Below, piece after piece: positions 1 through 35,955 of a stretch of DNA of 35,955 bases; position 1 is the stretch's first letter, and every line of letters begins with the position of its first letter. The notes beneath the pieces are model-generated. The model did not search any database. It worked only from the letters and a program-made list of their open reading frames with translations, and was not told the DNA's origin. The position numbers and the translations under genes were made by a program. The stretch is taken from positions 1 to 35,955 of the forward strand of contig JBBUEH010000023.1 of the NCBI GenBank assembly GCA_038078255.1, given 5' to 3'. This DNA is from Patescibacteria group bacterium (GTDB lineage: Bacteria; Patescibacteriota; Minisyncoccia; Phycocordibacterales; UBA9973).

Positions 1-2
1 TG

Positions 3-992
3 CCCCAGGATGGCAGATTTAAAAAAGAAGACAATGGAGAGAAAATTTCTTTTCGTGTTTCTATTTTGCCAACCTTTTTTGGAGAAAAGACTGTGATTAG
101 ACTTCTGAAAGAAAATGCCCATGGTTTTACTCTCGAGTCGCTTGGTTTTCATGGTGAAGCCCTAGAGCGGATTCATGATTCACTAAAACAAAGAATCGGC
201 ATGGTGCTGGCTACCGGGCCGACTGGGTCTGGGAAGACAACAACACTTTATACGATGCTAGAGATTCTAAATAAGCCGGAGGTAAATATTTCTACAGTTG
301 AAGATCCGATCGAATACCAAATGCCTCGAGTGAACCAGACGCAAGTTAAACCAGAAATAGGGCTGACTTTTGCCAATGGACTCCGAGCTCTCCTGCGACA
401 AGATCCAGATATTGTGATGGTGGGAGAAATTCGCGACCGAGAAACAGCGGGGTTGGCTATTAACGCATCGCTTACTGGCCACTTGGTTCTATCAACCATT
501 CATACTAATTCGGCGGCGGGCGCTATTCCTAGAATGATTGACATGGGAGTCGAGCCATTCCTTATAACTGCAACAGTAAAAACAATCATTGCCCAGAGAT
601 TAGTTCGTAAACTTGTTCCAAGTAAAAAAAAGTATTTTCTATCGGAAGCAGAGAGGAAGAATTTAGCAAAAATTATTGATCTCGACCGGATGCTGGAGTT
701 GCTCAAAGTTGAGAAAATAATTGGTCCGAAGGATACATGGGAGAAAGTTCCATTTTATAAAGCAGTTAAGACGAATGAATTTGAAGATGGGTATTCGAAT
801 CGTATAGGAATGCACGAAGTATTAAAGGTAACTCCCACTATTAGAGAAATGATAATCAAAGGAGCTTCGCAAGATGACATAGAGATACAGGCCAAGAAAG
901 AGGGAATGATGACGATGCTCGAAGATGGAGTTTTTCAAGCGGTGTTGGGTGTAACCTCGCTCGAGGAAGTGTTTAGAGTTGTTTCGGAGTGA
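3..992 (+). CDS. pilB: Type IV pilus/T2SS assembly ATPase PilB/GspE, 5'-truncated by the window edge
   Basis: Frame is open from base 3 (PQDGRF...FRVSILPT). Walker A GPTGSGKTT, Asp box TVEDPIEY, LRQDPDIVMVGEIRD, His box TGHLVLSTIH. Followed by pilC. Confidence 0.93.
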   Translation, partial: PQDGRFKKEDNGEKISFRVSILPTFFGEKTVIRLLKENAHGFTLESLGFHGEALERIHDSLKQRIGMVLATGPTGSGKTTTLYTMLEILNKPEVNISTVEDPIEYQMPRVNQTQVKPEIGLTFANGLRALLRQDPDIVMVGEIRDRETAGLAINASLTGHLVLSTIHTNSAAGAIPRMIDMGVEPFLITATVKTIIAQRLVRKLVPSKKKYFLSEAERKNLAKIIDLDRMLELLKVEKIIGPKDTWEKVPFYKAVKTNEFEDGYSNRIGMHEVLKVTPTIREMIIKGASQDDIEIQAKKEGMMTMLEDGVFQAVLGVTSLEEVFRVVSE

Positions 993-1003
993 AATGTGTT
1001 ATG

Positions 1004-1120
1004 TAACTTTTTAAAATATCAACTTTTCTTCGGTACGGATTTTTTGAAGCTTAAAAAATCCTGAAGTTCTCGGCTCGTCAGCCTCGAAACCCCTACGAAA
1101 AGTTATATTTTAAAAAGTTA
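1004..1120. repeat. Palindromic mini-element family A, copy 1: 64-bp core (1031-1094) inside ~24-bp inverted arms
   Basis: Arms taactttttaaaatat(c)aacttttc / gaaaagttatattttaaaaagtta. Core cggtacggattttttgaagcttaaaaaatcctgaagttctcggctcgtcagcctcgaaacccct matches 12064-12127 at 63/64. Confidence 0.9.
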
Positions 1121-1136
1121 TTAATTAGAATTAGCC

Positions 1137-2354
1137 ATGTTATTTTCTTACAAAGCAAAATCAAAGACAGGAGAAATCATAGAAGGTGTATTGGATGCTT
1201 CGGATCGTATTACTATGGCTCATGAACTTAGGCTCCGTGGACAGACCCCTATTTCTGTATCAGAAAAAGGAGAAAATTTGTCTGATCAAATATCCAAGAT
1301 TTTAAATATTTTCTCCGGAGTAAAAGTTGCCGAACAAATTATTTTTACTAAAAACTTAAGTGGAATGTTAAAAGCAGGGCTTTCGCTTGCTCGAGCGTTG
1401 TCGGTGCTGGAAAAACAGACTAAAAACCAAACTCTTTTAAAAATTTTACAATCTCTCTCTTCCGATATTAATTCTGGCGAGACTTTTTCTTCTGGACTAG
1501 CGAAATTTTCCGAAGTGTTTTCAAAACTTTTTGTTTCTATGACAAAGGCCGGCGAAGAGTCGGGCAATCTATCTGGCGCCCTCTCCGACATCGGAGTGAA
1601 TTTAGAAAAGTCGCACTCTTTGACAAAAAAGATACATGGAGCATTGATTTATCCTGGTGTGATACTCTCGGCAATGGTTGTCATTGGAGTTTTAATGTTT
1701 GCTTTTGTGGTGCCAACGCTGGCGAACACCTTTAAAGAATTGGGCGTTACTCTACCCCTATCGACTCGTATTATTGTTTGGTTTGGGAACTTTTTCTCAA
1801 ACAATTTAATTTTTACTTTTGTTATTTTGATAATTATCGCTTTTGGACTCTTTTCTCTTTTCCGCGCAAAATTTATGGCGAAGTATATTGATTACGCTTT
1901 AATCAAAATTCCAGTTTTAAAGAACATGACTAAAGAACTAAACACTGCTCGCACTGCTCGCACCATATCATCTCTCCTGGTTTCGGGTGTTTCCATTGTT
2001 CGAGCAATTGAGATAACCGAAGACGTTGTGCAAAATACTTTGTTTAAAAAAGTTTTGAATGAAGCTCGGGGGGCGATCGAACGGGGAAGTCCATTTTTCG
2101 AAATTTTTAGAAATCATTCCGATCTCTACCCCGTGATGATGTCTGAAATGGTTCAAGTTGGCGAAGAAACAGGAAAATTATCGGACATGTTACTGCAGGT
2201 TGCGCTTTTTTATGAAGATGAAATTGAAAATAAAACAAAAAATCTTTCCACTATCATCGAGCCCGTGCTAATGATTGTCATCGGCGCCGGGGTTGGATTT
2301 TTCGCTATTTCCATGATTTCACCTCTTTATTCGGTGTTGGATAATATTAAATAA
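1137..2354 (+). CDS. pilC: Type IV pilus inner-membrane platform protein PilC/GspF
   Basis: Two GspF-type repeats (LSGMLKAGLSL...AGEESGNL; LLVSGVSI...VGEETGKL), hydrophobic segments, downstream of pilB. Confidence 0.93.
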   Translation: MLFSYKAKSKTGEIIEGVLDASDRITMAHELRLRGQTPISVSEKGENLSDQISKILNIFSGVKVAEQIIFTKNLSGMLKAGLSLARALSVLEKQTKNQTLLKILQSLSSDINSGETFSSGLAKFSEVFSKLFVSMTKAGEESGNLSGALSDIGVNLEKSHSLTKKIHGALIYPGVILSAMVVIGVLMFAFVVPTLANTFKELGVTLPLSTRIIVWFGNFFSNNLIFTFVILIIIAFGLFSLFRAKFMAKYIDYALIKIPVLKNMTKELNTARTARTISSLLVSGVSIVRAIEITEDVVQNTLFKKVLNEARGAIERGSPFFEIFRNHSDLYPVMMSEMVQVGEETGKLSDMLLQVALFYEDEIENKTKNLSTIIEPVLMIVIGAGVGFFAISMISPLYSVLDNIK

Positions 2355-2359
2355 CCTTT

Positions 2360-3823
2360 TTAATTTTTTACTTCCTGCCATGAAAGTATTTGATACTGAC
2401 TCGAAGTAAGAGGAAAGTTTGGTGGTGGAGCATAAAGCAAATTCGCATCATAGGTTATACTGCGAGTAGCATAGCCGCTTGAGTAAACCCCCTGACTATT
2501 TGTCCACGTGAAACCATATCTTTTATAAGATGCAATCATTCCGTAAAGTGTGACAATTGAACGTTTTTTTTCAGCACAAGTTCCTCCATAAGAAAATCTT
2601 CCCACTTTCTCATTTTGAGCTATAAGTGCTCCATCTATTTTTAAATCATCTTCACTAAAGAGTCCAACCATTACTCCAGCTTGTCCGATGAGACCCAAAG
2701 AATCCGTACCATTATAAAGAGTGTATAGAAGGTCATTATTTATTATAATATTTTTATAACCAGCAGGTGCAGGTACAGGCAAATCAGCTGCTGTTATAGT
2801 CAGCCGCGCTCCATTTATTTGTCCATTGATTACCACATGGTCTTCAATGAATATTATTCCATTCCCCGGAAACGCATAGTTTCCCTGTAGGGTTTGTGCG
2901 TTGATGCTCCAGCTTGGACTTCCGGTGCAACTTCCCAAAGTTGTCCATGAATTTATTTTATATAAGTCAAAAGTATCGTCTGTTTTTAAAACTATATGAT
3001 AACCAACAAAACCAACTCCAGATACATCTCTATAAAATCCACTCGATATTGCATCCGCTTTTAGGATGGCTAAATCAGTTGTGAAGCCAGAGAAATCAAT
3101 TAACGGCTGGCTTATTAGGCGTCCAGCTTCAAAAACATCTGGACGGGCAGGGAATGCTGTGGGAGACGTCGGATCAGCAGGAGACAGACAAGTGTGCACA
3201 CCCCAAGAATTAGTGGTAGTGCAAGCATCAGAATCTGCGTCTGTATAAGTTGTTGCTCCGCTCGTAACAATATTGTGCGCTAGACCGTCAAAACGAATTC
3301 CTCCATTGACGTGTACTGGTCCGAAAATTTCTGTGCCTGCGCCAAAACGAAATGCATTATTTCCCGCTACTGAGTATTTTGCGATAGAAGGTTTGGCTAC
3401 TTGGCTTTCTATCTTTCTTATATACGATGGATCAAGTGATGAAGATCCGGTAGATTTTATTTTTACCAGAGTGGAGCCCAAGATTGGAGCTGTGATGTCA
3501 AGAGAAAATTGTCCAACAGTATTGCCGCTTCTATCTTTGACAGCGTGTACATATGGTCCCGCCACTCCTGTACCGTCTTGGTAATCACTTGGAGCATGCG
3601 CTAGATGCCAGCGATAATAATCTATCCCAGCTTCCGCTGCCTGAAAGGCTTGTTCTCGATTAAAAGCTATGCGACCTGCTTTTATACTTATTGCTGCCCA
3701 AGAGGAAAGAGCGCCAATAAGCATGATGACAATTGTGGCAAATACCATAATTTGTACTATGATCATGCCAGCTAGCTGACAATTACTAACTGATTTTTTG
3801 GATTTTATAAATTTGTAAATCAT
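2360..3823 (-). CDS. PilX-like minor pilin / pilus-associated protein
   Basis: Basic leader then G|MIIVQIMVF hydrophobic helix without Glu+5, followed by REQAFQAAEAGI (PilX N-terminal type). Last of three co-oriented pilin-like genes. Confidence 0.7.
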   Translation of the reverse strand: MIYKFIKSKKSVSNCQLAGMIIVQIMVFATIVIMLIGALSSWAAISIKAGRIAFNREQAFQAAEAGIDYYRWHLAHAPSDYQDGTGVAGPYVHAVKDRSGNTVGQFSLDITAPILGSTLVKIKSTGSSSLDPSYIRKIESQVAKPSIAKYSVAGNNAFRFGAGTEIFGPVHVNGGIRFDGLAHNIVTSGATTYTDADSDACTTTNSWGVHTCLSPADPTSPTAFPARPDVFEAGRLISQPLIDFSGFTTDLAILKADAISSGFYRDVSGVGFVGYHIVLKTDDTFDLYKINSWTTLGSCTGSPSWSINAQTLQGNYAFPGNGIIFIEDHVVINGQINGARLTITAADLPVPAPAGYKNIIINNDLLYTLYNGTDSLGLIGQAGVMVGLFSEDDLKIDGALIAQNEKVGRFSYGGTCAEKKRSIVTLYGMIASYKRYGFTWTNSQGVYSSGYATRSITYDANLLYAPPPNFPLTSSQYQILSWQEVKN

Positions 3824-4431
3824 AAATTGTCTTTTAGATTCCTTATTGATACCTGTGTAGAAAATGTAGCTGGGGCTGGAGCGCGGTTCGGATCCTTGTC
3901 CATAATTAAAGTTATTTTTACTAAACGCACAGAAGAGATATTTACCGGAGAAGAAAGTTCTGCAGTCGTTCCGTCATAATTTTTATCGTAGTAGCTGAAA
4001 ATAGAAACGTTTGTCACATTCGACATAAGAGTAGAAATTTTTTCGTTAAGAGGATTGTAAGAAAGTGGACTGCCTGTCGGCTTGATGACCCCTTTTTGTA
4101 GCTGTGATCCGTTCAGAAAATATCTTATTTTTTCTTTTTGCGCATCGTTGTCTATATTTGAGTAGAAAGTGAAGGATGATGCCGTCGCCTGGTTTATCAT
4201 GTACGCCCCGGTATCGGCGGTGGAGGCTGTGCGTATTTCCGAGACCATATTTTTTAAAACCAGTCTGCCAGCATCAGTACTGTCGAGCCCCTCCGAGATG
4301 AAAGTGTTGTAGATCCAAACATTTTTGGAAAAGAGGGTAAGGACCACGACTATTAAAATAAAAATAGCTACGCCAAAGAGTGTTTCCACCAAAGTAAATC
4401 CACTTTTATTTTTTAAAAAGTTTTTTATCAT
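3820..4431 (-). CDS. Minor pilin with class III (prepilin) signal, PilW/GspJ-like
   Basis: KNKSG|FTLVETL N-methylation motif then hydrophobic helix. Confidence 0.8.
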   Translation of the reverse strand: MIKNFLKNKSGFTLVETLFGVAIFILIVVVLTLFSKNVWIYNTFISEGLDSTDAGRLVLKNMVSEIRTASTADTGAYMINQATASSFTFYSNIDNDAQKEKIRYFLNGSQLQKGVIKPTGSPLSYNPLNEKISTLMSNVTNVSIFSYYDKNYDGTTAELSSPVNISSVRLVKITLIMDKDPNRAPAPATFSTQVSIRNLKDNL

Positions 4432-5757
4432 TTATGGGGATAGAGTTATGGTCTGGTTTTGCCAAGAAGGAGACATGTCAATAGAACTAACAGATGTTTG
4501 ATATCCAGTCTTAGAAACAGTGAGTGTGTATGCGCCAACAGGAAGTCCATTCCAGAAAACCTGACCCGGTGTCGGACAGGGGAGAGAATTCGTAGTTTTG
4601 GTTTCATCAAATCCAATTTTTTCTAAACGGACAGTAGCTCCATCGATAGCTATGTTTAAAGAATCTTTTACAGAAACCAAAATGGCTCTATTCACATGGG
4701 GGACAGCTACCATTTGCAGAGTTTTATTTTCATTTGGATTTATTACAAAAGTTGGCAGAGGAGTGGTGCCAGCTAGATCGTATAAAAGAGATGTGAGCAA
4801 AGCCCCATAAGTGTCCCATTCTAGATTTGTGAGCGCGTAAGATCCAGTTGCGTCTGTGGTGAAATTTTGCGTTCCGTATTTTGAAATCGCGGGCGCGCCA
4901 ATTAATTTTGTCCCAGTCAGGGAAAAACCAATGTTTGGAAGCGCTAGACAAGAAGAATCTACTGTGCTTACATTAAGTAAACTTATTTTGTCTATGGATA
5001 AACTAGTTTGAGTAACTTGTTGCAAGACGACAGTGCTATCCGGTTTTAATGGGTTCGCTCCAGCGCTTCCGCCTATCGGATATGTTTGGTCTTGGGAAAA
5101 TCCTGATTTTGTGGCGATAATATTGTAAGCATTTGTTCCGGGTGGCGCATCCACTATCTTTACCCATCCAATATTGTCAGTTACTTCGTCTATAATTGTA
5201 TCCGGGGTTGTTTGAGTGTTTACTATGTGAACTGAGGCATTAGGAATAAGGATGCCATCTGCGTCAAAAACTTGAACAAAAAGGGCTCCATTTGTGGATG
5301 CAGTTTCGAGCGCGCGGGGGGCTACTAAAGTGGTGAATTTAAGCGGAGAAAATACTTTGCAATTTGAACATGTTATATCTAAGTCTGCCAATTTGTAATC
5401 TGCCGGCGATGTGTCATTGGGATTTCCTCCAATTATGCCATCAAAAGGATCGTCCATACTTCTTATCGTTGTTTGCACAGTAAAAGAATAATTATCTCGC
5501 AGTATTGTTTCTGTTCTTTGAATTTTACCCACTGGAAGCCCTCCCAGGATGCCAACATCACCATAGGCGAGATTGCGCATAATCTCAAATTTTTCATTAG
5601 CTAATGCTGTGGCTGCTAATTTCGCTTGTGAAGATGCGACAGCATCCATCAACAGTCCGAAGGCTTTGTATGCGGACAACGCTACTAATAAAAAAATTGC
5701 ACTACCAACCAAGGTCTCGATCAATGTGAATCCATTTCTTTTAGTATGAGAATTCAT
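4432..5757 (-). CDS. Minor pilin with prepilin signal and C-terminal beta-sandwich (carboxypeptidase-regulatory-like) repeats
   Basis: KRNG|FTLIETL motif. Repeated V.D..G..I..A.V and Y.....K.G[FY] segments. Confidence 0.75.
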   Translation of the reverse strand: MNSHTKRNGFTLIETLVGSAIFLLVALSAYKAFGLLMDAVASSQAKLAATALANEKFEIMRNLAYGDVGILGGLPVGKIQRTETILRDNYSFTVQTTIRSMDDPFDGIIGGNPNDTSPADYKLADLDITCSNCKVFSPLKFTTLVAPRALETASTNGALFVQVFDADGILIPNASVHIVNTQTTPDTIIDEVTDNIGWVKIVDAPPGTNAYNIIATKSGFSQDQTYPIGGSAGANPLKPDSTVVLQQVTQTSLSIDKISLLNVSTVDSSCLALPNIGFSLTGTKLIGAPAISKYGTQNFTTDATGSYALTNLEWDTYGALLTSLLYDLAGTTPLPTFVINPNENKTLQMVAVPHVNRAILVSVKDSLNIAIDGATVRLEKIGFDETKTTNSLPCPTPGQVFWNGLPVGAYTLTVSKTGYQTSVSSIDMSPSWQNQTITLSP

Positions 5758-5778
5758 TATCTATATTTTAACTCATTA

Positions 5779-5787
5779 TGATATAAT
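5779..5787 (+). promoter_or_regulatory. Extended -10 promoter of tpiA, probably leaderless
   Basis: TGaTATAAT ending 7 nt before ATG 5795; no Shine-Dalgarno. Confidence 0.6.
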
Positions 5788-5794
5788 TTGCTAC

Positions 5795-6565
5795 ATGGCA
5801 AGAAAGAAAATAATAATAGGTAATTGGAAGATGAATCCGGGGACGATGAAAGATGCAGAACAATTATTTAAAAAAATAGTGAAGTCAGTAAATCGCACAA
5901 AAAAAACCGAAATAATAATTTGCGCGCCTTTTATTTACTTAGATGAATTAAATAAAATTCAAACAAGCAAGGTAAAGCTTGGTGCGCAAGATGCTTTCTG
6001 GGACGAGGCGGGACCTTATACTGGAGAGATTTCTTCTGACATGCTTTACAACCTTGGCGTCAGATATGTGATTTTGGGTCATTCAGAAAGGCGTTCTCTG
6101 GGCGAAACGAATACCTTGGTGAATAAAAAAATAAAAGGAGCCTTGGCTTCCGGACTGGTGCCGATACTTTGTGTGGGAGAGAATACCAGAGATGCCAGTC
6201 ATGCTTATTTTAATATGGTGAAAGAGCAAGTGGTGGAATGTCTCCAGGGAATTTCTAAAAATTCAATTTCCAAAGTGATCATTGCCTACGAGCCGGTGTG
6301 GGCACTTTCTAGTACTCTTCCTCGTAAAGATGCTACGGCGCTCGATGCGCAAGAGATGGCTATTTTTATTCGTAAAATACTGTCAGATAAATTTGGTTCT
6401 GAGGCAGGCAGAATTAGAATAATTTACGGTGGTTCTGCCAATGAAAAAGATGCGGGAGATTTTTTAAAAAATGGAGGGATCGATGGATTGTTGCCCGGTC
6501 GGGCCAGCCTGGACGCCTTAAAATTTGTCGAAATTATTAATATTGCAGAAAATTTTACAGAGTAA
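5795..6565 (+). CDS. tpiA: Triosephosphate isomerase
   Basis: GNWKMN, GHSERR, AYEPVWA, YGGS motifs. Confidence 0.96.
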   Translation: MARKKIIIGNWKMNPGTMKDAEQLFKKIVKSVNRTKKTEIIICAPFIYLDELNKIQTSKVKLGAQDAFWDEAGPYTGEISSDMLYNLGVRYVILGHSERRSLGETNTLVNKKIKGALASGLVPILCVGENTRDASHAYFNMVKEQVVECLQGISKNSISKVIIAYEPVWALSSTLPRKDATALDAQEMAIFIRKILSDKFGSEAGRIRIIYGGSANEKDAGDFLKNGGIDGLLPGRASLDALKFVEIINIAENFTE

Positions 6566-6631
6566 GGTTTTCTCGGGTCCTCGGAAAAAATCCCCAGACC
6601 AGCTCGAAAACCTTACTCTGTAAAATTTTCT
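6547..6631. repeat. Palindromic mini-element family A', overlapping the tpiA stop
   Basis: Perfect 26-bp inverted repeat (6547-6572 / 6606-6631) around tc-g-ggtc-ctcgg...cca-gacc-agc-tc. Same core grammar as the in-frame insert at 21226-21303. Confidence 0.9.
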
Positions 6632-6642
6632 AAAAAATATAT

Positions 6643-7875
6643 ATGAAACTTAAAACGCTCGACAGTCTAGACATAAACGGCAAAACTATTCTTTACCGCG
6701 CTCCTTATGATATTGAACTTCAAGAAGTGAATGGGATTTTTGAACTTTCAGACGATTCTCGCATTGCAGCGACTCTTCCCACTCTGCAATATCTTTTGAA
6801 ACAAAATTGTAAAATAGTTATTCTGACCTATGTTGGACGACCGGATGGGGCGGTGGTCGAAGGGCTTCGAACCACTCCTCATGCAAAAAGATTAAGCGCA
6901 CTTTTAAATCATCCAGTTTTGAAAGTAGACGACTGTATCGGCAAAGAAGTTGATTTGGAGGTGGCGCACATGAAGCCCGGAGACATTATTATGTTGGAGA
7001 ATGTTCGCTTTCATAGCGAGGAAACGATTGATGATAATGAATTTGCTAAAAAACTTTGCGTCGGGAAAGATCTGGTCGTCTTCGACGCTTTTCCTCAAGC
7101 CCATCGAATCCATGCTTCCACCACTGGGATTCAAAGAATTTTGCCTACGGTGGCTGGTCGTTATCTAGAGCATGAGGTTAAAATGTTGTCTCTTTTATTA
7201 GAAAAGCCCCAACATCCCTTCACCGTCATTGTGGGCGGGGCAAAAATTTCTGACAAAGTAGATGCCATTCGTAATCTGCTTAATGTCGCTGACACTTTTT
7301 TAGTCGGGGGCGCTGTCGCTAATATTTTCTTGAAAGCGCAGGGGAGAATTATTGGAAGTTCTTTTATTGAAGATGTTTTTGTCGATAAAATGAAGCGAGA
7401 GAAAAAAGATTGGATCCAAGACGCTGGAGAAATATTAAAACAAGCGGAGACTTTAGGTAAAAAGATCATCACTCCCGTGGATCTGGTTATTTCCGATGGG
7501 GTGACAGTGAAAACCATTGATATTACCACAGAGGAAATTCCAATGGGGTGGATGGCGTTTGATATTGGGCGAAAGACTCTGGAAGAATTTTCTTTGGTCA
7601 TCAGTCAGTCGAAGACTGTTTTCATGAATGGGCCCATGGGTAAATTTGAAAACGAAAGATTCTCTTTTGGTTCTCAAGTGATCATTAACGCAATGAAAAA
7701 TCTGAAAGCAAATTTCTTGGGTGAAACAATCGTCGCTGGAGGAGAGACTATTGATGTGGTACGCAAGTATGGAAGCCTGGATGATTATTCCCATGTCAGC
7801 CTAGCCGGTGGCGCGACTTTAGAATTCTTAGCTGGCCGTGAACTCCCAGCACTTACGCCACTTCTACTGAAATAG
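6643..7875 (+). CDS. pgk: Phosphoglycerate kinase with divergent substrate-binding motifs
   Basis: LLENVRF-like MLENVRF, AHR.HAS, GGAKISDK, NGPMGKFE, HVSLAGGATLEFL. Adjacent to tpiA. Confidence 0.92.
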   Translation: MKLKTLDSLDINGKTILYRAPYDIELQEVNGIFELSDDSRIAATLPTLQYLLKQNCKIVILTYVGRPDGAVVEGLRTTPHAKRLSALLNHPVLKVDDCIGKEVDLEVAHMKPGDIIMLENVRFHSEETIDDNEFAKKLCVGKDLVVFDAFPQAHRIHASTTGIQRILPTVAGRYLEHEVKMLSLLLEKPQHPFTVIVGGAKISDKVDAIRNLLNVADTFLVGGAVANIFLKAQGRIIGSSFIEDVFVDKMKREKKDWIQDAGEILKQAETLGKKIITPVDLVISDGVTVKTIDITTEEIPMGWMAFDIGRKTLEEFSLVISQSKTVFMNGPMGKFENERFSFGSQVIINAMKNLKANFLGETIVAGGETIDVVRKYGSLDDYSHVSLAGGATLEFLAGRELPALTPLLLK

Positions 7876-7876
7876 T

Positions 7877-8332
7877 TTATTTAGATTTTATTTTTTCGGC
7901 TGTTCTTTTAAGTTTCTCGTCGCTTTCTCTTTTGTAATCGTGAGACGAAATATAGCCCTCATATTTTTTAAAGTATTTTCTGATATTAGAATTTCTCGGC
8001 TTCCACTTTTTATCTTTAGTTCCATGCATGGGGAAAAGCTTTGCATGCACATGATCTACGCCGAAACCTTCGAAAATCATCCCCGTCCTTCCGACATCTT
8101 CGAGTTTTGCATCTAAGAGCCTTCCCACTTTTTTAGAAGCAATAATTAATTTTTTTAGAACATTATCTGGTAAATTGAAAGCATAGCTCGGATAATGTTT
8201 CTTGGTTATGACCACGCTGAATCCTTCAGTGTTTGGATAGGGTGTCAGAAAAGCTAAATGCTCTTTGTCTTCCCATGTTTTATAACATGGAGCCCCTCCT
8301 TTCACTATTTTGCAAAAAATACAATCGTCCAT
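7877..8332 (-). CDS. HIT-family nucleotide hydrolase (HxHxK variant)
   Basis: DCIFCKIV N-terminus; HIT-like motif DHVHAKLFP. Confidence 0.85.
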   Translation of the reverse strand: MDDCIFCKIVKGGAPCYKTWEDKEHLAFLTPYPNTEGFSVVITKKHYPSYAFNLPDNVLKKLIIASKKVGRLLDAKLEDVGRTGMIFEGFGVDHVHAKLFPMHGTKDKKWKPRNSNIRKYFKKYEGYISSHDYKRESDEKLKRTAEKIKSK

Positions 8333-8368
8333 AAGTATATTATAGCAAATTGTGTTAAAATTTCACTT

Positions 8369-10045
8369 ATGCAGAAATACGGCGAGTTATTGAGGGAACT
8401 TTTAGAAAAAAGAGGTATCATCGATCCAGTTCAAGCCGAGATTTTTTTAAACCCAGATTATAAACGAGATTTACACGATCCATTTTTAATGAAAGATATG
8501 GAGAAAGCCTGCGTCCGTCTTTATGAAGCAATAGATAATAATGAAAAAATAATTATTTATGCGGACTATGATTGTGATGGAATCCCGGGGGCAGTAATAT
8601 TAGTAGATTTATTAAAAGAAATAAAATACAAAAATTACGAAGTTTACATTCCACAAAGGAATTCCGAAGGGTACGGGCTAAATTTAGAAGCTATCAAGCA
8701 ATTTACCAAGTCTGAAGTGAAGTTGTTGATAACTATTGATCTCGGCATTACAGCAGTGGCTGAAGTGGCGCAAGCTGAAGTGGATGGTATTGATGTCATT
8801 ATTACGGATCACCACTTACCTCAAGATGTTTTACCTCGTGCATATGCAATTTTAAATCCTAAAGTGGATGATTATTCTGAAAAAATGCTGTGTGGATCCG
8901 GAGTGATATTTAAATTTGCGCAAGGATTTATAAAAAAGTATGGAGAATATTTTAAGACAAAAGAAGGCGCTGAAAAATGGATGCTCGACATGGCGGGATT
9001 AGCGACCCTCTCCGATATGGTTCCGCTTTTGGGCGAGAATAGAGCTCTGGCATATTTTGGTCTGAAAGTTTTAAGGAAGTCTCCTCGTCCGGGGTTGCAA
9101 AAACTTCTGGCAAAAATAAACATTGACCAAAAATATCTAACCGAAGATGATGTGGGTTTCATGATAACTCCACGGCTGAACGCTGCTTCACGGATGGATG
9201 ATCCGATGCGAGCATTTGAACTTCTGGCAACAGGGGATGAGGTGGAGGCGGGTAGGCTGGCCGACCATTTGTCAAAAATAAATGACGAAAGGAAAAGCAT
9301 TGTTGCGGGGATTATGCGTGAAATAAATAAAAAGTTTGAGAAGAGAGAAATGAGAGAAGTAATAGTTGTTGGTAGTCCAGATTGGCGGGTGGGTGTTTTG
9401 GGTCTGGTGGCCGGAAAAATTTCTGATGAATACCAAAAGCCGGTTTTTGTTTGGGGGAAAGATGAGAATGATTGTATCAAAGGTTCTTGTCGAAGTGATG
9501 GCTCAGTGTCTATCGTCGAACTCATGACGGAAACTCGAGAATCTTTTATAGATTTTGGCGGGCATGAATTGGCCGGAGGATTCACTGTCCACAGTGACAA
9601 AATTCATTTTCTAGAAGAAGTACTATCTAATAATTTTAAGAAAATTATTTCTGCTGATCTCCCCCTTACTAAGGGGGAGGTGCCAAAGGCGGAGGGGGTA
9701 TTTGATGTAAAATTGACCCTAGGAGAGGTCAATCTAAAAAACTGGAAAGAAATAGAAAAGCTGGCGCCCTTTGGTCTGGGCAATCCGAAGCCTGTTTTCT
9801 TTTTCGAGGGTGTAAAAATAGAAAAAATAAAAAAGTTTGGCAAAAATGGCTCGGGAGAACATTTGGAAATTATTTTTTCTGACGGAGGTGGCGCAAAAGC
9901 TAAGGCGATTTCCTTTTTTTCTAATCACGATTCTTTTGAAACTAAATTATCCGAAGGACTAAATGTCAATTTGCTTGCGTCGTTCGATTTATCTAGATTT
10001 CGGGGCAGAGAAGAGTTAAGATTAAGGGTGGAAGATATTATGTAA
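8369..10045 (+). CDS. recJ: Single-stranded-DNA exonuclease RecJ
   Basis: DYDCDG, ITIDLG, TDHH, PRLNAASR, GSCRS, GGHELAGG, LAPFGLGNPKP. Start moved to ATG 8369, which avoids the overlap with the HIT gene and has an extended -10 at 8353-8361. Confidence 0.95.
   Translation: MQKYGELLRELLEKRGIIDPVQAEIFLNPDYKRDLHDPFLMKDMEKACVRLYEAIDNNEKIIIYADYDCDGIPGAVILVDLLKEIKYKNYEVYIPQRNSEGYGLNLEAIKQFTKSEVKLLITIDLGITAVAEVAQAEVDGIDVIITDHHLPQDVLPRAYAILNPKVDDYSEKMLCGSGVIFKFAQGFIKKYGEYFKTKEGAEKWMLDMAGLATLSDMVPLLGENRALAYFGLKVLRKSPRPGLQKLLAKINIDQKYLTEDDVGFMITPRLNAASRMDDPMRAFELLATGDEVEAGRLADHLSKINDERKSIVAGIMREINKKFEKREMREVIVVGSPDWRVGVLGLVAGKISDEYQKPVFVWGKDENDCIKGSCRSDGSVSIVELMTETRESFIDFGGHELAGGFTVHSDKIHFLEEVLSNNFKKIISADLPLTKGEVPKAEGVFDVKLTLGEVNLKNWKEIEKLAPFGLGNPKPVFFFEGVKIEKIKKFGKNGSGEHLEIIFSDGGGAKAKAISFFSNHDSFETKLSEGLNVNLLASFDLSRFRGREELRLRVEDIM
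9659..9699. repeat. GC-rich palindromic mini-element in frame in recJ
   Basis: ctccccctt-act-aagggggag, then gcc-aaa-ggc, then ggagggggt. Read as LPLTKGEVPKAEG in an AT-rich linker. Confidence 0.7.
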
Positions 10046-10051
10046 AAAACT

Positions 10052-10537
10052 ATGATAAAACAAGATAAAGTAAAAATTTATACCGACGGAGCGGCGAAGG
10101 GCAATCCTGGGCGGGCAGGCTGGGGGGTGGTTTTTCTGGTGGGGGTGAATGATAAAGTGATTGAGATAGGTGGAAGTGTAAATCATGCGACGAATAATCA
10201 GATGGAATTGACAGCGCCGATAGAAGCGTTGAAATATATTTTGACTAGGCAAGACCTAGTCGGGTGTAATATAGAGATTATTTCTGATTCTAAATATGTA
10301 ATTTTGGGAATCACGGAGTGGATTTTCAACTGGCAGAAAAATAATTGGCGGAATGCCAACAGAAAGCCAGTCTTAAATCGGGAACTCTGGGAAGAACTTT
10401 ATGAACTTACGAATGAGTTGAAACCAAAATGGACCTATGTTAAAGGGCATAATGGGAACAAGTGGAACGATAGAACAGACCTAATTGCTACGAGCTTTGC
10501 CGAGGGTGAGCCAGTGGAACTTAAGAATAATAAGTAA
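10052..10537 (+). CDS. rnhA: Ribonuclease HI
   Basis: YTDGA.KGNPG, TNNQMEL, SDSKYV, W..NNW, VKGH.G..WND..D. Confidence 0.95.
   Translation: MIKQDKVKIYTDGAAKGNPGRAGWGVVFLVGVNDKVIEIGGSVNHATNNQMELTAPIEALKYILTRQDLVGCNIEIISDSKYVILGITEWIFNWQKNNWRNANRKPVLNRELWEELYELTNELKPKWTYVKGHNGNKWNDRTDLIATSFAEGEPVELKNNK
10243..10261. repeat. Single AGG-N5-CCT palindromic unit in frame in rnhA
   Basis: gactagg-caaga-cctagtc; the aggcaagacct core is identical to the comEC unit at 10913-10923. Confidence 0.6.
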
Positions 10538-10542
10538 GTTAA

Positions 10543-12054
10543 ATGCAAGATAGAATTTTTTATGGAGCTTGTTTTGGTTTTGTATTTGGAGTATTTTTGC
10601 GTTCCTTGGTTTTTGTAAATATTTATTGGGCGGTTTGGATTGGAGTAGTATCGTTTTTTCTAGTTTTATTTTTCAGCTTAGTTTCAAAGAATAATTGGGG
10701 AATTGTAATTTCGGTTTTCGTATTAGTATTTTCTTTGGGAATTTTAAGGTTTCATGTTGCTGATAAAATAGCACCGAGAATTTTAGAATTACAAGTGGGA
10801 CAAAAGGTAACTTTTTTCGGGAAAATTGTAGATGCGCCGGATATCAGAGAAAATAATCAAAAATTAACTGTTGAAATTTTGGCTCCTCAAGGTCTTGCCT
10901 TGGAATCTTTAAAGGCAAGACCTTTTCTCGCCAAAATTTTAGTCACGACAAATTTCGGTCAGGATTTTAAATATGGCGACCAGGTAAACTTTTCTGGCCG
11001 TTTAGAAAAACCAGAAAACTTTAGCACTGATCAGGGGAAAGAATTTGATTATATAAATTATTTACGCAAAGATGGAATATTTTTCGTCATGAATTATGGG
11101 AATGTAGAAATTATTTCGAGAGGAAACGGCAACAGAGTAAAAAGTGCGCTCTTTTTTGTTAAAGAAAAATTTCTGGAAAAAATGAATTTTGTAATATCTT
11201 CTCCTGAGAATTTACTGATGGGAGGACTTATTTTGGGTGAAAAATCTGCCTTTAATCAGGAATTAAGGACTAGTTTTGTGGATACAGGTACGATTCACAT
11301 CGTTGCCTTGTCTGGTTATAATGTGACAATAATTGCAGAATGGTTGATGAAATTATTTAAATTTTTGCCCCAAAATCTCGGTATCGGGGTGGGGATCTTT
11401 GCGATTTTACTTTTTGTTTTAATGACAGGAGGAAGTTCCACGGCGGTTCGGGCGGGAATAATGGCCACGCTAGTATTGGTGGCCCGGGCGACCGGGAGAA
11501 ACTATGATGTCGCCCGGGCGCTCTTGCTCGCTGGGGTTCTGATGATTTTTATCAACCCATTTGTGCTTGTCCATGATGTGTCTTTTCAACTTTCTTTCAT
11601 TGCTACGGTGGCGGTTATATTTTTTACTCCCAAAATTGAAAAATATTTTTTATGGGTGCCAGATTATTTCAAATTGCGGGACATAATTTCTGTCACCTGC
11701 GCCGCTTATGTCTTCGTTTTGCCTTTTATTCTTTATAAAATGGGTAATCTTTCCTTCGTTGCCTTGCCGGCGAATTTTTTAGTTTTACCTTTTATTCCAT
11801 TTACGATGATACTTGGCTTCCTCACTGGTTTTGCAGGATTTGTCTCACATACTCTGGCTGTGCCCCTGGGATTTTTATCTTATTTATTTCTGCGCTACGA
11901 ACTGGCCGTAATTAATTTTTTTGCACACATCCCCTTTGCCTCACTTTCTTTCCCTAATTTCCCACTTATCTTGACCTTTCTAATTTATGCCTATTTTATT
12001 TATATGCTTTTTGGCAGGAGTATAAAAGATTTCTTTTTAGAAAATCAAAAATAA
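10543..12054 (+). CDS. comEC: ComEC/Rec2 DNA-uptake channel (N-terminal OB/DUF4131-type + competence membrane domain, no MBL domain)
   Basis: FDYINYL, GTIHIVALSGYNV, STAVRAGIM, DVSFQLSF; many TM segments. Confidence 0.92.
   Translation: MQDRIFYGACFGFVFGVFLRSLVFVNIYWAVWIGVVSFFLVLFFSLVSKNNWGIVISVFVLVFSLGILRFHVADKIAPRILELQVGQKVTFFGKIVDAPDIRENNQKLTVEILAPQGLALESLKARPFLAKILVTTNFGQDFKYGDQVNFSGRLEKPENFSTDQGKEFDYINYLRKDGIFFVMNYGNVEIISRGNGNRVKSALFFVKEKFLEKMNFVISSPENLLMGGLILGEKSAFNQELRTSFVDTGTIHIVALSGYNVTIIAEWLMKLFKFLPQNLGIGVGIFAILLFVLMTGGSSTAVRAGIMATLVLVARATGRNYDVARALLLAGVLMIFINPFVLVHDVSFQLSFIATVAVIFFTPKIEKYFLWVPDYFKLRDIISVTCAAYVFVLPFILYKMGNLSFVALPANFLVLPFIPFTMILGFLTGFAGFVSHTLAVPLGFLSYLFLRYELAVINFFAHIPFASLSFPNFPLILTFLIYAYFIYMLFGRSIKDFFLENQK
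10889..10924. repeat. Inverted doublet of AAGG-N5-CCTT units in frame in comEC
   Basis: aaggtcttgcctt-N10-aaggcaagacctt, a perfect 13-bp inverted repeat; read as QGLALESLKARP. Confidence 0.8.
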
Positions 12055-12151
12055 GATTTTTGCCGGTACGGATTTTTTGAAGCTTAAAAAATCCTGAAAT
12101 TCTCGGCTCGTCAGCCTCGAAACCCCTTAAAAACCTTATTTTTGATTTTCT
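12039..12151. repeat. Palindromic mini-element family A, copy 2, between convergent comEC and sod
   Basis: Core 12064-12127 matches 1031-1094 at 63/64. Arms agaaaatcaaaaataagattttt / aaaaaccttatttttgattttct (22/23 complementary); the left arm contains the comEC stop. Confidence 0.9.
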
Positions 12152-12155
12152 TTTT

Positions 12156-12746
12156 TTATTGAGCCTCTGTAAAATTTTTCTCTACCACTTTCCAATTTAG
12201 ATTTTCAAAAAAATCTTCAATATATTGTTTTTTGCCACTGGGTTGGTAATCAAAAACGAAAGAATGTTCCCACATATCTAGAGCCAGAACAAGTGTGCAG
12301 TCTTGAAGTTGCCCCAGATGCTGTTCATCTACCCATGCGTTCAACAACCTTTTTTCTTTCCTATCATAGTAGAGCATTGCCCAGCCAATGCCACGGGTCA
12401 GGGCAATAGATTTGAAACGATTGAGCCATGCGTCAAAAGAGCCCCATTCTTCTGCGATGGTTTTTTTTAATTCGCTGTTTTCGTCCAGAACCTGAGGTCC
12501 ACCAGAAAGAGACTGGAAATAAACTTCATGATTTCGCATGCCATTGTATTCAAAGCCAAATCGTCTCTGGACTTCACCCAGTGCGTAGGCGTTTTTTTCC
12601 GCATCTAATGCTAATTCATTAATTTTTTCCAATATTAGGTTAGTATGTTTGACATAGCCTGCATAGAGTTTCAAATGCTCTTCAATGTTTTTAGCCGAGA
12701 GGCCCTTCAACTCCCCAATATTAAATTTCATTTCTTCAAATTTCAT
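12156..12746 (-). CDS. Fe/Mn superoxide dismutase family protein
   Basis: EHLKLYAGYV, NHEVYF, GIGWA, LDMWEHSF metal-ligand motifs. Start set at ATG 12746 (MKFEE). Confidence 0.9.
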   Translation of the reverse strand: MKFEEMKFNIGELKGLSAKNIEEHLKLYAGYVKHTNLILEKINELALDAEKNAYALGEVQRRFGFEYNGMRNHEVYFQSLSGGPQVLDENSELKKTIAEEWGSFDAWLNRFKSIALTRGIGWAMLYYDRKEKRLLNAWVDEQHLGQLQDCTLVLALDMWEHSFVFDYQPSGKKQYIEDFFENLNWKVVEKNFTEAQ

Positions 12747-12764
12747 ATATGTTAATATTGTAAC

Positions 12765-13646
12765 ATGTTTCAACAATACAAAACACCTATCCAAAAGTAT
12801 GGCTTATTTTTTCTTACCCTATTACTTTTAGTGATTACCGTTTTTCTTTTCTACCTTGATTTGAAAAGCTGGAGCAGAGGTTTTACTTTTGCTGTGTTGG
12901 ATATTGGGCAAGGCGATGCGCTTTTTATAGAATCTCCGACGGGGACGCAGATTTTGGTGGACGGCGGTCCACCCCGCAAAATATCGGGTCAGCTGGCGCA
13001 GGTCATGTCGCCTTTCGATAGACACCTAGATGCGATCATTATTACGAATCCTGATCAAGATCATATGGGCGGATTTCTAGATGTTTTGAAAGTTTATAAA
13101 GTTGATAAGGTGTTCGAATCCGGCACACGCAATGATTCTAAAATTTATCAAAATCTTAAAGAAGAAATAAAAAATAAAAATATTCAAAATATTCAAGCGG
13201 AGAAGGGAATGCGACTTCATCTAGGCGGTGGCGTAGTGCTAGATGTTTTATTTCCCGATAGAGATGTTTCTGCTTGGTCGCCAAATGATGGTTCAATAGT
13301 AATGAAGTTGAGTTACGGTAAAATATCCATCATGTTGACTGGAGATAGTACGGCAAGAACAGAGAAAATAGTGCTGGATGAATTTTCTGAAAGAGCGCTC
13401 AAAAGTACTGTTTTAAAAGTTCCTCATCATGGCTCTCGTACTTCTTCGTCTGCCCCATTTGTGCAAGCTATTTCTCCAGACTATGCCCTGATTTCAAATG
13501 GGGAAAATAATAAATATGGTCATCCACACCAAGAAACTCTGGACACTTTGACTCAATTAGGTGCCGAAATTTTCCGCACTGATTTGCTCGGCACTATTAT
13601 CCTGAAATCTGATGGCGAGAATATCGAGTTTTCATTTAAAAAGTAG
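12765..13646 (+). CDS. Stand-alone ComEC-type metallo-beta-lactamase-fold protein with N-terminal membrane anchor
   Basis: LDIGQGDA, VDGG, TNPDQDHMGG, NDGSIV, LTGD, KVPHHGS, NKYGHPH, RTDLLGTI. Confidence 0.88.
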   Translation: MFQQYKTPIQKYGLFFLTLLLLVITVFLFYLDLKSWSRGFTFAVLDIGQGDALFIESPTGTQILVDGGPPRKISGQLAQVMSPFDRHLDAIIITNPDQDHMGGFLDVLKVYKVDKVFESGTRNDSKIYQNLKEEIKNKNIQNIQAEKGMRLHLGGGVVLDVLFPDRDVSAWSPNDGSIVMKLSYGKISIMLTGDSTARTEKIVLDEFSERALKSTVLKVPHHGSRTSSSAPFVQAISPDYALISNGENNKYGHPHQETLDTLTQLGAEIFRTDLLGTIILKSDGENIEFSFKK

Positions 13647-13664
13647 TTGTGATATTATGAAACC

Positions 13665-14909
13665 ATGCGAGACAAACTAGTAGAAAAATTAATCAAAGGA
13701 GAGGAAAAAAGACAGGCGGAGGGTTTGGAGCTCATACCATCTGAAAATTATGTTTCCGAGGATGTGTTGAAAGCCAATGGTTCGGTTTTTACCAATAAAT
13801 ATTCTGAAGGCTATCCGGGTCGCAGGTATTATGGCGGACAAGAATTTACAGATCAGATAGAACGATTGGCGATAGAAAGAGCTTGTAAATTATTTAAATG
13901 TAAATTTGCGAATGTCCAACCGCATTCTGGCGCTCCGGCAAACTTGGCTGTGTATGCGGCACTCCTTTCACCCGGAGATACAGTCCTCGGAATGGATCTT
14001 TCTCATGGAGGGCATCTGACCCATGGACATCCGATGACTCTTCCGGCGAAGATTTACAAATTTGTTACTTATAAAATGAAAAATCCGGAAACGGGAGAAA
14101 TTGATTATGAAAATCTTCGCAGGGTGGCTTTGGAACATAAACCAAAAATAATTCTTGCCGGATTTTCGGCATACTCCCGAACCCTTGATTATAAAAAATT
14201 TGTAGAAATTGCGCACGAAGTAGGGGCGATCACCATGGCAGACATGGCGCACATTGCTGGACTGATTGCCGCCGGAGTTCTTCGTAATCCGTTTGATGAT
14301 GGTTTTGACATTATTACTTCTACTACCCACAAAACGCTTCGTGGCCCAAGAGGAGGAATTATTCTGACGAGAGAAAGTGAAGAGATTGCCAAGAAAATAG
14401 ATAAATCAATTTTTCCCGGCATTCAGGGTGGTCCGCATATGCATATTATTGCAGCGAAGGCAGTGGCTTTTAGAGAAGCCATGACGCCAAAATATAAACA
14501 ATATGCGAAGCAAATTTTAAAAAATGCCAAAGCGATGGCGGAAGTTCTGAAGAAAAATAAAATTCGCATGATCGGAGGCGGGACAGACAATCACCTCATT
14601 CTGGCTGATGTTTTTGGCTCTTTAGGGGTGACAGGGAAAGAAGCTCAGACGGTGCTTGATGAAGTGGGGATAACCCTCAATATGAATTCTATTGCGGGAG
14701 ATACCAGGAAGCCTCTCGATCCTTCAGGCATTCGCTTTGGCACGCCGGCGATCACCACCAGAGGTTTCAAAGAGAAAGAATGCAAACGAGTCGCCGAATT
14801 GATGATTATAGTTCTTAAAAATAAAGATGATAAAAAATTAAAAGAAAAAGTGCATAAAGAAATCAAAGCTCTGGCGAAAAAGTTTCCAATTCCTAAGAAG
14901 TTTGTGTAA
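13665..14909 (+). CDS. glyA: Serine hydroxymethyltransferase
   Basis: LIPSENY, NKYSEGYPGRRYYGG, GGHLTHG, TTHKTLRGPRGG (PLP lysine), SGIRFGTPAITTRG. Confidence 0.97.
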   Translation: MRDKLVEKLIKGEEKRQAEGLELIPSENYVSEDVLKANGSVFTNKYSEGYPGRRYYGGQEFTDQIERLAIERACKLFKCKFANVQPHSGAPANLAVYAALLSPGDTVLGMDLSHGGHLTHGHPMTLPAKIYKFVTYKMKNPETGEIDYENLRRVALEHKPKIILAGFSAYSRTLDYKKFVEIAHEVGAITMADMAHIAGLIAAGVLRNPFDDGFDIITSTTHKTLRGPRGGIILTRESEEIAKKIDKSIFPGIQGGPHMHIIAAKAVAFREAMTPKYKQYAKQILKNAKAMAEVLKKNKIRMIGGGTDNHLILADVFGSLGVTGKEAQTVLDEVGITLNMNSIAGDTRKPLDPSGIRFGTPAITTRGFKEKECKRVAELMIIVLKNKDDKKLKEKVHKEIKALAKKFPIPKKFV

Positions 14910-14915
14910 AATTTT

Positions 14916-15638
14916 ATGAAATCAAATAAAAAGGTTGTTGTCATAACAGGAGGGAATAGTGGACTAGGAAAAGCGACGGCTAAAATTTTAGCTCTCAAAA
15001 ATAAAGTTGTAATTTTGGGCAAAAATGTGAAAGAAATAAAAAAAACTTCGAAAGAATTGGGATGCGAAGGAATTATTTGTGATATTACTGATGAAAAACA
15101 AATTCAAGATGCATTTTCTCAAATTATAAAAAAATATAAAAAAGTTGACTGCTTAATAAATTGCGCAGGAGTTTGGATCAAAGGTCCGATTGATGAAAAT
15201 AGTCCGAGTGAAATACGAAATACTATTTTAGTAAACACGCTTGGAACTATTTTGACGGTAAATGCCTTAGTGCCTCAGTTTAAAAAACAAAAAAGAGGGA
15301 GAATTATTAACATAATTTCACAAGCTGGTATTAATGTAAAAGTTGATCGTTCTGTATACGGTGCCTCAAAGTGGGCTATAACAGGTTTTACTAAGTGTCT
15401 TCAAATGGAATTAAATCCTTTCAATATTAGTGTTGTGGGATTTTATCCTGGATTTTTTCATACTAATATTTTTGAAAAAGCGGGAGATCATAAAACTGAT
15501 TTTAGCGCTGCGATGCCTGTAGCTAAATTGGCCGAGACACTAGTTTATTTGGTAAATATTGATGATGATTTGGTGATAAATGGCTTTGAGATACAATCAT
15601 TAAAAAAATCTTCTGCACAACATGGTTACTTTACTTAA
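14916..15638 (+). CDS. Short-chain dehydrogenase/reductase
   Basis: TGGNSGLG, NCAG, YGASK motifs. Confidence 0.9.
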   Translation: MKSNKKVVVITGGNSGLGKATAKILALKNKVVILGKNVKEIKKTSKELGCEGIICDITDEKQIQDAFSQIIKKYKKVDCLINCAGVWIKGPIDENSPSEIRNTILVNTLGTILTVNALVPQFKKQKRGRIINIISQAGINVKVDRSVYGASKWAITGFTKCLQMELNPFNISVVGFYPGFFHTNIFEKAGDHKTDFSAAMPVAKLAETLVYLVNIDDDLVINGFEIQSLKKSSAQHGYFT

Positions 15639-15661
15639 CTAAAGTGAAAGAAAATAAAAAT

Positions 15662-15754
15662 ATGGAACTACAAGTTGGAGTAAAAATAATTTTACAAAAC
15701 AAAGAAGGGCTAGATCAATATTTCAAAGAAGTTTTTAATAAAATAGATTTCTGA
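15662..15754 (+). pseudogene. 30-codon remnant, possibly an internally deleted NUDIX hydrolase
   Basis: MELQVGVKIILQNKEG-LDQYFKEVFNKIDF*. First half resembles the opening beta-strands of small NUDIX proteins; no Nudix box. Confidence 0.45.
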
Positions 15755-15766
15755 TATAGTTGTTCT

Positions 15767-16465
15767 ATGGCAAAGAAAGGCAAACTCATCGTCATAGATG
15801 GGACAGATGGTAGCGGGAAAGCGACCCAGGTCAAGCTTCTGGCGCAGAGTCTGAAGAGTGAAGGGTATAAAATAAAAATAGTTGATTTTCCAGAATACTA
15901 CAAAAATTTTTTTGGCGCTTTCATTGGCCACTGTCTTTCCGAACAGTATTATAATTTTCTAAATGTACATCCAAAGATAGCTTCGACTTTGTATGCGGCC
16001 GATCGCTGGGAATCTAGCGGTGAAATAAAAAGTTGGCTACAGAGAGGGTTTATCGTGATAGCCAATCGATATGTTTCGGCCAATCAGATCCATCAAGGAG
16101 GAAAAATCAAGAGCACAAAAAAAAGAAATAGTTTTATTAAATGGCTCAACCAAATGGAATACGAAGTGTTTGGTATTCCGAAACCTGACCTTACTTTGTA
16201 TTTGGATTTGCCCACTAAAATTGTTTTGCGTCTTTTAAAACATCGTGAAAGTAGTAAAATGAAAAGAGCTTATTTGAAAAAGAAAAAAGATGTTCACGAA
16301 AATGATGTTGATTTCTTAATAAATTCTCGCAAAAGCGCTATCTGGCTTTCGAAGTTTTTGAAAAATTTTATCAAAATTGATTGTGCCCCAAAGGGTGAGA
16401 TTTTAAAGAGAGAAATAATCCACGAAAAAATTTATGAAAAAGTTAAAAAAATTCTTAAAACATAG
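15767..16465 (+). CDS. tmk: Thymidylate kinase
   Basis: LIVIDGTDGSGKATQ P-loop, LYAADRW, NRYVSAN, PKPDLTLYLD. Confidence 0.9.
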   Translation: MAKKGKLIVIDGTDGSGKATQVKLLAQSLKSEGYKIKIVDFPEYYKNFFGAFIGHCLSEQYYNFLNVHPKIASTLYAADRWESSGEIKSWLQRGFIVIANRYVSANQIHQGGKIKSTKKRNSFIKWLNQMEYEVFGIPKPDLTLYLDLPTKIVLRLLKHRESSKMKRAYLKKKKDVHENDVDFLINSRKSAIWLSKFLKNFIKIDCAPKGEILKREIIHEKIYEKVKKILKT

Positions 16466-17024
16466 AAAACCCGTTGTAGTCTTCATTTATGGGGCTCCAG
16501 CTGTTGGTAAATACACCACAGCCAAAAAATTGGCGAGAATTACCGGTTTTAAACTTTTACATAGTCATGCGATTAGAGATTTAGTCTTTGGATTTTTTAA
16601 CTCTAATAGAGAAAATATACATGGACAAGAAATTTGGAAATCATTCTATTTAAATTTTACAGAAGGAATAATGAAAGAAAAAGTAAATATTATATTTACA
16701 CATACCCATGCTCGGAATAGGATATATTGTAGCGGTCTGTCGGGCTTAAAATTTGTGGATAATATAGTAAAAGTTGTAAAAAGAAACGAAGGAATTTTCT
16801 ATCCAGTTCACCTTGTTTGCGAGGATGAGGAGTTGTTTAAGAGAATAGTGTCACCGTCACGAAAAAATTTCGGCAAAGCCTGTACTGTAAAAGAATTAAA
16901 ATGGATGCTTAGAAATCGGGACTATAAAACATCGCTGCTCATGAAAAATAATTTTATTATTAACAATACCAGGATATCGGCAAAAAGAACTGCTAAAATC
17001 ATTAAAGATCATTTTAATCTATGA
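16434..17024 (+). CDS. P-loop nucleoside/shikimate kinase-like protein
   Basis: VVFIYGAPAVGKYT Walker A; VHLVC..EELFKRI..PSR lid-like segment. Start uncertain because of the tmk overlap. Confidence 0.7.
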   Translation: MKKLKKFLKHRKPVVVFIYGAPAVGKYTTAKKLARITGFKLLHSHAIRDLVFGFFNSNRENIHGQEIWKSFYLNFTEGIMKEKVNIIFTHTHARNRIYCSGLSGLKFVDNIVKVVKRNEGIFYPVHLVCEDEELFKRIVSPSRKNFGKACTVKELKWMLRNRDYKTSLLMKNNFIINNTRISAKRTAKIIKDHFNL

Positions 17025-17031
17025 AAATTTT

Positions 17032-17352
17032 ATGGTTAAAATAAACGTAGAATATGTGAGTGCTAATATAAAAAAGTTTATCACCAATTTAGATATTAAT
17101 TCTAACGCTAGCGTGAAGCATGCACTTTATGAATTGTATTTTATGGGAAATGAACTTACCTTTCCACTTTCTAGGTCGATTGGAGATAAAATGTTTGAAC
17201 TCAGAGTGACTAATCCGGAACATATAAGAATTATCTATGCTTTCTATAAAAATACAGCTTGGATTTTGCATGTGTTTAAAAAGAAAAGTAATAAAATACC
17301 ACAGAAGGAAATAGAGCTTGCAAAACAAAGACTTAAAATGCTTACTAGCTAA
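17032..17352 (+). CDS. RelE/ParE-superfamily toxin (HigB/Gp49-like)
   Basis: MFELRV...RIIYAF...ILHVFKKKSNKIPQKEIELAKQRL; lies upstream of an HTH gene. Confidence 0.85.
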   Translation: MVKINVEYVSANIKKFITNLDINSNASVKHALYELYFMGNELTFPLSRSIGDKMFELRVTNPEHIRIIYAFYKNTAWILHVFKKKSNKIPQKEIELAKQRLKMLTS

Positions 17353-17380
17353 TATTACATATGTGTGATATATTTAATCC

Positions 17381-17719
17381 ATGATCAAAAAACAAAAAAT
17401 AAAAAAATATAGTTTTTCAAAGGAAGAACTAGGAAAATTTAATCCTATTAGTTTTATTGAAGACCTTAAAGAATCAATGAAAGATTCTAAGTTTCGCGAG
17501 GCTTATAAAAACCTGGAATCCGAGTATTCTTTAATTAGGCAAATTATGGAAAGCAGAATTAAGAAAAACATTTCTCAAAAAATGCTTGCCAAGAGATTGG
17601 GCACAGGACAGTCTGCAGTGTCACGCTTGGAGTCCGGGACTTATAATCCAACATTTAAATTTGCGCAAAAACTCGCAAAAGCGCTCGAGACCGATTTGAC
17701 GATTACTTTTGGTAAATAA
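17381..17719 (+). CDS. XRE-family HTH antitoxin (HigA-like)
   Basis: SQKMLAKRLGTGQSAVSRLESGTYNPT helix-turn-helix, directly after the toxin. Confidence 0.85.
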   Translation: MIKKQKIKKYSFSKEELGKFNPISFIEDLKESMKDSKFREAYKNLESEYSLIRQIMESRIKKNISQKMLAKRLGTGQSAVSRLESGTYNPTFKFAQKLAKALETDLTITFGK

Positions 17720-17757
17720 AATGAAAATTCCAATTAATTTACTAAAAGAATATCAAA

Positions 17758-18183
17758 ATGAAAATCAAAGTTAAAAAACTTCATAAAGACGCAAAGTTGC
17801 CTACTCATGGACATCCAGGAGATGCAGGAATGGATTTCTATTGCGTGGAAGATGTTATTTTTCCACCTGGGAAACAAGAGAGAGTGCACACTGGCGTGGC
17901 GATTGAAATTCCGGAAGGCTTCGTTGGACTAATCTGGGACAAATCAAGCATTTCTTTTAACTTGGGACTCAAGGTGATGGGAGGAGTGATAGATTCCAGT
18001 TATAGAGGGGAAATTATCATGAATCTTTTGAATGTTTCTGACAAAGAAGTTTTAATGACGAAAGATCATAAAATTGCGCAAATGGTAATTCAAAATTTTG
18101 AGCATTGTGATATTCTAGAAGTAGAGGAACTCTCTGAAACTGTGCGAGGAGTCGGGCGAGAGGGAAGCACGGGGCATAAATAA
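17758..18183 (+). CDS. dut: Trimeric dUTPase
   Basis: DAGMDF, TGVAIEIP, GGVIDSSYRGEI, KIAQMV, RGVGREGSTG. Confidence 0.93.
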   Translation: MKIKVKKLHKDAKLPTHGHPGDAGMDFYCVEDVIFPPGKQERVHTGVAIEIPEGFVGLIWDKSSISFNLGLKVMGGVIDSSYRGEIIMNLLNVSDKEVLMTKDHKIAQMVIQNFEHCDILEVEELSETVRGVGREGSTGHK

Positions 18184-18185
18184 CT

Positions 18186-19943
18186 ATGAAAAAAGTAATA
18201 AAAAATTTAATCAGAGAAGCCTTAAAGAATTTAAACATAGAAGATGTGGATTTTGTTGTGGAGCATCCAGAAGATCTAGAGAATGGGGATTATTCTACGA
18301 ATGTGGCCATGGTGTGCGCGAAGAATATGGGAGCTAATCCAAAAGAATTAGCCGAAAAAATAGTTTCTGAATTAAGGTCGAACCTTAAGAATTCAAAAAG
18401 GTTCGACCTTGGGGAAATTTCAAAAATTGAAGTGGCTGGCGCTGGGTTTATTAATATCTATTTATCTCCCAAATTCTTTCGTGGAAGTATTGAGGAAATT
18501 CTAAATAATAAAAAATTTGCTCAAAATCATCTTTTCTCTGGCCAGAAAATAATGATTGAATACACCGATCCGAATCCTTTCAAGCCCTTTCATATTGGAC
18601 ATTTGATGACGAATGCGATAGGAGAGTCCGTGGCGAGAATTCTAGAATCTTCTGGCGCTACGGTTTTCCGAGCAAATTATCAGGGGGATGTGGGCTTGCA
18701 TGTGGCGAAAGCTATTTGGGGTTTACGAAAACGAGGATTACCAAATCCAGATTTTTCAACTGCTGCGAAAGCAAATTACATAGGAGAATGTTATTCCTTG
18801 GGTGCTGGAGAGTATGAACCTATCTACCTAGGTGACGCAGAAAAAGAATCTCCTGCAAAAAAAGAAATAGATGCAATAAATAAAAAAATCTACGATCATA
18901 GCGATAAAAAAATAAATGCAATCTATGATTGGGGATTTAAGGTAACGATGGAAGCTTTTGAAGATTTGTACAAAATACTTGGAACAAAATTTGATTTTTA
19001 TTTTCTAGAAAGTCAGATGGCGCCTATTGGAGAAGGTATTGTGAAAGACAATTTAGGAAAAGTATTTGAGGAAAGTGACGGCGCTATTGTTTTTAAGGCG
19101 GAGAAACACGACCCCAAACTTCATACTAGAGTTTTTATTACATCGCAAAATTTGCCGATGTATGAAACTAAAGAATTAGGTTTAACGATAGAAAAATTTA
19201 AAACAAAACCTGACCTTGATTTTTCTATTGTAGTGACAGCCAATGAACAGGCAGATTATATGAGAGTTGTGGCCAGAGCTCTTTCTTTGATTTATCCAAA
19301 ATATACAGATAAAATGAAACATATCACTCACGGCATGATGCGACTTTCTTCGGGGAAAATGTCTTCGAGAAAGGGTAATGTTGTGACAGGAGAATTGCTC
19401 ATTCGAGATACAATTGATCTTGTTTCTGAAAGGTTGAAAGATCATGATTGGGATGAAGAGCAGAAAAACAAAATTGCTGAGCAAGTTGGTGTAGCCGCAA
19501 TAAAATATTCAATATTAAAACAATCAATTAGTGGAGATATTATGTATGATTTTGAGAAATCGATTTCTTTTGAAGGTGATTCGGGGCCGTATCTGCAATA
19601 TTCCTATGCTCGAGCAAATTCTGTAATAGAAAAAGCGAAAAAAGAAAATATTTTACCAGATCCACATATTCAAGATACGCCTGTCGAAGTTTTCGAAATT
19701 GAAAAAATGTTGTATAGATTTCCGGAAGTTGTTTTGCGATCTGCCTCCGAATACGAACCACATTACATTGCAAATTATCTCATTGAAATTGCTCGGGCCT
19801 TTAACAGTTTTTATGGGAATACCCTCATCATAGATATAACAGACAAAACCTCGCCGTATAAAGTTGCTTTAACCTTCGCTTTTTCTTTTGTGATGAAAAA
19901 AGGCTTGCATTTATTAGGCATTGAAGCTCCGGAGAAGATGTGA
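18186..19943 (+). CDS. argS: Arginyl-tRNA synthetase
   Basis: GDYSTNVA, AGAGFIN, PNPFKPFHIGH, KMSSRKG, GDSGPYLQY, C-terminal GIEAPEKM. Confidence 0.97.
   Translation: MKKVIKNLIREALKNLNIEDVDFVVEHPEDLENGDYSTNVAMVCAKNMGANPKELAEKIVSELRSNLKNSKRFDLGEISKIEVAGAGFINIYLSPKFFRGSIEEILNNKKFAQNHLFSGQKIMIEYTDPNPFKPFHIGHLMTNAIGESVARILESSGATVFRANYQGDVGLHVAKAIWGLRKRGLPNPDFSTAAKANYIGECYSLGAGEYEPIYLGDAEKESPAKKEIDAINKKIYDHSDKKINAIYDWGFKVTMEAFEDLYKILGTKFDFYFLESQMAPIGEGIVKDNLGKVFEESDGAIVFKAEKHDPKLHTRVFITSQNLPMYETKELGLTIEKFKTKPDLDFSIVVTANEQADYMRVVARALSLIYPKYTDKMKHITHGMMRLSSGKMSSRKGNVVTGELLIRDTIDLVSERLKDHDWDEEQKNKIAEQVGVAAIKYSILKQSISGDIMYDFEKSISFEGDSGPYLQYSYARANSVIEKAKKENILPDPHIQDTPVEVFEIEKMLYRFPEVVLRSASEYEPHYIANYLIEIARAFNSFYGNTLIIDITDKTSPYKVALTFAFSFVMKKGLHLLGIEAPEKM
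18374..18410. repeat. Inverted doublet of AAGG-N5-CCTT units in frame in argS
   Basis: aaggtcgaacctt-N11-aaggttcgacctt, a perfect 13-bp inverted repeat; read as RSNLKNSKRFDL. Confidence 0.8.
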
Positions 19944-19967
19944 ATTATTCAATTAAATCGTAGCTCA

Positions 19968-20273
19968 TCAATCCTCCCGGCAAGTTTTTTTGTCTTCTGT
20001 TATTTGACCAGCATTGTATGCTATTTTCGCCGCTTCTATTCGTGTTACAAATCTATTTTTATTAGTCATAAATCCCTTAATCATGAATCCTGTTTCTAAG
20101 TTTGCGTATAAAATAAAATGTTTAAGTTCGGGATCATTTTCAATTTGGTCATCTTCTATTTTTTGATGACTTTTTCCGGTTAGAATCGTTCCATTTGGAA
20201 ATTTCACTGCTACGGCAGTTATTCGTTCCGCAACTTCTGGGTTTTGTTGTAGTATTTTTGGTGATTGATCCAT
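19968..20273 (-). CDS. Small hypothetical protein, possibly frameshifted near its 3' end
   Basis: GFMTNKNRFVTRIEAAKIAYNAGQI motif. Start at ATG 20273 has TGtTAATAT 7 nt upstream. Confidence 0.65.
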   Translation of the reverse strand: MDQSPKILQQNPEVAERITAVAVKFPNGTILTGKSHQKIEDDQIENDPELKHFILYANLETGFMIKGFMTNKNRFVTRIEAAKIAYNAGQITEDKKTCRED

Positions 20274-20302
20274 AACTATAATATTAACACATTTTATTTT
20301 AA

Positions 20303-20330
20303 TTGGCATTTCTGTATTTTATGATATACT
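20303..20330 (+). promoter_or_regulatory. Sigma70-type promoter of the ileS leader
   Basis: TTGGCA-16 nt-TATACT with TG extension, about 9 nt before T-box Stem I. Confidence 0.6.
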
Positions 20331-20448
20331 TTGAATATAGGCATGGAAGGGGAAATCACCTCTGAGCCCTGGAAAGAAAGCCTTTGGCATTAGAATCCAG
20401 CGGGTAAGCCCGTTATAGCAGTAATGAGAAGCAACCAAGGTGGTACCA

Positions 20449-20473
20449 CGATTCGACTTCGCTCATCGCAGGC
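20449..20473. repeat. TTCGAC...TCA.C.CAGGC mini-hairpin in the T-box antiterminator loop
   Basis: cgat-TC-gacttcgc-TC-atcg-caggc; similar to 33528-33551 in tatD. Confidence 0.65.
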
Positions 20474-20479
20474 GAAAAG

Positions 20480-20534
20480 AAACTCGTCCTTGTATCGTAA
20501 CTCTTTGAGTTATTGTACGGGGACGAGTTTTTTT
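20480..20534 (+). terminator. Intrinsic terminator of the ileS T-box
   Basis: aaactcgtcc...ggacgagttt stem followed by a T run; mutually exclusive with the antiterminator. Confidence 0.85.
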
Positions 20535-20586
20535 ATTGGTGAATATAGTATTCTACTATTCTATAGAATTGTAGAATAACAAAATT

Positions 20587-23500
20587 ATGGAAGAGAATAA
20601 TAAAAAAAGTGAAGCATCTCTATGCGAGGAAAAAATTCTGGAATTTTGGCGTGAGAATAATATTTTTGAAAAGTCCGTAGAGCAGAGGAAGGGCAAGAAG
20701 GAATTTATTTTCTATGATGGTCCGGTTACAGCAAATTCTAAACCAGTTCTTCATACTATGGTGCCATTCTCTTTTAAAGATGTTATTCCTCGCTACAGAA
20801 CGATGCGTGGCTATCATGTGCGTAGAAAAGGGGGCTGGGATACGCACGGTCTGCCGGTAGAATTGCAGATAGAAAAAAAACTTGGATTTAAGTCAAAAAA
20901 CGATATAGAAAATTATGGCATAGCAGCTTTCAATAAATTATGCAAAGAAAGCGTATGGGAATTTATTGATTTATGGAAAAATTTTACCAAAAGAATGGGT
21001 TATTGGGCTGATCAAGAAAATGCTTATGTAACTTATCACAACAACTACATTGAGTCCGTCTGGAATGTAGTAAAAAAAATAAACGAGCAGAAATTACTTT
21101 ATAAAGATTACAAAGTTGTACCTTGGTGTCCGAGGTGTGGTACAGCACTCTCTTCGCACGAGCTTGCGCAAGGGTATGAAGATGTGAAGGATTTGTCGGT
21201 CTATGTGAAGTTTAAAATACGCTCTATCGGTGAAAGATTTTCTCAGGTCCTCGGTTCTCCGGGTCCCTCTCCCGGCCAGACCATTCGAAAACCTTCCACC
21301 GATTCCGCTTTTATTCTGGCTTGGACAACGACACCATGGACTCTTCCCGGAAATGTGGCACTTGCAGTGGGGAAAGATATTGATTATGTGAAGGTAAAAG
21401 TTGAAAACGAAATATTAATTTTAGCTAAAGCTCGAATTGCCATTCTCGGTGAAAATCCGGAGATAATTGGCGAAATAAAAGGCAAAGATTTAATTGGCCT
21501 AGAATACGAACCGCTTTTTCCATTTTTTGCCGATACTATTTCCGAAAACGAGAAACCCAAATTAAAAAATGCGTATAAAGTTTACCTTGCGGATTTTGTA
21601 AATACAGAAGACGGCACAGGTATCGTGCATACGGCTGTAATGTATGGACAGGATGATTTTGAATTGGGAACCAAGGCTGGACTGCCTAAACATCACTTAG
21701 TAAATCCCGAAGGAAAATTTATAAAAGGTACAGGATTTTTGGAAGGTAGAGTTGTAAAACCCGCCCGAACGACTGATGCCGTTCAGTCGGGCGGGGAAAA
21801 AGATGTCGCAATTGACATAATTATAGATTTAGCACATAGGGGACTTTTATTTAAAAAAGAAAAGTACGAACATAGTTACCCGCATTGCTGGAGGTGTCAT
21901 ACAGCACTCATCTACTATGCGCGGGATTCTTGGTATATCAAAATGTCTGACCCAAAAATTAAAAAAAATTTAATAGCTCAAAATGAAAAGATAAATTGGG
22001 AACCGAAATATATCCGTGAGGGGCGTTTTGGTGAATGGCTCAGAGAAATAAAAGATTGGGCGATTTCTCGGGAGCGCTACTGGGGGACACCCCTGCCTGT
22101 TTGGCTTGATAAAAATAATAATTTTCGGGTGCTGGGAAGTTTTGAGGAACTAAAGAAATTTGTCAAAAAATCTGATAATAAATATTTCGTGATGCGTCAC
22201 GGTGGTTCTGTTGCCAATCAAAAGAATGTCGGTAGCTTGAATCCCGGAGAAGAAAATGATGTTTTGACAAGCGAGGGTAGAGAGCAGGTCAAATTACAAG
22301 CGAAAAAGTTGCCAGAAAAGCCTGATCTGATTGTTTCTTCTAACTTTATTAGGACCCAACAAACAGCAGAAACGGTGGCCGAAATTTTTGGAATTTCCAA
22401 AGAGCAAATTATCCTAAACGAAGAATTAAGAGAAGCTGGAGCTGTAAAATCACCCAATGAAAACCAAGAGGATATTCGAAAGAGAGTGATTGGGGTCTTG
22501 CAGGATTTAGAAAAAAAATACTCCGGAAAAAATATTTTAATTATTTCTCACGAGTATCCACTGCGCGTGTTTCTGTCTGCCCACGAATCTTTAAGCGAGC
22601 AAGAAGAATTCCACAATTTCAACAATAAATATCTTGTTATGCAGAATGCCGAAGTATTCCAATGTGATTTTTTACCCTTACCAAGAAATAATAATGGTCA
22701 GATAGATTTACATCGTCCATTTATTGACGATCTAGAATTGGTTGGAGAAGATGGATCTACGCTTGTTCGAGTCAAAGAAGTGATGGATGTCTGGTTTGAT
22801 TCTGGAGCGATGCCTTTTGCGCAAGATCATTATCCTTTTGAGAACAAAAAGTGGGTGGAAGGAAAGGGTTACCCGGCGGACTATATTTGTGAAGCCATAG
22901 ATCAGACTCGAGGGTGGTTTTACACGCTTCATGCGATTGGAATTTTAATGGGTCGAGGTAAAGCATATAAAAATGTTATTTGCTTGGGACACTTACTCGA
23001 TGTCACTGGTAAAAAAATGTCTAAATCTATCGGCAATGTTGTCGACCCATGGCAAGTGATGGATAAATACGGCGTGGATACATTGCGCCTCTGGATGTAT
23101 TCTGTCAATCAGCCGGGTGAATCGAAAAACTTTGATGAGAAGACAGTGGCGTTATTGCACCAGCAGGTTTTCGGCTTACTTTACAATGTACTCGCTTTTT
23201 ATGAATTATATAGAGATAAAAAAAAAGAAACCAACGACCGTCCAAAATCAAAAAATATTCTTGACCAATGGATTTTAGCTAGATTAGATGAATTAATAAA
23301 AATTTCTACAGAGAATCTCGACAATTATAAACTTCTCGAGCCTACGAGAGCAATACGAGATTTTATAGGAGATCTTTCAACTTGGTATTTGCGTCGTTCC
23401 AGAGAACGAATTAAAGAAGGGGACAAAGATGCAAAACAAACTTTGTATTTTGTTTTAAAAACTCTAGCGAAAGTCATAGCGCCATTAGCGCCATTTACAG

Positions 23501-24576
23501 CAGAAGATATTTGGTTGAGGTTGAAAAATGAAAATGACCCAGAAAGCGTACATTTAACACAATGGCCTACTCAAAAATTTAAAATTTTCTTCTTCACTAG
23601 AGCCAAAGTTTTAGAGAAAATGAAAACAGTCAGAAGTATGGTTACTCTTGGTCTTGAGGCTCGCCAGAAGTCGGGGATAAAAGTTCGCCAGCCGTTAAGT
23701 CGACTAGAGATTATAGCTGAAGAATTATCAGATCAGTATATTGATATCATTAAAGATGAATTAAATATAAAGAATATTATTTATTTATTAAAAATAAAAA
23801 TAGGTATAACTAAAGTAACTCTAAACACAGATATTACAGAGGAATTAAAAGCCGAAGGGGAATACCGAGAATTTATTAGAGAACTCCAAAACAAGCGCAA
23901 GAAGCTGGGACTAAATCCAGGGGACAAGATGGTGATGAGCATAGAGGAGATTTATAAAAAATACAAAATCATGCCGAACCTACAGGAGCACATGCTTCGA
24001 GTGGCGGCAGTGGCATCTTTGATTTGTGATAATTTCAGTGAGCCACTTCCAAAAGAAGATATTATTACTGCTTGTTTACTTCATGATATGGGGAATATAA
24101 TTAAATTTAAGTTAGATTATTTTCCGGAAGTTTTACAACCACAGGGTTTAGAATATTGGCAGAATGTTAAAGATGAGTATGTAAAAAAGTATGAAAATGA
24201 CGAGCATGTAGCTACGAATAAAATAGCTCAAGAACTTCAAGTCTCTGATGAAATTTCAGAATTAATCAATGCTGTTAGTTTTCTGGGCGCACCCAATCTT
24301 GTTTTAGGAGAAAATTTTAGTAAAAAAATTATGGAATATTGCGATGATCGAGTGAGCCCGCTTGGGGTGGTGAGTCTAGAGGAGCGACTGATGGATTTAA
24401 GAAAACGCTATAGTCACAAGAGTCATTATACGCCCGAAAAACGAGATGCCTTCGATCAGGCTATGAGGCAAATAGAAAAACAAATTTTCGCAAAGTGCAA
24501 AATTAAACCGGAAGATATAAATAATGAGACAGTCAAAACAATAATTTCAAGCTTGCGGGATTTTGTGGTAAAATAG
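20587..24576 (+). CDS. ileS: Isoleucyl-tRNA synthetase (IleRS2-type) with inserted histidine-phosphatase domain and C-terminal HD domain
   Basis: FYDGP, GWDTHGLPVE, AWTTTPWTLPGN, GTGIVHTA, YPHCWRC, DWAISRERYWGTP, DVWFDSG, EAIDQTRGWFY, KMSKS. Ile T-box upstream. Confidence 0.95.
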   Translation: MEENNKKSEASLCEEKILEFWRENNIFEKSVEQRKGKKEFIFYDGPVTANSKPVLHTMVPFSFKDVIPRYRTMRGYHVRRKGGWDTHGLPVELQIEKKLGFKSKNDIENYGIAAFNKLCKESVWEFIDLWKNFTKRMGYWADQENAYVTYHNNYIESVWNVVKKINEQKLLYKDYKVVPWCPRCGTALSSHELAQGYEDVKDLSVYVKFKIRSIGERFSQVLGSPGPSPGQTIRKPSTDSAFILAWTTTPWTLPGNVALAVGKDIDYVKVKVENEILILAKARIAILGENPEIIGEIKGKDLIGLEYEPLFPFFADTISENEKPKLKNAYKVYLADFVNTEDGTGIVHTAVMYGQDDFELGTKAGLPKHHLVNPEGKFIKGTGFLEGRVVKPARTTDAVQSGGEKDVAIDIIIDLAHRGLLFKKEKYEHSYPHCWRCHTALIYYARDSWYIKMSDPKIKKNLIAQNEKINWEPKYIREGRFGEWLREIKDWAISRERYWGTPLPVWLDKNNNFRVLGSFEELKKFVKKSDNKYFVMRHGGSVANQKNVGSLNPGEENDVLTSEGREQVKLQAKKLPEKPDLIVSSNFIRTQQTAETVAEIFGISKEQIILNEELREAGAVKSPNENQEDIRKRVIGVLQDLEKKYSGKNILIISHEYPLRVFLSAHESLSEQEEFHNFNNKYLVMQNAEVFQCDFLPLPRNNNGQIDLHRPFIDDLELVGEDGSTLVRVKEVMDVWFDSGAMPFAQDHYPFENKKWVEGKGYPADYICEAIDQTRGWFYTLHAIGILMGRGKAYKNVICLGHLLDVTGKKMSKSIGNVVDPWQVMDKYGVDTLRLWMYSVNQPGESKNFDEKTVALLHQQVFGLLYNVLAFYELYRDKKKETNDRPKSKNILDQWILARLDELIKISTENLDNYKLLEPTRAIRDFIGDLSTWYLRRSRERIKEGDKDAKQTLYFVLKTLAKVIAPLAPFTAEDIWLRLKNENDPESVHLTQWPTQKFKIFFFTRAKVLEKMKTVRSMVTLGLEARQKSGIKVRQPLSRLEIIAEELSDQYIDIIKDELNIKNIIYLLKIKIGITKVTLNTDITEELKAEGEYREFIRELQNKRKKLGLNPGDKMVMSIEEIYKKYKIMPNLQEHMLRVAAVASLICDNFSEPLPKEDIITACLLHDMGNIIKFKLDYFPEVLQPQGLEYWQNVKDEYVKKYENDEHVATNKIAQELQVSDEISELINAVSFLGAPNLVLGENFSKKIMEYCDDRVSPLGVVSLEERLMDLRKRYSHKSHYTPEKRDAFDQAMRQIEKQIFAKCKIKPEDINNETVKTIISSLRDFVVK
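21226..21303. repeat. Family A' palindromic element (78 nt, 26 codons) in frame in ileS
   Basis: 17-bp arms (15/17 complementary) around tc-a-ggtc-ctcgg...cca-gacc-at-tc; read as IGERFSQVLGSPGPSPGQTIRKPSTD. Confidence 0.85.
21760..21795. repeat. CCCGCC...GGCGGG palindromic element (36 nt) in frame in ileS
   Basis: cccgcccga...tcgggcggg arms; read as PARTTDAVQSGG. Confidence 0.8.
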
Positions 24577-24580
24577 AAAT

Positions 24581-25222
24581 ATGAAAATCAAAAAATTAGG
24601 ACATTGTTGTTTGGTCATAGAAACTAATGGTAAAAGGGTGATGACTGACCCCGGGTCTTATATGGTAGAACAGCAGGTTCAAGAAAAAAATATTACCCTT
24701 ATTATAATTACCCATGAACATCCAGATCATTATCACTTAGAATCTCTAAAGAAAGTTTTAAGAAATAATCCAAATGCAAAAATTATTACAAATAATAGTG
24801 TAGGAAAATTATTAAACGAAGCTGGAATAAAATATGAAGTTTTAGAAAATAAAATTACGAAAGAAATTTCAGGAATAGAATTTGAGGCTTATGATTGCAG
24901 ACATGAGGAAATTTTTGAAGAGATAGGGCAAGTACAGAATACTGGGTATTTTATAGATAAAAGATTATTTTACCCCGGCGACTCTTTTTATAACCCCGGC
25001 AAGCTGGTTGAAATATTAGCGCTTCCCGTGGCTGGTCCATGGACTCGAGTTAAAGATGCAATGAAATATGTATTAGATGTAAAGCCTAAAATTTGTTTTC
25101 CGGTGCATGATGGCATGCTGAGTCCCAACTTTGGAACATGCCACAGAGTGCCTTCTTTAGTTCTCCCTAAATTTAATATAATTTTTAAAACTTTTAAAGA
25201 AAATAAAGAAGAAGAATTCTAA
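24581..25222 (+). CDS. Metallo-beta-lactamase-fold hydrolase
   Basis: LGHCC, TDPG, THEHPDH, YPGDS, PVHDG. Confidence 0.88.
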   Translation: MKIKKLGHCCLVIETNGKRVMTDPGSYMVEQQVQEKNITLIIITHEHPDHYHLESLKKVLRNNPNAKIITNNSVGKLLNEAGIKYEVLENKITKEISGIEFEAYDCRHEEIFEEIGQVQNTGYFIDKRLFYPGDSFYNPGKLVEILALPVAGPWTRVKDAMKYVLDVKPKICFPVHDGMLSPNFGTCHRVPSLVLPKFNIIFKTFKENKEEEF

Positions 25223-25803
25223 TGCATCACATTTATCACACGGAGGGGATAGTTTTGGGAAGTAGGAATTTCGGAGAAGCCGGGAAATATTACTATATCT
25301 TTACTCGGGATTTGGGTTTAGTGACAGCTTCCGCTCAAGGGATACGGAAGATGTCTTCGAAATTGCGTTTTACCTTGCAAGATTTTACTTATCTGAAAGT
25401 TGATCTGGTGGCCGGAAGAAATATTTTTCGCATCACGAATGCATCCAAGACGAACGGTCTGGAACAAATTACAAAAAAACCAGAAACTCTTGGAATTTTT
25501 GCCAATATTGCACGGTTGTTGAAACGGTTGCTTGCTGGAGTTGAACCAAACGAAGCTTTGTTTTCTGATTTATTGAGGAGTCTGTCTGTGTTAGAGAATT
25601 GCAGAACCCAGGAAGATTTGCGCAACCTTGAAACAATTATCGTTTTAAGAATTCTAAATAACTTGGGATATATAGGCGGAAATGAAATTTTGAAGAATTT
25701 TATAAAATCTCCTTTTGAAGAAGAAATCATTTTTGAGGCTTCCAAGAATAGGCGGGAAATACTATATCAAATCAACAAAGCGCTTAAGGAAACACATCTT
25801 TAA
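25222..25803 (+). CDS. recO: DNA repair protein RecO (short form)
   Basis: TEGIVLGSRNFGEA...IFTRDLGLV...AQGIRK..SKL OB-fold N-terminus. Confidence 0.85.
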   Translation: MHHIYHTEGIVLGSRNFGEAGKYYYIFTRDLGLVTASAQGIRKMSSKLRFTLQDFTYLKVDLVAGRNIFRITNASKTNGLEQITKKPETLGIFANIARLLKRLLAGVEPNEALFSDLLRSLSVLENCRTQEDLRNLETIIVLRILNNLGYIGGNEILKNFIKSPFEEEIIFEASKNRREILYQINKALKETHL

Positions 25804-25821
25804 TTATGTTATAATTACAGG

Positions 25822-27771
25822 ATGCCCTTAGACGATAGAGACAAATTAAACAAACTTGAAGAACTTAAAAGGAAGCTTTTCAGTAAGAATTTTCAAACCA
25901 AAATAGAACACCGAGATAAATTTACAGATTTAAGTAGGAAAGATGTACCCGTCGTTTGGGAAAATGAAGAAAAAACCAATCCTGGCGTCTCTTTTTCTCC
26001 CGCTCAATTTTTTATGAAAACTTCCATATTTAAAAAATTTTTTGTTTTCTCTCTTGTTTTTTTTATTTTAACGCTTTTTTATGCTGCTTTCGTATTTTTC
26101 AAAGGAGGCAATACGGTGTCCAATGACAATATTACTATTTCTGTGATTGGCAACAATTTTACGGCAGGCGGAGAGGAGTTTTCCTTCGTGGTTGGAATTG
26201 TCAATGAAAATAGTTCTGCCTTGGATTTAGTTGACCTGGTGGTGGAATATCCAAAGAGTTCTAAGGGTGGAGCTGTTGATCCGTCTCTTGCGATGGAAAG
26301 AAGTCGTACTTCGCTGGGTACCATTCCTGCCGGAGCAGTTCGGAATGAAAATCTAAAGATGGTGCTTTTTGGCGAGGAACAAAGCGTGCGGACAATAAAA
26401 ATTTCTCTTGAATATCGGGTCGAAGGCTCGAATGCTATTTTCGTGAAAGAAAAGTTCCATGCTGTTACTATTAGTTCTACGCCCATAAATATTTCCCTAG
26501 ATGCGCCGCTTTCTATCAGTTCGAATCAAGACTTGACCCTCAATGTAAAATTGGCATTAAATTCCACTAAAACAGTTTCGAAAATACTCCTCAACCTTGA
26601 TTATCCAGTTGGATTTCAATTCAAATCCTCCGTTCCGAGTCCTTCTTTCGGAAATAATATTTGGAGTTTAGGAGATCTGGCTCCGGGCGCAGAGCGGAGC
26701 ATTGCCATCACTGGACAATTCATTGATGTTTTTGACGGAGAAGAAAAATCGTTTCACATCAAAAGCGGGTCCCAATCAAGCGGAGATAAATCTATGATTG
26801 ATGTTATTTTTAATTCTCTGTCGCATGTAATTTCTATTAACAAAGCTTTTATTGAAACCCAGTTCTTTGTCAATGGTGTAAACCAGAGAGAATATGCGAT
26901 CGACACGAAGACCCCCATTCGTGGAACCATAGAATGGAGAAATAATTTAGATACTAAGATAAATGATTTAAGAATTCGAGCGAAAATTTCTGGCAATGCG
27001 GTTAATCGCAAAACCATAAATGTCGAACAAGGATTTTATAATTCATCTGAAGATGTGATCGTCTGGGACAAGAATTATTTGAATGAATTCAGAGAAGTAA
27101 ATCCTGGTGATGCTGGGTCTGTTGATTTTTCTCTTTCTTCGCTTGCCTTATTTTCTGCCACCAATGGGATACTTCTTGACCCCACTATCTCAATAGAGAT
27201 TTCTATTTCTGGCAAACAACTTCTCGAGGGCTATGAGGCGAAAGATTTAAATAATTCTGCCTCCTCGATTATTCGCATTATCTCGGATGTTGGCTTGGCA
27301 ACTAAGGTACTTTATTATTCTGGACCTTTTACCAATAAAGGTTTCATTCCACCGAAAGTTGAAAAAGAGACAACTTATACAATAGTATGGTCTCTTTCCA
27401 ACACAGCTAATAATATTTCAAAAAGTGTAATACGGTCTTCTCTTCCTGTGTGGGTTAATTTCGTGGGGAAGATTTCTCCTGCTAGCGAGAACTTGACTTA
27501 CAATTCTTCGACTAAAGAAATATTATGGAATATAGGGACAATTCCCAAAGGTACCAACCTCACCAAAGCTCCTAAAGAAGTTGCTTTTCAGATATCTTTT
27601 TTACCTTCTCTTTCTCAAGTAAATACTTCTCCAATCTTGATCAATGATGCGGTTTTGACTGGGCACGACGATTTTGCTAAGGTGGAAGTGAGAGTTGGTA
27701 AAACAGCCCTGACCACCCAACTTTACAATGACCCCTTATCTCCACCCGGAGGAGGAGTGGTGGTTGAATAA
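25822..27771 (+). CDS. Membrane-anchored hypothetical protein with beta-sandwich repeats
   Basis: One TM helix near aa 73-93, then beta-rich repeats (YPVGFQF..S.P...W.LGDL; LP.WV.F...W.IG.I). Confidence 0.75.
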   Translation: MPLDDRDKLNKLEELKRKLFSKNFQTKIEHRDKFTDLSRKDVPVVWENEEKTNPGVSFSPAQFFMKTSIFKKFFVFSLVFFILTLFYAAFVFFKGGNTVSNDNITISVIGNNFTAGGEEFSFVVGIVNENSSALDLVDLVVEYPKSSKGGAVDPSLAMERSRTSLGTIPAGAVRNENLKMVLFGEEQSVRTIKISLEYRVEGSNAIFVKEKFHAVTISSTPINISLDAPLSISSNQDLTLNVKLALNSTKTVSKILLNLDYPVGFQFKSSVPSPSFGNNIWSLGDLAPGAERSIAITGQFIDVFDGEEKSFHIKSGSQSSGDKSMIDVIFNSLSHVISINKAFIETQFFVNGVNQREYAIDTKTPIRGTIEWRNNLDTKINDLRIRAKISGNAVNRKTINVEQGFYNSSEDVIVWDKNYLNEFREVNPGDAGSVDFSLSSLALFSATNGILLDPTISIEISISGKQLLEGYEAKDLNNSASSIIRIISDVGLATKVLYYSGPFTNKGFIPPKVEKETTYTIVWSLSNTANNISKSVIRSSLPVWVNFVGKISPASENLTYNSSTKEILWNIGTIPKGTNLTKAPKEVAFQISFLPSLSQVNTSPILINDAVLTGHDDFAKVEVRVGKTALTTQLYNDPLSPPGGGVVVE

Positions 27772-27799
27772 TGCCCAGTAGGTAATTTTTGTAAATTAT

Positions 27800-29197
27800 A
27801 TGAAAGAAAAAAATATAGAAAATAATTTGATGGAAAAAATAGTTTCGCTTTGCAAGCGCAGAGGATTTGTTTTTCAGGGTTCAGAAATATATGGCGGGTT
27901 TGCCGGAACTTATGATTATGGGCATTATGGTGTGATGTTGAAGAAAAATATTGAAGAAGCATGGCGAAGAGCGATAGATGAACATAGGCAAATGGCTTTT
28001 ATTGAATCAAGTATTTTTACTGCACCGAGAGTCTGGGAGGCAAGCGGGCATGTGTCAGGATTTTCGGACCCACTAGTGATCTGTAATTCTTGCGGTGAGA
28101 AATCTCGCGCTGATCATTTACTTGAAAGTATTGGAGTTAAGGCAGACGAAAAAATGCCTGAAAAAGAAATTAATAATTTATTTGATGCTAATCGTAAAAA
28201 ACTCAAATGTCCTAAATGTGGCAAATATGATTTTGGTTCAGTGCGCGCCAAGAGTTTGCTGGCCACTTCCAATTTAGGAATTTTCGATATGGAGGGAGAT
28301 GATCAAAATACTTATTTGCGTGGTGAAACAGCTCAGGGAACATATATTAATTATAAAAATATTCTTGAAACTGGATCTTTTTTCATTCCATTTGGGATTG
28401 CTCAAATTGGCACAGTTTTTAGGAATGAAATCAGTCCGCGACAATTTCTTTTCCGCCAGCGAGAGTTTGAACAGATGGAAATGCAATATTTTGTTTATCC
28501 AAATGAAGCTATGAATGAATATGAAAAATGGAAAAAAGAAAGAATGGAATATTATATAAAATTAGGAATTCCAAAATCCAAACTTCGTTTCAAAGATCAT
28601 GAGAATTTGGTTTTTTATGCTAAGGCCGCGTGTGATATAGAATACGAATTTCCCTTTGGCTGGAACGAAATCGAGGGCATTCATTATCGTGGGGATTATG
28701 ATTTAACCCAACATCAGAAGTTCTCCGGTGTTGACATGAATTATTTTGACGAAGAAACTAAAGAAAAATTTATTCCGCATGTGGTTGAGGTTGCTTCTGG
28801 TTTGGGCAGAGTATTTTTGATGGTTTTGTGTGAAGCTTACAATGAGGATTCTCTTAAGGAAAGCAAAAGAGTAGTTTTAAACTTACCTATTAAACTCGCT
28901 CCGATTATTTGTTCCGTTTCACCACTTCTGAAAAATAAGCCGGAACTTGCAGAATACGCTGAAACAAAAGTTTACATGCCACTCAAAGCAGAATTTGGTC
29001 GAGTGGCTTGGGATGACAATGGCAATATTGGTAAAAGATATCGCAGACAGGATGAAATAGGCACACCTTTTTGCATTGTTATAGATTTCGATACTTTAAC
29101 AGATGATGCAGTCACCGTGCGGGATCGTGATACAGGCGAGCAAGAAAGAATAAAAGTTTCTGATCTAGTTCAATTTTTAAAAGAGAAGATAAATTAA
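27800..29197 (+). CDS. glyQS: Glycyl-tRNA synthetase, alpha2 (eukaryote-like) type
   Basis: KRRGF...SEIYGG, WEASGH, YLRGETAQG, FRNEISPR, REFEQME, IGKRYRRQDEIGTPF. Confidence 0.95.
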   Translation: MKEKNIENNLMEKIVSLCKRRGFVFQGSEIYGGFAGTYDYGHYGVMLKKNIEEAWRRAIDEHRQMAFIESSIFTAPRVWEASGHVSGFSDPLVICNSCGEKSRADHLLESIGVKADEKMPEKEINNLFDANRKKLKCPKCGKYDFGSVRAKSLLATSNLGIFDMEGDDQNTYLRGETAQGTYINYKNILETGSFFIPFGIAQIGTVFRNEISPRQFLFRQREFEQMEMQYFVYPNEAMNEYEKWKKERMEYYIKLGIPKSKLRFKDHENLVFYAKAACDIEYEFPFGWNEIEGIHYRGDYDLTQHQKFSGVDMNYFDEETKEKFIPHVVEVASGLGRVFLMVLCEAYNEDSLKESKRVVLNLPIKLAPIICSVSPLLKNKPELAEYAETKVYMPLKAEFGRVAWDDNGNIGKRYRRQDEIGTPFCIVIDFDTLTDDAVTVRDRDTGEQERIKVSDLVQFLKEKIN

Positions 29198-29200
29198 AAT

Positions 29201-30478
29201 ATGCGTTTCTCTAAAAAAGTTTTAAGGAATGGATTACGGATGATCACTATCCCGATGAAAGATAACCCGACGGTGACGGTTTTGGTTTTAGTGGAAGCTG
29301 GATCAAAATACGAAACAAAAAAGGTCAATGGCATTTCGCATTTTCTGGAACACATGTGTTTCAAGGGTACGGTCAAAAGACCGAAAGCCGTTGATATTTC
29401 AAAGGAATTGGATGCTCTGGGGAGTCAGTATAACGCTTTTACGGCGCAAGAATATACGGGGTATTATGCTAAAGCCGAAGCGAAACATTTCAAGAAAATT
29501 CTGGATATCGTGTCGGATATTTACCTCCATTCCACTTTTCCCGAGGCAGAAATGCAAAAAGAAAAAGGGGTGATCATAGAAGAAATAAATATGTACGAAG
29601 ACATGCCCCAGCGCCATGTGCAAGACTTGATGATGAAATTGCTCTATGGGGATCAGCCGGCTGGTTGGAACATTACGGGCGAGAAGAAAAATATTTTAAA
29701 GATGAAACGAGAAGATTTCGTGCAGTATAAAAAGGCGCATTACTTGCCGGAAGCAACTGTGTTGATAGTTGCTGGAAAAGTAACAGAAAAAGAAGTTTTA
29801 AAAGAAGTCAATAAAATTTTTGGCAAGGTGGGGCGGGGGAAGAAGGGCGGAAAAGCAGGAGTGAAAGAAAGACAAACGAAGCCGGCAGTTTTGGTCAACT
29901 TTAAAAAGACAGATCAGACGCATTTTGTTCTGGGAGTCAGGAGTTATGATTTATTTCACAAGAAAAATTCTATCCTTGCGGTGTTGGGGGGAATTTTGGG
30001 TGGGGGAATGAGTTCGCGACTCTTTGTGAAACTACGCGAGGAGATGGGTGTGGGTTACTATGTTCGTGCCGGGAATGATTCGTATACTGATCACGGCATA
30101 TTTCAAATTTCCGCTGGTGTTGATAATAAAAGAATAGAAGAAGTTATTGAAGCCGTGCTGGAAGAATGCAGGAAATTAAAAAATGAAAAAGTTGGCGTCG
30201 AAGAATTGAATAAAGTTAAAGAATGCCTGATCGGCAATATGAAGCTCTCTCTGGAATCTAGCGATGATATTGCGAACTTTTACGGTGGACAAGAACTTCT
30301 GAAAAGGGAAATAAAAAACGCAGAAGAAAAGGCTAAAGAAATTCGTAAAGTGACAGCTAGTCAAATCCAAATTCTTGCCAAAGATATTTTTCAAAAAAAG
30401 AAACTCAATCTTGCGTTGATCGGACCCTTCAAAGAAAAAAAAGAAAAAGCTAGATTTCTGAAAATATTAAAATTCTAA
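29201..30478 (+). CDS. M16 family zinc peptidase
   Basis: GISHFLEHMCFKGT (HxxEH), NAFT, GGGMSSRLF. Confidence 0.93.
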   Translation: MRFSKKVLRNGLRMITIPMKDNPTVTVLVLVEAGSKYETKKVNGISHFLEHMCFKGTVKRPKAVDISKELDALGSQYNAFTAQEYTGYYAKAEAKHFKKILDIVSDIYLHSTFPEAEMQKEKGVIIEEINMYEDMPQRHVQDLMMKLLYGDQPAGWNITGEKKNILKMKREDFVQYKKAHYLPEATVLIVAGKVTEKEVLKEVNKIFGKVGRGKKGGKAGVKERQTKPAVLVNFKKTDQTHFVLGVRSYDLFHKKNSILAVLGGILGGGMSSRLFVKLREEMGVGYYVRAGNDSYTDHGIFQISAGVDNKRIEEVIEAVLEECRKLKNEKVGVEELNKVKECLIGNMKLSLESSDDIANFYGGQELLKREIKNAEEKAKEIRKVTASQIQILAKDIFQKKKLNLALIGPFKEKKEKARFLKILKF

Positions 30479-30525
30479 ATATTTTTTCTGTGGGCTTTTG
30501 GGGTATTTTATGCTATTATATTCTT

Positions 30526-31599
30526 ATGTTTGAACGAAACCACTCTACTTCTATTTCTATCTCTACTGACAGTATGATTCGGGTCGTTTTGGTTGCCTTG
30601 GGTGTTTTCTTATTGTGGTTTTTGCGTGATTTGGTATTGGTGGTTTTGACCTCTATTGTCCTTGCTTCTTTTGTAGAATCAGCCATTCCCTATTTTAAAA
30701 AATTTGGAATTGGTCGAGTTTTTGGGGTGGTTATTTTATACGCTGTTTCTCTTCTTGTTTTAGCTGGAGTATTTTATCTTTTTGCGCCGCTTCTCATCAC
30801 TGAAATTTATAATTTTTCTAATTTTATTTCTACTTACATTCCGGGTGTTTCATTCTTGAATTATTTTCAAAATGAAGCTTTCTCTGGCGCCAAAGATATC
30901 GTCAGCAGTCTTTCTTCTAATTTCTCCCTCGGAAATCTGTTGTCCGTTTCCAAAGCTTTCATTTTTAATCTCTCGGGTGGATTCTTCACGACTCTCTCTG
31001 TGGCCTTTGGAGGTATTTTCAATTTCGTTTTAATTATTCTTATTTCTTTCTATCTTTCTCTGGAAGAAAAGGGAATAGAGAATTTTCTTCGGCTTATCTT
31101 TCCTATTCAGTACGAGAATTATGTGGTGGACCTTTGGGATCGTTCTCGCCGTAAAATTGCCTTATGGATGAAGGGGCAAGTGGTGTTGGGAGTGATCGTA
31201 GCGGTGTTGATTTATCTGGTATTGTCGCTCCTTGGCATAGAATATGCTCTCCTGCTAGCGATTATCGCTGGCGCTATGGAGCTCGTGCCTTACGGCATTT
31301 TAGTTGCCTTGATTCCAGCTTTTTCCTTTTCTTTTATTTCCGGAGGAATTGGATCTGCTCTGACAGTGACTGGAGCCTACCTCATTATTCATCAATTTGA
31401 AGTTTTTCTTTTTGCCCCGCTCATTATCAAAAGAATTGTTGGTCTTTCACCGATTGTGATAATTTTATCCGCTTTGATTGGTTTCGAATTAAGTGGATTC
31501 TGGGGAATGTTGTTGGCTATTCCCGTGGCGATTATCGTGATGGAATTCTTGGATGACATTGAAAAAGATAAAACTTTAGCCCGCATCAAAAATAAGTAA
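30526..31599 (+). CDS. AI-2E family (PerM-like) permease
   Basis: Multi-TM protein with LSPIVIILSALIG...GMLLAIP. Start moved to ATG 30526, which has TGcTATTAT 6 nt upstream. Confidence 0.85.
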   Translation: MFERNHSTSISISTDSMIRVVLVALGVFLLWFLRDLVLVVLTSIVLASFVESAIPYFKKFGIGRVFGVVILYAVSLLVLAGVFYLFAPLLITEIYNFSNFISTYIPGVSFLNYFQNEAFSGAKDIVSSLSSNFSLGNLLSVSKAFIFNLSGGFFTTLSVAFGGIFNFVLIILISFYLSLEEKGIENFLRLIFPIQYENYVVDLWDRSRRKIALWMKGQVVLGVIVAVLIYLVLSLLGIEYALLLAIIAGAMELVPYGILVALIPAFSFSFISGGIGSALTVTGAYLIIHQFEVFLFAPLIIKRIVGLSPIVIILSALIGFELSGFWGMLLAIPVAIIVMEFLDDIEKDKTLARIKNK

Positions 31600-33071
31600 T
31601 GACAGAAAAAAAATCTTTCTATATTACAACAACCATACCGTATGTAAATGCAGAACCTCATATTGGTTTTGCGCTGGAGCTTGTACAGGCTGATGTCTTG
31701 GCGCGCTACCATCGTCTAGTAAACAAAGATGTGTTTTTTAATACGGGGACGGATGAGCATGGGCAAAAAATTTGGGAGGCCAGTCAGAAAGAAGGTAAAG
31801 ATGCGCAAGATTATGTTGATAAATATGCCCAAAATTATCTAAATTTAAAAAATATCCTTAATCTTTCTAACGACAACTTTATTAGGACGACCGATTCGAG
31901 ACACATTCAAGCGGCCCAAGAATTTTGGCGTCTATGTAACGAAAAAGGCGATATTTATAAAAAGAAATATAAAGGACTTTATTGTGTGGGGTGTGAGAAA
32001 TTTATTACAGAAAAGGATTTGGTAAATGGTAAATGCGAATTTCATCTGACACTCATTCCGGAGTTGGTAGAGGAAGAAAATTATTTTTTCAAATTAACAA
32101 ATTACAAAGAGCAACTTTTGGAATATCTTTCTAAAGCAGAATCAATCTTGCCAGAATGGCGCAGAGCTGAGGCTATAAATTTTGTTCAAAGTGACATGGA
32201 AGATTTTTCAATTTCCCGTGTGAAGAAAAGATTTTCTTGGGGGGTGCCAATACCGGGAGATGACGAACAAGTGATGTATGTTTGGTTCGATGCTTTTGTA
32301 AATTATCTTTCTACATTGGGTTGGCCCGCCTCCGCTAAAGCTTCGGCGGGCGAGCCCGACAGCCAAGGGGATTTATTTGAAAAGTTTTGGTTGAAAGGCG
32401 AAAAAGTACAAGTAGCTGGAAAAGACATGGTCAAATTTCAGTCAGTCATGTGGCAGGGGATGCTCATGTCAGCTGGTTTACCGACAACGAATACCATCGT
32501 TTATCATGGCTTTATTACTGGAGATGGGGGAGTCAGGATGTCCAAGTCCATCGGTAATGTTATAAATCCGAACGAAATTGTAAAAGAATACAGCACGGAT
32601 GCTCTGCGATATTTTCTTTTACGAGAAATTTCTTCTTTTGAAGATAGTCCGTTTACGATGGAGAGATTTAAGGAAGCATATAATGCAAATTTAGCGAACG
32701 GATTAGGAAATTTAGCGTCGCGCATACTCACTCTTTCAGAAAAATATTTAGAAAAGTGTCCCGAAATTCCGGAGAAGTCTAACTTTACAGAATATTTTAG
32801 TTTTTTTGAAAAGTTTGATATTAAACAAGCGACTGACTATATTTGGAACGAAATCGGAGAATTAGATAAATTTATCCAAGAAACTGAACCGTTTAAGGTG
32901 GTAAAAGTAGATGAGAAAAAAGGAAAAAAATTAATTTCAGATACGGTGATTCGTTTATATAAAATAGCTCGAATGTTGAATCCAATAATGCCGGAGACAA
33001 ATGTTTTAATTAAAAATTTAATTAGAGCAAACAAAAAGCCCGAGAAGCCGTTGTTTCCGAGGAAAGATTAA
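31599..33071 (+). CDS. metG: Methionyl-tRNA synthetase (short form)
   Basis: YITTTIPYVNAEPHIGF, TGTDEHGQK, YCVGCE, YVWFDA, GKD, RMSKS, LFPR C-terminus. Confidence 0.96.
   Translation: MTEKKSFYITTTIPYVNAEPHIGFALELVQADVLARYHRLVNKDVFFNTGTDEHGQKIWEASQKEGKDAQDYVDKYAQNYLNLKNILNLSNDNFIRTTDSRHIQAAQEFWRLCNEKGDIYKKKYKGLYCVGCEKFITEKDLVNGKCEFHLTLIPELVEEENYFFKLTNYKEQLLEYLSKAESILPEWRRAEAINFVQSDMEDFSISRVKKRFSWGVPIPGDDEQVMYVWFDAFVNYLSTLGWPASAKASAGEPDSQGDLFEKFWLKGEKVQVAGKDMVKFQSVMWQGMLMSAGLPTTNTIVYHGFITGDGGVRMSKSIGNVINPNEIVKEYSTDALRYFLLREISSFEDSPFTMERFKEAYNANLANGLGNLASRILTLSEKYLEKCPEIPEKSNFTEYFSFFEKFDIKQATDYIWNEIGELDKFIQETEPFKVVKVDEKKGKKLISDTVIRLYKIARMLNPIMPETNVLIKNLIRANKKPEKPLFPRKD
32324..32358. repeat. GCCCGCC...GGCGGGC palindromic element in frame in metG
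   Basis: gcccgcc-TC-cgctaaagct-TC-ggcgggc; read as PASAKASAGE. GCCCG recurs 30 nt apart. Confidence 0.8.
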
Positions 33072-33072
33072 A

Positions 33073-33927
33073 ATGCCACAATACATCGATATCCACAGCC
33101 ATGTGAATTTCAAGGCCTTTGACGCAGACAGGGATGCGGTTATTCGTCGCACCTTAGAAAATAATACTTGGGTGATAAATGTCGGTACGCAGACAGATAC
33201 TTCCAGAAAGGCAGTTGAAATAGCAAATCAGTACAAAGAGGGGGTATATGCGATCATAGGACTTCATCCAATACATACTGGGGAATCTTTTCATGATGAG
33301 GAGGAGTTGGGTCAAGGTGGCAAGGATTTCACCTCCCGTGGAGAAGTTTTTGACACAGAATTTTACAGAGAACTTTTAAAAGACCCGAAAGTCGTGGGTA
33401 TCGGAGAATGTGGATTGGATTATTACAGATGTAATGAAGAATCAATTTCAAAACAAAAAGAAGCTTTCGTGAGTCAAATAAAATTAGCCAATGAATTTAA
33501 TAAACCATTAATGCTGCATATACGCAATGGTTCGACAGGTTCACCACAGGCAATCCCAAATAGAAATGCATATTCTGACGCGCTGGAGCTTTTAAAAACT
33601 CACGCAAAAGTCAAAGGCGATGTGCATTTTTTTGCAGGGACTTTGGGAGAGGCGAAAGGTTTTTTAGATTTTGGTTTTACTTTATCTTTCACTGGAGTCA
33701 TCACCTTCACTCACGATTATGATGAGATAATAAAAAACACACCGCTCGAGATGATTATGTCCGAGACAGATTCTCCATATGTCACACCTGTGCCCCACCG
33801 AGGTAAACGGAATGAACCTGTTTTTGTGAAGGAAATAGTCAAAAGGATTGCCAAAATAAAAGATCTGCCAGAAGAAGAAGTGGCGCAAGCGATAATAGCC
33901 AATGCAAAAAGAGTATTTACTTTTTAA
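33073..33927 (+). CDS. tatD: TatD-family DNase
   Basis: DIHSH, GLHP, GIGECGLDY, LHIR, HFF, ETDSPY, RGKRNEP. Confidence 0.93.
   Translation: MPQYIDIHSHVNFKAFDADRDAVIRRTLENNTWVINVGTQTDTSRKAVEIANQYKEGVYAIIGLHPIHTGESFHDEEELGQGGKDFTSRGEVFDTEFYRELLKDPKVVGIGECGLDYYRCNEESISKQKEAFVSQIKLANEFNKPLMLHIRNGSTGSPQAIPNRNAYSDALELLKTHAKVKGDVHFFAGTLGEAKGFLDFGFTLSFTGVITFTHDYDEIIKNTPLEMIMSETDSPYVTPVPHRGKRNEPVFVKEIVKRIAKIKDLPEEEVAQAIIANAKRVFTF
33528..33551. repeat. TTCGAC...TCA.C.CAGGC mini-hairpin in frame in tatD
   Basis: tggt-TC-gacaggt-TC-acca-caggc; read as GSTGSPQA in a loop after LHIRN. Confidence 0.65.
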
Positions 33928-33942
33928 AAGATTTTTGCTAAG

Positions 33943-34458
33943 ATGAAACCTACAATGCAAGATAAAGAAGCGAAGAGTAAAGATGACACCACAGAAGACG
34001 CAAGTCCTCGAGTTTACGAGCTCGGCTATCTTCTGGTGCCTAGTATTAAAGAAGAGGATTTGTCGGTGAGTTACGGAGATATTAAAGAATTAGTATCATC
34101 TTTCGGCGGGGAAATTATTACAGATGAAATGCCTAAAACGATAGAGCTTGCTTATCCCATGCAGAAAGTAACATTAAATGTTCGTCACAAATTTCATACG
34201 GCGTATTTTGGTTGGGTTAAATTTGTCATGGATTCGGTTAAAGTGTTAGAACTCAAAGCGAAGCTCGATCAGAGCCTCAACCTTATTCGATTTTTGATAT
34301 TAAAGACAGTCAAAGAAAATACCATAGCATCCAAGAGATTTATTCGGGGAGATTCCTATAAGAGACCAGTTCTACACAAGACTCCTCTCAATGAAACAGC
34401 TGTGCCCATAAACAAAGAAGAAATTGACAAAGAAATAGACGCTCTGGTTGCAGTTTAA
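33943..34458 (+). CDS. rpsF: 30S ribosomal protein S6
   Basis: YELGYLL.P, ELAYPM, AYFGWVKF, IRFLILK; rpsF-ssb-rpsR order. True start may be ATG 33955. Confidence 0.88.
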   Translation: MKPTMQDKEAKSKDDTTEDASPRVYELGYLLVPSIKEEDLSVSYGDIKELVSSFGGEIITDEMPKTIELAYPMQKVTLNVRHKFHTAYFGWVKFVMDSVKVLELKAKLDQSLNLIRFLILKTVKENTIASKRFIRGDSYKRPVLHKTPLNETAVPINKEEIDKEIDALVAV

Positions 34459-34482
34459 TTATTAATTTAAAGAATAAGAAAT

Positions 34483-34935
34483 ATGTATTTAAACAAAGCA
34501 ATTTTAATAGGAAATCTAACCCGCGATCCCGAACTACGGTCCTTGCCCTCTGGCGTAAAGGTCTGTTCATTTTCTCTGGCTACGAATCGTGTTTGGAAGG
34601 ACAAGAATGGCGTACGGCAAGAGTCCGCCGATTACCATAATGTTGTAGTTTTCGGTCGTCAAGCAGAAACAGTGGCGCAGTATATGAAGAAAGGGAGCTC
34701 CATCCTGGTGGAAGGCAGAATGCAGACGAGGAGCTGGGAAGATAAAACAAGTGGAGAAAAGAAATATCGCACTGAAGTTATAGCAGACCGCACGCAGTTT
34801 GGGCCTAAGGGGGCGGGAGGAGGAGGCGCTACTGGAGTGCAAAATTCGCCCAAAGATTCAAATAACAACAATCAAGAAGTTGATAGCATAGAATATCCAG
34901 AAGAAGACATTAATCCTGAAGATATTCCTTTTTAA
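34483..34935 (+). CDS. ssb: Single-stranded DNA-binding protein
   Basis: LNKAILIGNLTRDPELR, VEGRMQTRSW, acidic tail EDIPF. Confidence 0.97.
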   Translation: MYLNKAILIGNLTRDPELRSLPSGVKVCSFSLATNRVWKDKNGVRQESADYHNVVVFGRQAETVAQYMKKGSSILVEGRMQTRSWEDKTSGEKKYRTEVIADRTQFGPKGAGGGGATGVQNSPKDSNNNNQEVDSIEYPEEDINPEDIPF

Positions 34936-34938
34936 TTT

Positions 34939-35139
34939 ATGAAACAAGATTATTTTTCAGCGAACAATATAAAATACATAGACTACAAAGATATTGAAAT
35001 TTTAAAGAAATTTTTGAATCCCAATGGTAAAATAATGAGCCACAAACGAACTGGCGTCACAGCTAAGAATCAACGACAGCTCGCAGTGGCTATTAAGCAT
35101 GCTAGGTTTCTAGGGTTGCTTTCTTTTGTGGTGAAATAG
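34939..35139 (+). CDS. rpsR: 30S ribosomal protein S18
   Basis: IDYKD...LKKF...GKI...RTG...QR.LA.AIK.ARFLGLL. Confidence 0.96.
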
Positions 35140-35148
35140 AAATCAAGA

Positions 35149-35730
35149 TTACACCCTTTCTACATATTCTTCCGTTTCAGTATTGATGCTGACAATGTCA
35201 CTTTCGTTTATAAACATTGGCGCATTTAGGCTCGTACCATTCTCCAGGGTTATAACTTTGTTGCCACCTTTAGAGGTGTCTCCTCGGACGGCTGGTGGAG
35301 CTTCTCTAACTTTAAAATTCATTTTGATAGGCAAACTTATTTTAATTATTTTTTCTTCATCATCATTATTTATCCAAACTAGAGCGGTCACATTTCCATT
35401 TTGTTTAAGAAATTTCACACTGTTACCCATCAATGCTTCTTCTAATTTAAATCTATTCGCTTTATTTTCAGGGTCGCAGAACCAGTATTCTTTTTTATTG
35501 GAATATAAAAATGTTACCTCTCTCTTTTCTATCTCGGCTTCATCCGCAGAGTCTGCTACATGGAAAGTAGCAGGGAAGACTTTGCCGGAGACGAGGCTTC
35601 GGAGCTTTACTTGATTTTGCGGTTTTCTTTGTTGCGTGCGAGCAACATGGCTTTCTACCACTTCACAGGGCTCATCATCATGAATAATTATTTTCTTCTC
35701 GCGAATTTCACTGTATTGAAGTTGAGACAT
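35149..35730 (-). CDS. efp: Elongation factor P
   Basis: PPAVRGDT, LENG, PMFINE.D.V.INTET.EYVERV. Start set at ATG 35730. Confidence 0.92.
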   Translation of the reverse strand: MSQLQYSEIREKKIIIHDDEPCEVVESHVARTQQRKPQNQVKLRSLVSGKVFPATFHVADSADEAEIEKREVTFLYSNKKEYWFCDPENKANRFKLEEALMGNSVKFLKQNGNVTALVWINNDDEEKIIKISLPIKMNFKVREAPPAVRGDTSKGGNKVITLENGTSLNAPMFINESDIVSINTETEEYVERV

Positions 35731-35785
35731 GTGGATTATACTAGCAAATTTAATTTTGCTATGCAAATTATCTTTTTAAAAACAA

Positions 35786-35955
35786 CTAAACTTCCTCAGC
35801 GAATTTCTTCTTGATTTCTTTTAGAATTTGGTCTGCTATCTTTTTATCTTCTTTTAAGAATTTTCTTGTGGCGTCGTAACCTACACCAAGTTTTACTTTC
35901 TCCCTAGACGCTTCAGCTGAAGCGTCGGGCGATCTGCCTTTGGCAGATTTAGCCT
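35786..35955 (-). CDS. recA: 3' end of a gene running off the window, probably RecA
   Basis: Manual translation ...AKSAKGRSPDASAEASREKVKLGVGYDATRKFLKEDKKIADQILKEIKKKFAEEV*. KLGVG.DA.R.FLKE...IA..I...I resembles the RecA C-terminal KIGQG.ENA..FLKEN..IA.EIE..I pattern. Confidence 0.65.
   Translation of the reverse strand, partial: AKSAKGRSPDASAEASREKVKLGVGYDATRKFLKEDKKIADQILKEIKKKFAEEV
35907..35948. repeat. Two adjacent palindromes in frame in the putative recA
   Basis: gacgcttcag|ctgaagcgtc (perfect 20-mer) and atctgcc-ttt-ggcagat. Confidence 0.75.

Follow-up and report, generated by a model that had tools for sequence, protein, structure and literature searches.

Hairpin repeats read in frame within essential genes of a Patescibacteria genome and their predicted relation to RAYT transposases

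Introduction

How do short palindromic sequences come to lie within essential genes without interrupting them, and what could have placed them there? The question is raised by a stretch of 35,955 nt from a Patescibacteria group bacterium (GCA_038078255.1 JBBUEH010000023.1:1-35955), here called the window, in which a sequence-only reading had noticed about 15 inverted-repeat elements and had attributed them to a non-autonomous mobile system on the REP/RAYT model. The window belongs to a genome of 0.52 Mb (G000), which is available as a 23-contig metagenome assembly, is 87% complete and is about 92% coding. The host is a tiny groundwater bacterium of the Patescibacteria. According to the analysis described here, the window probably holds at least three sorts of hairpin repeats that survive in genes: REP/REPIN elements that are substrates of RAYT (REP-associated tyrosine, Y1/HUH) transposases, long hairpins of families A and B, and orphan GC-rich palindromes.

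Results

Each of the 14 named sites was folded as DNA and compared with 200 dinucleotide shuffles. Nine of them fold strongly, at 1004-1120 (z -6.1), 6535-6643 in the tpiA/pgk region (z -9.1), 10240-10268 in rnhA (z -4.2), 10874-10939 in comEC (z -7.3), 12039-12151 at the comEC end (z -6.1), 18370-18414 in argS (z -5.9), 20549-20578 (z -4.9), 21758-21799 in ileS (z -4.3) and 35896-35955 in recA (z -4.9). Two sites fold moderately (9655-9700 in recJ, z -2.8; 21226-21303 in ileS, z -2.3), while three do no better than their shuffles, namely 20445-20480 in a T-box loop (z -1.2), 32320-32366 in metG (z -0.2) and 33520-33565 in tatD (z +1.0). The ORFs that contain elements were found to be continuous, as had been claimed, and Pfam confirms the gene names RecJ, RNase H, ComEC, ArgRS, IleRS, MetRS, TatD and TIM. 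Alignment with close orthologues places a gap at the hairpin in seven of the nine ORF sites; the exceptions are rnhA, which shows no net gain, and tatD, where the gap has no palindrome. The proposal that the elements add peptide loops in frame thus holds for most ORF sites and fails for rnhA, where sequence is replaced. On the structural side, the MetRS insert maps to a low-confidence loop of the model (pLDDT <50). Taken as a whole, the original observation is partly confirmed.

Perfect hairpins are far more frequent than expected by chance, both across the genome and within coding sequences. Stems of at least 9 bp with loops of at most 12 nt number 205 genome-wide against 45.3 +/- 6.6 in dinucleotide shuffles, and stems of at least 12 bp number 65 against 1.5. 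Coding sequences contain 131 perfect hairpins, whereas shuffling synonymous codons leaves 37.3 and permuting codons leaves 31.8 (for stems of at least 12 bp, 32 against 1.0 and 0.4, respectively), so that palindromes in genes are indeed commoner than in the codon-shuffled controls that the earlier reading had named as decisive. The majority by count (131/205) lie wholly inside ORF calls, whereas the density per length is about seven times higher outside ORFs (74 in ~40 kb versus 131 in ~481 kb). Genome-wide matches confirm that families recur in unrelated genes, and their copy numbers are low, with each family dispersed over 2-16 sites. Across 11 genomes of the genus, 24 of 104 lineage-specific protein inserts fold at z < -3.

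Three of the in-frame sites carry REP-type palindromes. A single REP hairpin with the loop motif AGGCAAGACCT occupies 10243..10261 in rnhA, within a stretch of variable length where no net length gain over relatives was found. The comEC element (10874..10939) is a REPIN-like doublet of two inverted copies of one REP, with a 10-nt spacer and additional outer arms, and corresponds to a gap of +11 aa against seven relatives. The doublet in argS (18374..18410), likewise REPIN-like, consists of two inverted 13-nt REPs separated by an 11-nt spacer and corresponds to +7 aa against orthologues. The palindromes of all three genes have the apex xAGG-N5-CCTx. In rnhA, a stretch of 20-21 nt recurs unchanged on either side of a RAYT gene in locus L121, and 15-17 nt are identical to RAYT flanks in eight further loci. 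Similarly, the comEC doublet shares a 15-nt arm stretch with the two flanks of the L106 RAYT, and the argS doublet shares one of 14-15 nt with the two flanks of each RAYT gene in L129, L094, L062 and L113. These matches to RAYT-flanking hairpins, over ~14-21 nt, all lie in other Patescibacteria genomes; the three sequences flank none of the six RAYT genes in the 87% complete assembly of the host.

As had been stated, no mobiliser was found in the window, and six RAYT-like Y1/HUH genes are located elsewhere in the genome. Y1_Tnp (PF01797) matches six proteins, five of them above the Pfam cut-off, and REP_Tyr_transpos is the best NCBIfam family for 6/6 at 31-61 bits, below its cut-off of 80; the IS200 NCBIfam model matched one of the six, weakly. 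The proteins are 209-259 aa long, and the HUH histidines and the Y-x3-NP motif are invariant across 16 aligned sequences. Their sole PDB sequence match is 4ER8 (TnpA-REP), which Foldseek also ranks first (E 9e-7, TMt 0.69), with IS200/IS605 transposases behind it. Four of the six genes lie between two copies of one stem of at least 9 bp, each such stem representing a private palindrome family; the gene on contig C14 has an 8-bp palindrome copy over its stop codon, that on C16 has a palindrome upstream only, and the flanks of the gene on C18 include inverted doublets. A search for HUH genes bordered by the same motifs gave a divided answer: at least four of the six RAYTs bear their own palindrome, and none bears the rnhA, comEC or argS sequences. 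A similar arrangement is found beyond this genome, with an own hairpin flanking 15 of the 26 RAYT ORFs listed for relatives in the genus and 37 of 77 named Patescibacteria RAYT loci. RAYT genes are present in 33/41 genomes of the genus. The six RAYT-cognate families have 3-8 sites each in the host genome when up to two mismatches are allowed, and their palindromes also occur in frame elsewhere, among others in LigA, in RuvC and in a PurL-like gene, where the palindrome adds only about 2 aa net and is mostly a replacement.

Such replacement, seen in rnhA as well as in the PurL-like gene, is compatible with an explanation that requires no mobile element, in which template switching during replication (fold-back copying) both creates the palindromes on the spot and keeps them perfect; such a mechanism can make hairpins in one step (PMC8794818). 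Genome G012 points in the same direction, as it has 14 hairpins with an arm GC of at least 0.4 in 36 kb, the densest of 11 genomes compared, and no RAYT was found in it by Pfam or by a clade profile. Origin in place is nevertheless quite improbable, given that identical sequences of 15-21 nt recur at unrelated loci, in different genomes and on both sides of RAYT genes. The non-autonomous system originally proposed is partly supported: it gains from the six RAYTs and from the rnhA, comEC and argS matches, and loses from the unmatched families and from G012. Element mobility is not directly seen in metagenome contigs.

The GC-rich palindromes in recJ, ileS (21760), metG and recA constitute orphan families; neither these nor families A and B had a match in the 115 RAYT loci searched. 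The recJ palindrome (9659..9679) has a polypyrimidine/polypurine stem and corresponds to +8 aa against seven relatives, and stems like it are also present at C16:7063 and C21:7376. In ileS, a GC-rich palindrome of 36 nt (21760..21795) equals in length the 12-aa gap against the shortest orthologues; many metagenome contigs match this unit alone, with divergent sequence on either side of it, and such sharp-bordered recurrence again speaks against hairpins that merely form where they stand. The GC-rich metG hairpin (32324..32351), which folds no better than shuffles, belongs to a family with three copies in the genome and corresponds to a gap of about +9 aa. Inserts at the metG site are also found in G002, G006, G015 and G007. 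Strong folding is seen in the last three, the G002 insert being absent from the list. In recA, two adjacent hairpins on the minus strand (35907..35948) correspond to a gap of +17 aa against four relatives, and the gene continues into contig C8.

The recA site also bears on whether faulty metagenome assembly or binning could have produced the elements. The assembly comprises 23 contigs, two of which, C23 and C8, terminate in the palindromes of recA and overlap by 55 nt, and Logan contigs often end at palindromes. An artefact is hardly credible, however, since contigs of runs from other studies span the sites with 0-1 differences (9659-11051 in X5 record 11, 21103-22400 in X5 record 16) and like inserts are found in ten other genomes of the genus.

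Three remaining sites differ from these palindromes. The tatD site (33528..33560) is a 5-aa lineage-specific insert for which a palindrome was ruled out (z +0.7 and +1.0). Upstream of ileS, a T-box leader on the plus strand (20335..20494; RF00230, 44.7 bits, E 2.2e-8) scores below the Rfam gathering score of 93 bits, although the T-box sequence itself aligns. The element placed in this riboswitch loop corresponds to a 30-nt insert in the last loop (~20454-20483), which folds weakly. No family recurrence of the loop insert was found, and neither its sequence nor that of the tatD site matched a RAYT flank. Downstream of the T-box terminator and ahead of the ileS start lies an AT-rich palindrome (20549..20578), of which no further copy was found.

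The long hairpins, located in the window at 1004, 6547, 12039 and 21226 and all on the plus strand, have a different architecture. A conserved clamp, which in family B reads GGTCCTCGG...CCAGACC, separates a variable inner hairpin from outer arms that are private to each copy; family A copies share the architecture only, and a related C form occurs outside the window. The intergenic family A copy (1004..1120) begins 12 nt past the stop of a T2SSE-type ATPase gene, and its private AT-rich arms surround a conserved two-hairpin core that shares 98% identity with the copy at 12062-12128. This second copy is part of a family A hairpin between convergent genes (12039..12151), at which metagenome contigs pile up; the G015 genome has an orthologous copy at the comEC end. 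Family B is represented by a short form with 26/26 complementary arms (6547..6631), upstream of the pgk start at 6643, and by a hairpin read in frame in ileS (21226..21303), so that one family is both intergenic and intragenic, as had been noted. The overlap with stop codons was likewise correctly recognized: the tpiA stop lies in the left arm of the 6547 element and the comEC stop in that of the 12039 element. At ileS, the hairpin corresponds to +24 aa against orthologues; different hairpins of the same superfamily occupy the same codon position in G015, G012 and G007, while 7 of 11 genus relatives have none there.

Among 17 copies of long hairpins, a copy's own arms are 95% complementary, whereas arms taken from different copies are 31.5% complementary; between A/B copies arm identity is 31.6%, with the core conserved. 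These private and nearly perfect arms would be expected if the hairpins formed in place by fold-back copying, as would the outer left arm at tpiA, which is native coding sequence common to G017; the hairpin was absent from the orthologous tpiA-pgk junctions of seven relatives. Against such an origin, clamp and core sequences are common to 30/41 genomes at different places. The B clamp was found in these 30 genomes of the genus with no match for a reversed control pattern, and it does not track RAYT: both are present in 25 of the 41 genomes, RAYT only in 8, the B clamp only in 5 and neither in 3.

Alternatively, the A/B hairpins could be selected structured RNA or DNA, such as terminators, mRNA stabilisers or sites of a clamp-reading protein, rather than selfish DNA. 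Inner and outer helices covary while the clamp between them is conserved, and the orthologous comEC-end copies of the host and G015 keep their pairing despite arms that differ in sequence. Moreover, the hairpins lie in the sense orientation of genes, with the stop of the sense ORF in the left arm in 5/17 and one more hairpin directly after a stop. A selected function is nonetheless unlikely, in view of the 6/17 that are read through in ORFs of at least 387 aa (including ileS in four species), of Rfam matches limited to generic hairpin models, of a terminator scan that found 15 sites where 16.8 were expected and hit none of these elements, and of the absence of the B clamp from 11/41 genomes.

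Discussion

The palindromes of rnhA, comEC and argS are predicted to be substrates of a RAYT clade that spans the Patescibacteria. By analogy with IS200/IS605 and with TnpA-REP of E. coli, the enzyme would recognise the hairpin folded in single-stranded DNA, cleave it and join the ends again, and would also serve orphan copies in trans. Coding sequence makes up about 92% of the genome, and the repeats are rich in GC and stop codons in AT; in-frame copies in tolerant linkers can therefore be read as short loops, while other copies would presumably be removed by selection. The long A/B hairpins would be moved by something other than RAYT. Tentatively, the clamp-motif hairpins (A/B/C) may be a separate, RAYT-independent kind of element that acts strand-specifically and reuses sites across species (ileS codon 213, the comEC end and upstream of recA); an inverted copy of the target's 5' flank would be made during insertion or during later maintenance by template switching. 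Copying of the flank would explain how private, perfectly paired arms derive from host sequence, including the stop codon of the host gene.

The elements offer a concrete source for many lineage-specific inserts in the proteins of ultra-small Patescibacteria, roughly one in four of the inserts examined being a hairpin, and show that a streamlined 0.5-Mb genome retains six transposase-plus-repeat systems. For some elements, in-frame palindromic peptides, best known from Rickettsia, where they are not known to have a mobiliser, are now tied to an identifiable enzyme family. The repeats furthermore break metagenome-assembled genomes, as exemplified by the recA contig end, and provide a natural map of loop-insertion tolerance in essential enzymes, while clamp-motif hairpins with arms from host flanks pose a mechanistic problem.

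Several known systems share parts of this picture. Like MITEs, the elements are short, non-coding, hairpin-forming and dispersed; a classification of A/B as MITEs was rejected, because variable ends (31.6% arm identity) around a conserved middle are the reverse of a MITE, and no target-site duplication of A/B was identified. The likeness to IS200/IS605 TnpA and its miniature derivatives lies in the HUH fold and, by analogy, would extend to the recognition of imperfect single-stranded hairpins, and strand-specific action of this type would fit the sense bias of the long hairpins. In contrast to IS200/IS605, no TnpB was found in the host genome and the elements are without distinct left and right ends. 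Rickettsia palindromic elements (RPEs) are translated in frame as part of conserved proteins, at tolerant loops, and the window palindromes resemble them in this respect by description rather than by sequence. RPEs are longer (~100-150 bp), and the sequence of the whole element is conserved. RPEs are not known to have a transposase.

The closest parallels are with REP/REPIN elements and their RAYTs (REPtrons): a Y1/HUH enzyme whose nearest solved relative is 4ER8, transposase genes flanked by their own hairpin, several RAYT-palindrome families in one genome, and dispersed orphan hairpins, some of them inverted doublets (argS, comEC and the C18 RAYT flanks). The differences are the host, a Patescibacteria genome of ~0.5 Mb, the copy number of 2-16 per family as opposed to hundreds, the location of most copies by count within ORFs instead of extragenic sequence, and proteins of 209-259 aa that score under the NCBIfam RAYT cut-off. 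REPs wholly inside ORFs of known proteins have been described (Di Nocera et al., 2013; PMC3733652), with replication/repair genes and tRNA synthetases as notable hosts and with REP ends that supply stop codons. That survey, which also mentions Rickettsia palindromic elements, names Xanthomonas, Stenotrophomonas, Thauera, cyanobacteria, Rickettsia and others, Patescibacteria not being among the groups so named, and differs from the present case in that the genic share here is the majority by count (PMC3733652). Since intragenic REPs have already been published, the elements described here are hairpin repeats of a known kind, not previously known from Patescibacteria. Even the repeated use of the ileS and metG sites has a counterpart in two Xanthomonas species, where different REPs lie at approximately the same site of recB (PMC3733652).

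Palindromes in the Window and Across the Genome

The genome assembly comprises 521,524 bases in 23 contigs, with a completeness of 86.9% and a GC content of about 38%, and the window is contig C23 in its entirety. Genomes of relatives in the genus span 0.4–0.9 Mb, and gene order is kept in the ten relatives whose flanks were compared; the stretch is also present in groundwater metagenome runs. Membership in the Patescibacteria is indicated by the labels of the nearest records with RAYT genes, by the small genome and by the groundwater label of these runs. Pfam matches bear out the gene names given in the sequence-only reading (RecJ, RNase H, ComEC, ArgRS, IleRS, MetRS, TatD, TIM, and PGK). No Rfam model matches anywhere in the window at the gathering score, and tRNA genes are found neither in the window nor at the six loci encoding RAYTs (REP-associated tyrosine transposases, of the Y1/HUH type) described below.

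Palindromes had been proposed at 14 sites, all of which were read; the DNA fold of each site was compared with those of 200 dinucleotide shuffles. Nine fold strongly (1004, 6535, 10240, 10874, 12039, 18370, 20549, 21758, and 35896; z -4.2 to -9.1) and two moderately (recJ at 9655, z -2.8; ileS at 21226, z -2.3), whereas the T-box loop (z -1.2), metG (z -0.2), and tatD (z +1.0) fold no better than shuffles. The tatD site is not palindromic. The metG site is retained as an element on the grounds of two more copies in the genome and a coinciding gap in the orthologues. With the exception of tatD and the weak folds of the T-box loop and metG, the palindrome observation is real. The AT-rich 30-nt palindrome at 20549–20578, which follows the T-box terminator and precedes the start codon of ileS, has no other copy.

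Perfect hairpins (stems of at least 9 bp, loops of up to 12 nt) were counted genome-wide against dinucleotide shuffles in 1-kb blocks. The genome holds 205, compared to 45.3 ± 6.6 in shuffles; the excess amounts to 65 vs. 1.5 for stems of at least 12 bp and 87 vs. 3.0 for stems with at least 50% GC. The sequence-only reading would have been refuted by motifs no more frequent than in codon-shuffled controls, and this test does not refute it: 543 CDS contain 131 hairpins, whereas shuffling of synonymous codons gives 37.3 ± 4.3 and permutation of codons 31.8 ± 3.6, with 32 stems of at least 12 bp against 1.0 and 0.4, respectively. Genic hairpins are the majority by count (131/205); the density per kilobase is about seven times higher outside ORFs.

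Lineage-Specific Inserts in Proteins

Alignment with up to ten orthologues revealed gaps at the hairpins of recJ (+8 aa), comEC (+11), argS (+7), metG (about +9), ileS (+24 at aa 213 and +12 at aa 394), and recA (+17); rnhA shows zero net length gain, and the +5 aa gap in tatD comes without a palindrome. The 12-aa gap at ileS aa 394 corresponds exactly to a 36-nt palindrome. In the AlphaFold model of MetRS (mean pLDDT 84.4), the insert residues 249–256 lie between two helices with pLDDT below 50. Among 104 lineage-specific inserts of 5–40 aa in 11 genomes, 24 fold at z < -3 and 29 at z < -2 relative to control segments of the same gene, which indicates that the hairpin-insert habit is genus-wide.

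The recA sequence was obtained by joining contigs C8 and C23, which overlap in reverse orientation by 55 nt (C23 35901–35955 and C8:34333–34387) within the recA palindromes; the assembly broke at the repeat. At its C-terminus, IleRS (20587–24576) carries a fused part of about 215 aa (aa ~1113–1329) with an HD-domain match; this part is a separate gene of 219–221 aa in the relatives G018 and G013 and fused in G003, G014, and G015. A His_Phos_1 match (Pfam, E 2e-17) lies inside IleRS at aa 534–617 (window ~22186–22437), and ileS matches to relatives frequently break near aa 617–625.

RAYT Genes and Their Palindromes

Six Y1_Tnp matches were identified in the genome, five of them above the Pfam cut-off, corresponding to RAYT-like ORFs of 209–259 aa on contigs C16, C14, C2, C18, C1, and C12. 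Within NCBIfam, all six proteins match REP_Tyr_transpos best, with scores below its cut-off. In an alignment of 16 sequences the HUH histidines and the Y-x3-NP motif are invariant, and the sole match of its profile among PDB sequences is 4ER8, the E. coli TnpA-REP. The same structure is the top Foldseek match of a RAYT model (pLDDT 86.4), ahead of IS200/IS605 transposases. Each of the six genes has its own palindrome nearby: four carry an identical stem of at least 9 bp on both sides, an 8-bp copy overlaps the stop codon of the C14 gene, and the C16 gene has a palindrome upstream only. Similar flanking was found for 15 of 26 RAYT ORFs in relatives (as counted from a listing) and at 37 of 77 named Patescibacteria loci. 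The clade comprises at least 584 stretches in species-representative genomes, and the best 80 of these are labeled nearly all as Nomurabacteria, Paceibacterota, or other Patescibacteria. One of the 80 (L153) comes from a contig in a MAG labeled Nitrospira sp., the rest bearing Patescibacteria-type or unnamed labels; this label could reflect a binning error or a transfer. TnpB (PF07282) was not found in the genome, which encodes one reverse transcriptase (C17:15913–16548; 346-aa frame) and one 85-aa GIY-YIG ORF (C9:4463–4657).

Elsewhere in the genome, palindromes cognate to its RAYT genes lie in frame within long ORFs. Examples are RuvC and the NAD-dependent DNA ligase, which has gained 7 aa compared to G015 and G006 and 2 aa compared to G018 and G013; the palindrome in a PurL-like protein belongs to a different recurring family and brings almost no net gain. 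The C12 RAYT itself (C12:7047–7742), whose score lies below the Pfam cut-off, contains an in-frame copy of the palindrome that flanks it, which forms a 9-aa insert immediately following the HUH motif, and two RAYT genes at other loci (L094 and L129) contain an internal copy of their own flanking hairpin.

Within the window, the rnhA palindrome is identical to both RAYT flanks at locus L121 over 20–21 nt and at eight more loci over 15–17 nt. The comEC arms match both flanks at L106 over 15 nt, and the argS arms match those at L129, L094, L062, and L113 over 14–15 nt. The comEC and argS elements share the layout of REPINs, with two RAYT-flank-type hairpins in inverted orientation separated by a short spacer. 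None of these three sequences is found at the six RAYT genes of the genome itself. The REP/RAYT interpretation of the sequence-only reading probably holds for part of the window elements and may hold for the rest. The palindromes of recJ, ileS 21760, metG, and recA match none of the RAYT flanks searched.

RAYT genes are present in 33 of 41 genus genomes in 1–11 copies each, and their number has no clear relation to hairpin density across 11 syntenic stretches. G013 has neither RAYT genes nor GC-rich hairpins in the syntenic stretch; G012 has no RAYT gene by Pfam or clade profile and 14 GC-rich hairpins, the densest of the 11 compared. The G012 assembly is 99% complete and shows two clear hairpin families.

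In four metagenome runs, many contigs match only the ileS 21760 unit and diverge at 21758–21760 and 21794–21797, and this unit is a discrete repeat. Contigs pile up similarly at about 12.1 kb, at a family A long hairpin. Contig ends at palindromes are expected assembler behavior. No Logan contig of the four runs skips an element cleanly between 6400 and 22400; since such contigs drop rare variants, they are uninformative on absence. Apparent joints in these contigs have short sides and were set aside.

Long Hairpins With Private Arms

The elements at 1004 and 12039 (family A) and at 6547 and 21226 (family B) are long hairpins with a conserved middle and non-conserved arms. Across 17 copies from five genomes, arms are 95% complementary to their own partners, while between copies they are 31.5% complementary and 31.6% identical. 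In the B form, a clamp (GGTCCTCGG...CCAGACC) surrounds an inner hairpin whose sequence and length differ between copies through paired changes; neither family A copy has this exact clamp, and both share with B only the architecture and core ends. The clamp occurs 1–14 times in each of 30 of the 41 genus genomes (reversed control pattern, 0 hits). Its distribution does not follow that of RAYT: both occur in 25 genomes, only RAYT in eight, only the clamp in five, and neither in three.

Of the 17 copies, six lie in ORFs of at least 387 aa that continue through them, five have a left arm in which an ORF on the sense strand ends with its stop codon, and none is clearly antisense in a long ORF. The same ileS codon position bears long hairpins in the genome under study, G015, G012, and G007, where the G007 core belongs to another subfamily that the genome under study has in a different gene. 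At the end of comEC, it shares with G015 orthologous copies whose arms differ but pair.

The outer left arm of the tpiA hairpin consists of native coding sequence common to G017, and the tpiA-pgk junction of relatives has no hairpin, which suggests that the right arm may have been copied from the host flank in inverted orientation. Hairpins are reported to be built and maintained by template switching (PMC8794818). At the comEC end, small AT-rich hairpins in G013 and G018 raise the alternative of insertion into a small hairpin already present instead of flank copying.

At permissive Rfam thresholds, family A hits no ribozyme or riboswitch, its matches being confined to generic hairpin models of the microRNA type; the B copy in ileS has no match. 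A terminator role found no support in a consensus scan, which gave 15 sites compared to 16.8 expected and none at the elements; their loops are longer than the scan allows.

Comparison With Known Systems

REP/RAYT systems and REPINs are established. Di Nocera et al. (2013; PMC3733652) already report REPs wholly within ORFs, with hosts including repair genes and tRNA synthetases, REP ends that supply stop codons, and a site in recB where two species carry different REPs at roughly the same position. Among the literature matches listed, no paper treats REP or RAYT in Patescibacteria, and the sole match for tyrosine transposase with Patescibacteria concerns an archaeal locus. Compared to these sources, in which intragenic REPs are known already, what is new is the Patescibacteria host group, the load (a 0.52-Mb genome with six RAYT genes) and the predominance, by count, of genic hairpins, together with the clamp-motif hairpins with private arms.

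Follow-up and report, generated by a model that had tools for sequence, protein, structure and literature searches.

Hairpin repeats with a conserved core and copy-specific arms in genomes of a Patescibacteria genus

The three hairpins of the window, by which we mean the entire 35,955-nt stretch of Patescibacteria DNA that was analysed, are copies of two small, non-coding hairpin repeat families that are dispersed across genomes. On balance, these families appear to behave as selfish, MITE-like elements of a Patescibacteria genus. The explanation that we moderately favor is that of a small mobile core with a stem that snap-back template switching (a chemistry that we infer) lengthens and maintains in perfect pairing, together with the re-use of resident hairpins.

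Two of the window hairpins belonged to family B, which has a core in the form of a three-way junction. Specifically, the copy 1 core (1031-1094, plus strand; 103.2 bits with the covariance model) comprised P1a (1032-1034 with 1089-1091), P2 (1037-1061), a joining strand (1062-1066), and P3 (1067-1088). Its left arm (1004-1028) paired with its right arm (1097-1120) apart from one bulge, and the inner ~9 nt of the left arm were the family inverted repeat, with a T-run at its end. The copy 2 core (12064-12127, plus strand; 100.1 bits) contained P2 at 12070-12094 and P3 at 12100-12121, and was enclosed by arms at 12039-12061 and 12129-12151, in which 22 of 23 positions were paired. The copy 2 left arm takes in the final codons of comEC (10543-12054; Pfam Competence and DUF4131) together with its stop, and has an orthologous arm in G015, while the right arm stops 5 nt short of the stop of the convergent sod (12156-12794, minus strand). 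The remaining hairpin, copy 3, belonged to family A′, the cores of which were compared over 20 copies. Its core was a bulged hairpin of 33 nt (6573-6605, plus strand) with dispersed matches of 88-98% identity in other genomes, and its left arm (6547-6572) contained the final six codons of the triosephosphate isomerase gene tpiA (5795-6565) as well as its stop. The copy 3 right arm (6606-6631) was the perfect complement of the left (26/26) and was absent from the tpiA-pgk junctions of relatives.

All three stems were near-perfect over ~23-26 bp, and the hairpins had fold z-scores of −6.9, −5.5, and −10.8, with none of 200 shuffles being equally stable. The copy 1 and copy 2 cores aligned over 64 of 64 positions with a single mismatch (G at 1066 versus A at 12099), while their arms had in common only the T-run and A-run beside the core, the stems being otherwise unrelated. 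Thus, the near-identity of the 64-bp cores, the self-complementarity of the arms, and the placement of the comEC and tpiA gene ends within left arms, all of which had been claimed in an earlier sequence-only reading, were upheld. Its claim that the arms are locus-specific needed one correction, in that the inner few bases are conserved in the family and the arms of copy 1 recur in full in another genome. That second occurrence, in G077 (contig C22), was 96% identical over 115 nt and lay at a non-orthologous locus; in that case, therefore, the arms traveled with the element.

Family B was present in 115 of the 151 genomes of the genus, with approximately 782 matches in a census with covariance model R1 in which up to 30 copies were scored per genome. 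Of a sample of 141 genomes from across the order, 25 contained it. The host genomes are only ~0.5-0.8 Mb in size. In the family B core, 11 of 21 pairs were altered on both sides and the observed score was attained in none of 500 shuffles. The arms were 8-36 nt long (mean 20.7) and Watson-Crick paired at 773 of 849 positions. When arms were compared across genomic copies, as the sequence-only reading had suggested, between-copy identity was 0.887 in the T-run and fell to 0.36-0.37 beyond it, against 0.356 expected from composition. The T-run and A-run that border the core were conserved in most copies, and a subset had a weak inner consensus extending to ~17 nt from the core. A single arm consensus, which the earlier reading had held would count against its view, exists in part, for the runs and weakly for the inner part of some copies, but not for the outer arms. 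Long arms are optional, as one copy (L136) had arms of only 6 bp.

These statistics bear on whether the repeats are simply miniature transposable elements of the usual kind, in which long terminal inverted repeats are carried by the element and the arms look unrelated because the copies come from many diverged subfamilies. The recurrence of the copy 1 arms in G077, the long conserved arms of family D elements in G013, and the weak inner consensus would all fit with such elements. However, we consider this decidedly improbable given that identity past the T-run is at the composition expectation, and that five copies in G007 share a genome-specific P3 variant and yet have unrelated arms. Moreover, the flanks of 44 copies contained no consistent repeat that would mark a direct target duplication, and at the IscS locus, considered below, the left arms are collinear host codons rather than additions.

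The comparison of filled and empty sites gave a mixed picture of how arms arise. The three window junctions were hairpin-free in most relatives: the comEC-sod junction had no hairpin at six of 11 loci, tpiA-pgk spacers measured 6-35 nt at 15 of the 16 loci for which both flanks were found, and pilB-pilC spacers measured 6-25 nt at 11 of 20 loci. For IscS, 28 of 29 orthologues had no element at the site. In the filled alleles (L142 and L137), the left arm consisted of host codons that the nearest empty alleles (L232 and L231) also possess, while the right arm was missing from those empty alleles. The IscS case belongs to family A′, not family B, and may represent one old insertion in two lineages. 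In the window, the outer 9-10 nt of the tpiA left arm matched the ancestral tpiA end; this is weak evidence because the common outer motif is itself self-complementary. For TrmD, the nearest empty allele was too distant to tell which arm derived from the host. At the L029 site, filled in G018 and empty in G013, neither arm was present in the empty allele, nor was there a clear mirror of the flank, and this one clean empty site had room for an overlap of only 2-4 nt. Contigs from four DNA runs over window positions 1-13000 were fragmented and broke at the repeats, and among the joints listed none exactly skipped an element.

Other sites pointed to the use of hairpins that were already there. 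At the L035 site, G013 has a terminator (A-tract, GC-stem, and T-tract) in the position where G018 carries the element, and the stem of this terminator resembles the outer arms of the element. G018 and G013 have orthologous outer arms at the L036 site, but these enclose cores of different family B subfamilies, and at the comEC end of G022 the arms are similar to those in G000 but the core is different. Four copies in G024 are nested within another palindromic repeat and have outer arms in common, and several arms start with an A-run and finish with a T-run. Taken to its full extent, this evidence would imply that every core entered, or took the place of, the tip of a pre-existing hairpin, be it a terminator or another palindromic repeat, so that all arms pre-date the core. 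We regard so general a rule as unlikely, since the window junctions are mostly hairpin-free in relatives, the IscS empty alleles have one arm only, the L029 empty site is armless, and most arms are AT-rich and lack the GC clamp of the plain terminators of this genome.

The sequence-only reading had proposed two mechanisms, namely an insertion that creates an inverted copy of the flanking DNA, or a core that inserts into existing hairpins, and had suggested a comparison with empty alleles. The outcome was mixed, with one arm present at IscS, neither at L029, and an ordinary terminator at L035. The inverted-copy proposal agrees with the IscS arms and with the outer bases of the tpiA arm, but not with L029, while entry into hairpins agrees with L035, L036, and the nested G024 copies, but not with most window junctions. 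Empty sites in the form of ordinary terminators, which would have spoken against the earlier reading, were encountered at L035 in G013, but not at IscS, L029, or the window junctions of most relatives. Both mechanisms are thus partly supported, and no single rule accounts for all sites.

Arms and cores also changed over time in distinct ways. Between the copy 2 orthologues of G000 and G015, three arm substitutions (read by eye) were each matched in the partner arm, and the arm differences between G018 and G013, including indels, were likewise matched. Turnover was evident at the tpiA-pgk junction, which holds a family B element in G106 and a family A′ element in G000.

Copies of both families were also found within reading frames. 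Family A′ copies were read in frame within housekeeping genes, among them the IscS, TrmD, RecJ-like, and UvrC-like genes, and family B copies within Dus. In the latter, a single loop carried in-frame hairpins in 27 orthologues, among which at least four types of core were represented; a B core was present in eight orthologues, and in two of these it was inverted. A further candidate, L179, was rejected as an in-gene B copy, there being no open frame at that position.

We considered whether the repeats are instead functional structured RNAs (a terminator, processing signal, or ribozyme) with a closing stem in which any sequence is tolerated provided that pairing is preserved. The strong covariation of P2 and P3, the conservation of unpaired junction bases, and the stronger conservation of cores than of surrounding genes are features that such an RNA would have, as is the position of many copies at gene 3′ ends, which abut the left arm in 23 of 31 copies and the right arm in 15 of 31 by a crude ORF count. 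Nevertheless, this appears very improbable, because copies lie in frame within essential genes, Dus has both core orientations at one site, and mismatches on the usually-sense strand are more often A·C than G·T, both in the arms (32 versus 12) and in the core (17 versus 6). In addition, Rfam searches of the window and 12 related loci recovered no match save one tRNA, and none on the element at either gathering or permissive thresholds (E up to 10). Among the public sequencing runs listed as containing this DNA, none was from RNA. A hammerhead ribozyme was rejected, since the would-be G8, A9, and G12 (in hammerhead numbering) vary among copies or covary as stem bases. In an intrinsic (Rho-independent) terminator, a U-run comes immediately after a GC-rich stem downstream of a gene. 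Some copies here finish in T-runs after gene ends, while the stems are rich in AT, the T-run lies ahead of the GC-rich core, and copies are also found inside reading frames. Leader-trailer pairing was not a general trait of structured genes, being found in only one of 24 tRNAs.

A transposase search, directed at the Y1_Tnp family alone, identified these genes in 110 of the 151 genus genomes, including six in G000, some of which were flanked by plain palindromes. A link to the repeats was unsupported, in that G072, G048, and G063 had 28, 18, and 17 family B copies, respectively, and no Y1 match.

Returning to the explanation by a mobile core and snap-back synthesis, the element itself would carry the conserved core, a T-run on one side, an A-run on the other, and, in many copies, a short inverted repeat that is specific to the family. 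The outer stem, which differs between copies, would be largely host DNA, formed by an existing flank and its reverse complement: the inverted ends of the element may fold back, such that the polymerase copies the opposite flank in an intra-strand template switch. The same synthesis, acting at insertion or later, could keep diverging arms complementary. Hairpin tips would also be re-used, in that one core replaces another or is inverted while the arms remain in place, and ordinary terminator hairpins would receive some of the copies. Several observations run counter to this explanation, namely the copy 1 arms that traveled with the element to or from G077, the outer arms shared by the four G024 copies, the long conserved arms of family D in G013, and the armless empty site at L029. 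We advance more tentatively, as a possibility, that the hairpin core nucleates snap-back synthesis by which the host DNA beside it, even where this encodes part of an essential protein, is rewritten as the reverse complement of the flank on the other side. Such an 'inverted target-site duplication' would define a class of bacterial repeats, the spread and persistence of which may not require a dedicated transposase.

If the arms are indeed written from host DNA, then these repeats would go beyond passive insertion, reshaping the ends of genes, the spacers between them, and the surface loops of essential proteins according to the rules of DNA hairpins. They would offer a testable natural case of template-switch mutagenesis at scale, and would account for repeats with a conserved center and variable stem that differ from textbook MITEs. 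For annotation, the repeats break assemblies and extend or replace C-termini, for example those of comEC and tpiA.

Among known systems, MITEs such as Correia and ERIC are defined by terminal inverted repeats that are conserved among copies and by direct duplication of the target (PMC10969869). The repeats here resemble them in that they are non-coding and ~85-120 bp long, form hairpins, are dispersed, frequently lie at the ends of genes, and can invert, and differ in that the conserved part is central. The claim that the pattern is the opposite of that in MITEs was borne out in part, with the center conserved, the outer arms at composition expectation, and a consistent direct duplication not seen, but with the bordering runs and a weak inner consensus conserved as well. 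REPINs have a variable spacer between conserved REP arms and work with a cognate RAYT (Y1) transposase gene that is flanked by REPs. Here too hairpin repeats lie at gene ends and Y1_Tnp is common in the genus, but the center rather than the arms is conserved, and family B copy number does not keep pace with Y1 genes. IS1397 and ISKpn1 are insertion sequences that target palindrome loops (REP) and carry a transposase. Entry into an existing hairpin tip, as at L035 and L036, is akin to this, although those are full insertion sequences, and no such gene was linked to the element here. In palindrome-associated elements of the IS200/IS605 type, a Y1 transposase acts on subterminal hairpins of one strand and insertion takes place next to a fixed short motif. 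The two hairpins and the strand-biased, wobble-type mismatches would be compatible with this type, while neither a fixed target motif nor dependence on Y1 genes was seen.

Rickettsia palindromic elements are described as small palindromic repeats of a reduced genome that are intergenic or form in-frame extra loops in housekeeping proteins (PMC10969869). Palindromic repeats read in frame within unrelated protein genes are common to both systems; in contrast, the repeats here are from another phylum and have a conserved center alone, the outer arms being copy-specific and in part host codons and their mirror image, a comparison made by description. A literature search on the arms of the Rickettsia elements returned nothing relevant, and searches for these repeats in Patescibacteria returned no description.

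Template switching at quasipalindromes has reportedly been the subject of work by Ripley and Lovett. In quasipalindrome correction, polymerase template switching is reported to perfect and lengthen imperfect inverted repeats, with one arm serving as the template for its partner (PMC13100816, PMC5941160). There, it is described as a point-like mutational mechanism, and literature searches found no description of template switching as a routine source of stems for a mobile repeat family. Such correction fits both the compensated arm changes and the new mirror arm observed here.

The sequence-only reading had described near-identical cores set in self-complementary arms, and direct reading, alignment and folding all bore this out. 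Specifically, the core of copy 1 (1031-1094; family B) lies between arms at 1004-1028 and 1097-1120 that pair with each other, and that of copy 2 (12064-12127; family B) between arms at 12039-12061 and 12129-12151 (22/23 paired); with 64/64 bases aligned, the two cores showed one mismatch. Copy 3 (6547-6631), of family A', had fully paired arms (26/26) around a different core of 33 nt. Folding energies of copies 1-3 were 5.5 to 10.8 standard deviations under those of shuffled sequences, and 0/200 shuffles equalled them. The neighboring genes were likewise as that reading had it: copy 1 lies between genes for a T2SSE ATPase and a T2SSF protein (the pilB-pilC junction), copy 3 between those for triosephosphate isomerase (tpiA) and phosphoglycerate kinase (pgk), and copy 2 between those for ComEC and a convergent superoxide dismutase (sod), with the stop codons of tpiA and comEC contained in the respective left arms. 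An inverted-repeat scan of the source genome (G000; 521 kb, 23 contigs, 38% G+C) recovered, many times over, a GC-richer structured centre inside a long AT-rich stem.

Arm statistics were gathered from 41 anchored family B copies, of 42 tried. Their arms measured 8-36 nt (mean 20.7) and were Watson-Crick paired at 773 of 849 positions. Pairwise identity among left arms was 0.887 in the T-run (positions 1-5 from the core), then 0.37 at positions 6-12, 0.363 at 13-19, and 0.374 at 20-26, the composition expectation being 0.356. Because identity beyond the T-run is about that expected from composition, family B copies agree at the centre and differ in their stems, which are self-complementary but unrelated; the locus-specific arms first noticed in the window thus proved general among the copies compared, with exceptions. 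Copy 1 in its entirety, arms included, matched a contig of another genome (G077:C22) over 115 nt with 96% identity, the locus there being one other than pilB-pilC. Four copies in G024 had outer arms in common, which belong to another palindromic repeat, and family D in G013 had long, conserved arms. At two family D loci of that genome (L131 and L159), arms of ~25 nt were roughly 80% alike around a different, GC-rich core; family D behaves as a typical MITE would and sits at positions taken by family B in G018. Family A' followed the same arm rule as family B (20 copies compared), one copy having arms of 6 bp only.

From the arms inward, the family B core begins with a short GGU/ACC helix, followed by two hairpins, P2 and P3, that are joined by the strand UGAAR; AAGCUU is usually present in the P2 loop, and P3 is tipped by CGUC and has a UC/UC internal loop. 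Family A' (copy 3) consists of one bulged hairpin, with a T-run and an A-run at its borders. Among 37 aligned family B copies, both sides changed in 11 of 21 pairs, and 88.1% of pairing cells could pair against 77.6% in shuffles, the observed score being reached by 0/500. Apart from one tRNA, Rfam gave no family match, whether at gathering score across the whole window or at E up to 10 for the elements and 12 related loci. A hammerhead reading of family B was rejected: at the positions that would be catalytic in hammerhead numbering, bases vary or covary as stem bases. Two copies in G021 (L041, L042) had a second small hairpin of ~32 nt inserted at the identical point of the P2 3' strand, and a metagenome contig aligned to the window carried the same insertion at 12093. 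Separately, a peptide deformylase gene (L004; G000 C18, about 7225-7370) had an in-frame GC-rich insert with a 17-nt exact match to P3.

A covariance model built from the 37-copy alignment placed family B in 115/151 genomes of the genus (150 matches listed and 632 further, with up to 30 scored per genome) and in 25/141 genomes of an order-wide sample, tallies that take in three unpublished genomes (G076, G139, and G147), which underlie none of the claims made at sequence level. A few further families also had near-canonical copies (17 in G281, for instance). Cores grouped by genome: five G007 copies had one P3 variant in common, and those of G015 a P2/P3 variant of their own. In four groundwater runs, summed contig depth rose 10- to 50-fold over window positions 869-1302 and 11719-12152, and contigs broke at both family B copies; the repeat, abundant in these communities, causes assemblies to fragment.

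At the three window junctions, relatives frequently had no hairpin. Comparison of 11 comEC-sod loci found the genes abutting or overlapping, without a hairpin, in six, and other short spacers in three; G015 carried a family B orthologue whose arms were similar but whose core type was its own, and G022 had similar arms around a different core. For tpiA-pgk (29 loci, both flanks located in 16), 15/16 had spacers of 6-35 nt, frequently with an ATGA stop-start overlap, and G106 carried a family B element at the position of the A' element in G000. In G000, the outermost 9-10 nt of the tpiA left arm correspond to the ancestral tpiA end, which is weak evidence since that motif is itself self-complementary. 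For pilB-pilC (23 loci, both flanks located in 20), spacers of 6-25 nt were present in 11/20, the rest having various unrelated hairpins or inserts; the junction in G068 (L239) held a 636-nt insert. Because many relatives are hairpin-free here, the three window hairpins are not ancient terminators. Different elements repeatedly strike the same gene junctions.

The closely related G018 and G013 (flanks 82-95% identical) were compared at five G018 family B sites. At one, outer arms were orthologous, substitutions and indels in one arm having counterparts in the other, around cores of different B subfamilies; at another, G013 had an ordinary terminator with a stem similar to the outer arms that the element has in G018. 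A third G013 site was empty, with neither arm present, and the remaining two held family D elements with their own arms. These comparisons support the view that some sites re-use a hairpin already resident there and show gain or loss of the whole hairpin at others. The proposal that cores enter existing hairpins finds support in the terminator site and the orthologous arms with different cores, but not in hairpin-free relatives or in the empty IscS alleles, which have one arm.

Family A' copies were read in frame within several housekeeping genes. At the IscS site (29/30 orthologues evaluated), 28 orthologues lacked the element and one had another palindrome. In G085 (L142), one of two filled alleles, codons native to the host (K-E-K) form the left arm; its nearest empty allele (G162, L232) runs straight from K-E-K into the conserved PHIVTT segment and lacks the right arm, which adds four residues. 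The other filled allele (G131, L137) has E-E-Q codons for its left arm, against E-E-R in the nearest empty allele (G073, L231), and an imperfect mirror (9/12) for its right arm. Filled and empty alleles together thus indicate that one arm is host sequence and the other new, following its own lineage's host codons. The alternative proposal, an inverted copy of target-flanking DNA, agrees with IscS, but not with the empty G013 site that has neither arm. Many IscS orthologues had split matches near residue 185 besides residue 100, suggesting that the gene has a further hot spot for insertions. In Dus (27/30 evaluated), essentially all orthologues had an in-frame hairpin at one surface loop, with B cores in eight (two inverted), A in three, D in three, and other palindromes in the rest. 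Several had a right arm ending on conserved P-S codons that the left arm complements; an old hairpin already resident at this loop would explain the site equally well. The TrmD comparison was compatible, though not decisive.

A host arm facing a new mirror copy, compensated changes in orthologous arms, and arm lengths of 6-36 nt make snap-back copying the simplest account, and we infer that it explains both the origin and the matching of the arms. Through the element's own inverted ends, a nascent strand would fold back on itself, at insertion or later, and use the opposite flank as template for a mirror arm; the same templated copying would then keep both arms matched. Template switching homogenises and expands inverted repeats, according to PMC13100816 and PMC5941160. 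Y1 transposase genes were found in 110/151 genus genomes and were absent from genomes holding 28, 18, and 17 family B copies. The six Y1_Tnp (IS200/RAYT-like) genes of G000 (L196-L201; contigs C16, C14, C2, C18, C1, and C12; about 208-275 aa) were in some cases flanked by plain palindromes; that at C18:16456-16683 had the same palindrome on both sides (C18:16215 and C18:16900). Plus-strand mismatches were A.C more often than G.T in arms (32 vs 12) and core pairs (17 vs 6), counts that are not independent since copies share ancestry; read on the opposite strand, the internal loop of P3 would become a tandem G.A. These features suggest that it is the complementary strand that pairs, perhaps in the form of single-stranded DNA. 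A crude ORF survey of element orientation yielded no strong rule. Elsewhere in G000, flank complementarity extended the acceptor stem of a tRNA-Gln gene (L012; C1:33299-33408) at 13/16 positions past the tRNA; the other 23 tRNAs had at most 5 paired flank bases.

Overall, the interpretation offered by the sequence-only reading was supported in part. Our literature search, which covered papers exclusive of their supplements, turned up no account of repeats of this kind in Patescibacteria. The closest described repeats (PMC10969869) are classical MITEs such as Correia and ERIC, REP/REPIN repeats, and Rickettsia palindromic elements, whose hosts likewise have reduced genomes and carry them in frame. 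Unlike all of these, the window elements are conserved at their centre, and their stems appear to be partly made of host DNA.

Follow-up and report, generated by a model that had tools for sequence, protein, structure and literature searches.

Dispersed hairpin repeats with strand-polarised G.A mismatches in Paceibacteria and the GIY-YIG genes beside them

Introduction

Ssn nucleases are encoded by small single-domain GIY-YIG genes flanked by inverted hairpin repeats (NTS/SRM), which are directional, carry an unpaired 5' tag, occur in dispersed copies and have one active strand (Chenal et al. 2025, PMC11893778). The elements described here are alike in these respects, the single active strand being predicted. 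GTAG- and CGTC-tagged REPs are similar as well, being tagged stem-loops of 20–40 bp that form inverted heterodimers and have intragenic copies in DNA repair genes; the unpaired GA noted in the P. aeruginosa GTAG-24 repeat recalls the GA reported below (Di Nocera et al. 2013, PMC3733652). Rickettsia palindromic elements are likewise in-frame insertions in housekeeping genes that have nothing to do with one another, again in a reduced genome (PMC10969869).

The present elements differ from NTS in their tag (TTATT/ATATT here, CGTC there), in stems with tandem G.A, possibly in the partner of families A and B (UPF0213-like by nearest structures; cd10448 in Ssn) and in position, since 214 of 381 copies lie within genes compared with 2% for NTS (PMC11893778). 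The published SRM motif matches no window element, nor the loci L458, L459, L468, L469 and L499, and motif strings were not found in the 12 Ssn supplement files searched, of 14, though the published set may include GA-type SRMs. Unlike the tagged REPs, families A–E have other tags and cores and no RAYT link, and D and E reach 80–110 nt with variable long arms. Rickettsia elements measure ~150 bp and encode a conserved peptide, whereas ours are 19–113 bp long without one, several families share a genome, and all frames and both orientations are used at one site. No paper on these repeats in Patescibacteria was found in the open-access literature.

Results

The window, a stretch of 35,955 nt (contig JBBUEH010000023.1), comes from a Paceibacteria/Nomurabacteria-type genome. 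An earlier note had described seven hairpins of the form stem-TC-inner-TC-stem' on its plus strand. All seven strings are present, and they are copies of five repeat families (A–E) that are dispersed within and between the genes of this ultra-small bacterium:

1014..1110, minus strand: first copy of family D, a three-way hairpin whose GA/GA arm spans 1067-1088; it separates two pilus genes, one with a T2SSE domain and one with a T2SSF domain
6547..6631, minus strand: family E element, core GGTCCTCGG..CCAGACC on the plus strand, 26-bp arms, at the tpi-pgk junction
12039..12151, minus strand: second copy of family D; its GA/GA arm spans 12100-12121, and it sits at the comEC end, convergent with sod
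20335..20494, plus strand: ileS T-box leader, matching Rfam RF00230 at 44.7 bits (E 2.5e-8), which is under the gathering score
20449..20468, minus strand: copy of family B within the antiterminator loop of the T-box, reading GA-GC-GAA-GTC-GA on the minus strand
21226..21303, minus strand: family E element, in frame in ileS at an insertion hot spot
32324..32351, minus strand: copy of family C, inserted in frame into metS (PASAKASAG), with a 3x3 loop that reads GAA/GGA on the minus strand
33528..33546, minus strand: decayed copy of family A, inserted in frame into tatD (GSTGSP)

Three genes (ileS, metS, tatD) thus carry hairpins in frame, and the antiterminator loop of the ileS leader holds a 30-nt insert with element B within. 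Further details were also described correctly: the A.C mismatches in the arms, of which 12039-12151 has one and 21226-21303 has two, the loop-adjacent pair (G-C at 6575/6603, A-T at 21245/21284) and, at 20449, the minus-strand gcGAAg. The statement that no hairpin faces the other way stood in part, as GA/GA-on-plus hairpins occur at 6444 and 33123 at the loosest stringency accepted by that reader, yet neither belongs to a repeat family; overall, the observation was partly confirmed. The hairpins at 1067 and 12100 are near-identical paralogues with a closing stem of just 3 bp, the loop at 32324 is a 3x3 TCC/TTC, and that at 33528 has one G.T on the plus strand, contrary to the polarity. Contigs of run X5, from another study, span 6547, 20449, 21226, 32324 and 33528 with no differing letters, so these five are not assembly artefacts; among the pieces listed, none bridges the two family D copies, and among the joints listed for contig-only runs there was no clean excision or inversion of an element.

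The signal resides in the conserved families, not in the bare motif. A family-blind scan of the window (stem of at least 3) gave 8 TC and 3 GA matches on the plus strand, and at least six further hairpin elements in the window have no TC/TC loop. Such matches were at most weakly above a codon shuffle, a rough comparison in which intergenic DNA was kept unchanged. Genome-wide, the bare motif was barely above chance (72 vs 42 with short inners; 83/72, 86/84, 26/22, 16/22 and 33/27 at other settings), a rough comparison with a single dinucleotide shuffle. The families, in turn, are found in 93 of 151 genomes of the class, 37 of 151 of the family and 40 of 61 of the genus, with reversed-pattern controls near 0. 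(The G374 locus was excluded from all analyses, and G374 is counted only in some genome tallies.) In 11 relatives the ileS hot spot of 21226..21303 has no insert, and in others it is occupied by E, D or other hairpins; 6 of 31 loci were not parsed and left out. Against viral contigs, family D had no match, and of 117 E-core matches only 2 had an arm score of at least 16, both chance-like. Against Rfam, family D gave weak matches to miRNA models only.

E stems covary under a fixed geometry. Leaving out matches with an arm score below 16 (1 of 195), stem pair 1 is Watson-Crick in 191 of 194 copies (A-T 168, G-C 22), and all four pair types occur at pairs 16 and 18. A k-turn reading of E was rejected, as its bulge is on the other side of the GA pair from where a k-turn has it.

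The mismatches of the families are strongly polarised. The TC/TC form, C.T on one strand and G.A on the other, occurs in 39 of 44 stem-bearing cores of A and 17 of 17 of B, with no hits in reversed controls; its predicted conservation in further copies therefore held for A and B, but it is one variant among others in D (17/51) and E (46/101). At E arm pairs 2-3 (n=101), both were C.T in 46 copies, one in 15 and neither in 40, with no G.A, so that 61 of 101 copies bear at least one such mismatch and none the reverse. The distal loop of E was C.T in 105 cases and G.A in 2, and isolated E mismatches were A.C 65 vs G.T 31 (p=7e-4) and C.T 31 vs G.A 10. These conserved mismatches support the purine strand as the folded strand. 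E copies antisense to their gene (n=21) had 24 C.T at pairs 2-3 and 21 in the distal loop, with no G.A; since they retain the polarity, it is a property of the element and not of the mRNA.

Whether the purine strand works as DNA or RNA is less plain from stability, as it is more stable under both parameter sets and the preferences for G.T and G.A apply to RNA too. An antisense or excised purine-strand transcript acting as a mobile intermediate or regulator would fit the greater RNA stability of this strand (122/140 sense and 31/38 antisense E copies) and the view of Di Nocera et al. (PMC3733652) that G.T wobbles in REPs are a sign of RNA function. We consider such an RNA form unlikely: the folded strand is usually the non-transcribed one, the window has no Rfam family at gathering score, and SsnA, a related enzyme, cleaves only the tagged strand as ssDNA, neither the reverse strand nor RNA (PMC11893778). 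The triloops of family B also speak against it, being GNA in 21 of 34 with all four N represented. Mini-hairpins of the form d(GCGNAGC) have unusual stability; the melting point of r(GCGAAAGC) is 39 C, compared with 76.5 C for the DNA (PMC13037366). The B cap, GC-GNA-G with a sheared G.A pair, is alike; it differs in sitting on top of a tandem-GA stem, mostly with a bulge or G.T adjoining the cap, and is present in family B only.

The orientation of the elements is biased to transcription, and the plus polarity is that of the sense strand. The TC strand was the mRNA strand in 246 of 336 copies, counts that include orthologous copies, while B (16:16) and C (14:11) had no bias. The common direction of the seven hairpins follows mainly from that of the window's genes, most of which point the same way (85% of the coding sequence of this contig is on the plus strand), and seven of seven on one strand is ~11% likely at the observed transcription bias. 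The polarity is accordingly not fixed to the plus strand, as had been claimed, with 5 of 22 copies opposite in the window genome. Replichores were called with a codon log-odds classifier trained on three genomes only (leave-one-genome-out 157/178, 56/58 and 45/45), which replaced a plain GC3-skew call that was poor on 3-kb loci in one genome (32/75). The TC strand was sense 146:46 in leading-strand and 51:28 in lagging-strand genes, so orientation follows the gene in both classes. The proposed check against transcription and replichore thus gave a ~3:1 bias to the gene strand, not random overall, without replichore reversal.

A replichore effect is expected if HUH (Y1/RAYT-like) transposases place the folded strand in the lagging-strand template. 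The weak difference between the sense fractions of 76% and 65% (Fisher p=0.07) would allow a small replichore term, and this genome has six Y1_Tnp genes. However, these are flanked by different palindromes without GA/GA loops, unlike a GTAG REP/RAYT unit (REPtron), and one genome (G342) has no Y1_Tnp match although its 700 kb contain 9 copies of E and 19 of D. Replichore targeting predicts at most 30% sense in lagging-strand genes, compared with the 51:28 observed (p=2.6e-10; copies not independent). The active strand of IS200/IS605 is on the lagging template (PMC5027513), whereas the purine strand in leading-strand genes is mostly on the other template, and there is no bias to the lagging-strand template here. 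The orientation bias is not lagging-strand targeting, and the HUH explanation, very improbable in our view, is already largely refuted. No integron integrase is among the 34 window ORFs, and copies lie in and between housekeeping genes rather than in a cassette-spaced array such as attC sites.

Selection for a weak mRNA fold could instead have created the orientation along with the TC/TC and A.C mismatches. The sense bias between co-directional genes (83:39) is beyond what reading frames explain, and isolated wobbles in E show a stronger skew in sense copies (51:19) than in antisense ones (12:9). Yet antisense copies keep C.T on the element's pyrimidine strand, which gives a stronger fold in the mRNA, E arm quality is alike in both orientations (p=0.16), and B and C are unbiased. 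As the mismatch polarity persists in antisense copies, such selection cannot be its source; this selection may have a share in orientation, and as a full account it is most improbable. At the level of host genes, E was sense 28:14 overall and 12:8 in lagging-strand genes, in agreement for the overall ratio with the 0.59-0.65 predicted by a stop-codon filter. The ~3:1 preference is likely a survival filter after insertion, in which this orientation would bring fewer stop codons, S/G/P/T peptides that proteins tolerate and, possibly, a less stable fold of the mRNA.

In relatives, three families (A, B and C-like) adjoin GIY-YIG genes. GA/GA hairpins of A/B type lie within ~170 nt of 47 of 59 distinct homologs of one small UPF0213-like GIY-YIG (21 of 80 metagenome loci, unparsed or duplicate, were left out), compared with a background of 94 of 1514 genes (6%) and control motifs found once (AG/AG) or not at all (CA/CA). 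An inverted hairpin pair is present at 24 of 53 such loci, often with a TTATT/ATATT tag 5' of the purine strand. Flanking differs by GIY-YIG clade, 9/19 in one vs 0/38 in the other, with 4 of 61 loci, long or unmatched, left out. The nearest solved proteins are UPF0213, and an NCBIfam search returned no GIY-YIG family. L468 and L469, which may be Ssn-like, belong to the same broad clade. Upstream of 6 of 6 genes of a second GIY-YIG group are C-like TTC/TTC hairpins, by eye (a regular expression caught 1 of 6). The A/B-linked clade is missing from this genome (87% complete), which has only a distant GIY-YIG (31.5 bits), and no relatives of the A/B nuclease were found in viral contigs. The enzymes linked to the A/B and C-like hairpins are GIY-YIG; HUH enzymes and, among the window ORFs, integron integrases were not found associated.

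These neighbours bear on whether the families share a history. It is possible, if rather doubtful, that they converged, with no common enzyme class or ancestor, mainly in D and E; independent repeat families would look alike because one-strand hairpins bear G.A and G.T better than C.T and A.C. Strand polarity is indeed an expected trait of one-strand hairpins and calls for no new mechanism. Convergence agrees with the barely enriched bare motif, with the differing loop shapes (2x2 for A/B and 3x3 for C; D has GA/GA or GCA/GA, and in E the loop is optional) and with the neighbours of D and E: 162 ORFs read beside them included no nuclease gene, and in five E-rich genomes the small GIY-YIG genes have no D/E flank. 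Against it, small GIY-YIG genes accompany both the A/B and the C-like hairpins, D and E interchange at the same ileS site, and E arms are often capped by C-like GCTTCG loops. The description of the families as unrelated thus needs qualification: A and B make dimers and have in common the genes that they flank; D and E have a common architecture and common insertion sites.

Discussion

The families are dispersed, inserted in frame, turned over at hot spots, intrinsically polarised and, for A/B and C-like hairpins, placed beside GIY-YIG genes in relatives. They resemble REP/Ssn-type repeats. We think it probable that the five families fold on their purine-rich strand, likely as ssDNA closed by sheared G.A pairs, and that they are likely bound and nicked by small GIY-YIG enzymes that would drive their spread. 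The purine strand would fold as single-stranded DNA rather than RNA; by analogy with SsnA/NTS, a small GIY-YIG nuclease may bind and nick it, and nick-primed copying could spread the elements. D and E may follow the same logic. The interpretation of the earlier note is partly supported, as single-stranded DNA is the likelier form, given the GNA triloops in B and the pairing of A/B and C-like hairpins with GIY-YIG, but the polarity is not tied to the plus strand or to the replichore.

A wider and more tentative reading is a radiation of ssDNA hairpin repeats in Paceibacteria with one sheared-G.A grammar, each with its own tiny GIY-YIG clade. D and E would then be shape-recognised 'ruler' versions, with a 21-bp arm, a fixed G bulge and free stem sequence, nick-primed into protein loops.

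The 87-aa UPF0213-like nuclease with its 25-nt GA/GA hairpin makes a testable enzyme-target pair, and the second GIY-YIG group with its GAA/GAA hairpin another. Such pairs would enlarge the Ssn family of site-specific ssDNA nucleases and point to a route by which CGTC-like repeats without a transposase spread. The repeats account for many short insertions in CPR housekeeping proteins. If true, the radiation would give the UPF0213 family, of unknown function, a specific ssDNA target.

Hairpin elements of the window and their distribution

All seven hairpins, with their reported mismatches and covarying pair, were found at the window positions, and contigs from a different study span 5 of the 7. 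The bare stem-TC-N-TC-stem motif is hardly more frequent than in shuffled sequence; the seven count as real because each belongs to a repeat family, with reversed controls near zero for every family.

Distribution of the hairpin families (starts in the window, TC/TC on the + strand)
Family A (33528): 93 of 151 genomes of the class
Family B (20449): 9 of 71 genomes of the order
Family C (32324): 14 of 71 genomes of the order
Family D (1067, 12100): 40 of 61 genomes of the genus
Family E (6547, 21226): 37 of 151 genomes of the taxonomic family

Among the records listed for the E repeat, 80 of 94 are titled Nomurabacteria, Paceibacterota or Patescibacteria, and some are otherwise labelled; on this basis the genome is probably of CPR type. 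A tRNA-Thr variable loop/T-arm (G000:C2:7160-7172) matches the 5' half of the E core, through tRNA origin or coincidence. The earlier note saw no hairpin in the opposite orientation; two GA/GA hairpins of chance grade are present on the + strand. At least six further hairpin elements of the window have no TC/TC loop; they are mostly intragenic (recJ, rnhA, comEC, argS), and several recur at other genome sites.

Palindromic elements without a TC/TC loop
9641-9700
10245-10259
10889-10924
11481-11520
18371-18410
35897-35916

The fold is polarised within each element

With loop letters left free, TC/TC was found in 39 of 44 A and 17 of 17 B copies, and C loops were mostly T.C/T.C 3x3, in genomes chosen partly for the presence of A. 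The purine strand of D, whose flanks were partly set by the search pattern, reads GA/GA in 17 of 51 copies and G-N-A/GA in most of the remainder. Among 101 E copies, retrieved without using arm letters, 46 have both C.T pairs, 15 one and 40 none, with no G.A; the distal loop has 105 C.T versus 2 G.A, and isolated mismatches are 65 A.C versus 31 G.T. E keeps a fixed geometry made up of a bulge, one covarying pair that is Watson-Crick in 191/194, the tandem GA, a bulged G close to pair 13 and a GA-rich loop at pairs 21-24; its stem sequence is free. Antisense E copies keep their polarity, indicating that polarity goes with the element. The proposed polarised fold is sustained within each element, and TC/TC is common yet variable; one-strand folding, probably with sheared G.A pairs, is a real property that the earlier note saw. 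Contrary to that note, the families are not all unrelated: A and B share a frame, inverted heterodimers and the genes they flank, and D and E both have long covarying arms.

Orientation is biased with respect to transcription

The genome (521,524 bp in 23 contigs, 87% complete) includes the window as contig C23. The window's content is housekeeping (pilus assembly, tpi, pgk, recJ, comEC, ileS, metS, tatD, ssb), with 85% of genes on + and a GC skew of +0.125; a Gp49/DUF891 gene and an HTH gene (17032-17719) form a probable toxin-antitoxin pair. Of 381 distinct, non-independent copies, 45 lack an orientation assignment; in the others the mRNA carries the pyrimidine strand at a ratio of 163:51 within genes and 83:39 in spacers that separate co-directional genes. 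Tallied per host gene, the E ratios are 28:14 for copies in genes, 24:12 for intergenic ones and 12:8 for the lagging class. The bias is present in A, D and E and absent in B (16:16) and C (14:11); the window's genome shows 15:5, with 2 unassigned. The bias expected from stop codons by themselves is 0.59-0.65 (E), 0.58-0.60 (A/B), 0.51 (C) and 0.44 (D). A is mostly read in the frame that encodes PSTSSG (18/23).

Replichore targeting would flip the lagging-strand class, which stays at 51:28 (146:46 on leading-strand genes; classifier-based replichores), and was rejected; a small additional replichore term may contribute (p=0.07). At a bias of 0.73, 7/7 in one window has a probability of 0.11. 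The + strand polarity first described is less uniform than it was taken to be: transcription biases the orientation by roughly 3:1, and the window, being one-directional, samples that bias.

In-frame insertion and site turnover

Three of the seven hairpins are in-frame insertions when compared with orthologues. The B copy lies within a 30-nt repeat insert that a T-box leader tolerates in its antiterminator loop. This leader and its terminator (20335-20534) are upstream of ileS; the IleRS (20587-24576, 1329 aa) has an internal histidine-phosphatase domain and a C-terminal HD domain. The ileS insertion site was parsed in 25 of 31 loci: it is empty (12 aa) in 11, forms a hairpin-less loop of 21-22 aa in 4, and carries E in 5, D in 2 and other hairpins in 3. 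E occurs at one and the same protein site in both orientations and several frames, which indicates repeated turnover. At three ileS loci (L138, L146, L148) the ends of the distal arm mirror codons of the host gene that lie 5' of the insertion (for L148, ATTGGT / ACCAAT), resembling inverted target duplication. An extra 36-nt GC-rich hairpin (21760-21795, PARTTDAVQSGG) lies in frame in ileS and draws very many contigs of other organisms; the resulting depth (>1500 at 21775, three runs) marks a highly abundant repeat family.

Candidate partner enzymes and the probable folded form

Each of the genome's six Y1 transposase (Y1_Tnp) genes (G000 contigs C1, C2, C12, C14, C16, C18; L002-L007) lies between copies of a perfect palindrome of its own, different from the A-E repeats; for some of these palindromes, further copies are inserted in frame in housekeeping genes. 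An E/D-rich genome (G342) gave no Y1_Tnp hit. When tested for membership, A-E repeats fell outside both RAYT and IS605 elements.

Small GIY-YIG genes form two clades, with GA/GA hairpins adjoining 9/19 versus 0/38 (background 94/1514). Of 59 distinct metagenomic homologs of one small GIY-YIG, 47 are accompanied by GA/GA hairpins, whose cores are of the A and B types and whose tags read TTATT/ATATT; the inverted pair occurs at 24/53, and control motifs there gave 1 and 0. The nearest solved relatives of the A/B-linked homologs are UPF0213 proteins. In a second GIY-YIG group, C-like hairpins precede the gene at 6/6 loci, judged by eye. The A/B-linked clade was not found in the window's genome as assembled (87% complete), and no nuclease gene was found next to D or E copies among 162 neighbouring ORFs read, nor a D/E flank at the small GIY-YIG genes of five E-rich genomes. 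At G000:C9:4300-4900 (L001) a small GIY-YIG gene and tRNA-Ser lie between the two halves of a tRNA-like sequence, and each half has a hairpin inserted where the anticodon would be; G342, the E/D-rich genome, has a like arrangement (L689). The A/B hairpins around GIY-YIG genes mirror the NTS-ssnA-NTS arrangement, although the published SRM motif has no match here. SsnA cuts one strand only, as ssDNA, leaving RNA uncut (PMC11893778).

The purine strand has the better folding energy with either parameter set, so these energies leave DNA versus RNA undecided. B triloops are GNA in 21/34, with all four N represented; GNA-type caps have DNA-specific stability (PMC13037366). The folded purine strand is usually the untranscribed one. 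Together, GNA triloops, cap stability, enzyme class and the untranscribed strand favour an ssDNA form, which for D and E would be an extrapolation. On this analysis, A-E elements appear to combine the behaviour of hairpin repeats of the REP/Ssn type with that of in-frame inserts resembling RPE.

What the first reader, a model, noticed from the sequence alone, without database searches (positions are those of the whole stretch)
20340..20534. Hybrid T-box: actinobacterial-style ultrashort Stem I with a transcription terminator
Seen: Stem I is only ~29 nt with AUC in its terminal loop, followed by Stem II, IIA/B, a canonical UGGUACC antiterminator and a strong terminator with a U tract ending ~52 nt before the ATG. 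Known: ultrashort-Stem-I ileS T-boxes are described from Actinobacteria and act translationally by sequestering the SD, while terminator-type T-boxes usually have a long Stem I. Inference: a short sensor on a transcriptional platform, which fits an SD-poor CPR-like genome.
Basis: partly seen in the sequence, partly recalled or inferred. Interest (0 to 1): 0.75.

Follow-up and report, generated by a model that had tools for sequence, protein, structure and literature searches.

The report
Short-stem T-box with terminator, phylum-wide
The RNA switch in front of this bacterium's isoleucyl-tRNA synthetase gene reads its tRNA with an unusually small arm yet ends in a transcription stop signal, a pairing the literature I could read does not describe.

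Summary
Window 20340-20534 (+) is an Ile T-box leader of the genome's only ileS. It has a 29-nt K-turn Stem I with AUC-A in its apical loop, Stem II, Stem IIA, a UGGUACC antiterminator bulge and a 21-bp terminator with U7 ending 52 nt before the ATG. The genome's tRNA-Ile(GAU) has discriminator A73, matching both contacts. Rfam's T-box model scores it at only 44.7 bits (cut-off 93), because 74 Stem I positions are deleted.

It is not a one-off. A covariance model built from relatives finds the same design in 86 of 151 genus, 43 of 151 order and 51 of 151 phylum genomes. All are 0.4-2 Mb, and the closest named IleRS relatives are Patescibacteria MAGs. The loop codon tracks the downstream gene: AUC-ileS 30/30, GAC or AAC-aspS 34/34, GUC-valS 8/8, ACC-thrS 7/7. 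Helices covary. Strong terminators occur in 48 of 51 leaders from its own order.

The genome shows no SD enrichment and is rich in leaderless genes, so an SD-sequestering platform would have nothing to act on.

The readable literature calls ultrashort T-boxes translational and ileS-only. I rate this a new variant of a known kind. Function is inferred; no RNA data exist.

The parts
20303..20330 (+). Promoter-like site: -35 TTGGCA (20303-20308), 16-nt spacer, extended -10 TG-a-TATACT (20322-20330). The predicted start lies about 20337-20339, at the foot of Stem I.
   Evidence: 10 of 12 matches, TG present. A comparable extended -10 sits 2-9 nt before the model start in 42 of 87 related leaders, against 1.6% of control positions. 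Prediction only.
20340..20368 (+). Ultrashort Stem I (29 nt). K-turn: C-stem GGC/GCC, bulge AUG, tandem GA/GA. Then a 5-bp helix AGGGG/CCUCU and the apical loop AAAUCA, with specifier AUC at 20355-20357 and the conserved purine A20358.
   Evidence: 74 Stem I model positions replaced by 4 nt. Covariation in all 5 upper pairs and 2 of 3 C-stem pairs. AUC in the loop of 30 of 30 ileS leaders.
20369..20400 (+). Stem II: lower helix CUGGA/UCCAG, internal loop AAGAAA / AUUAGAA (the S-turn position), upper hairpin GCC-UUU-GGC.
   Evidence: All 5 lower-helix pairs show changes on both sides. This copy has U where most relatives have the G of AGUAGAA.
20401..20419 (+). Stem IIA hairpin CGGG-UAAG-CCCG (20401-20412), then UUAUAGC (F-box-like CCGUUA at 20410-15). 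The IIB pseudoknot partner is weak here.
   Evidence: Loop-to-downstream pairing of at least 4 WC pairs occurs in 27 of 56 family members, against 8.2 +/- 2.5 when partners are permuted. This copy has 3.
20420..20435 (+). Linker with the conserved AAUGAGAAG. No Stem III.
   Evidence: 17 Stem III model positions deleted; the motif is conserved among ileS leaders.
20436..20492 (+). Antiterminator. Helix A1: CAAGG/CCUUG. 7-nt bulge UGGUACC (20441-20447; UGGU pairs with ACCA-3' of the tRNA). Helix A2: ACGA/UCGU. A 31-nt insertion (20452-20482) holds a small hairpin UUCGC...GCGAA.
   Evidence: The unconstrained MFE of this stretch is exactly this fold, -13.0 kcal/mol. Covariation appears in A1 and A2. 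Similar A2 insertions occur in 7 of 14 genus ileS leaders.
20483..20534 (+). Intrinsic terminator: 5' arm 20483-20503, loop UUU, 3' arm 20507-20527, U7 at 20528-20534. Its first 10 nt form the 3' strand of the antiterminator.
   Evidence: -26.7 kcal/mol; it wins when both are present. RNAalifold on 14 ileS leaders: 18 pairs, 8 with compensatory changes. The simple terminator scan missed it, because the stem exceeds its limits.
20541..20580 (+). Palindromic hairpin (AUUCUAC-U-AUUC-UAUA-GAAU-U-GUAGAAU) between terminator and ATG. It carries TAGAAT-type -10-like hexamers. Role unknown.
   Evidence: predicted hairpin; similar sequence in L006, L012, L025. Not tested further.
20587..24576 (+). ileS, the regulated gene (1329 aa). 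It is the only ileS found in the 87%-complete genome.
   Evidence: TIGR00392 854 bits, cut-off 621. Own-genome search. Pfam shows an inserted His_Phos_1 domain and a C-terminal HD domain.

Best explanation
The element is a tRNA-Ile-sensing T-box leader that controls ileS by transcription attenuation, built on a minimal decoding module.

Proposed sequence of events:
1. Transcription starts a few bases before 20340.
2. The 29-nt Stem I presents AUC in its apical loop to the GAU anticodon of tRNA-Ile. Stem II and the IIA(/B) element flank it. Stem I has no distal platform, so there is no tRNA-elbow contact.
3. If the bound tRNA is uncharged, its free ACCA-3' end pairs with UGGU (20441-20444). This holds the antiterminator (20436-20492), and RNA polymerase reads into ileS.
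4. If the tRNA is charged or absent, 20483-20492 pairs with 20518-20527. The 21-bp terminator with U7 then forms and stops transcription 52 nt before the ATG.

What is shown:
- the sequence anatomy;
- the match to the cognate tRNA;
- the mutual exclusivity and relative stabilities of the two folds;
- conservation with covariation;
- codon-gene and bulge-gene correspondence across a large family.

What is inferred:
- tRNA binding;
- discrimination of charging;
- termination and readthrough in vivo;
- how tRNA is captured fast enough without the elbow contact.

The terminator platform makes sense for this organism. It shows no SD usage and is rich in leaderless genes, so sequestering an SD could not regulate anything.
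For: Identity and anatomy:
- RF00230 matches end to end with E 9.6e-9. The alignment shows the K-turn, Stem II, IIA/CCGUUA and AAGGUGGUACCACG, and it deletes 74 Stem I positions.

Match to the cognate tRNA:
- The own genome encodes tRNA-Ile(GAU) with discriminator A73 and no encoded CCA. This is complementary to AUC and to the U of UGGU.

The switch:
- Antiterminator -13.0 against terminator -26.7 kcal/mol, sharing 10 nt. These are near TBDB's means for transcriptional T-boxes, -7.4 and -19.5 (TBDB preprint, passage seen).

Conservation and covariation:
- On 21 ile and asp leaders, 91.8% of cells pair, against 78.5 +/- 0.9 in shuffles and 28-52% with slid partners. 17 of 26 pairs change on both sides.
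- The terminator has 8 of 18 compensatory pairs.
- All 28 leaders of the first set have a hairpin of -15 to -37 kcal/mol plus a U run.

Specifier logic:
- Apical-loop codon against downstream gene: AUC-IleRS 30/30, GAC or AAC-AspRS 34/34, GUC-ValRS 8/8 (gene identities). ACC-ThrRS 7/7.
- Bulge: UGGU for Ile in 29/30 and Val in 8/8. UGGC in 25 and UGGU in 9 of 34 Asp/Asn. UGGA in 7 of 7 Thr.

Spread of model R1 at E <= 1e-3:
- genus 86/151;
- order 43/151;
- class, outside the order, 7/145;
- phylum, other classes, 49/144.

No long Stem I:
- Promoter evidence and a divergent upstream ORF.

Genome context:
- SD not enriched; leaderless signature present.
- SD-like motifs precede the start in 9 of 19 leaders without a strong terminator, against 9 of 59 with one.
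Against: - There is no experimental or RNA evidence. No RNA run holds this DNA.
- The score is below Rfam's gathering threshold (44.7 against 93).
- Stem III is absent. The review read here says Stem III stacks on the antiterminator during sensing. IIB is weak in this copy, with 3 WC pairs. The Stem II S-turn has U where most relatives have G.
- The review's kinetic argument (PMC7583486, section 6.2, read whole) predicts that a transcriptional T-box without the elbow-binding motif captures tRNA too slowly.
- The leader is missing from many relatives: 65 of 151 genus genomes, and all 6 Patescibacteria ileS loci fetched by name. So it is dispensable.
- Relatives are not independent, so counts overstate support. 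Alignment A2 was fitted to my own model, so Stem I lengths lean towards it.
- A -10-like TAGAAT lies 9 nt before the ATG. It could give T-box-independent expression.
- It is unknown how a 250-nt-leadered, SD-less ileS mRNA is translated.
Confidence: 0.85

Rival explanations
1. The T-box acts on translation, or on both levels. The structure near the ATG, not the terminator, decides expression, as in the actinobacterial ultrashort ileS T-boxes.
For: All previously described ultrashort T-boxes are translational (passages). Streptomyces and Kitasatospora ileS leaders fetched here pair the antisequestrator 3' arm with a GGAGG next to the start and have no terminator. Some leaders from other classes of this phylum end 16-40 nt before a start codon preceded by an SD. 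A further hairpin lies just before the window's ATG.
Against: There is no SD-like motif before the ileS ATG, and the genome shows no SD enrichment. The switch region ends 52 nt upstream of the ATG. A -26.7 kcal/mol hairpin followed by U7 is a textbook intrinsic terminator. It is conserved with compensatory changes.
Confidence: 0.04
2. It is a decayed remnant of a canonical T-box. A deletion removed the distal Stem I, and the element no longer senses tRNA. The terminator then acts only as a constitutive, leaky attenuator.
For: Genome reduction in this lineage (521 kb genome). Stem III is absent, IIB is weak and the score is sub-threshold. The leader is absent from many relatives.
Against: The same 29-nt Stem I recurs in 50 of 87 unique leaders, and 27-32 nt in 74 of 87, across the phylum. 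It covaries. The loop triplet changes with the regulated synthetase in 72 of 72 Ile, Asp and Val cases. The bulge N tracks the amino-acid class. A dead element would not keep these correspondences.
Confidence: 0.04
3. Most ileS expression comes from a second promoter between terminator and ATG (TAGAAT-type hexamers within the 20541-20580 palindrome). The T-box only adds a starvation-induced boost. The palindrome may be an operator for a protein regulator.
For: There are -10-like hexamers in this stretch (TAGAAT at 20572-20577), and the palindrome recurs in L006, L012 and L025. The genome commonly places a -10 element directly before start codons.
Against: The hexamer ends 9 nt before the ATG, not the 6 nt typical of this genome (20 against 98 of 409 ORFs). 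Most related leaders lack the palindrome. Nothing was tested. This rival is compatible with the main explanation rather than an alternative to it.
Confidence: 0.1

Closest known systems
Ultrashort (US) Stem I ileS T-boxes of Actinobacteria (Mycobacterium smegmatis/tuberculosis ileS; Sherwood, Grundy & Henkin 2015, known to me only through citing papers and recall)
   Same: A short Stem I carries the specifier AUC and a following purine in the terminal loop. There is no distal double-T-loop platform. A K-turn sits at the base, with Stem II and IIA/B beside it. The UGGN bulge senses the tRNA 3' end. The regulated gene is ileS. Insertions sit on top of helix A2 (review section 6.2).
   Different: The expression platform is an intrinsic terminator, not an SD sequestrator. 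The host is a small-genome Patescibacteria-like organism without SD usage. Stem III is absent here. Sequence relatedness is low: model R1 scores 23-33 bits on Streptomyces and Kitasatospora, against 123 bits here. The family also serves aspS, valS and thrS, whereas the US class is said to regulate only ileS (passage).
Canonical transcriptional T-box leaders (Rfam RF00230; Bacillus subtilis tyrS or glyQS type)
   Same: A T-box sequence sits in a 7-nt antiterminator bulge. Terminator and antiterminator compete, and a U tract follows. A specifier matches the downstream aminoacyl-tRNA synthetase. A K-turn, Stem II and an F-box are present.
   Different: It lacks about 74 consensus positions of Stem I, including the AG bay and distal loop that bind the tRNA elbow. 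The specifier is apical, not in an internal loop. There is no Stem III. It scores 44.7 bits, against the gathering score of 93.
Stem Sa insertion of staphylococcal glyS T-boxes
   Same: An extra hairpin is inserted in the terminator/antiterminator domain (abstract of PMC9177973 in the listing; review section 6.2).
   Different: The host, specificity and sequence differ. Here the insertion sits in the A2 loop of an ultrashort-Stem-I leader. No function was tested.

Membership tests
T-box leader (RF00230) | Conserved T-box sequence forming a 7-nt bulge (UGGNACC) in an antiterminator helix | tested here: met
   AAGGUGGUACCACG aligns to the model core with posterior '*'. The stretch's MFE fold is the bulged antiterminator.
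T-box leader (RF00230) | Specifier codon matching the regulated gene and a cognate tRNA anticodon, followed by a purine | tested here: met
   AUC-A at 20355-20358. Downstream gene is ileS. tRNA-Ile(GAU) is present in the genome.
T-box leader (RF00230) | N of UGGN complementary to the tRNA discriminator base | tested here: met
   UGGU against A73 of tRNA-Ile.
T-box leader (RF00230) | [quoted passage not shown] | tested here: met
   -26.7 against -13.0 kcal/mol, 10 nt shared, U7 tail. Covariation.
T-box leader (RF00230) | Long Stem I with AG bay and distal loop (tRNA-elbow platform) | tested here: not met
   74 model positions are replaced by 4 nt. A promoter lies directly upstream.
T-box leader (RF00230) | Stem III before the antiterminator | tested here: not met
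   17 model positions are deleted. Some relatives do have one, such as L003 and L012.
T-box leader (RF00230) | Score at or above Rfam's gathering threshold | tested here: not met
   44.7 against 93 bits. 0 of 61 relatives' genomes exceed it.
T-box leader (RF00230) | Readthrough dependent on uncharged tRNA | not testable with these tools
   Needs in vitro transcription or in vivo reporters. No RNA runs are available.
Ultrashort-Stem-I (US) T-box class | Short Stem I with the specifier in the terminal loop and no platform | tested here: met
   29-nt hairpin with loop AAAUCA.
Ultrashort-Stem-I (US) T-box class | Stem II (S-turn) and Stem IIA/B pseudoknot next to Stem I | tested here: inconclusive
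   Stem II and IIA are clear. The S-turn has a U-for-G variant. IIB has only 3 WC pairs here, although it is supported family-wide.
Ultrashort-Stem-I (US) T-box class | Translational control through SD sequestrator and antisequestrator | tested here: not met
   No SD before the ATG. Terminator with U7 instead. The genome lacks SD enrichment.
Ultrashort-Stem-I (US) T-box class | Regulates ileS only (as stated in 10.1101/2023.02.28.530422) | tested here: met
   Met for this element (ileS). Not met for the family it belongs to, which also serves aspS, valS and thrS.

The most novel reading that the evidence does not exclude
Patescibacteria (CPR) carry a large, so far undescribed family of minimal T-boxes.

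- The Stem I is about 29 nt, with the specifier in the apical loop.
- Some members lack IIA/B and Stem III as well. They measure only about 109-117 nt from Stem I to the end of the antiterminator.
- The family has diversified to at least five specificities: Ile, Val, Asp, Asn, Thr.
- In the SD-less, leaderless-rich lineages it works co-transcriptionally through intrinsic terminators, without any tRNA-elbow contact.

If so, the accepted link 'short Stem I = translational, long Stem I = transcriptional' would be a sampling artefact of Firmicutes and Actinobacteria. The choice of expression platform would follow the host's mode of translation initiation.
Probability: 0.55. Interest if true: 0.8.

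Novelty: new variant of a known kind. Interest (0 to 1): 0.68.

Why it matters
T-box work explains the long Stem I of transcriptional T-boxes by kinetics. Docking on the tRNA elbow speeds capture so that the decision is made before RNA polymerase reaches the terminator. Short Stem I variants are held to be viable only because translational switches have no such deadline (PMC7583486, section 6.2).

A conserved, covarying family that couples the ultrashort sensor to terminators is a natural counter-example, and it makes that argument testable. Either these RNAs bind tRNA fast by other contacts, with Stem II, the conserved linker and the A2 insertion as candidates, or polymerase pausing supplies the time.

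The family also offers the smallest natural T-box scaffolds, about 110 nt, for structural work and engineering. It extends apical-loop decoding to five codons. It also shows that Rfam-threshold annotation misses the main amino-acid-sensing RNA of a major bacterial phylum: 0 of 61 relatives' genomes exceed the cut-off.

For CPR biology, it identifies which synthetases (Ile, Asp/Asn, Val, Thr) these amino-acid-auxotrophic cells regulate in response to charging.

Tried and rejected
- Rfam at gathering thresholds over the whole window found nothing. The T-box appears only with E-value thresholds.
- The simple terminator scan missed the real terminator and reported an unrelated site at 20206-20219.
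- RNA evidence: no RNA holder is listed for this DNA. I did not lay reads, since the listed DNA contigs cannot show RNA ends.
- Papers not held: Sherwood 2015 (PMC4313828) and Sherwood 2018 (PMC5899468). What those papers say is therefore recall or second-hand. Supplements were not opened.
- Literature searches for prior description:
  - T-box + riboswitch + 'candidate phyla radiation': 0 papers.
  - T-box + Patescibacteria: 4 papers, all about the T-box transcription factor.
  - The six-term search listed no paper containing 'T-box'.
  - One search found nothing on such lineages.
- DNA patterns for a collection-wide scan of ultrashort Ile T-boxes caught only 3-13 of 31 known ileS leaders in local trials. 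I dropped that idea and spent the single genome-contig scan on IleRS instead.
- Apparent short-stem-plus-terminator hits of my model in Anaerolinea and Clostridia (L105, L148, L146, L153, L155) were rejected. Rfam shows long Stem I leaders there (67-127 bits; the printed alignments for L153, L105 and L155 include the distal Stem I), and my model had aligned to half of a specifier loop.
- The structured insert between terminator and ATG in L008, L010, L024 and L028 matches no Rfam family at E <= 0.01.
- No protein structure prediction, complex prediction or large protein search was needed.
Full report
**1. The observation**

Window 20310-20586 is the 277-nt spacer between a minus-strand ORF (19968-20309) and a 1329-codon plus-strand ORF that starts at 20587.

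Rfam finds nothing in the window at gathering thresholds. With E-value thresholds, RF00230 (T-box) matches 20335-20494 end to end at 44.7 bits, E 9.6e-9. The printed alignment explains the low score:
- The base of Stem I, Stem II, the IIA hairpin with CCGUUA, and the core AAGGUGGUACCACG all align well.
- 74 consensus positions of Stem I are replaced by 4 nt.
- The 17 positions of Stem III are absent.
- The antiterminator loop holds a 30-nt insertion.

Read directly, the parts are:

| Part | Coordinates | Sequence or note |
|---|---|---|
| Stem I | 20340-20368 | GGC-AUG-GA-AGGGG[AAAUCA]CCUCU-GA-GCC; a K-turn base and a 5-bp helix closed by a 6-nt loop with AUC then A |
| Stem II | 20369-20400 | |
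| Stem IIA | 20401-20412 | |
| Antiterminator | 20436-20492 | bulge UGGUACC at 20441-20447 |
| Terminator | 20483-20527 | followed by U7 at 20528-20534 |
| Spacer to ATG | 20535-20586 | 52 nt |

The 261-nt leader folds better than all 200 shuffles (z = -4.3).

**2. It fits its tRNA and its gene**

The downstream protein is IleRS: TIGR00392 scores 854 bits against a cut-off of 621. It is the only ileS found in the 521-kb, 87%-complete genome.

ARAGORN on the laid genome finds one tRNA-Ile(GAU). It has acceptor stem GAGCGUG/CACGCUC, discriminator A73 and no encoded CCA. Its anticodon GAU pairs with AUC, and A73 pairs with the U of UGGU.

Folded alone, 20436-20492 takes exactly the bulged antiterminator shape (-13.0 kcal/mol). 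The terminator alone gives -26.7 kcal/mol. When both are present the terminator wins. These values resemble TBDB's means for transcriptional T-boxes, -7.4 and -19.5 kcal/mol (TBDB preprint, passage seen).

**3. No hidden long Stem I**

A sigma-70-like site sits directly upstream: TTGGCA, 16 nt, TATACT, preceded by TG (20303-20330). The neighbouring gene is divergent.

More to the point, Stem I is a closed hairpin whose base is marked by the K-turn. A long version would have to lie between its two strands, and there are only 6 nt there.

In related leaders, an extended -10 (TGnTAnnnT) ends 2-9 nt before the start of the model match in 42 of 87 cases. The same is true of 1.6% of 5000 random positions in the same loci.

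**4. Relatives**

RF00230 at E <= 0.01 hits 24 of 61 relatives' genomes, and none exceeds the cut-off.

The 30 loci fetched carry the T-box core upstream of four kinds of gene:
- ileS: 13 loci, plus one at a contig end;
- aspS-like genes: 7 loci;
- thrS: 7 loci;
- unknown genes: 2 loci.

All 28 ile, asp and thr leaders have a terminator hairpin (-15 to -37 kcal/mol) plus a U run. In each, the 5' arm of the terminator is the 3' arm of the antiterminator.

I aligned 21 ile and asp leaders (A1), wrote the structure by hand and counted pairs:
- 91.8% of cells pair, against 78.5 +/- 0.9 in shuffles (0 of 500 reached the observed value).
- With slid partners, 28-52% of cells pair.
- 17 of 26 pairs show changes on both sides, including all five upper Stem I pairs.

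The terminator of 14 ileS leaders has 18 predicted pairs, 8 of them with compensatory changes.

The thrS leaders form a third subtype. They have a 7-bp hairpin with apical loop C[U/C]ACCAA in 7 of 7 cases, and 4 pairs are compensatory.

**5. Survey with a covariance model**

Model R1 (134 positions, 26 pairs) gave these results at E <= 1e-3:

| Scope | Genomes with a match |
|---|---|
| Genus | 86 of 151 (66 of 112 high-quality genomes) |
| Order | 43 of 151 |
| Class | 11 of 151; 7 of the 145 genomes outside the order |
| Phylum | 51 of 151; 49 of the 144 genomes from other classes |

The genus tally includes two genomes flagged unpublished, G500 and G569. Without them it is 84 of 149.

I re-aligned all fetched loci to the model: 94 matches, of which 89 are unique. 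I left out L009 and L018, which align only in part, leaving 87 leaders.

Stem I length, measured from C-stem to C-stem:

| Length | Leaders (of 87) | Note |
|---|---|---|
| Exactly 29 nt | 50 | |
| 27-32 nt | 74 | includes the 50 above |
| 48-56 nt | 5 | K-turn replaced by a three-way junction with an extra hairpin |
| Other lengths | 8 | |

This alignment is fitted to my own model, so the lengths lean towards it.

I assigned downstream genes by BLAST to four references, which I checked with Pfam and NCBIfam. The apical loop then carries:
- AUC in 30 of 30 IleRS leaders;
- GAC (20) or AAC (14) in 34 of 34 AspRS leaders, covering both bacterial-type and aspartate-tRNA(Asn) ligase types;
- GUC in 8 of 8 ValRS leaders.

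The bulge reads as follows:
- UGGU in 29 of 30 Ile leaders and 8 of 8 Val leaders;
- UGGC in 25 and UGGU in 9 of the 34 Asp/Asn leaders;
- UGGA in all 7 Thr leaders.

This gene-by-gene change of the loop triplet is the strongest evidence that the triplet is the specifier.

The IIA loop pairs with the sequence 4-6 nt downstream by at least 4 Watson-Crick pairs in 27 of 56 leaders. When partners are permuted the figure is 8.2 +/- 2.5, with a maximum of 17 in 1000 permutations. The window's copy has 3.

Seven leaders lack IIA/B altogether (IIA segment 0-2 nt). The shortest four measure 109-117 nt up to the end of the antiterminator.

**6. Expression platform across the phylum**

I called a terminator strong under one rule: hairpin of -12 kcal/mol or lower, starting within the antiterminator's 3' arm, followed by at least 4 U. 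Results:

| Set | Leaders with a strong terminator |
|---|---|
| Relatives | 22 of 22 |
| Order | 26 of 29 |
| Class | 7 of 8 |
| Other classes of the phylum | 12 of 28 |

Many of the remaining leaders end 16-40 nt before a start codon preceded by GGAG-type motifs, or have only short hairpins with U runs.

An SD-like motif precedes an in-frame start in 9 of 19 leaders without a strong terminator, against 9 of 59 with one. Several of those 9 among the 59 are visibly false, lying inside terminator stems. Because the genomes are related, this is a lead rather than a test.

**7. The host**

All genomes sampled across the phylum are 0.4-2.0 Mb.

The genome-contig scan with an IleRS alignment (A4) returned a 'Patescibacteria group bacterium' MAG as best match at 54% identity. 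Next came further Patescibacteria group MAGs, MAGs titled only 'bacterium', and Candidatus Yanofskybacteria, Spechtbacterales and Paceibacteria MAGs. Clostridia, Actinomycetota and Chloroflexota followed. The window's organism is thus a CPR/Patescibacteria member.

In its genome:
- GGAG, GAGG or AGGA occurs at -20 to -4 upstream of 8.3% of 409 long ORFs, against 13.7% at internal control positions.
- A TANNNT hexamer ends exactly 6 nt before the ATG in 98 of 409 ORFs, against 4 of 409 controls.
- An extended -10 sits at that place in 63 ORFs, against 2 controls.

So SD pairing is not used detectably, and many genes look leaderless. An SD-sequestering T-box would have nothing to act on.

**8. 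Comparison with what is known**

What I could read agrees on a dichotomy.

The review PMC7583486 (section 6.2 read whole; other passages) makes these points:
- Most translational ones have intermediate or ultrashort Stem I's.
- The difference is kinetic.
- Translational T-boxes often carry insertions in helix A2.

The preprint 10.1101/2023.02.28.530422 (passage) calls the ultrashort class translational and says all its members regulate ileS. A 2026 review (PMC12990946, passages) and PMC11297988 (passages) say the same about Stem I.

The actinobacterial leaders I fetched (Streptomyces, Kitasatospora) show a roughly 27-nt Stem I with AUC in the loop. They have a CCGCCGGAGG segment next to the start and no terminator. 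R1 scores them at only 23-33 bits. So the resemblance to this family is architectural.

Apparent short-stem hits in Anaerolinea and Clostridia turned out to be long Stem I leaders.

The six Patescibacteria ileS loci in that named set have no T-box.

**9. Novelty and caveats**

I found no paper linking T-box riboswitches with CPR/Patescibacteria. The library is partial.

The primary papers on the ultrashort class were not held. I recall that the 2015 abstract says 'many', not all, of the variant actinobacterial leaders are translational. A short-stem leader with a terminator may therefore already be listed there or in its supplement, which I could not see.

All function is inferred, and no RNA run holds this DNA.

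The missing Stem III, the weak IIB and the U-for-G variant in the S-turn of this copy are real departures. The kinetic objection stands until someone measures it.

**10. Verdict**

The element is a genuine Ile T-box with an ultrashort Stem I on a terminator platform. It is one member of a large, conserved Patescibacteria family with at least five specificities. That makes it a new variant of a known kind. It is of real interest to T-box specialists because it contradicts a widely repeated structure-mechanism rule and makes that rule testable.

Noticed in passing
window 20587-24576 (+): The IleRS is 1329 aa long. Pfam shows a histidine-phosphatase (His_Phos_1) domain inserted at residues ~534-617+, between the two halves of the catalytic domain. 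TIGR00392 model position 506 is split between 22185 and 22693. There is also a C-terminal HD domain (~1134-1188) after DUF5915. The HIGH-motif region reads KPVLHT where close relatives have KPGIHH.
   Followed up: partly
window 20541-20580 (+): A palindromic hairpin lies between the T-box terminator and the ileS ATG. It carries TAGAAT- and TATAGAAT-type -10-like hexamers. Similar sequence occurs in L006, L012 and L025. It could be a second promoter or an operator.
   Followed up: no
whole genome G000: The genome has a leaderless-gene signature. A TANNNT hexamer ends exactly 6 nt before the ATG of 98 of 409 long ORFs (4 of 409 controls), and an extended -10 sits there in 63 (2 controls). SD-like motifs are not enriched (8.3% against 13.7%).
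   Followed up: partly
L008, L010, L024 (ileS) and L028 (thrS), between terminator and ATG: A roughly 100-nt insert with conserved hairpins (for example GGUACGAAAUUUU...AAAAUUUCUGAAG) lies between the T-box terminator and the start codon. It has no Rfam match at E <= 0.01. It may be a mobile or structured RNA element.
   Followed up: partly
L010, L015, L024, L029, L061 (Stem I region): In five ileS leaders the K-turn's tandem GA pairs are replaced by Watson-Crick pairs. A GC-rich extra hairpin is inserted on the 3' strand, turning the base of Stem I into a three-way junction (Stem I span 48-56 nt).
   Followed up: no
AspRS leaders, e.g. L007, L034, L041, L063, L079: 14 of 34 aspS leaders carry AAC (Asn) rather than GAC in the specifier loop. 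They lie upstream of bacterial-type or aspartate-tRNA(Asn) ligase genes. This suggests that tRNA-Asn charging controls a non-discriminating AspRS.
   Followed up: partly
L009 and L018: These carry a T-box-like antiterminator (UGGC bulge) with a strong terminator, but a different and longer 5' domain. They lie upstream of 236-263-aa proteins with no Pfam match.
   Followed up: no
L066, L055, L038, L058, L064, L088: Short-Stem-I T-box matches lie upstream of non-synthetase genes. These are a class I/II aminotransferase (loop GAC, bulge CGGC), a NUDIX protein, and four proteins without a Pfam match.
   Followed up: no
L049:1263-1501: An Asp-type short T-box starts immediately after two tRNA-Met(CAU) genes. 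No terminator was found by my rule, and the aspS start lies 248 nt further on.
   Followed up: partly
window 18186-19943 (+) and 19968-20309 (-): argS lies just upstream on the same strand, without any T-box. The 113-aa minus-strand ORF between argS and the leader has no Pfam match.
   Followed up: partly
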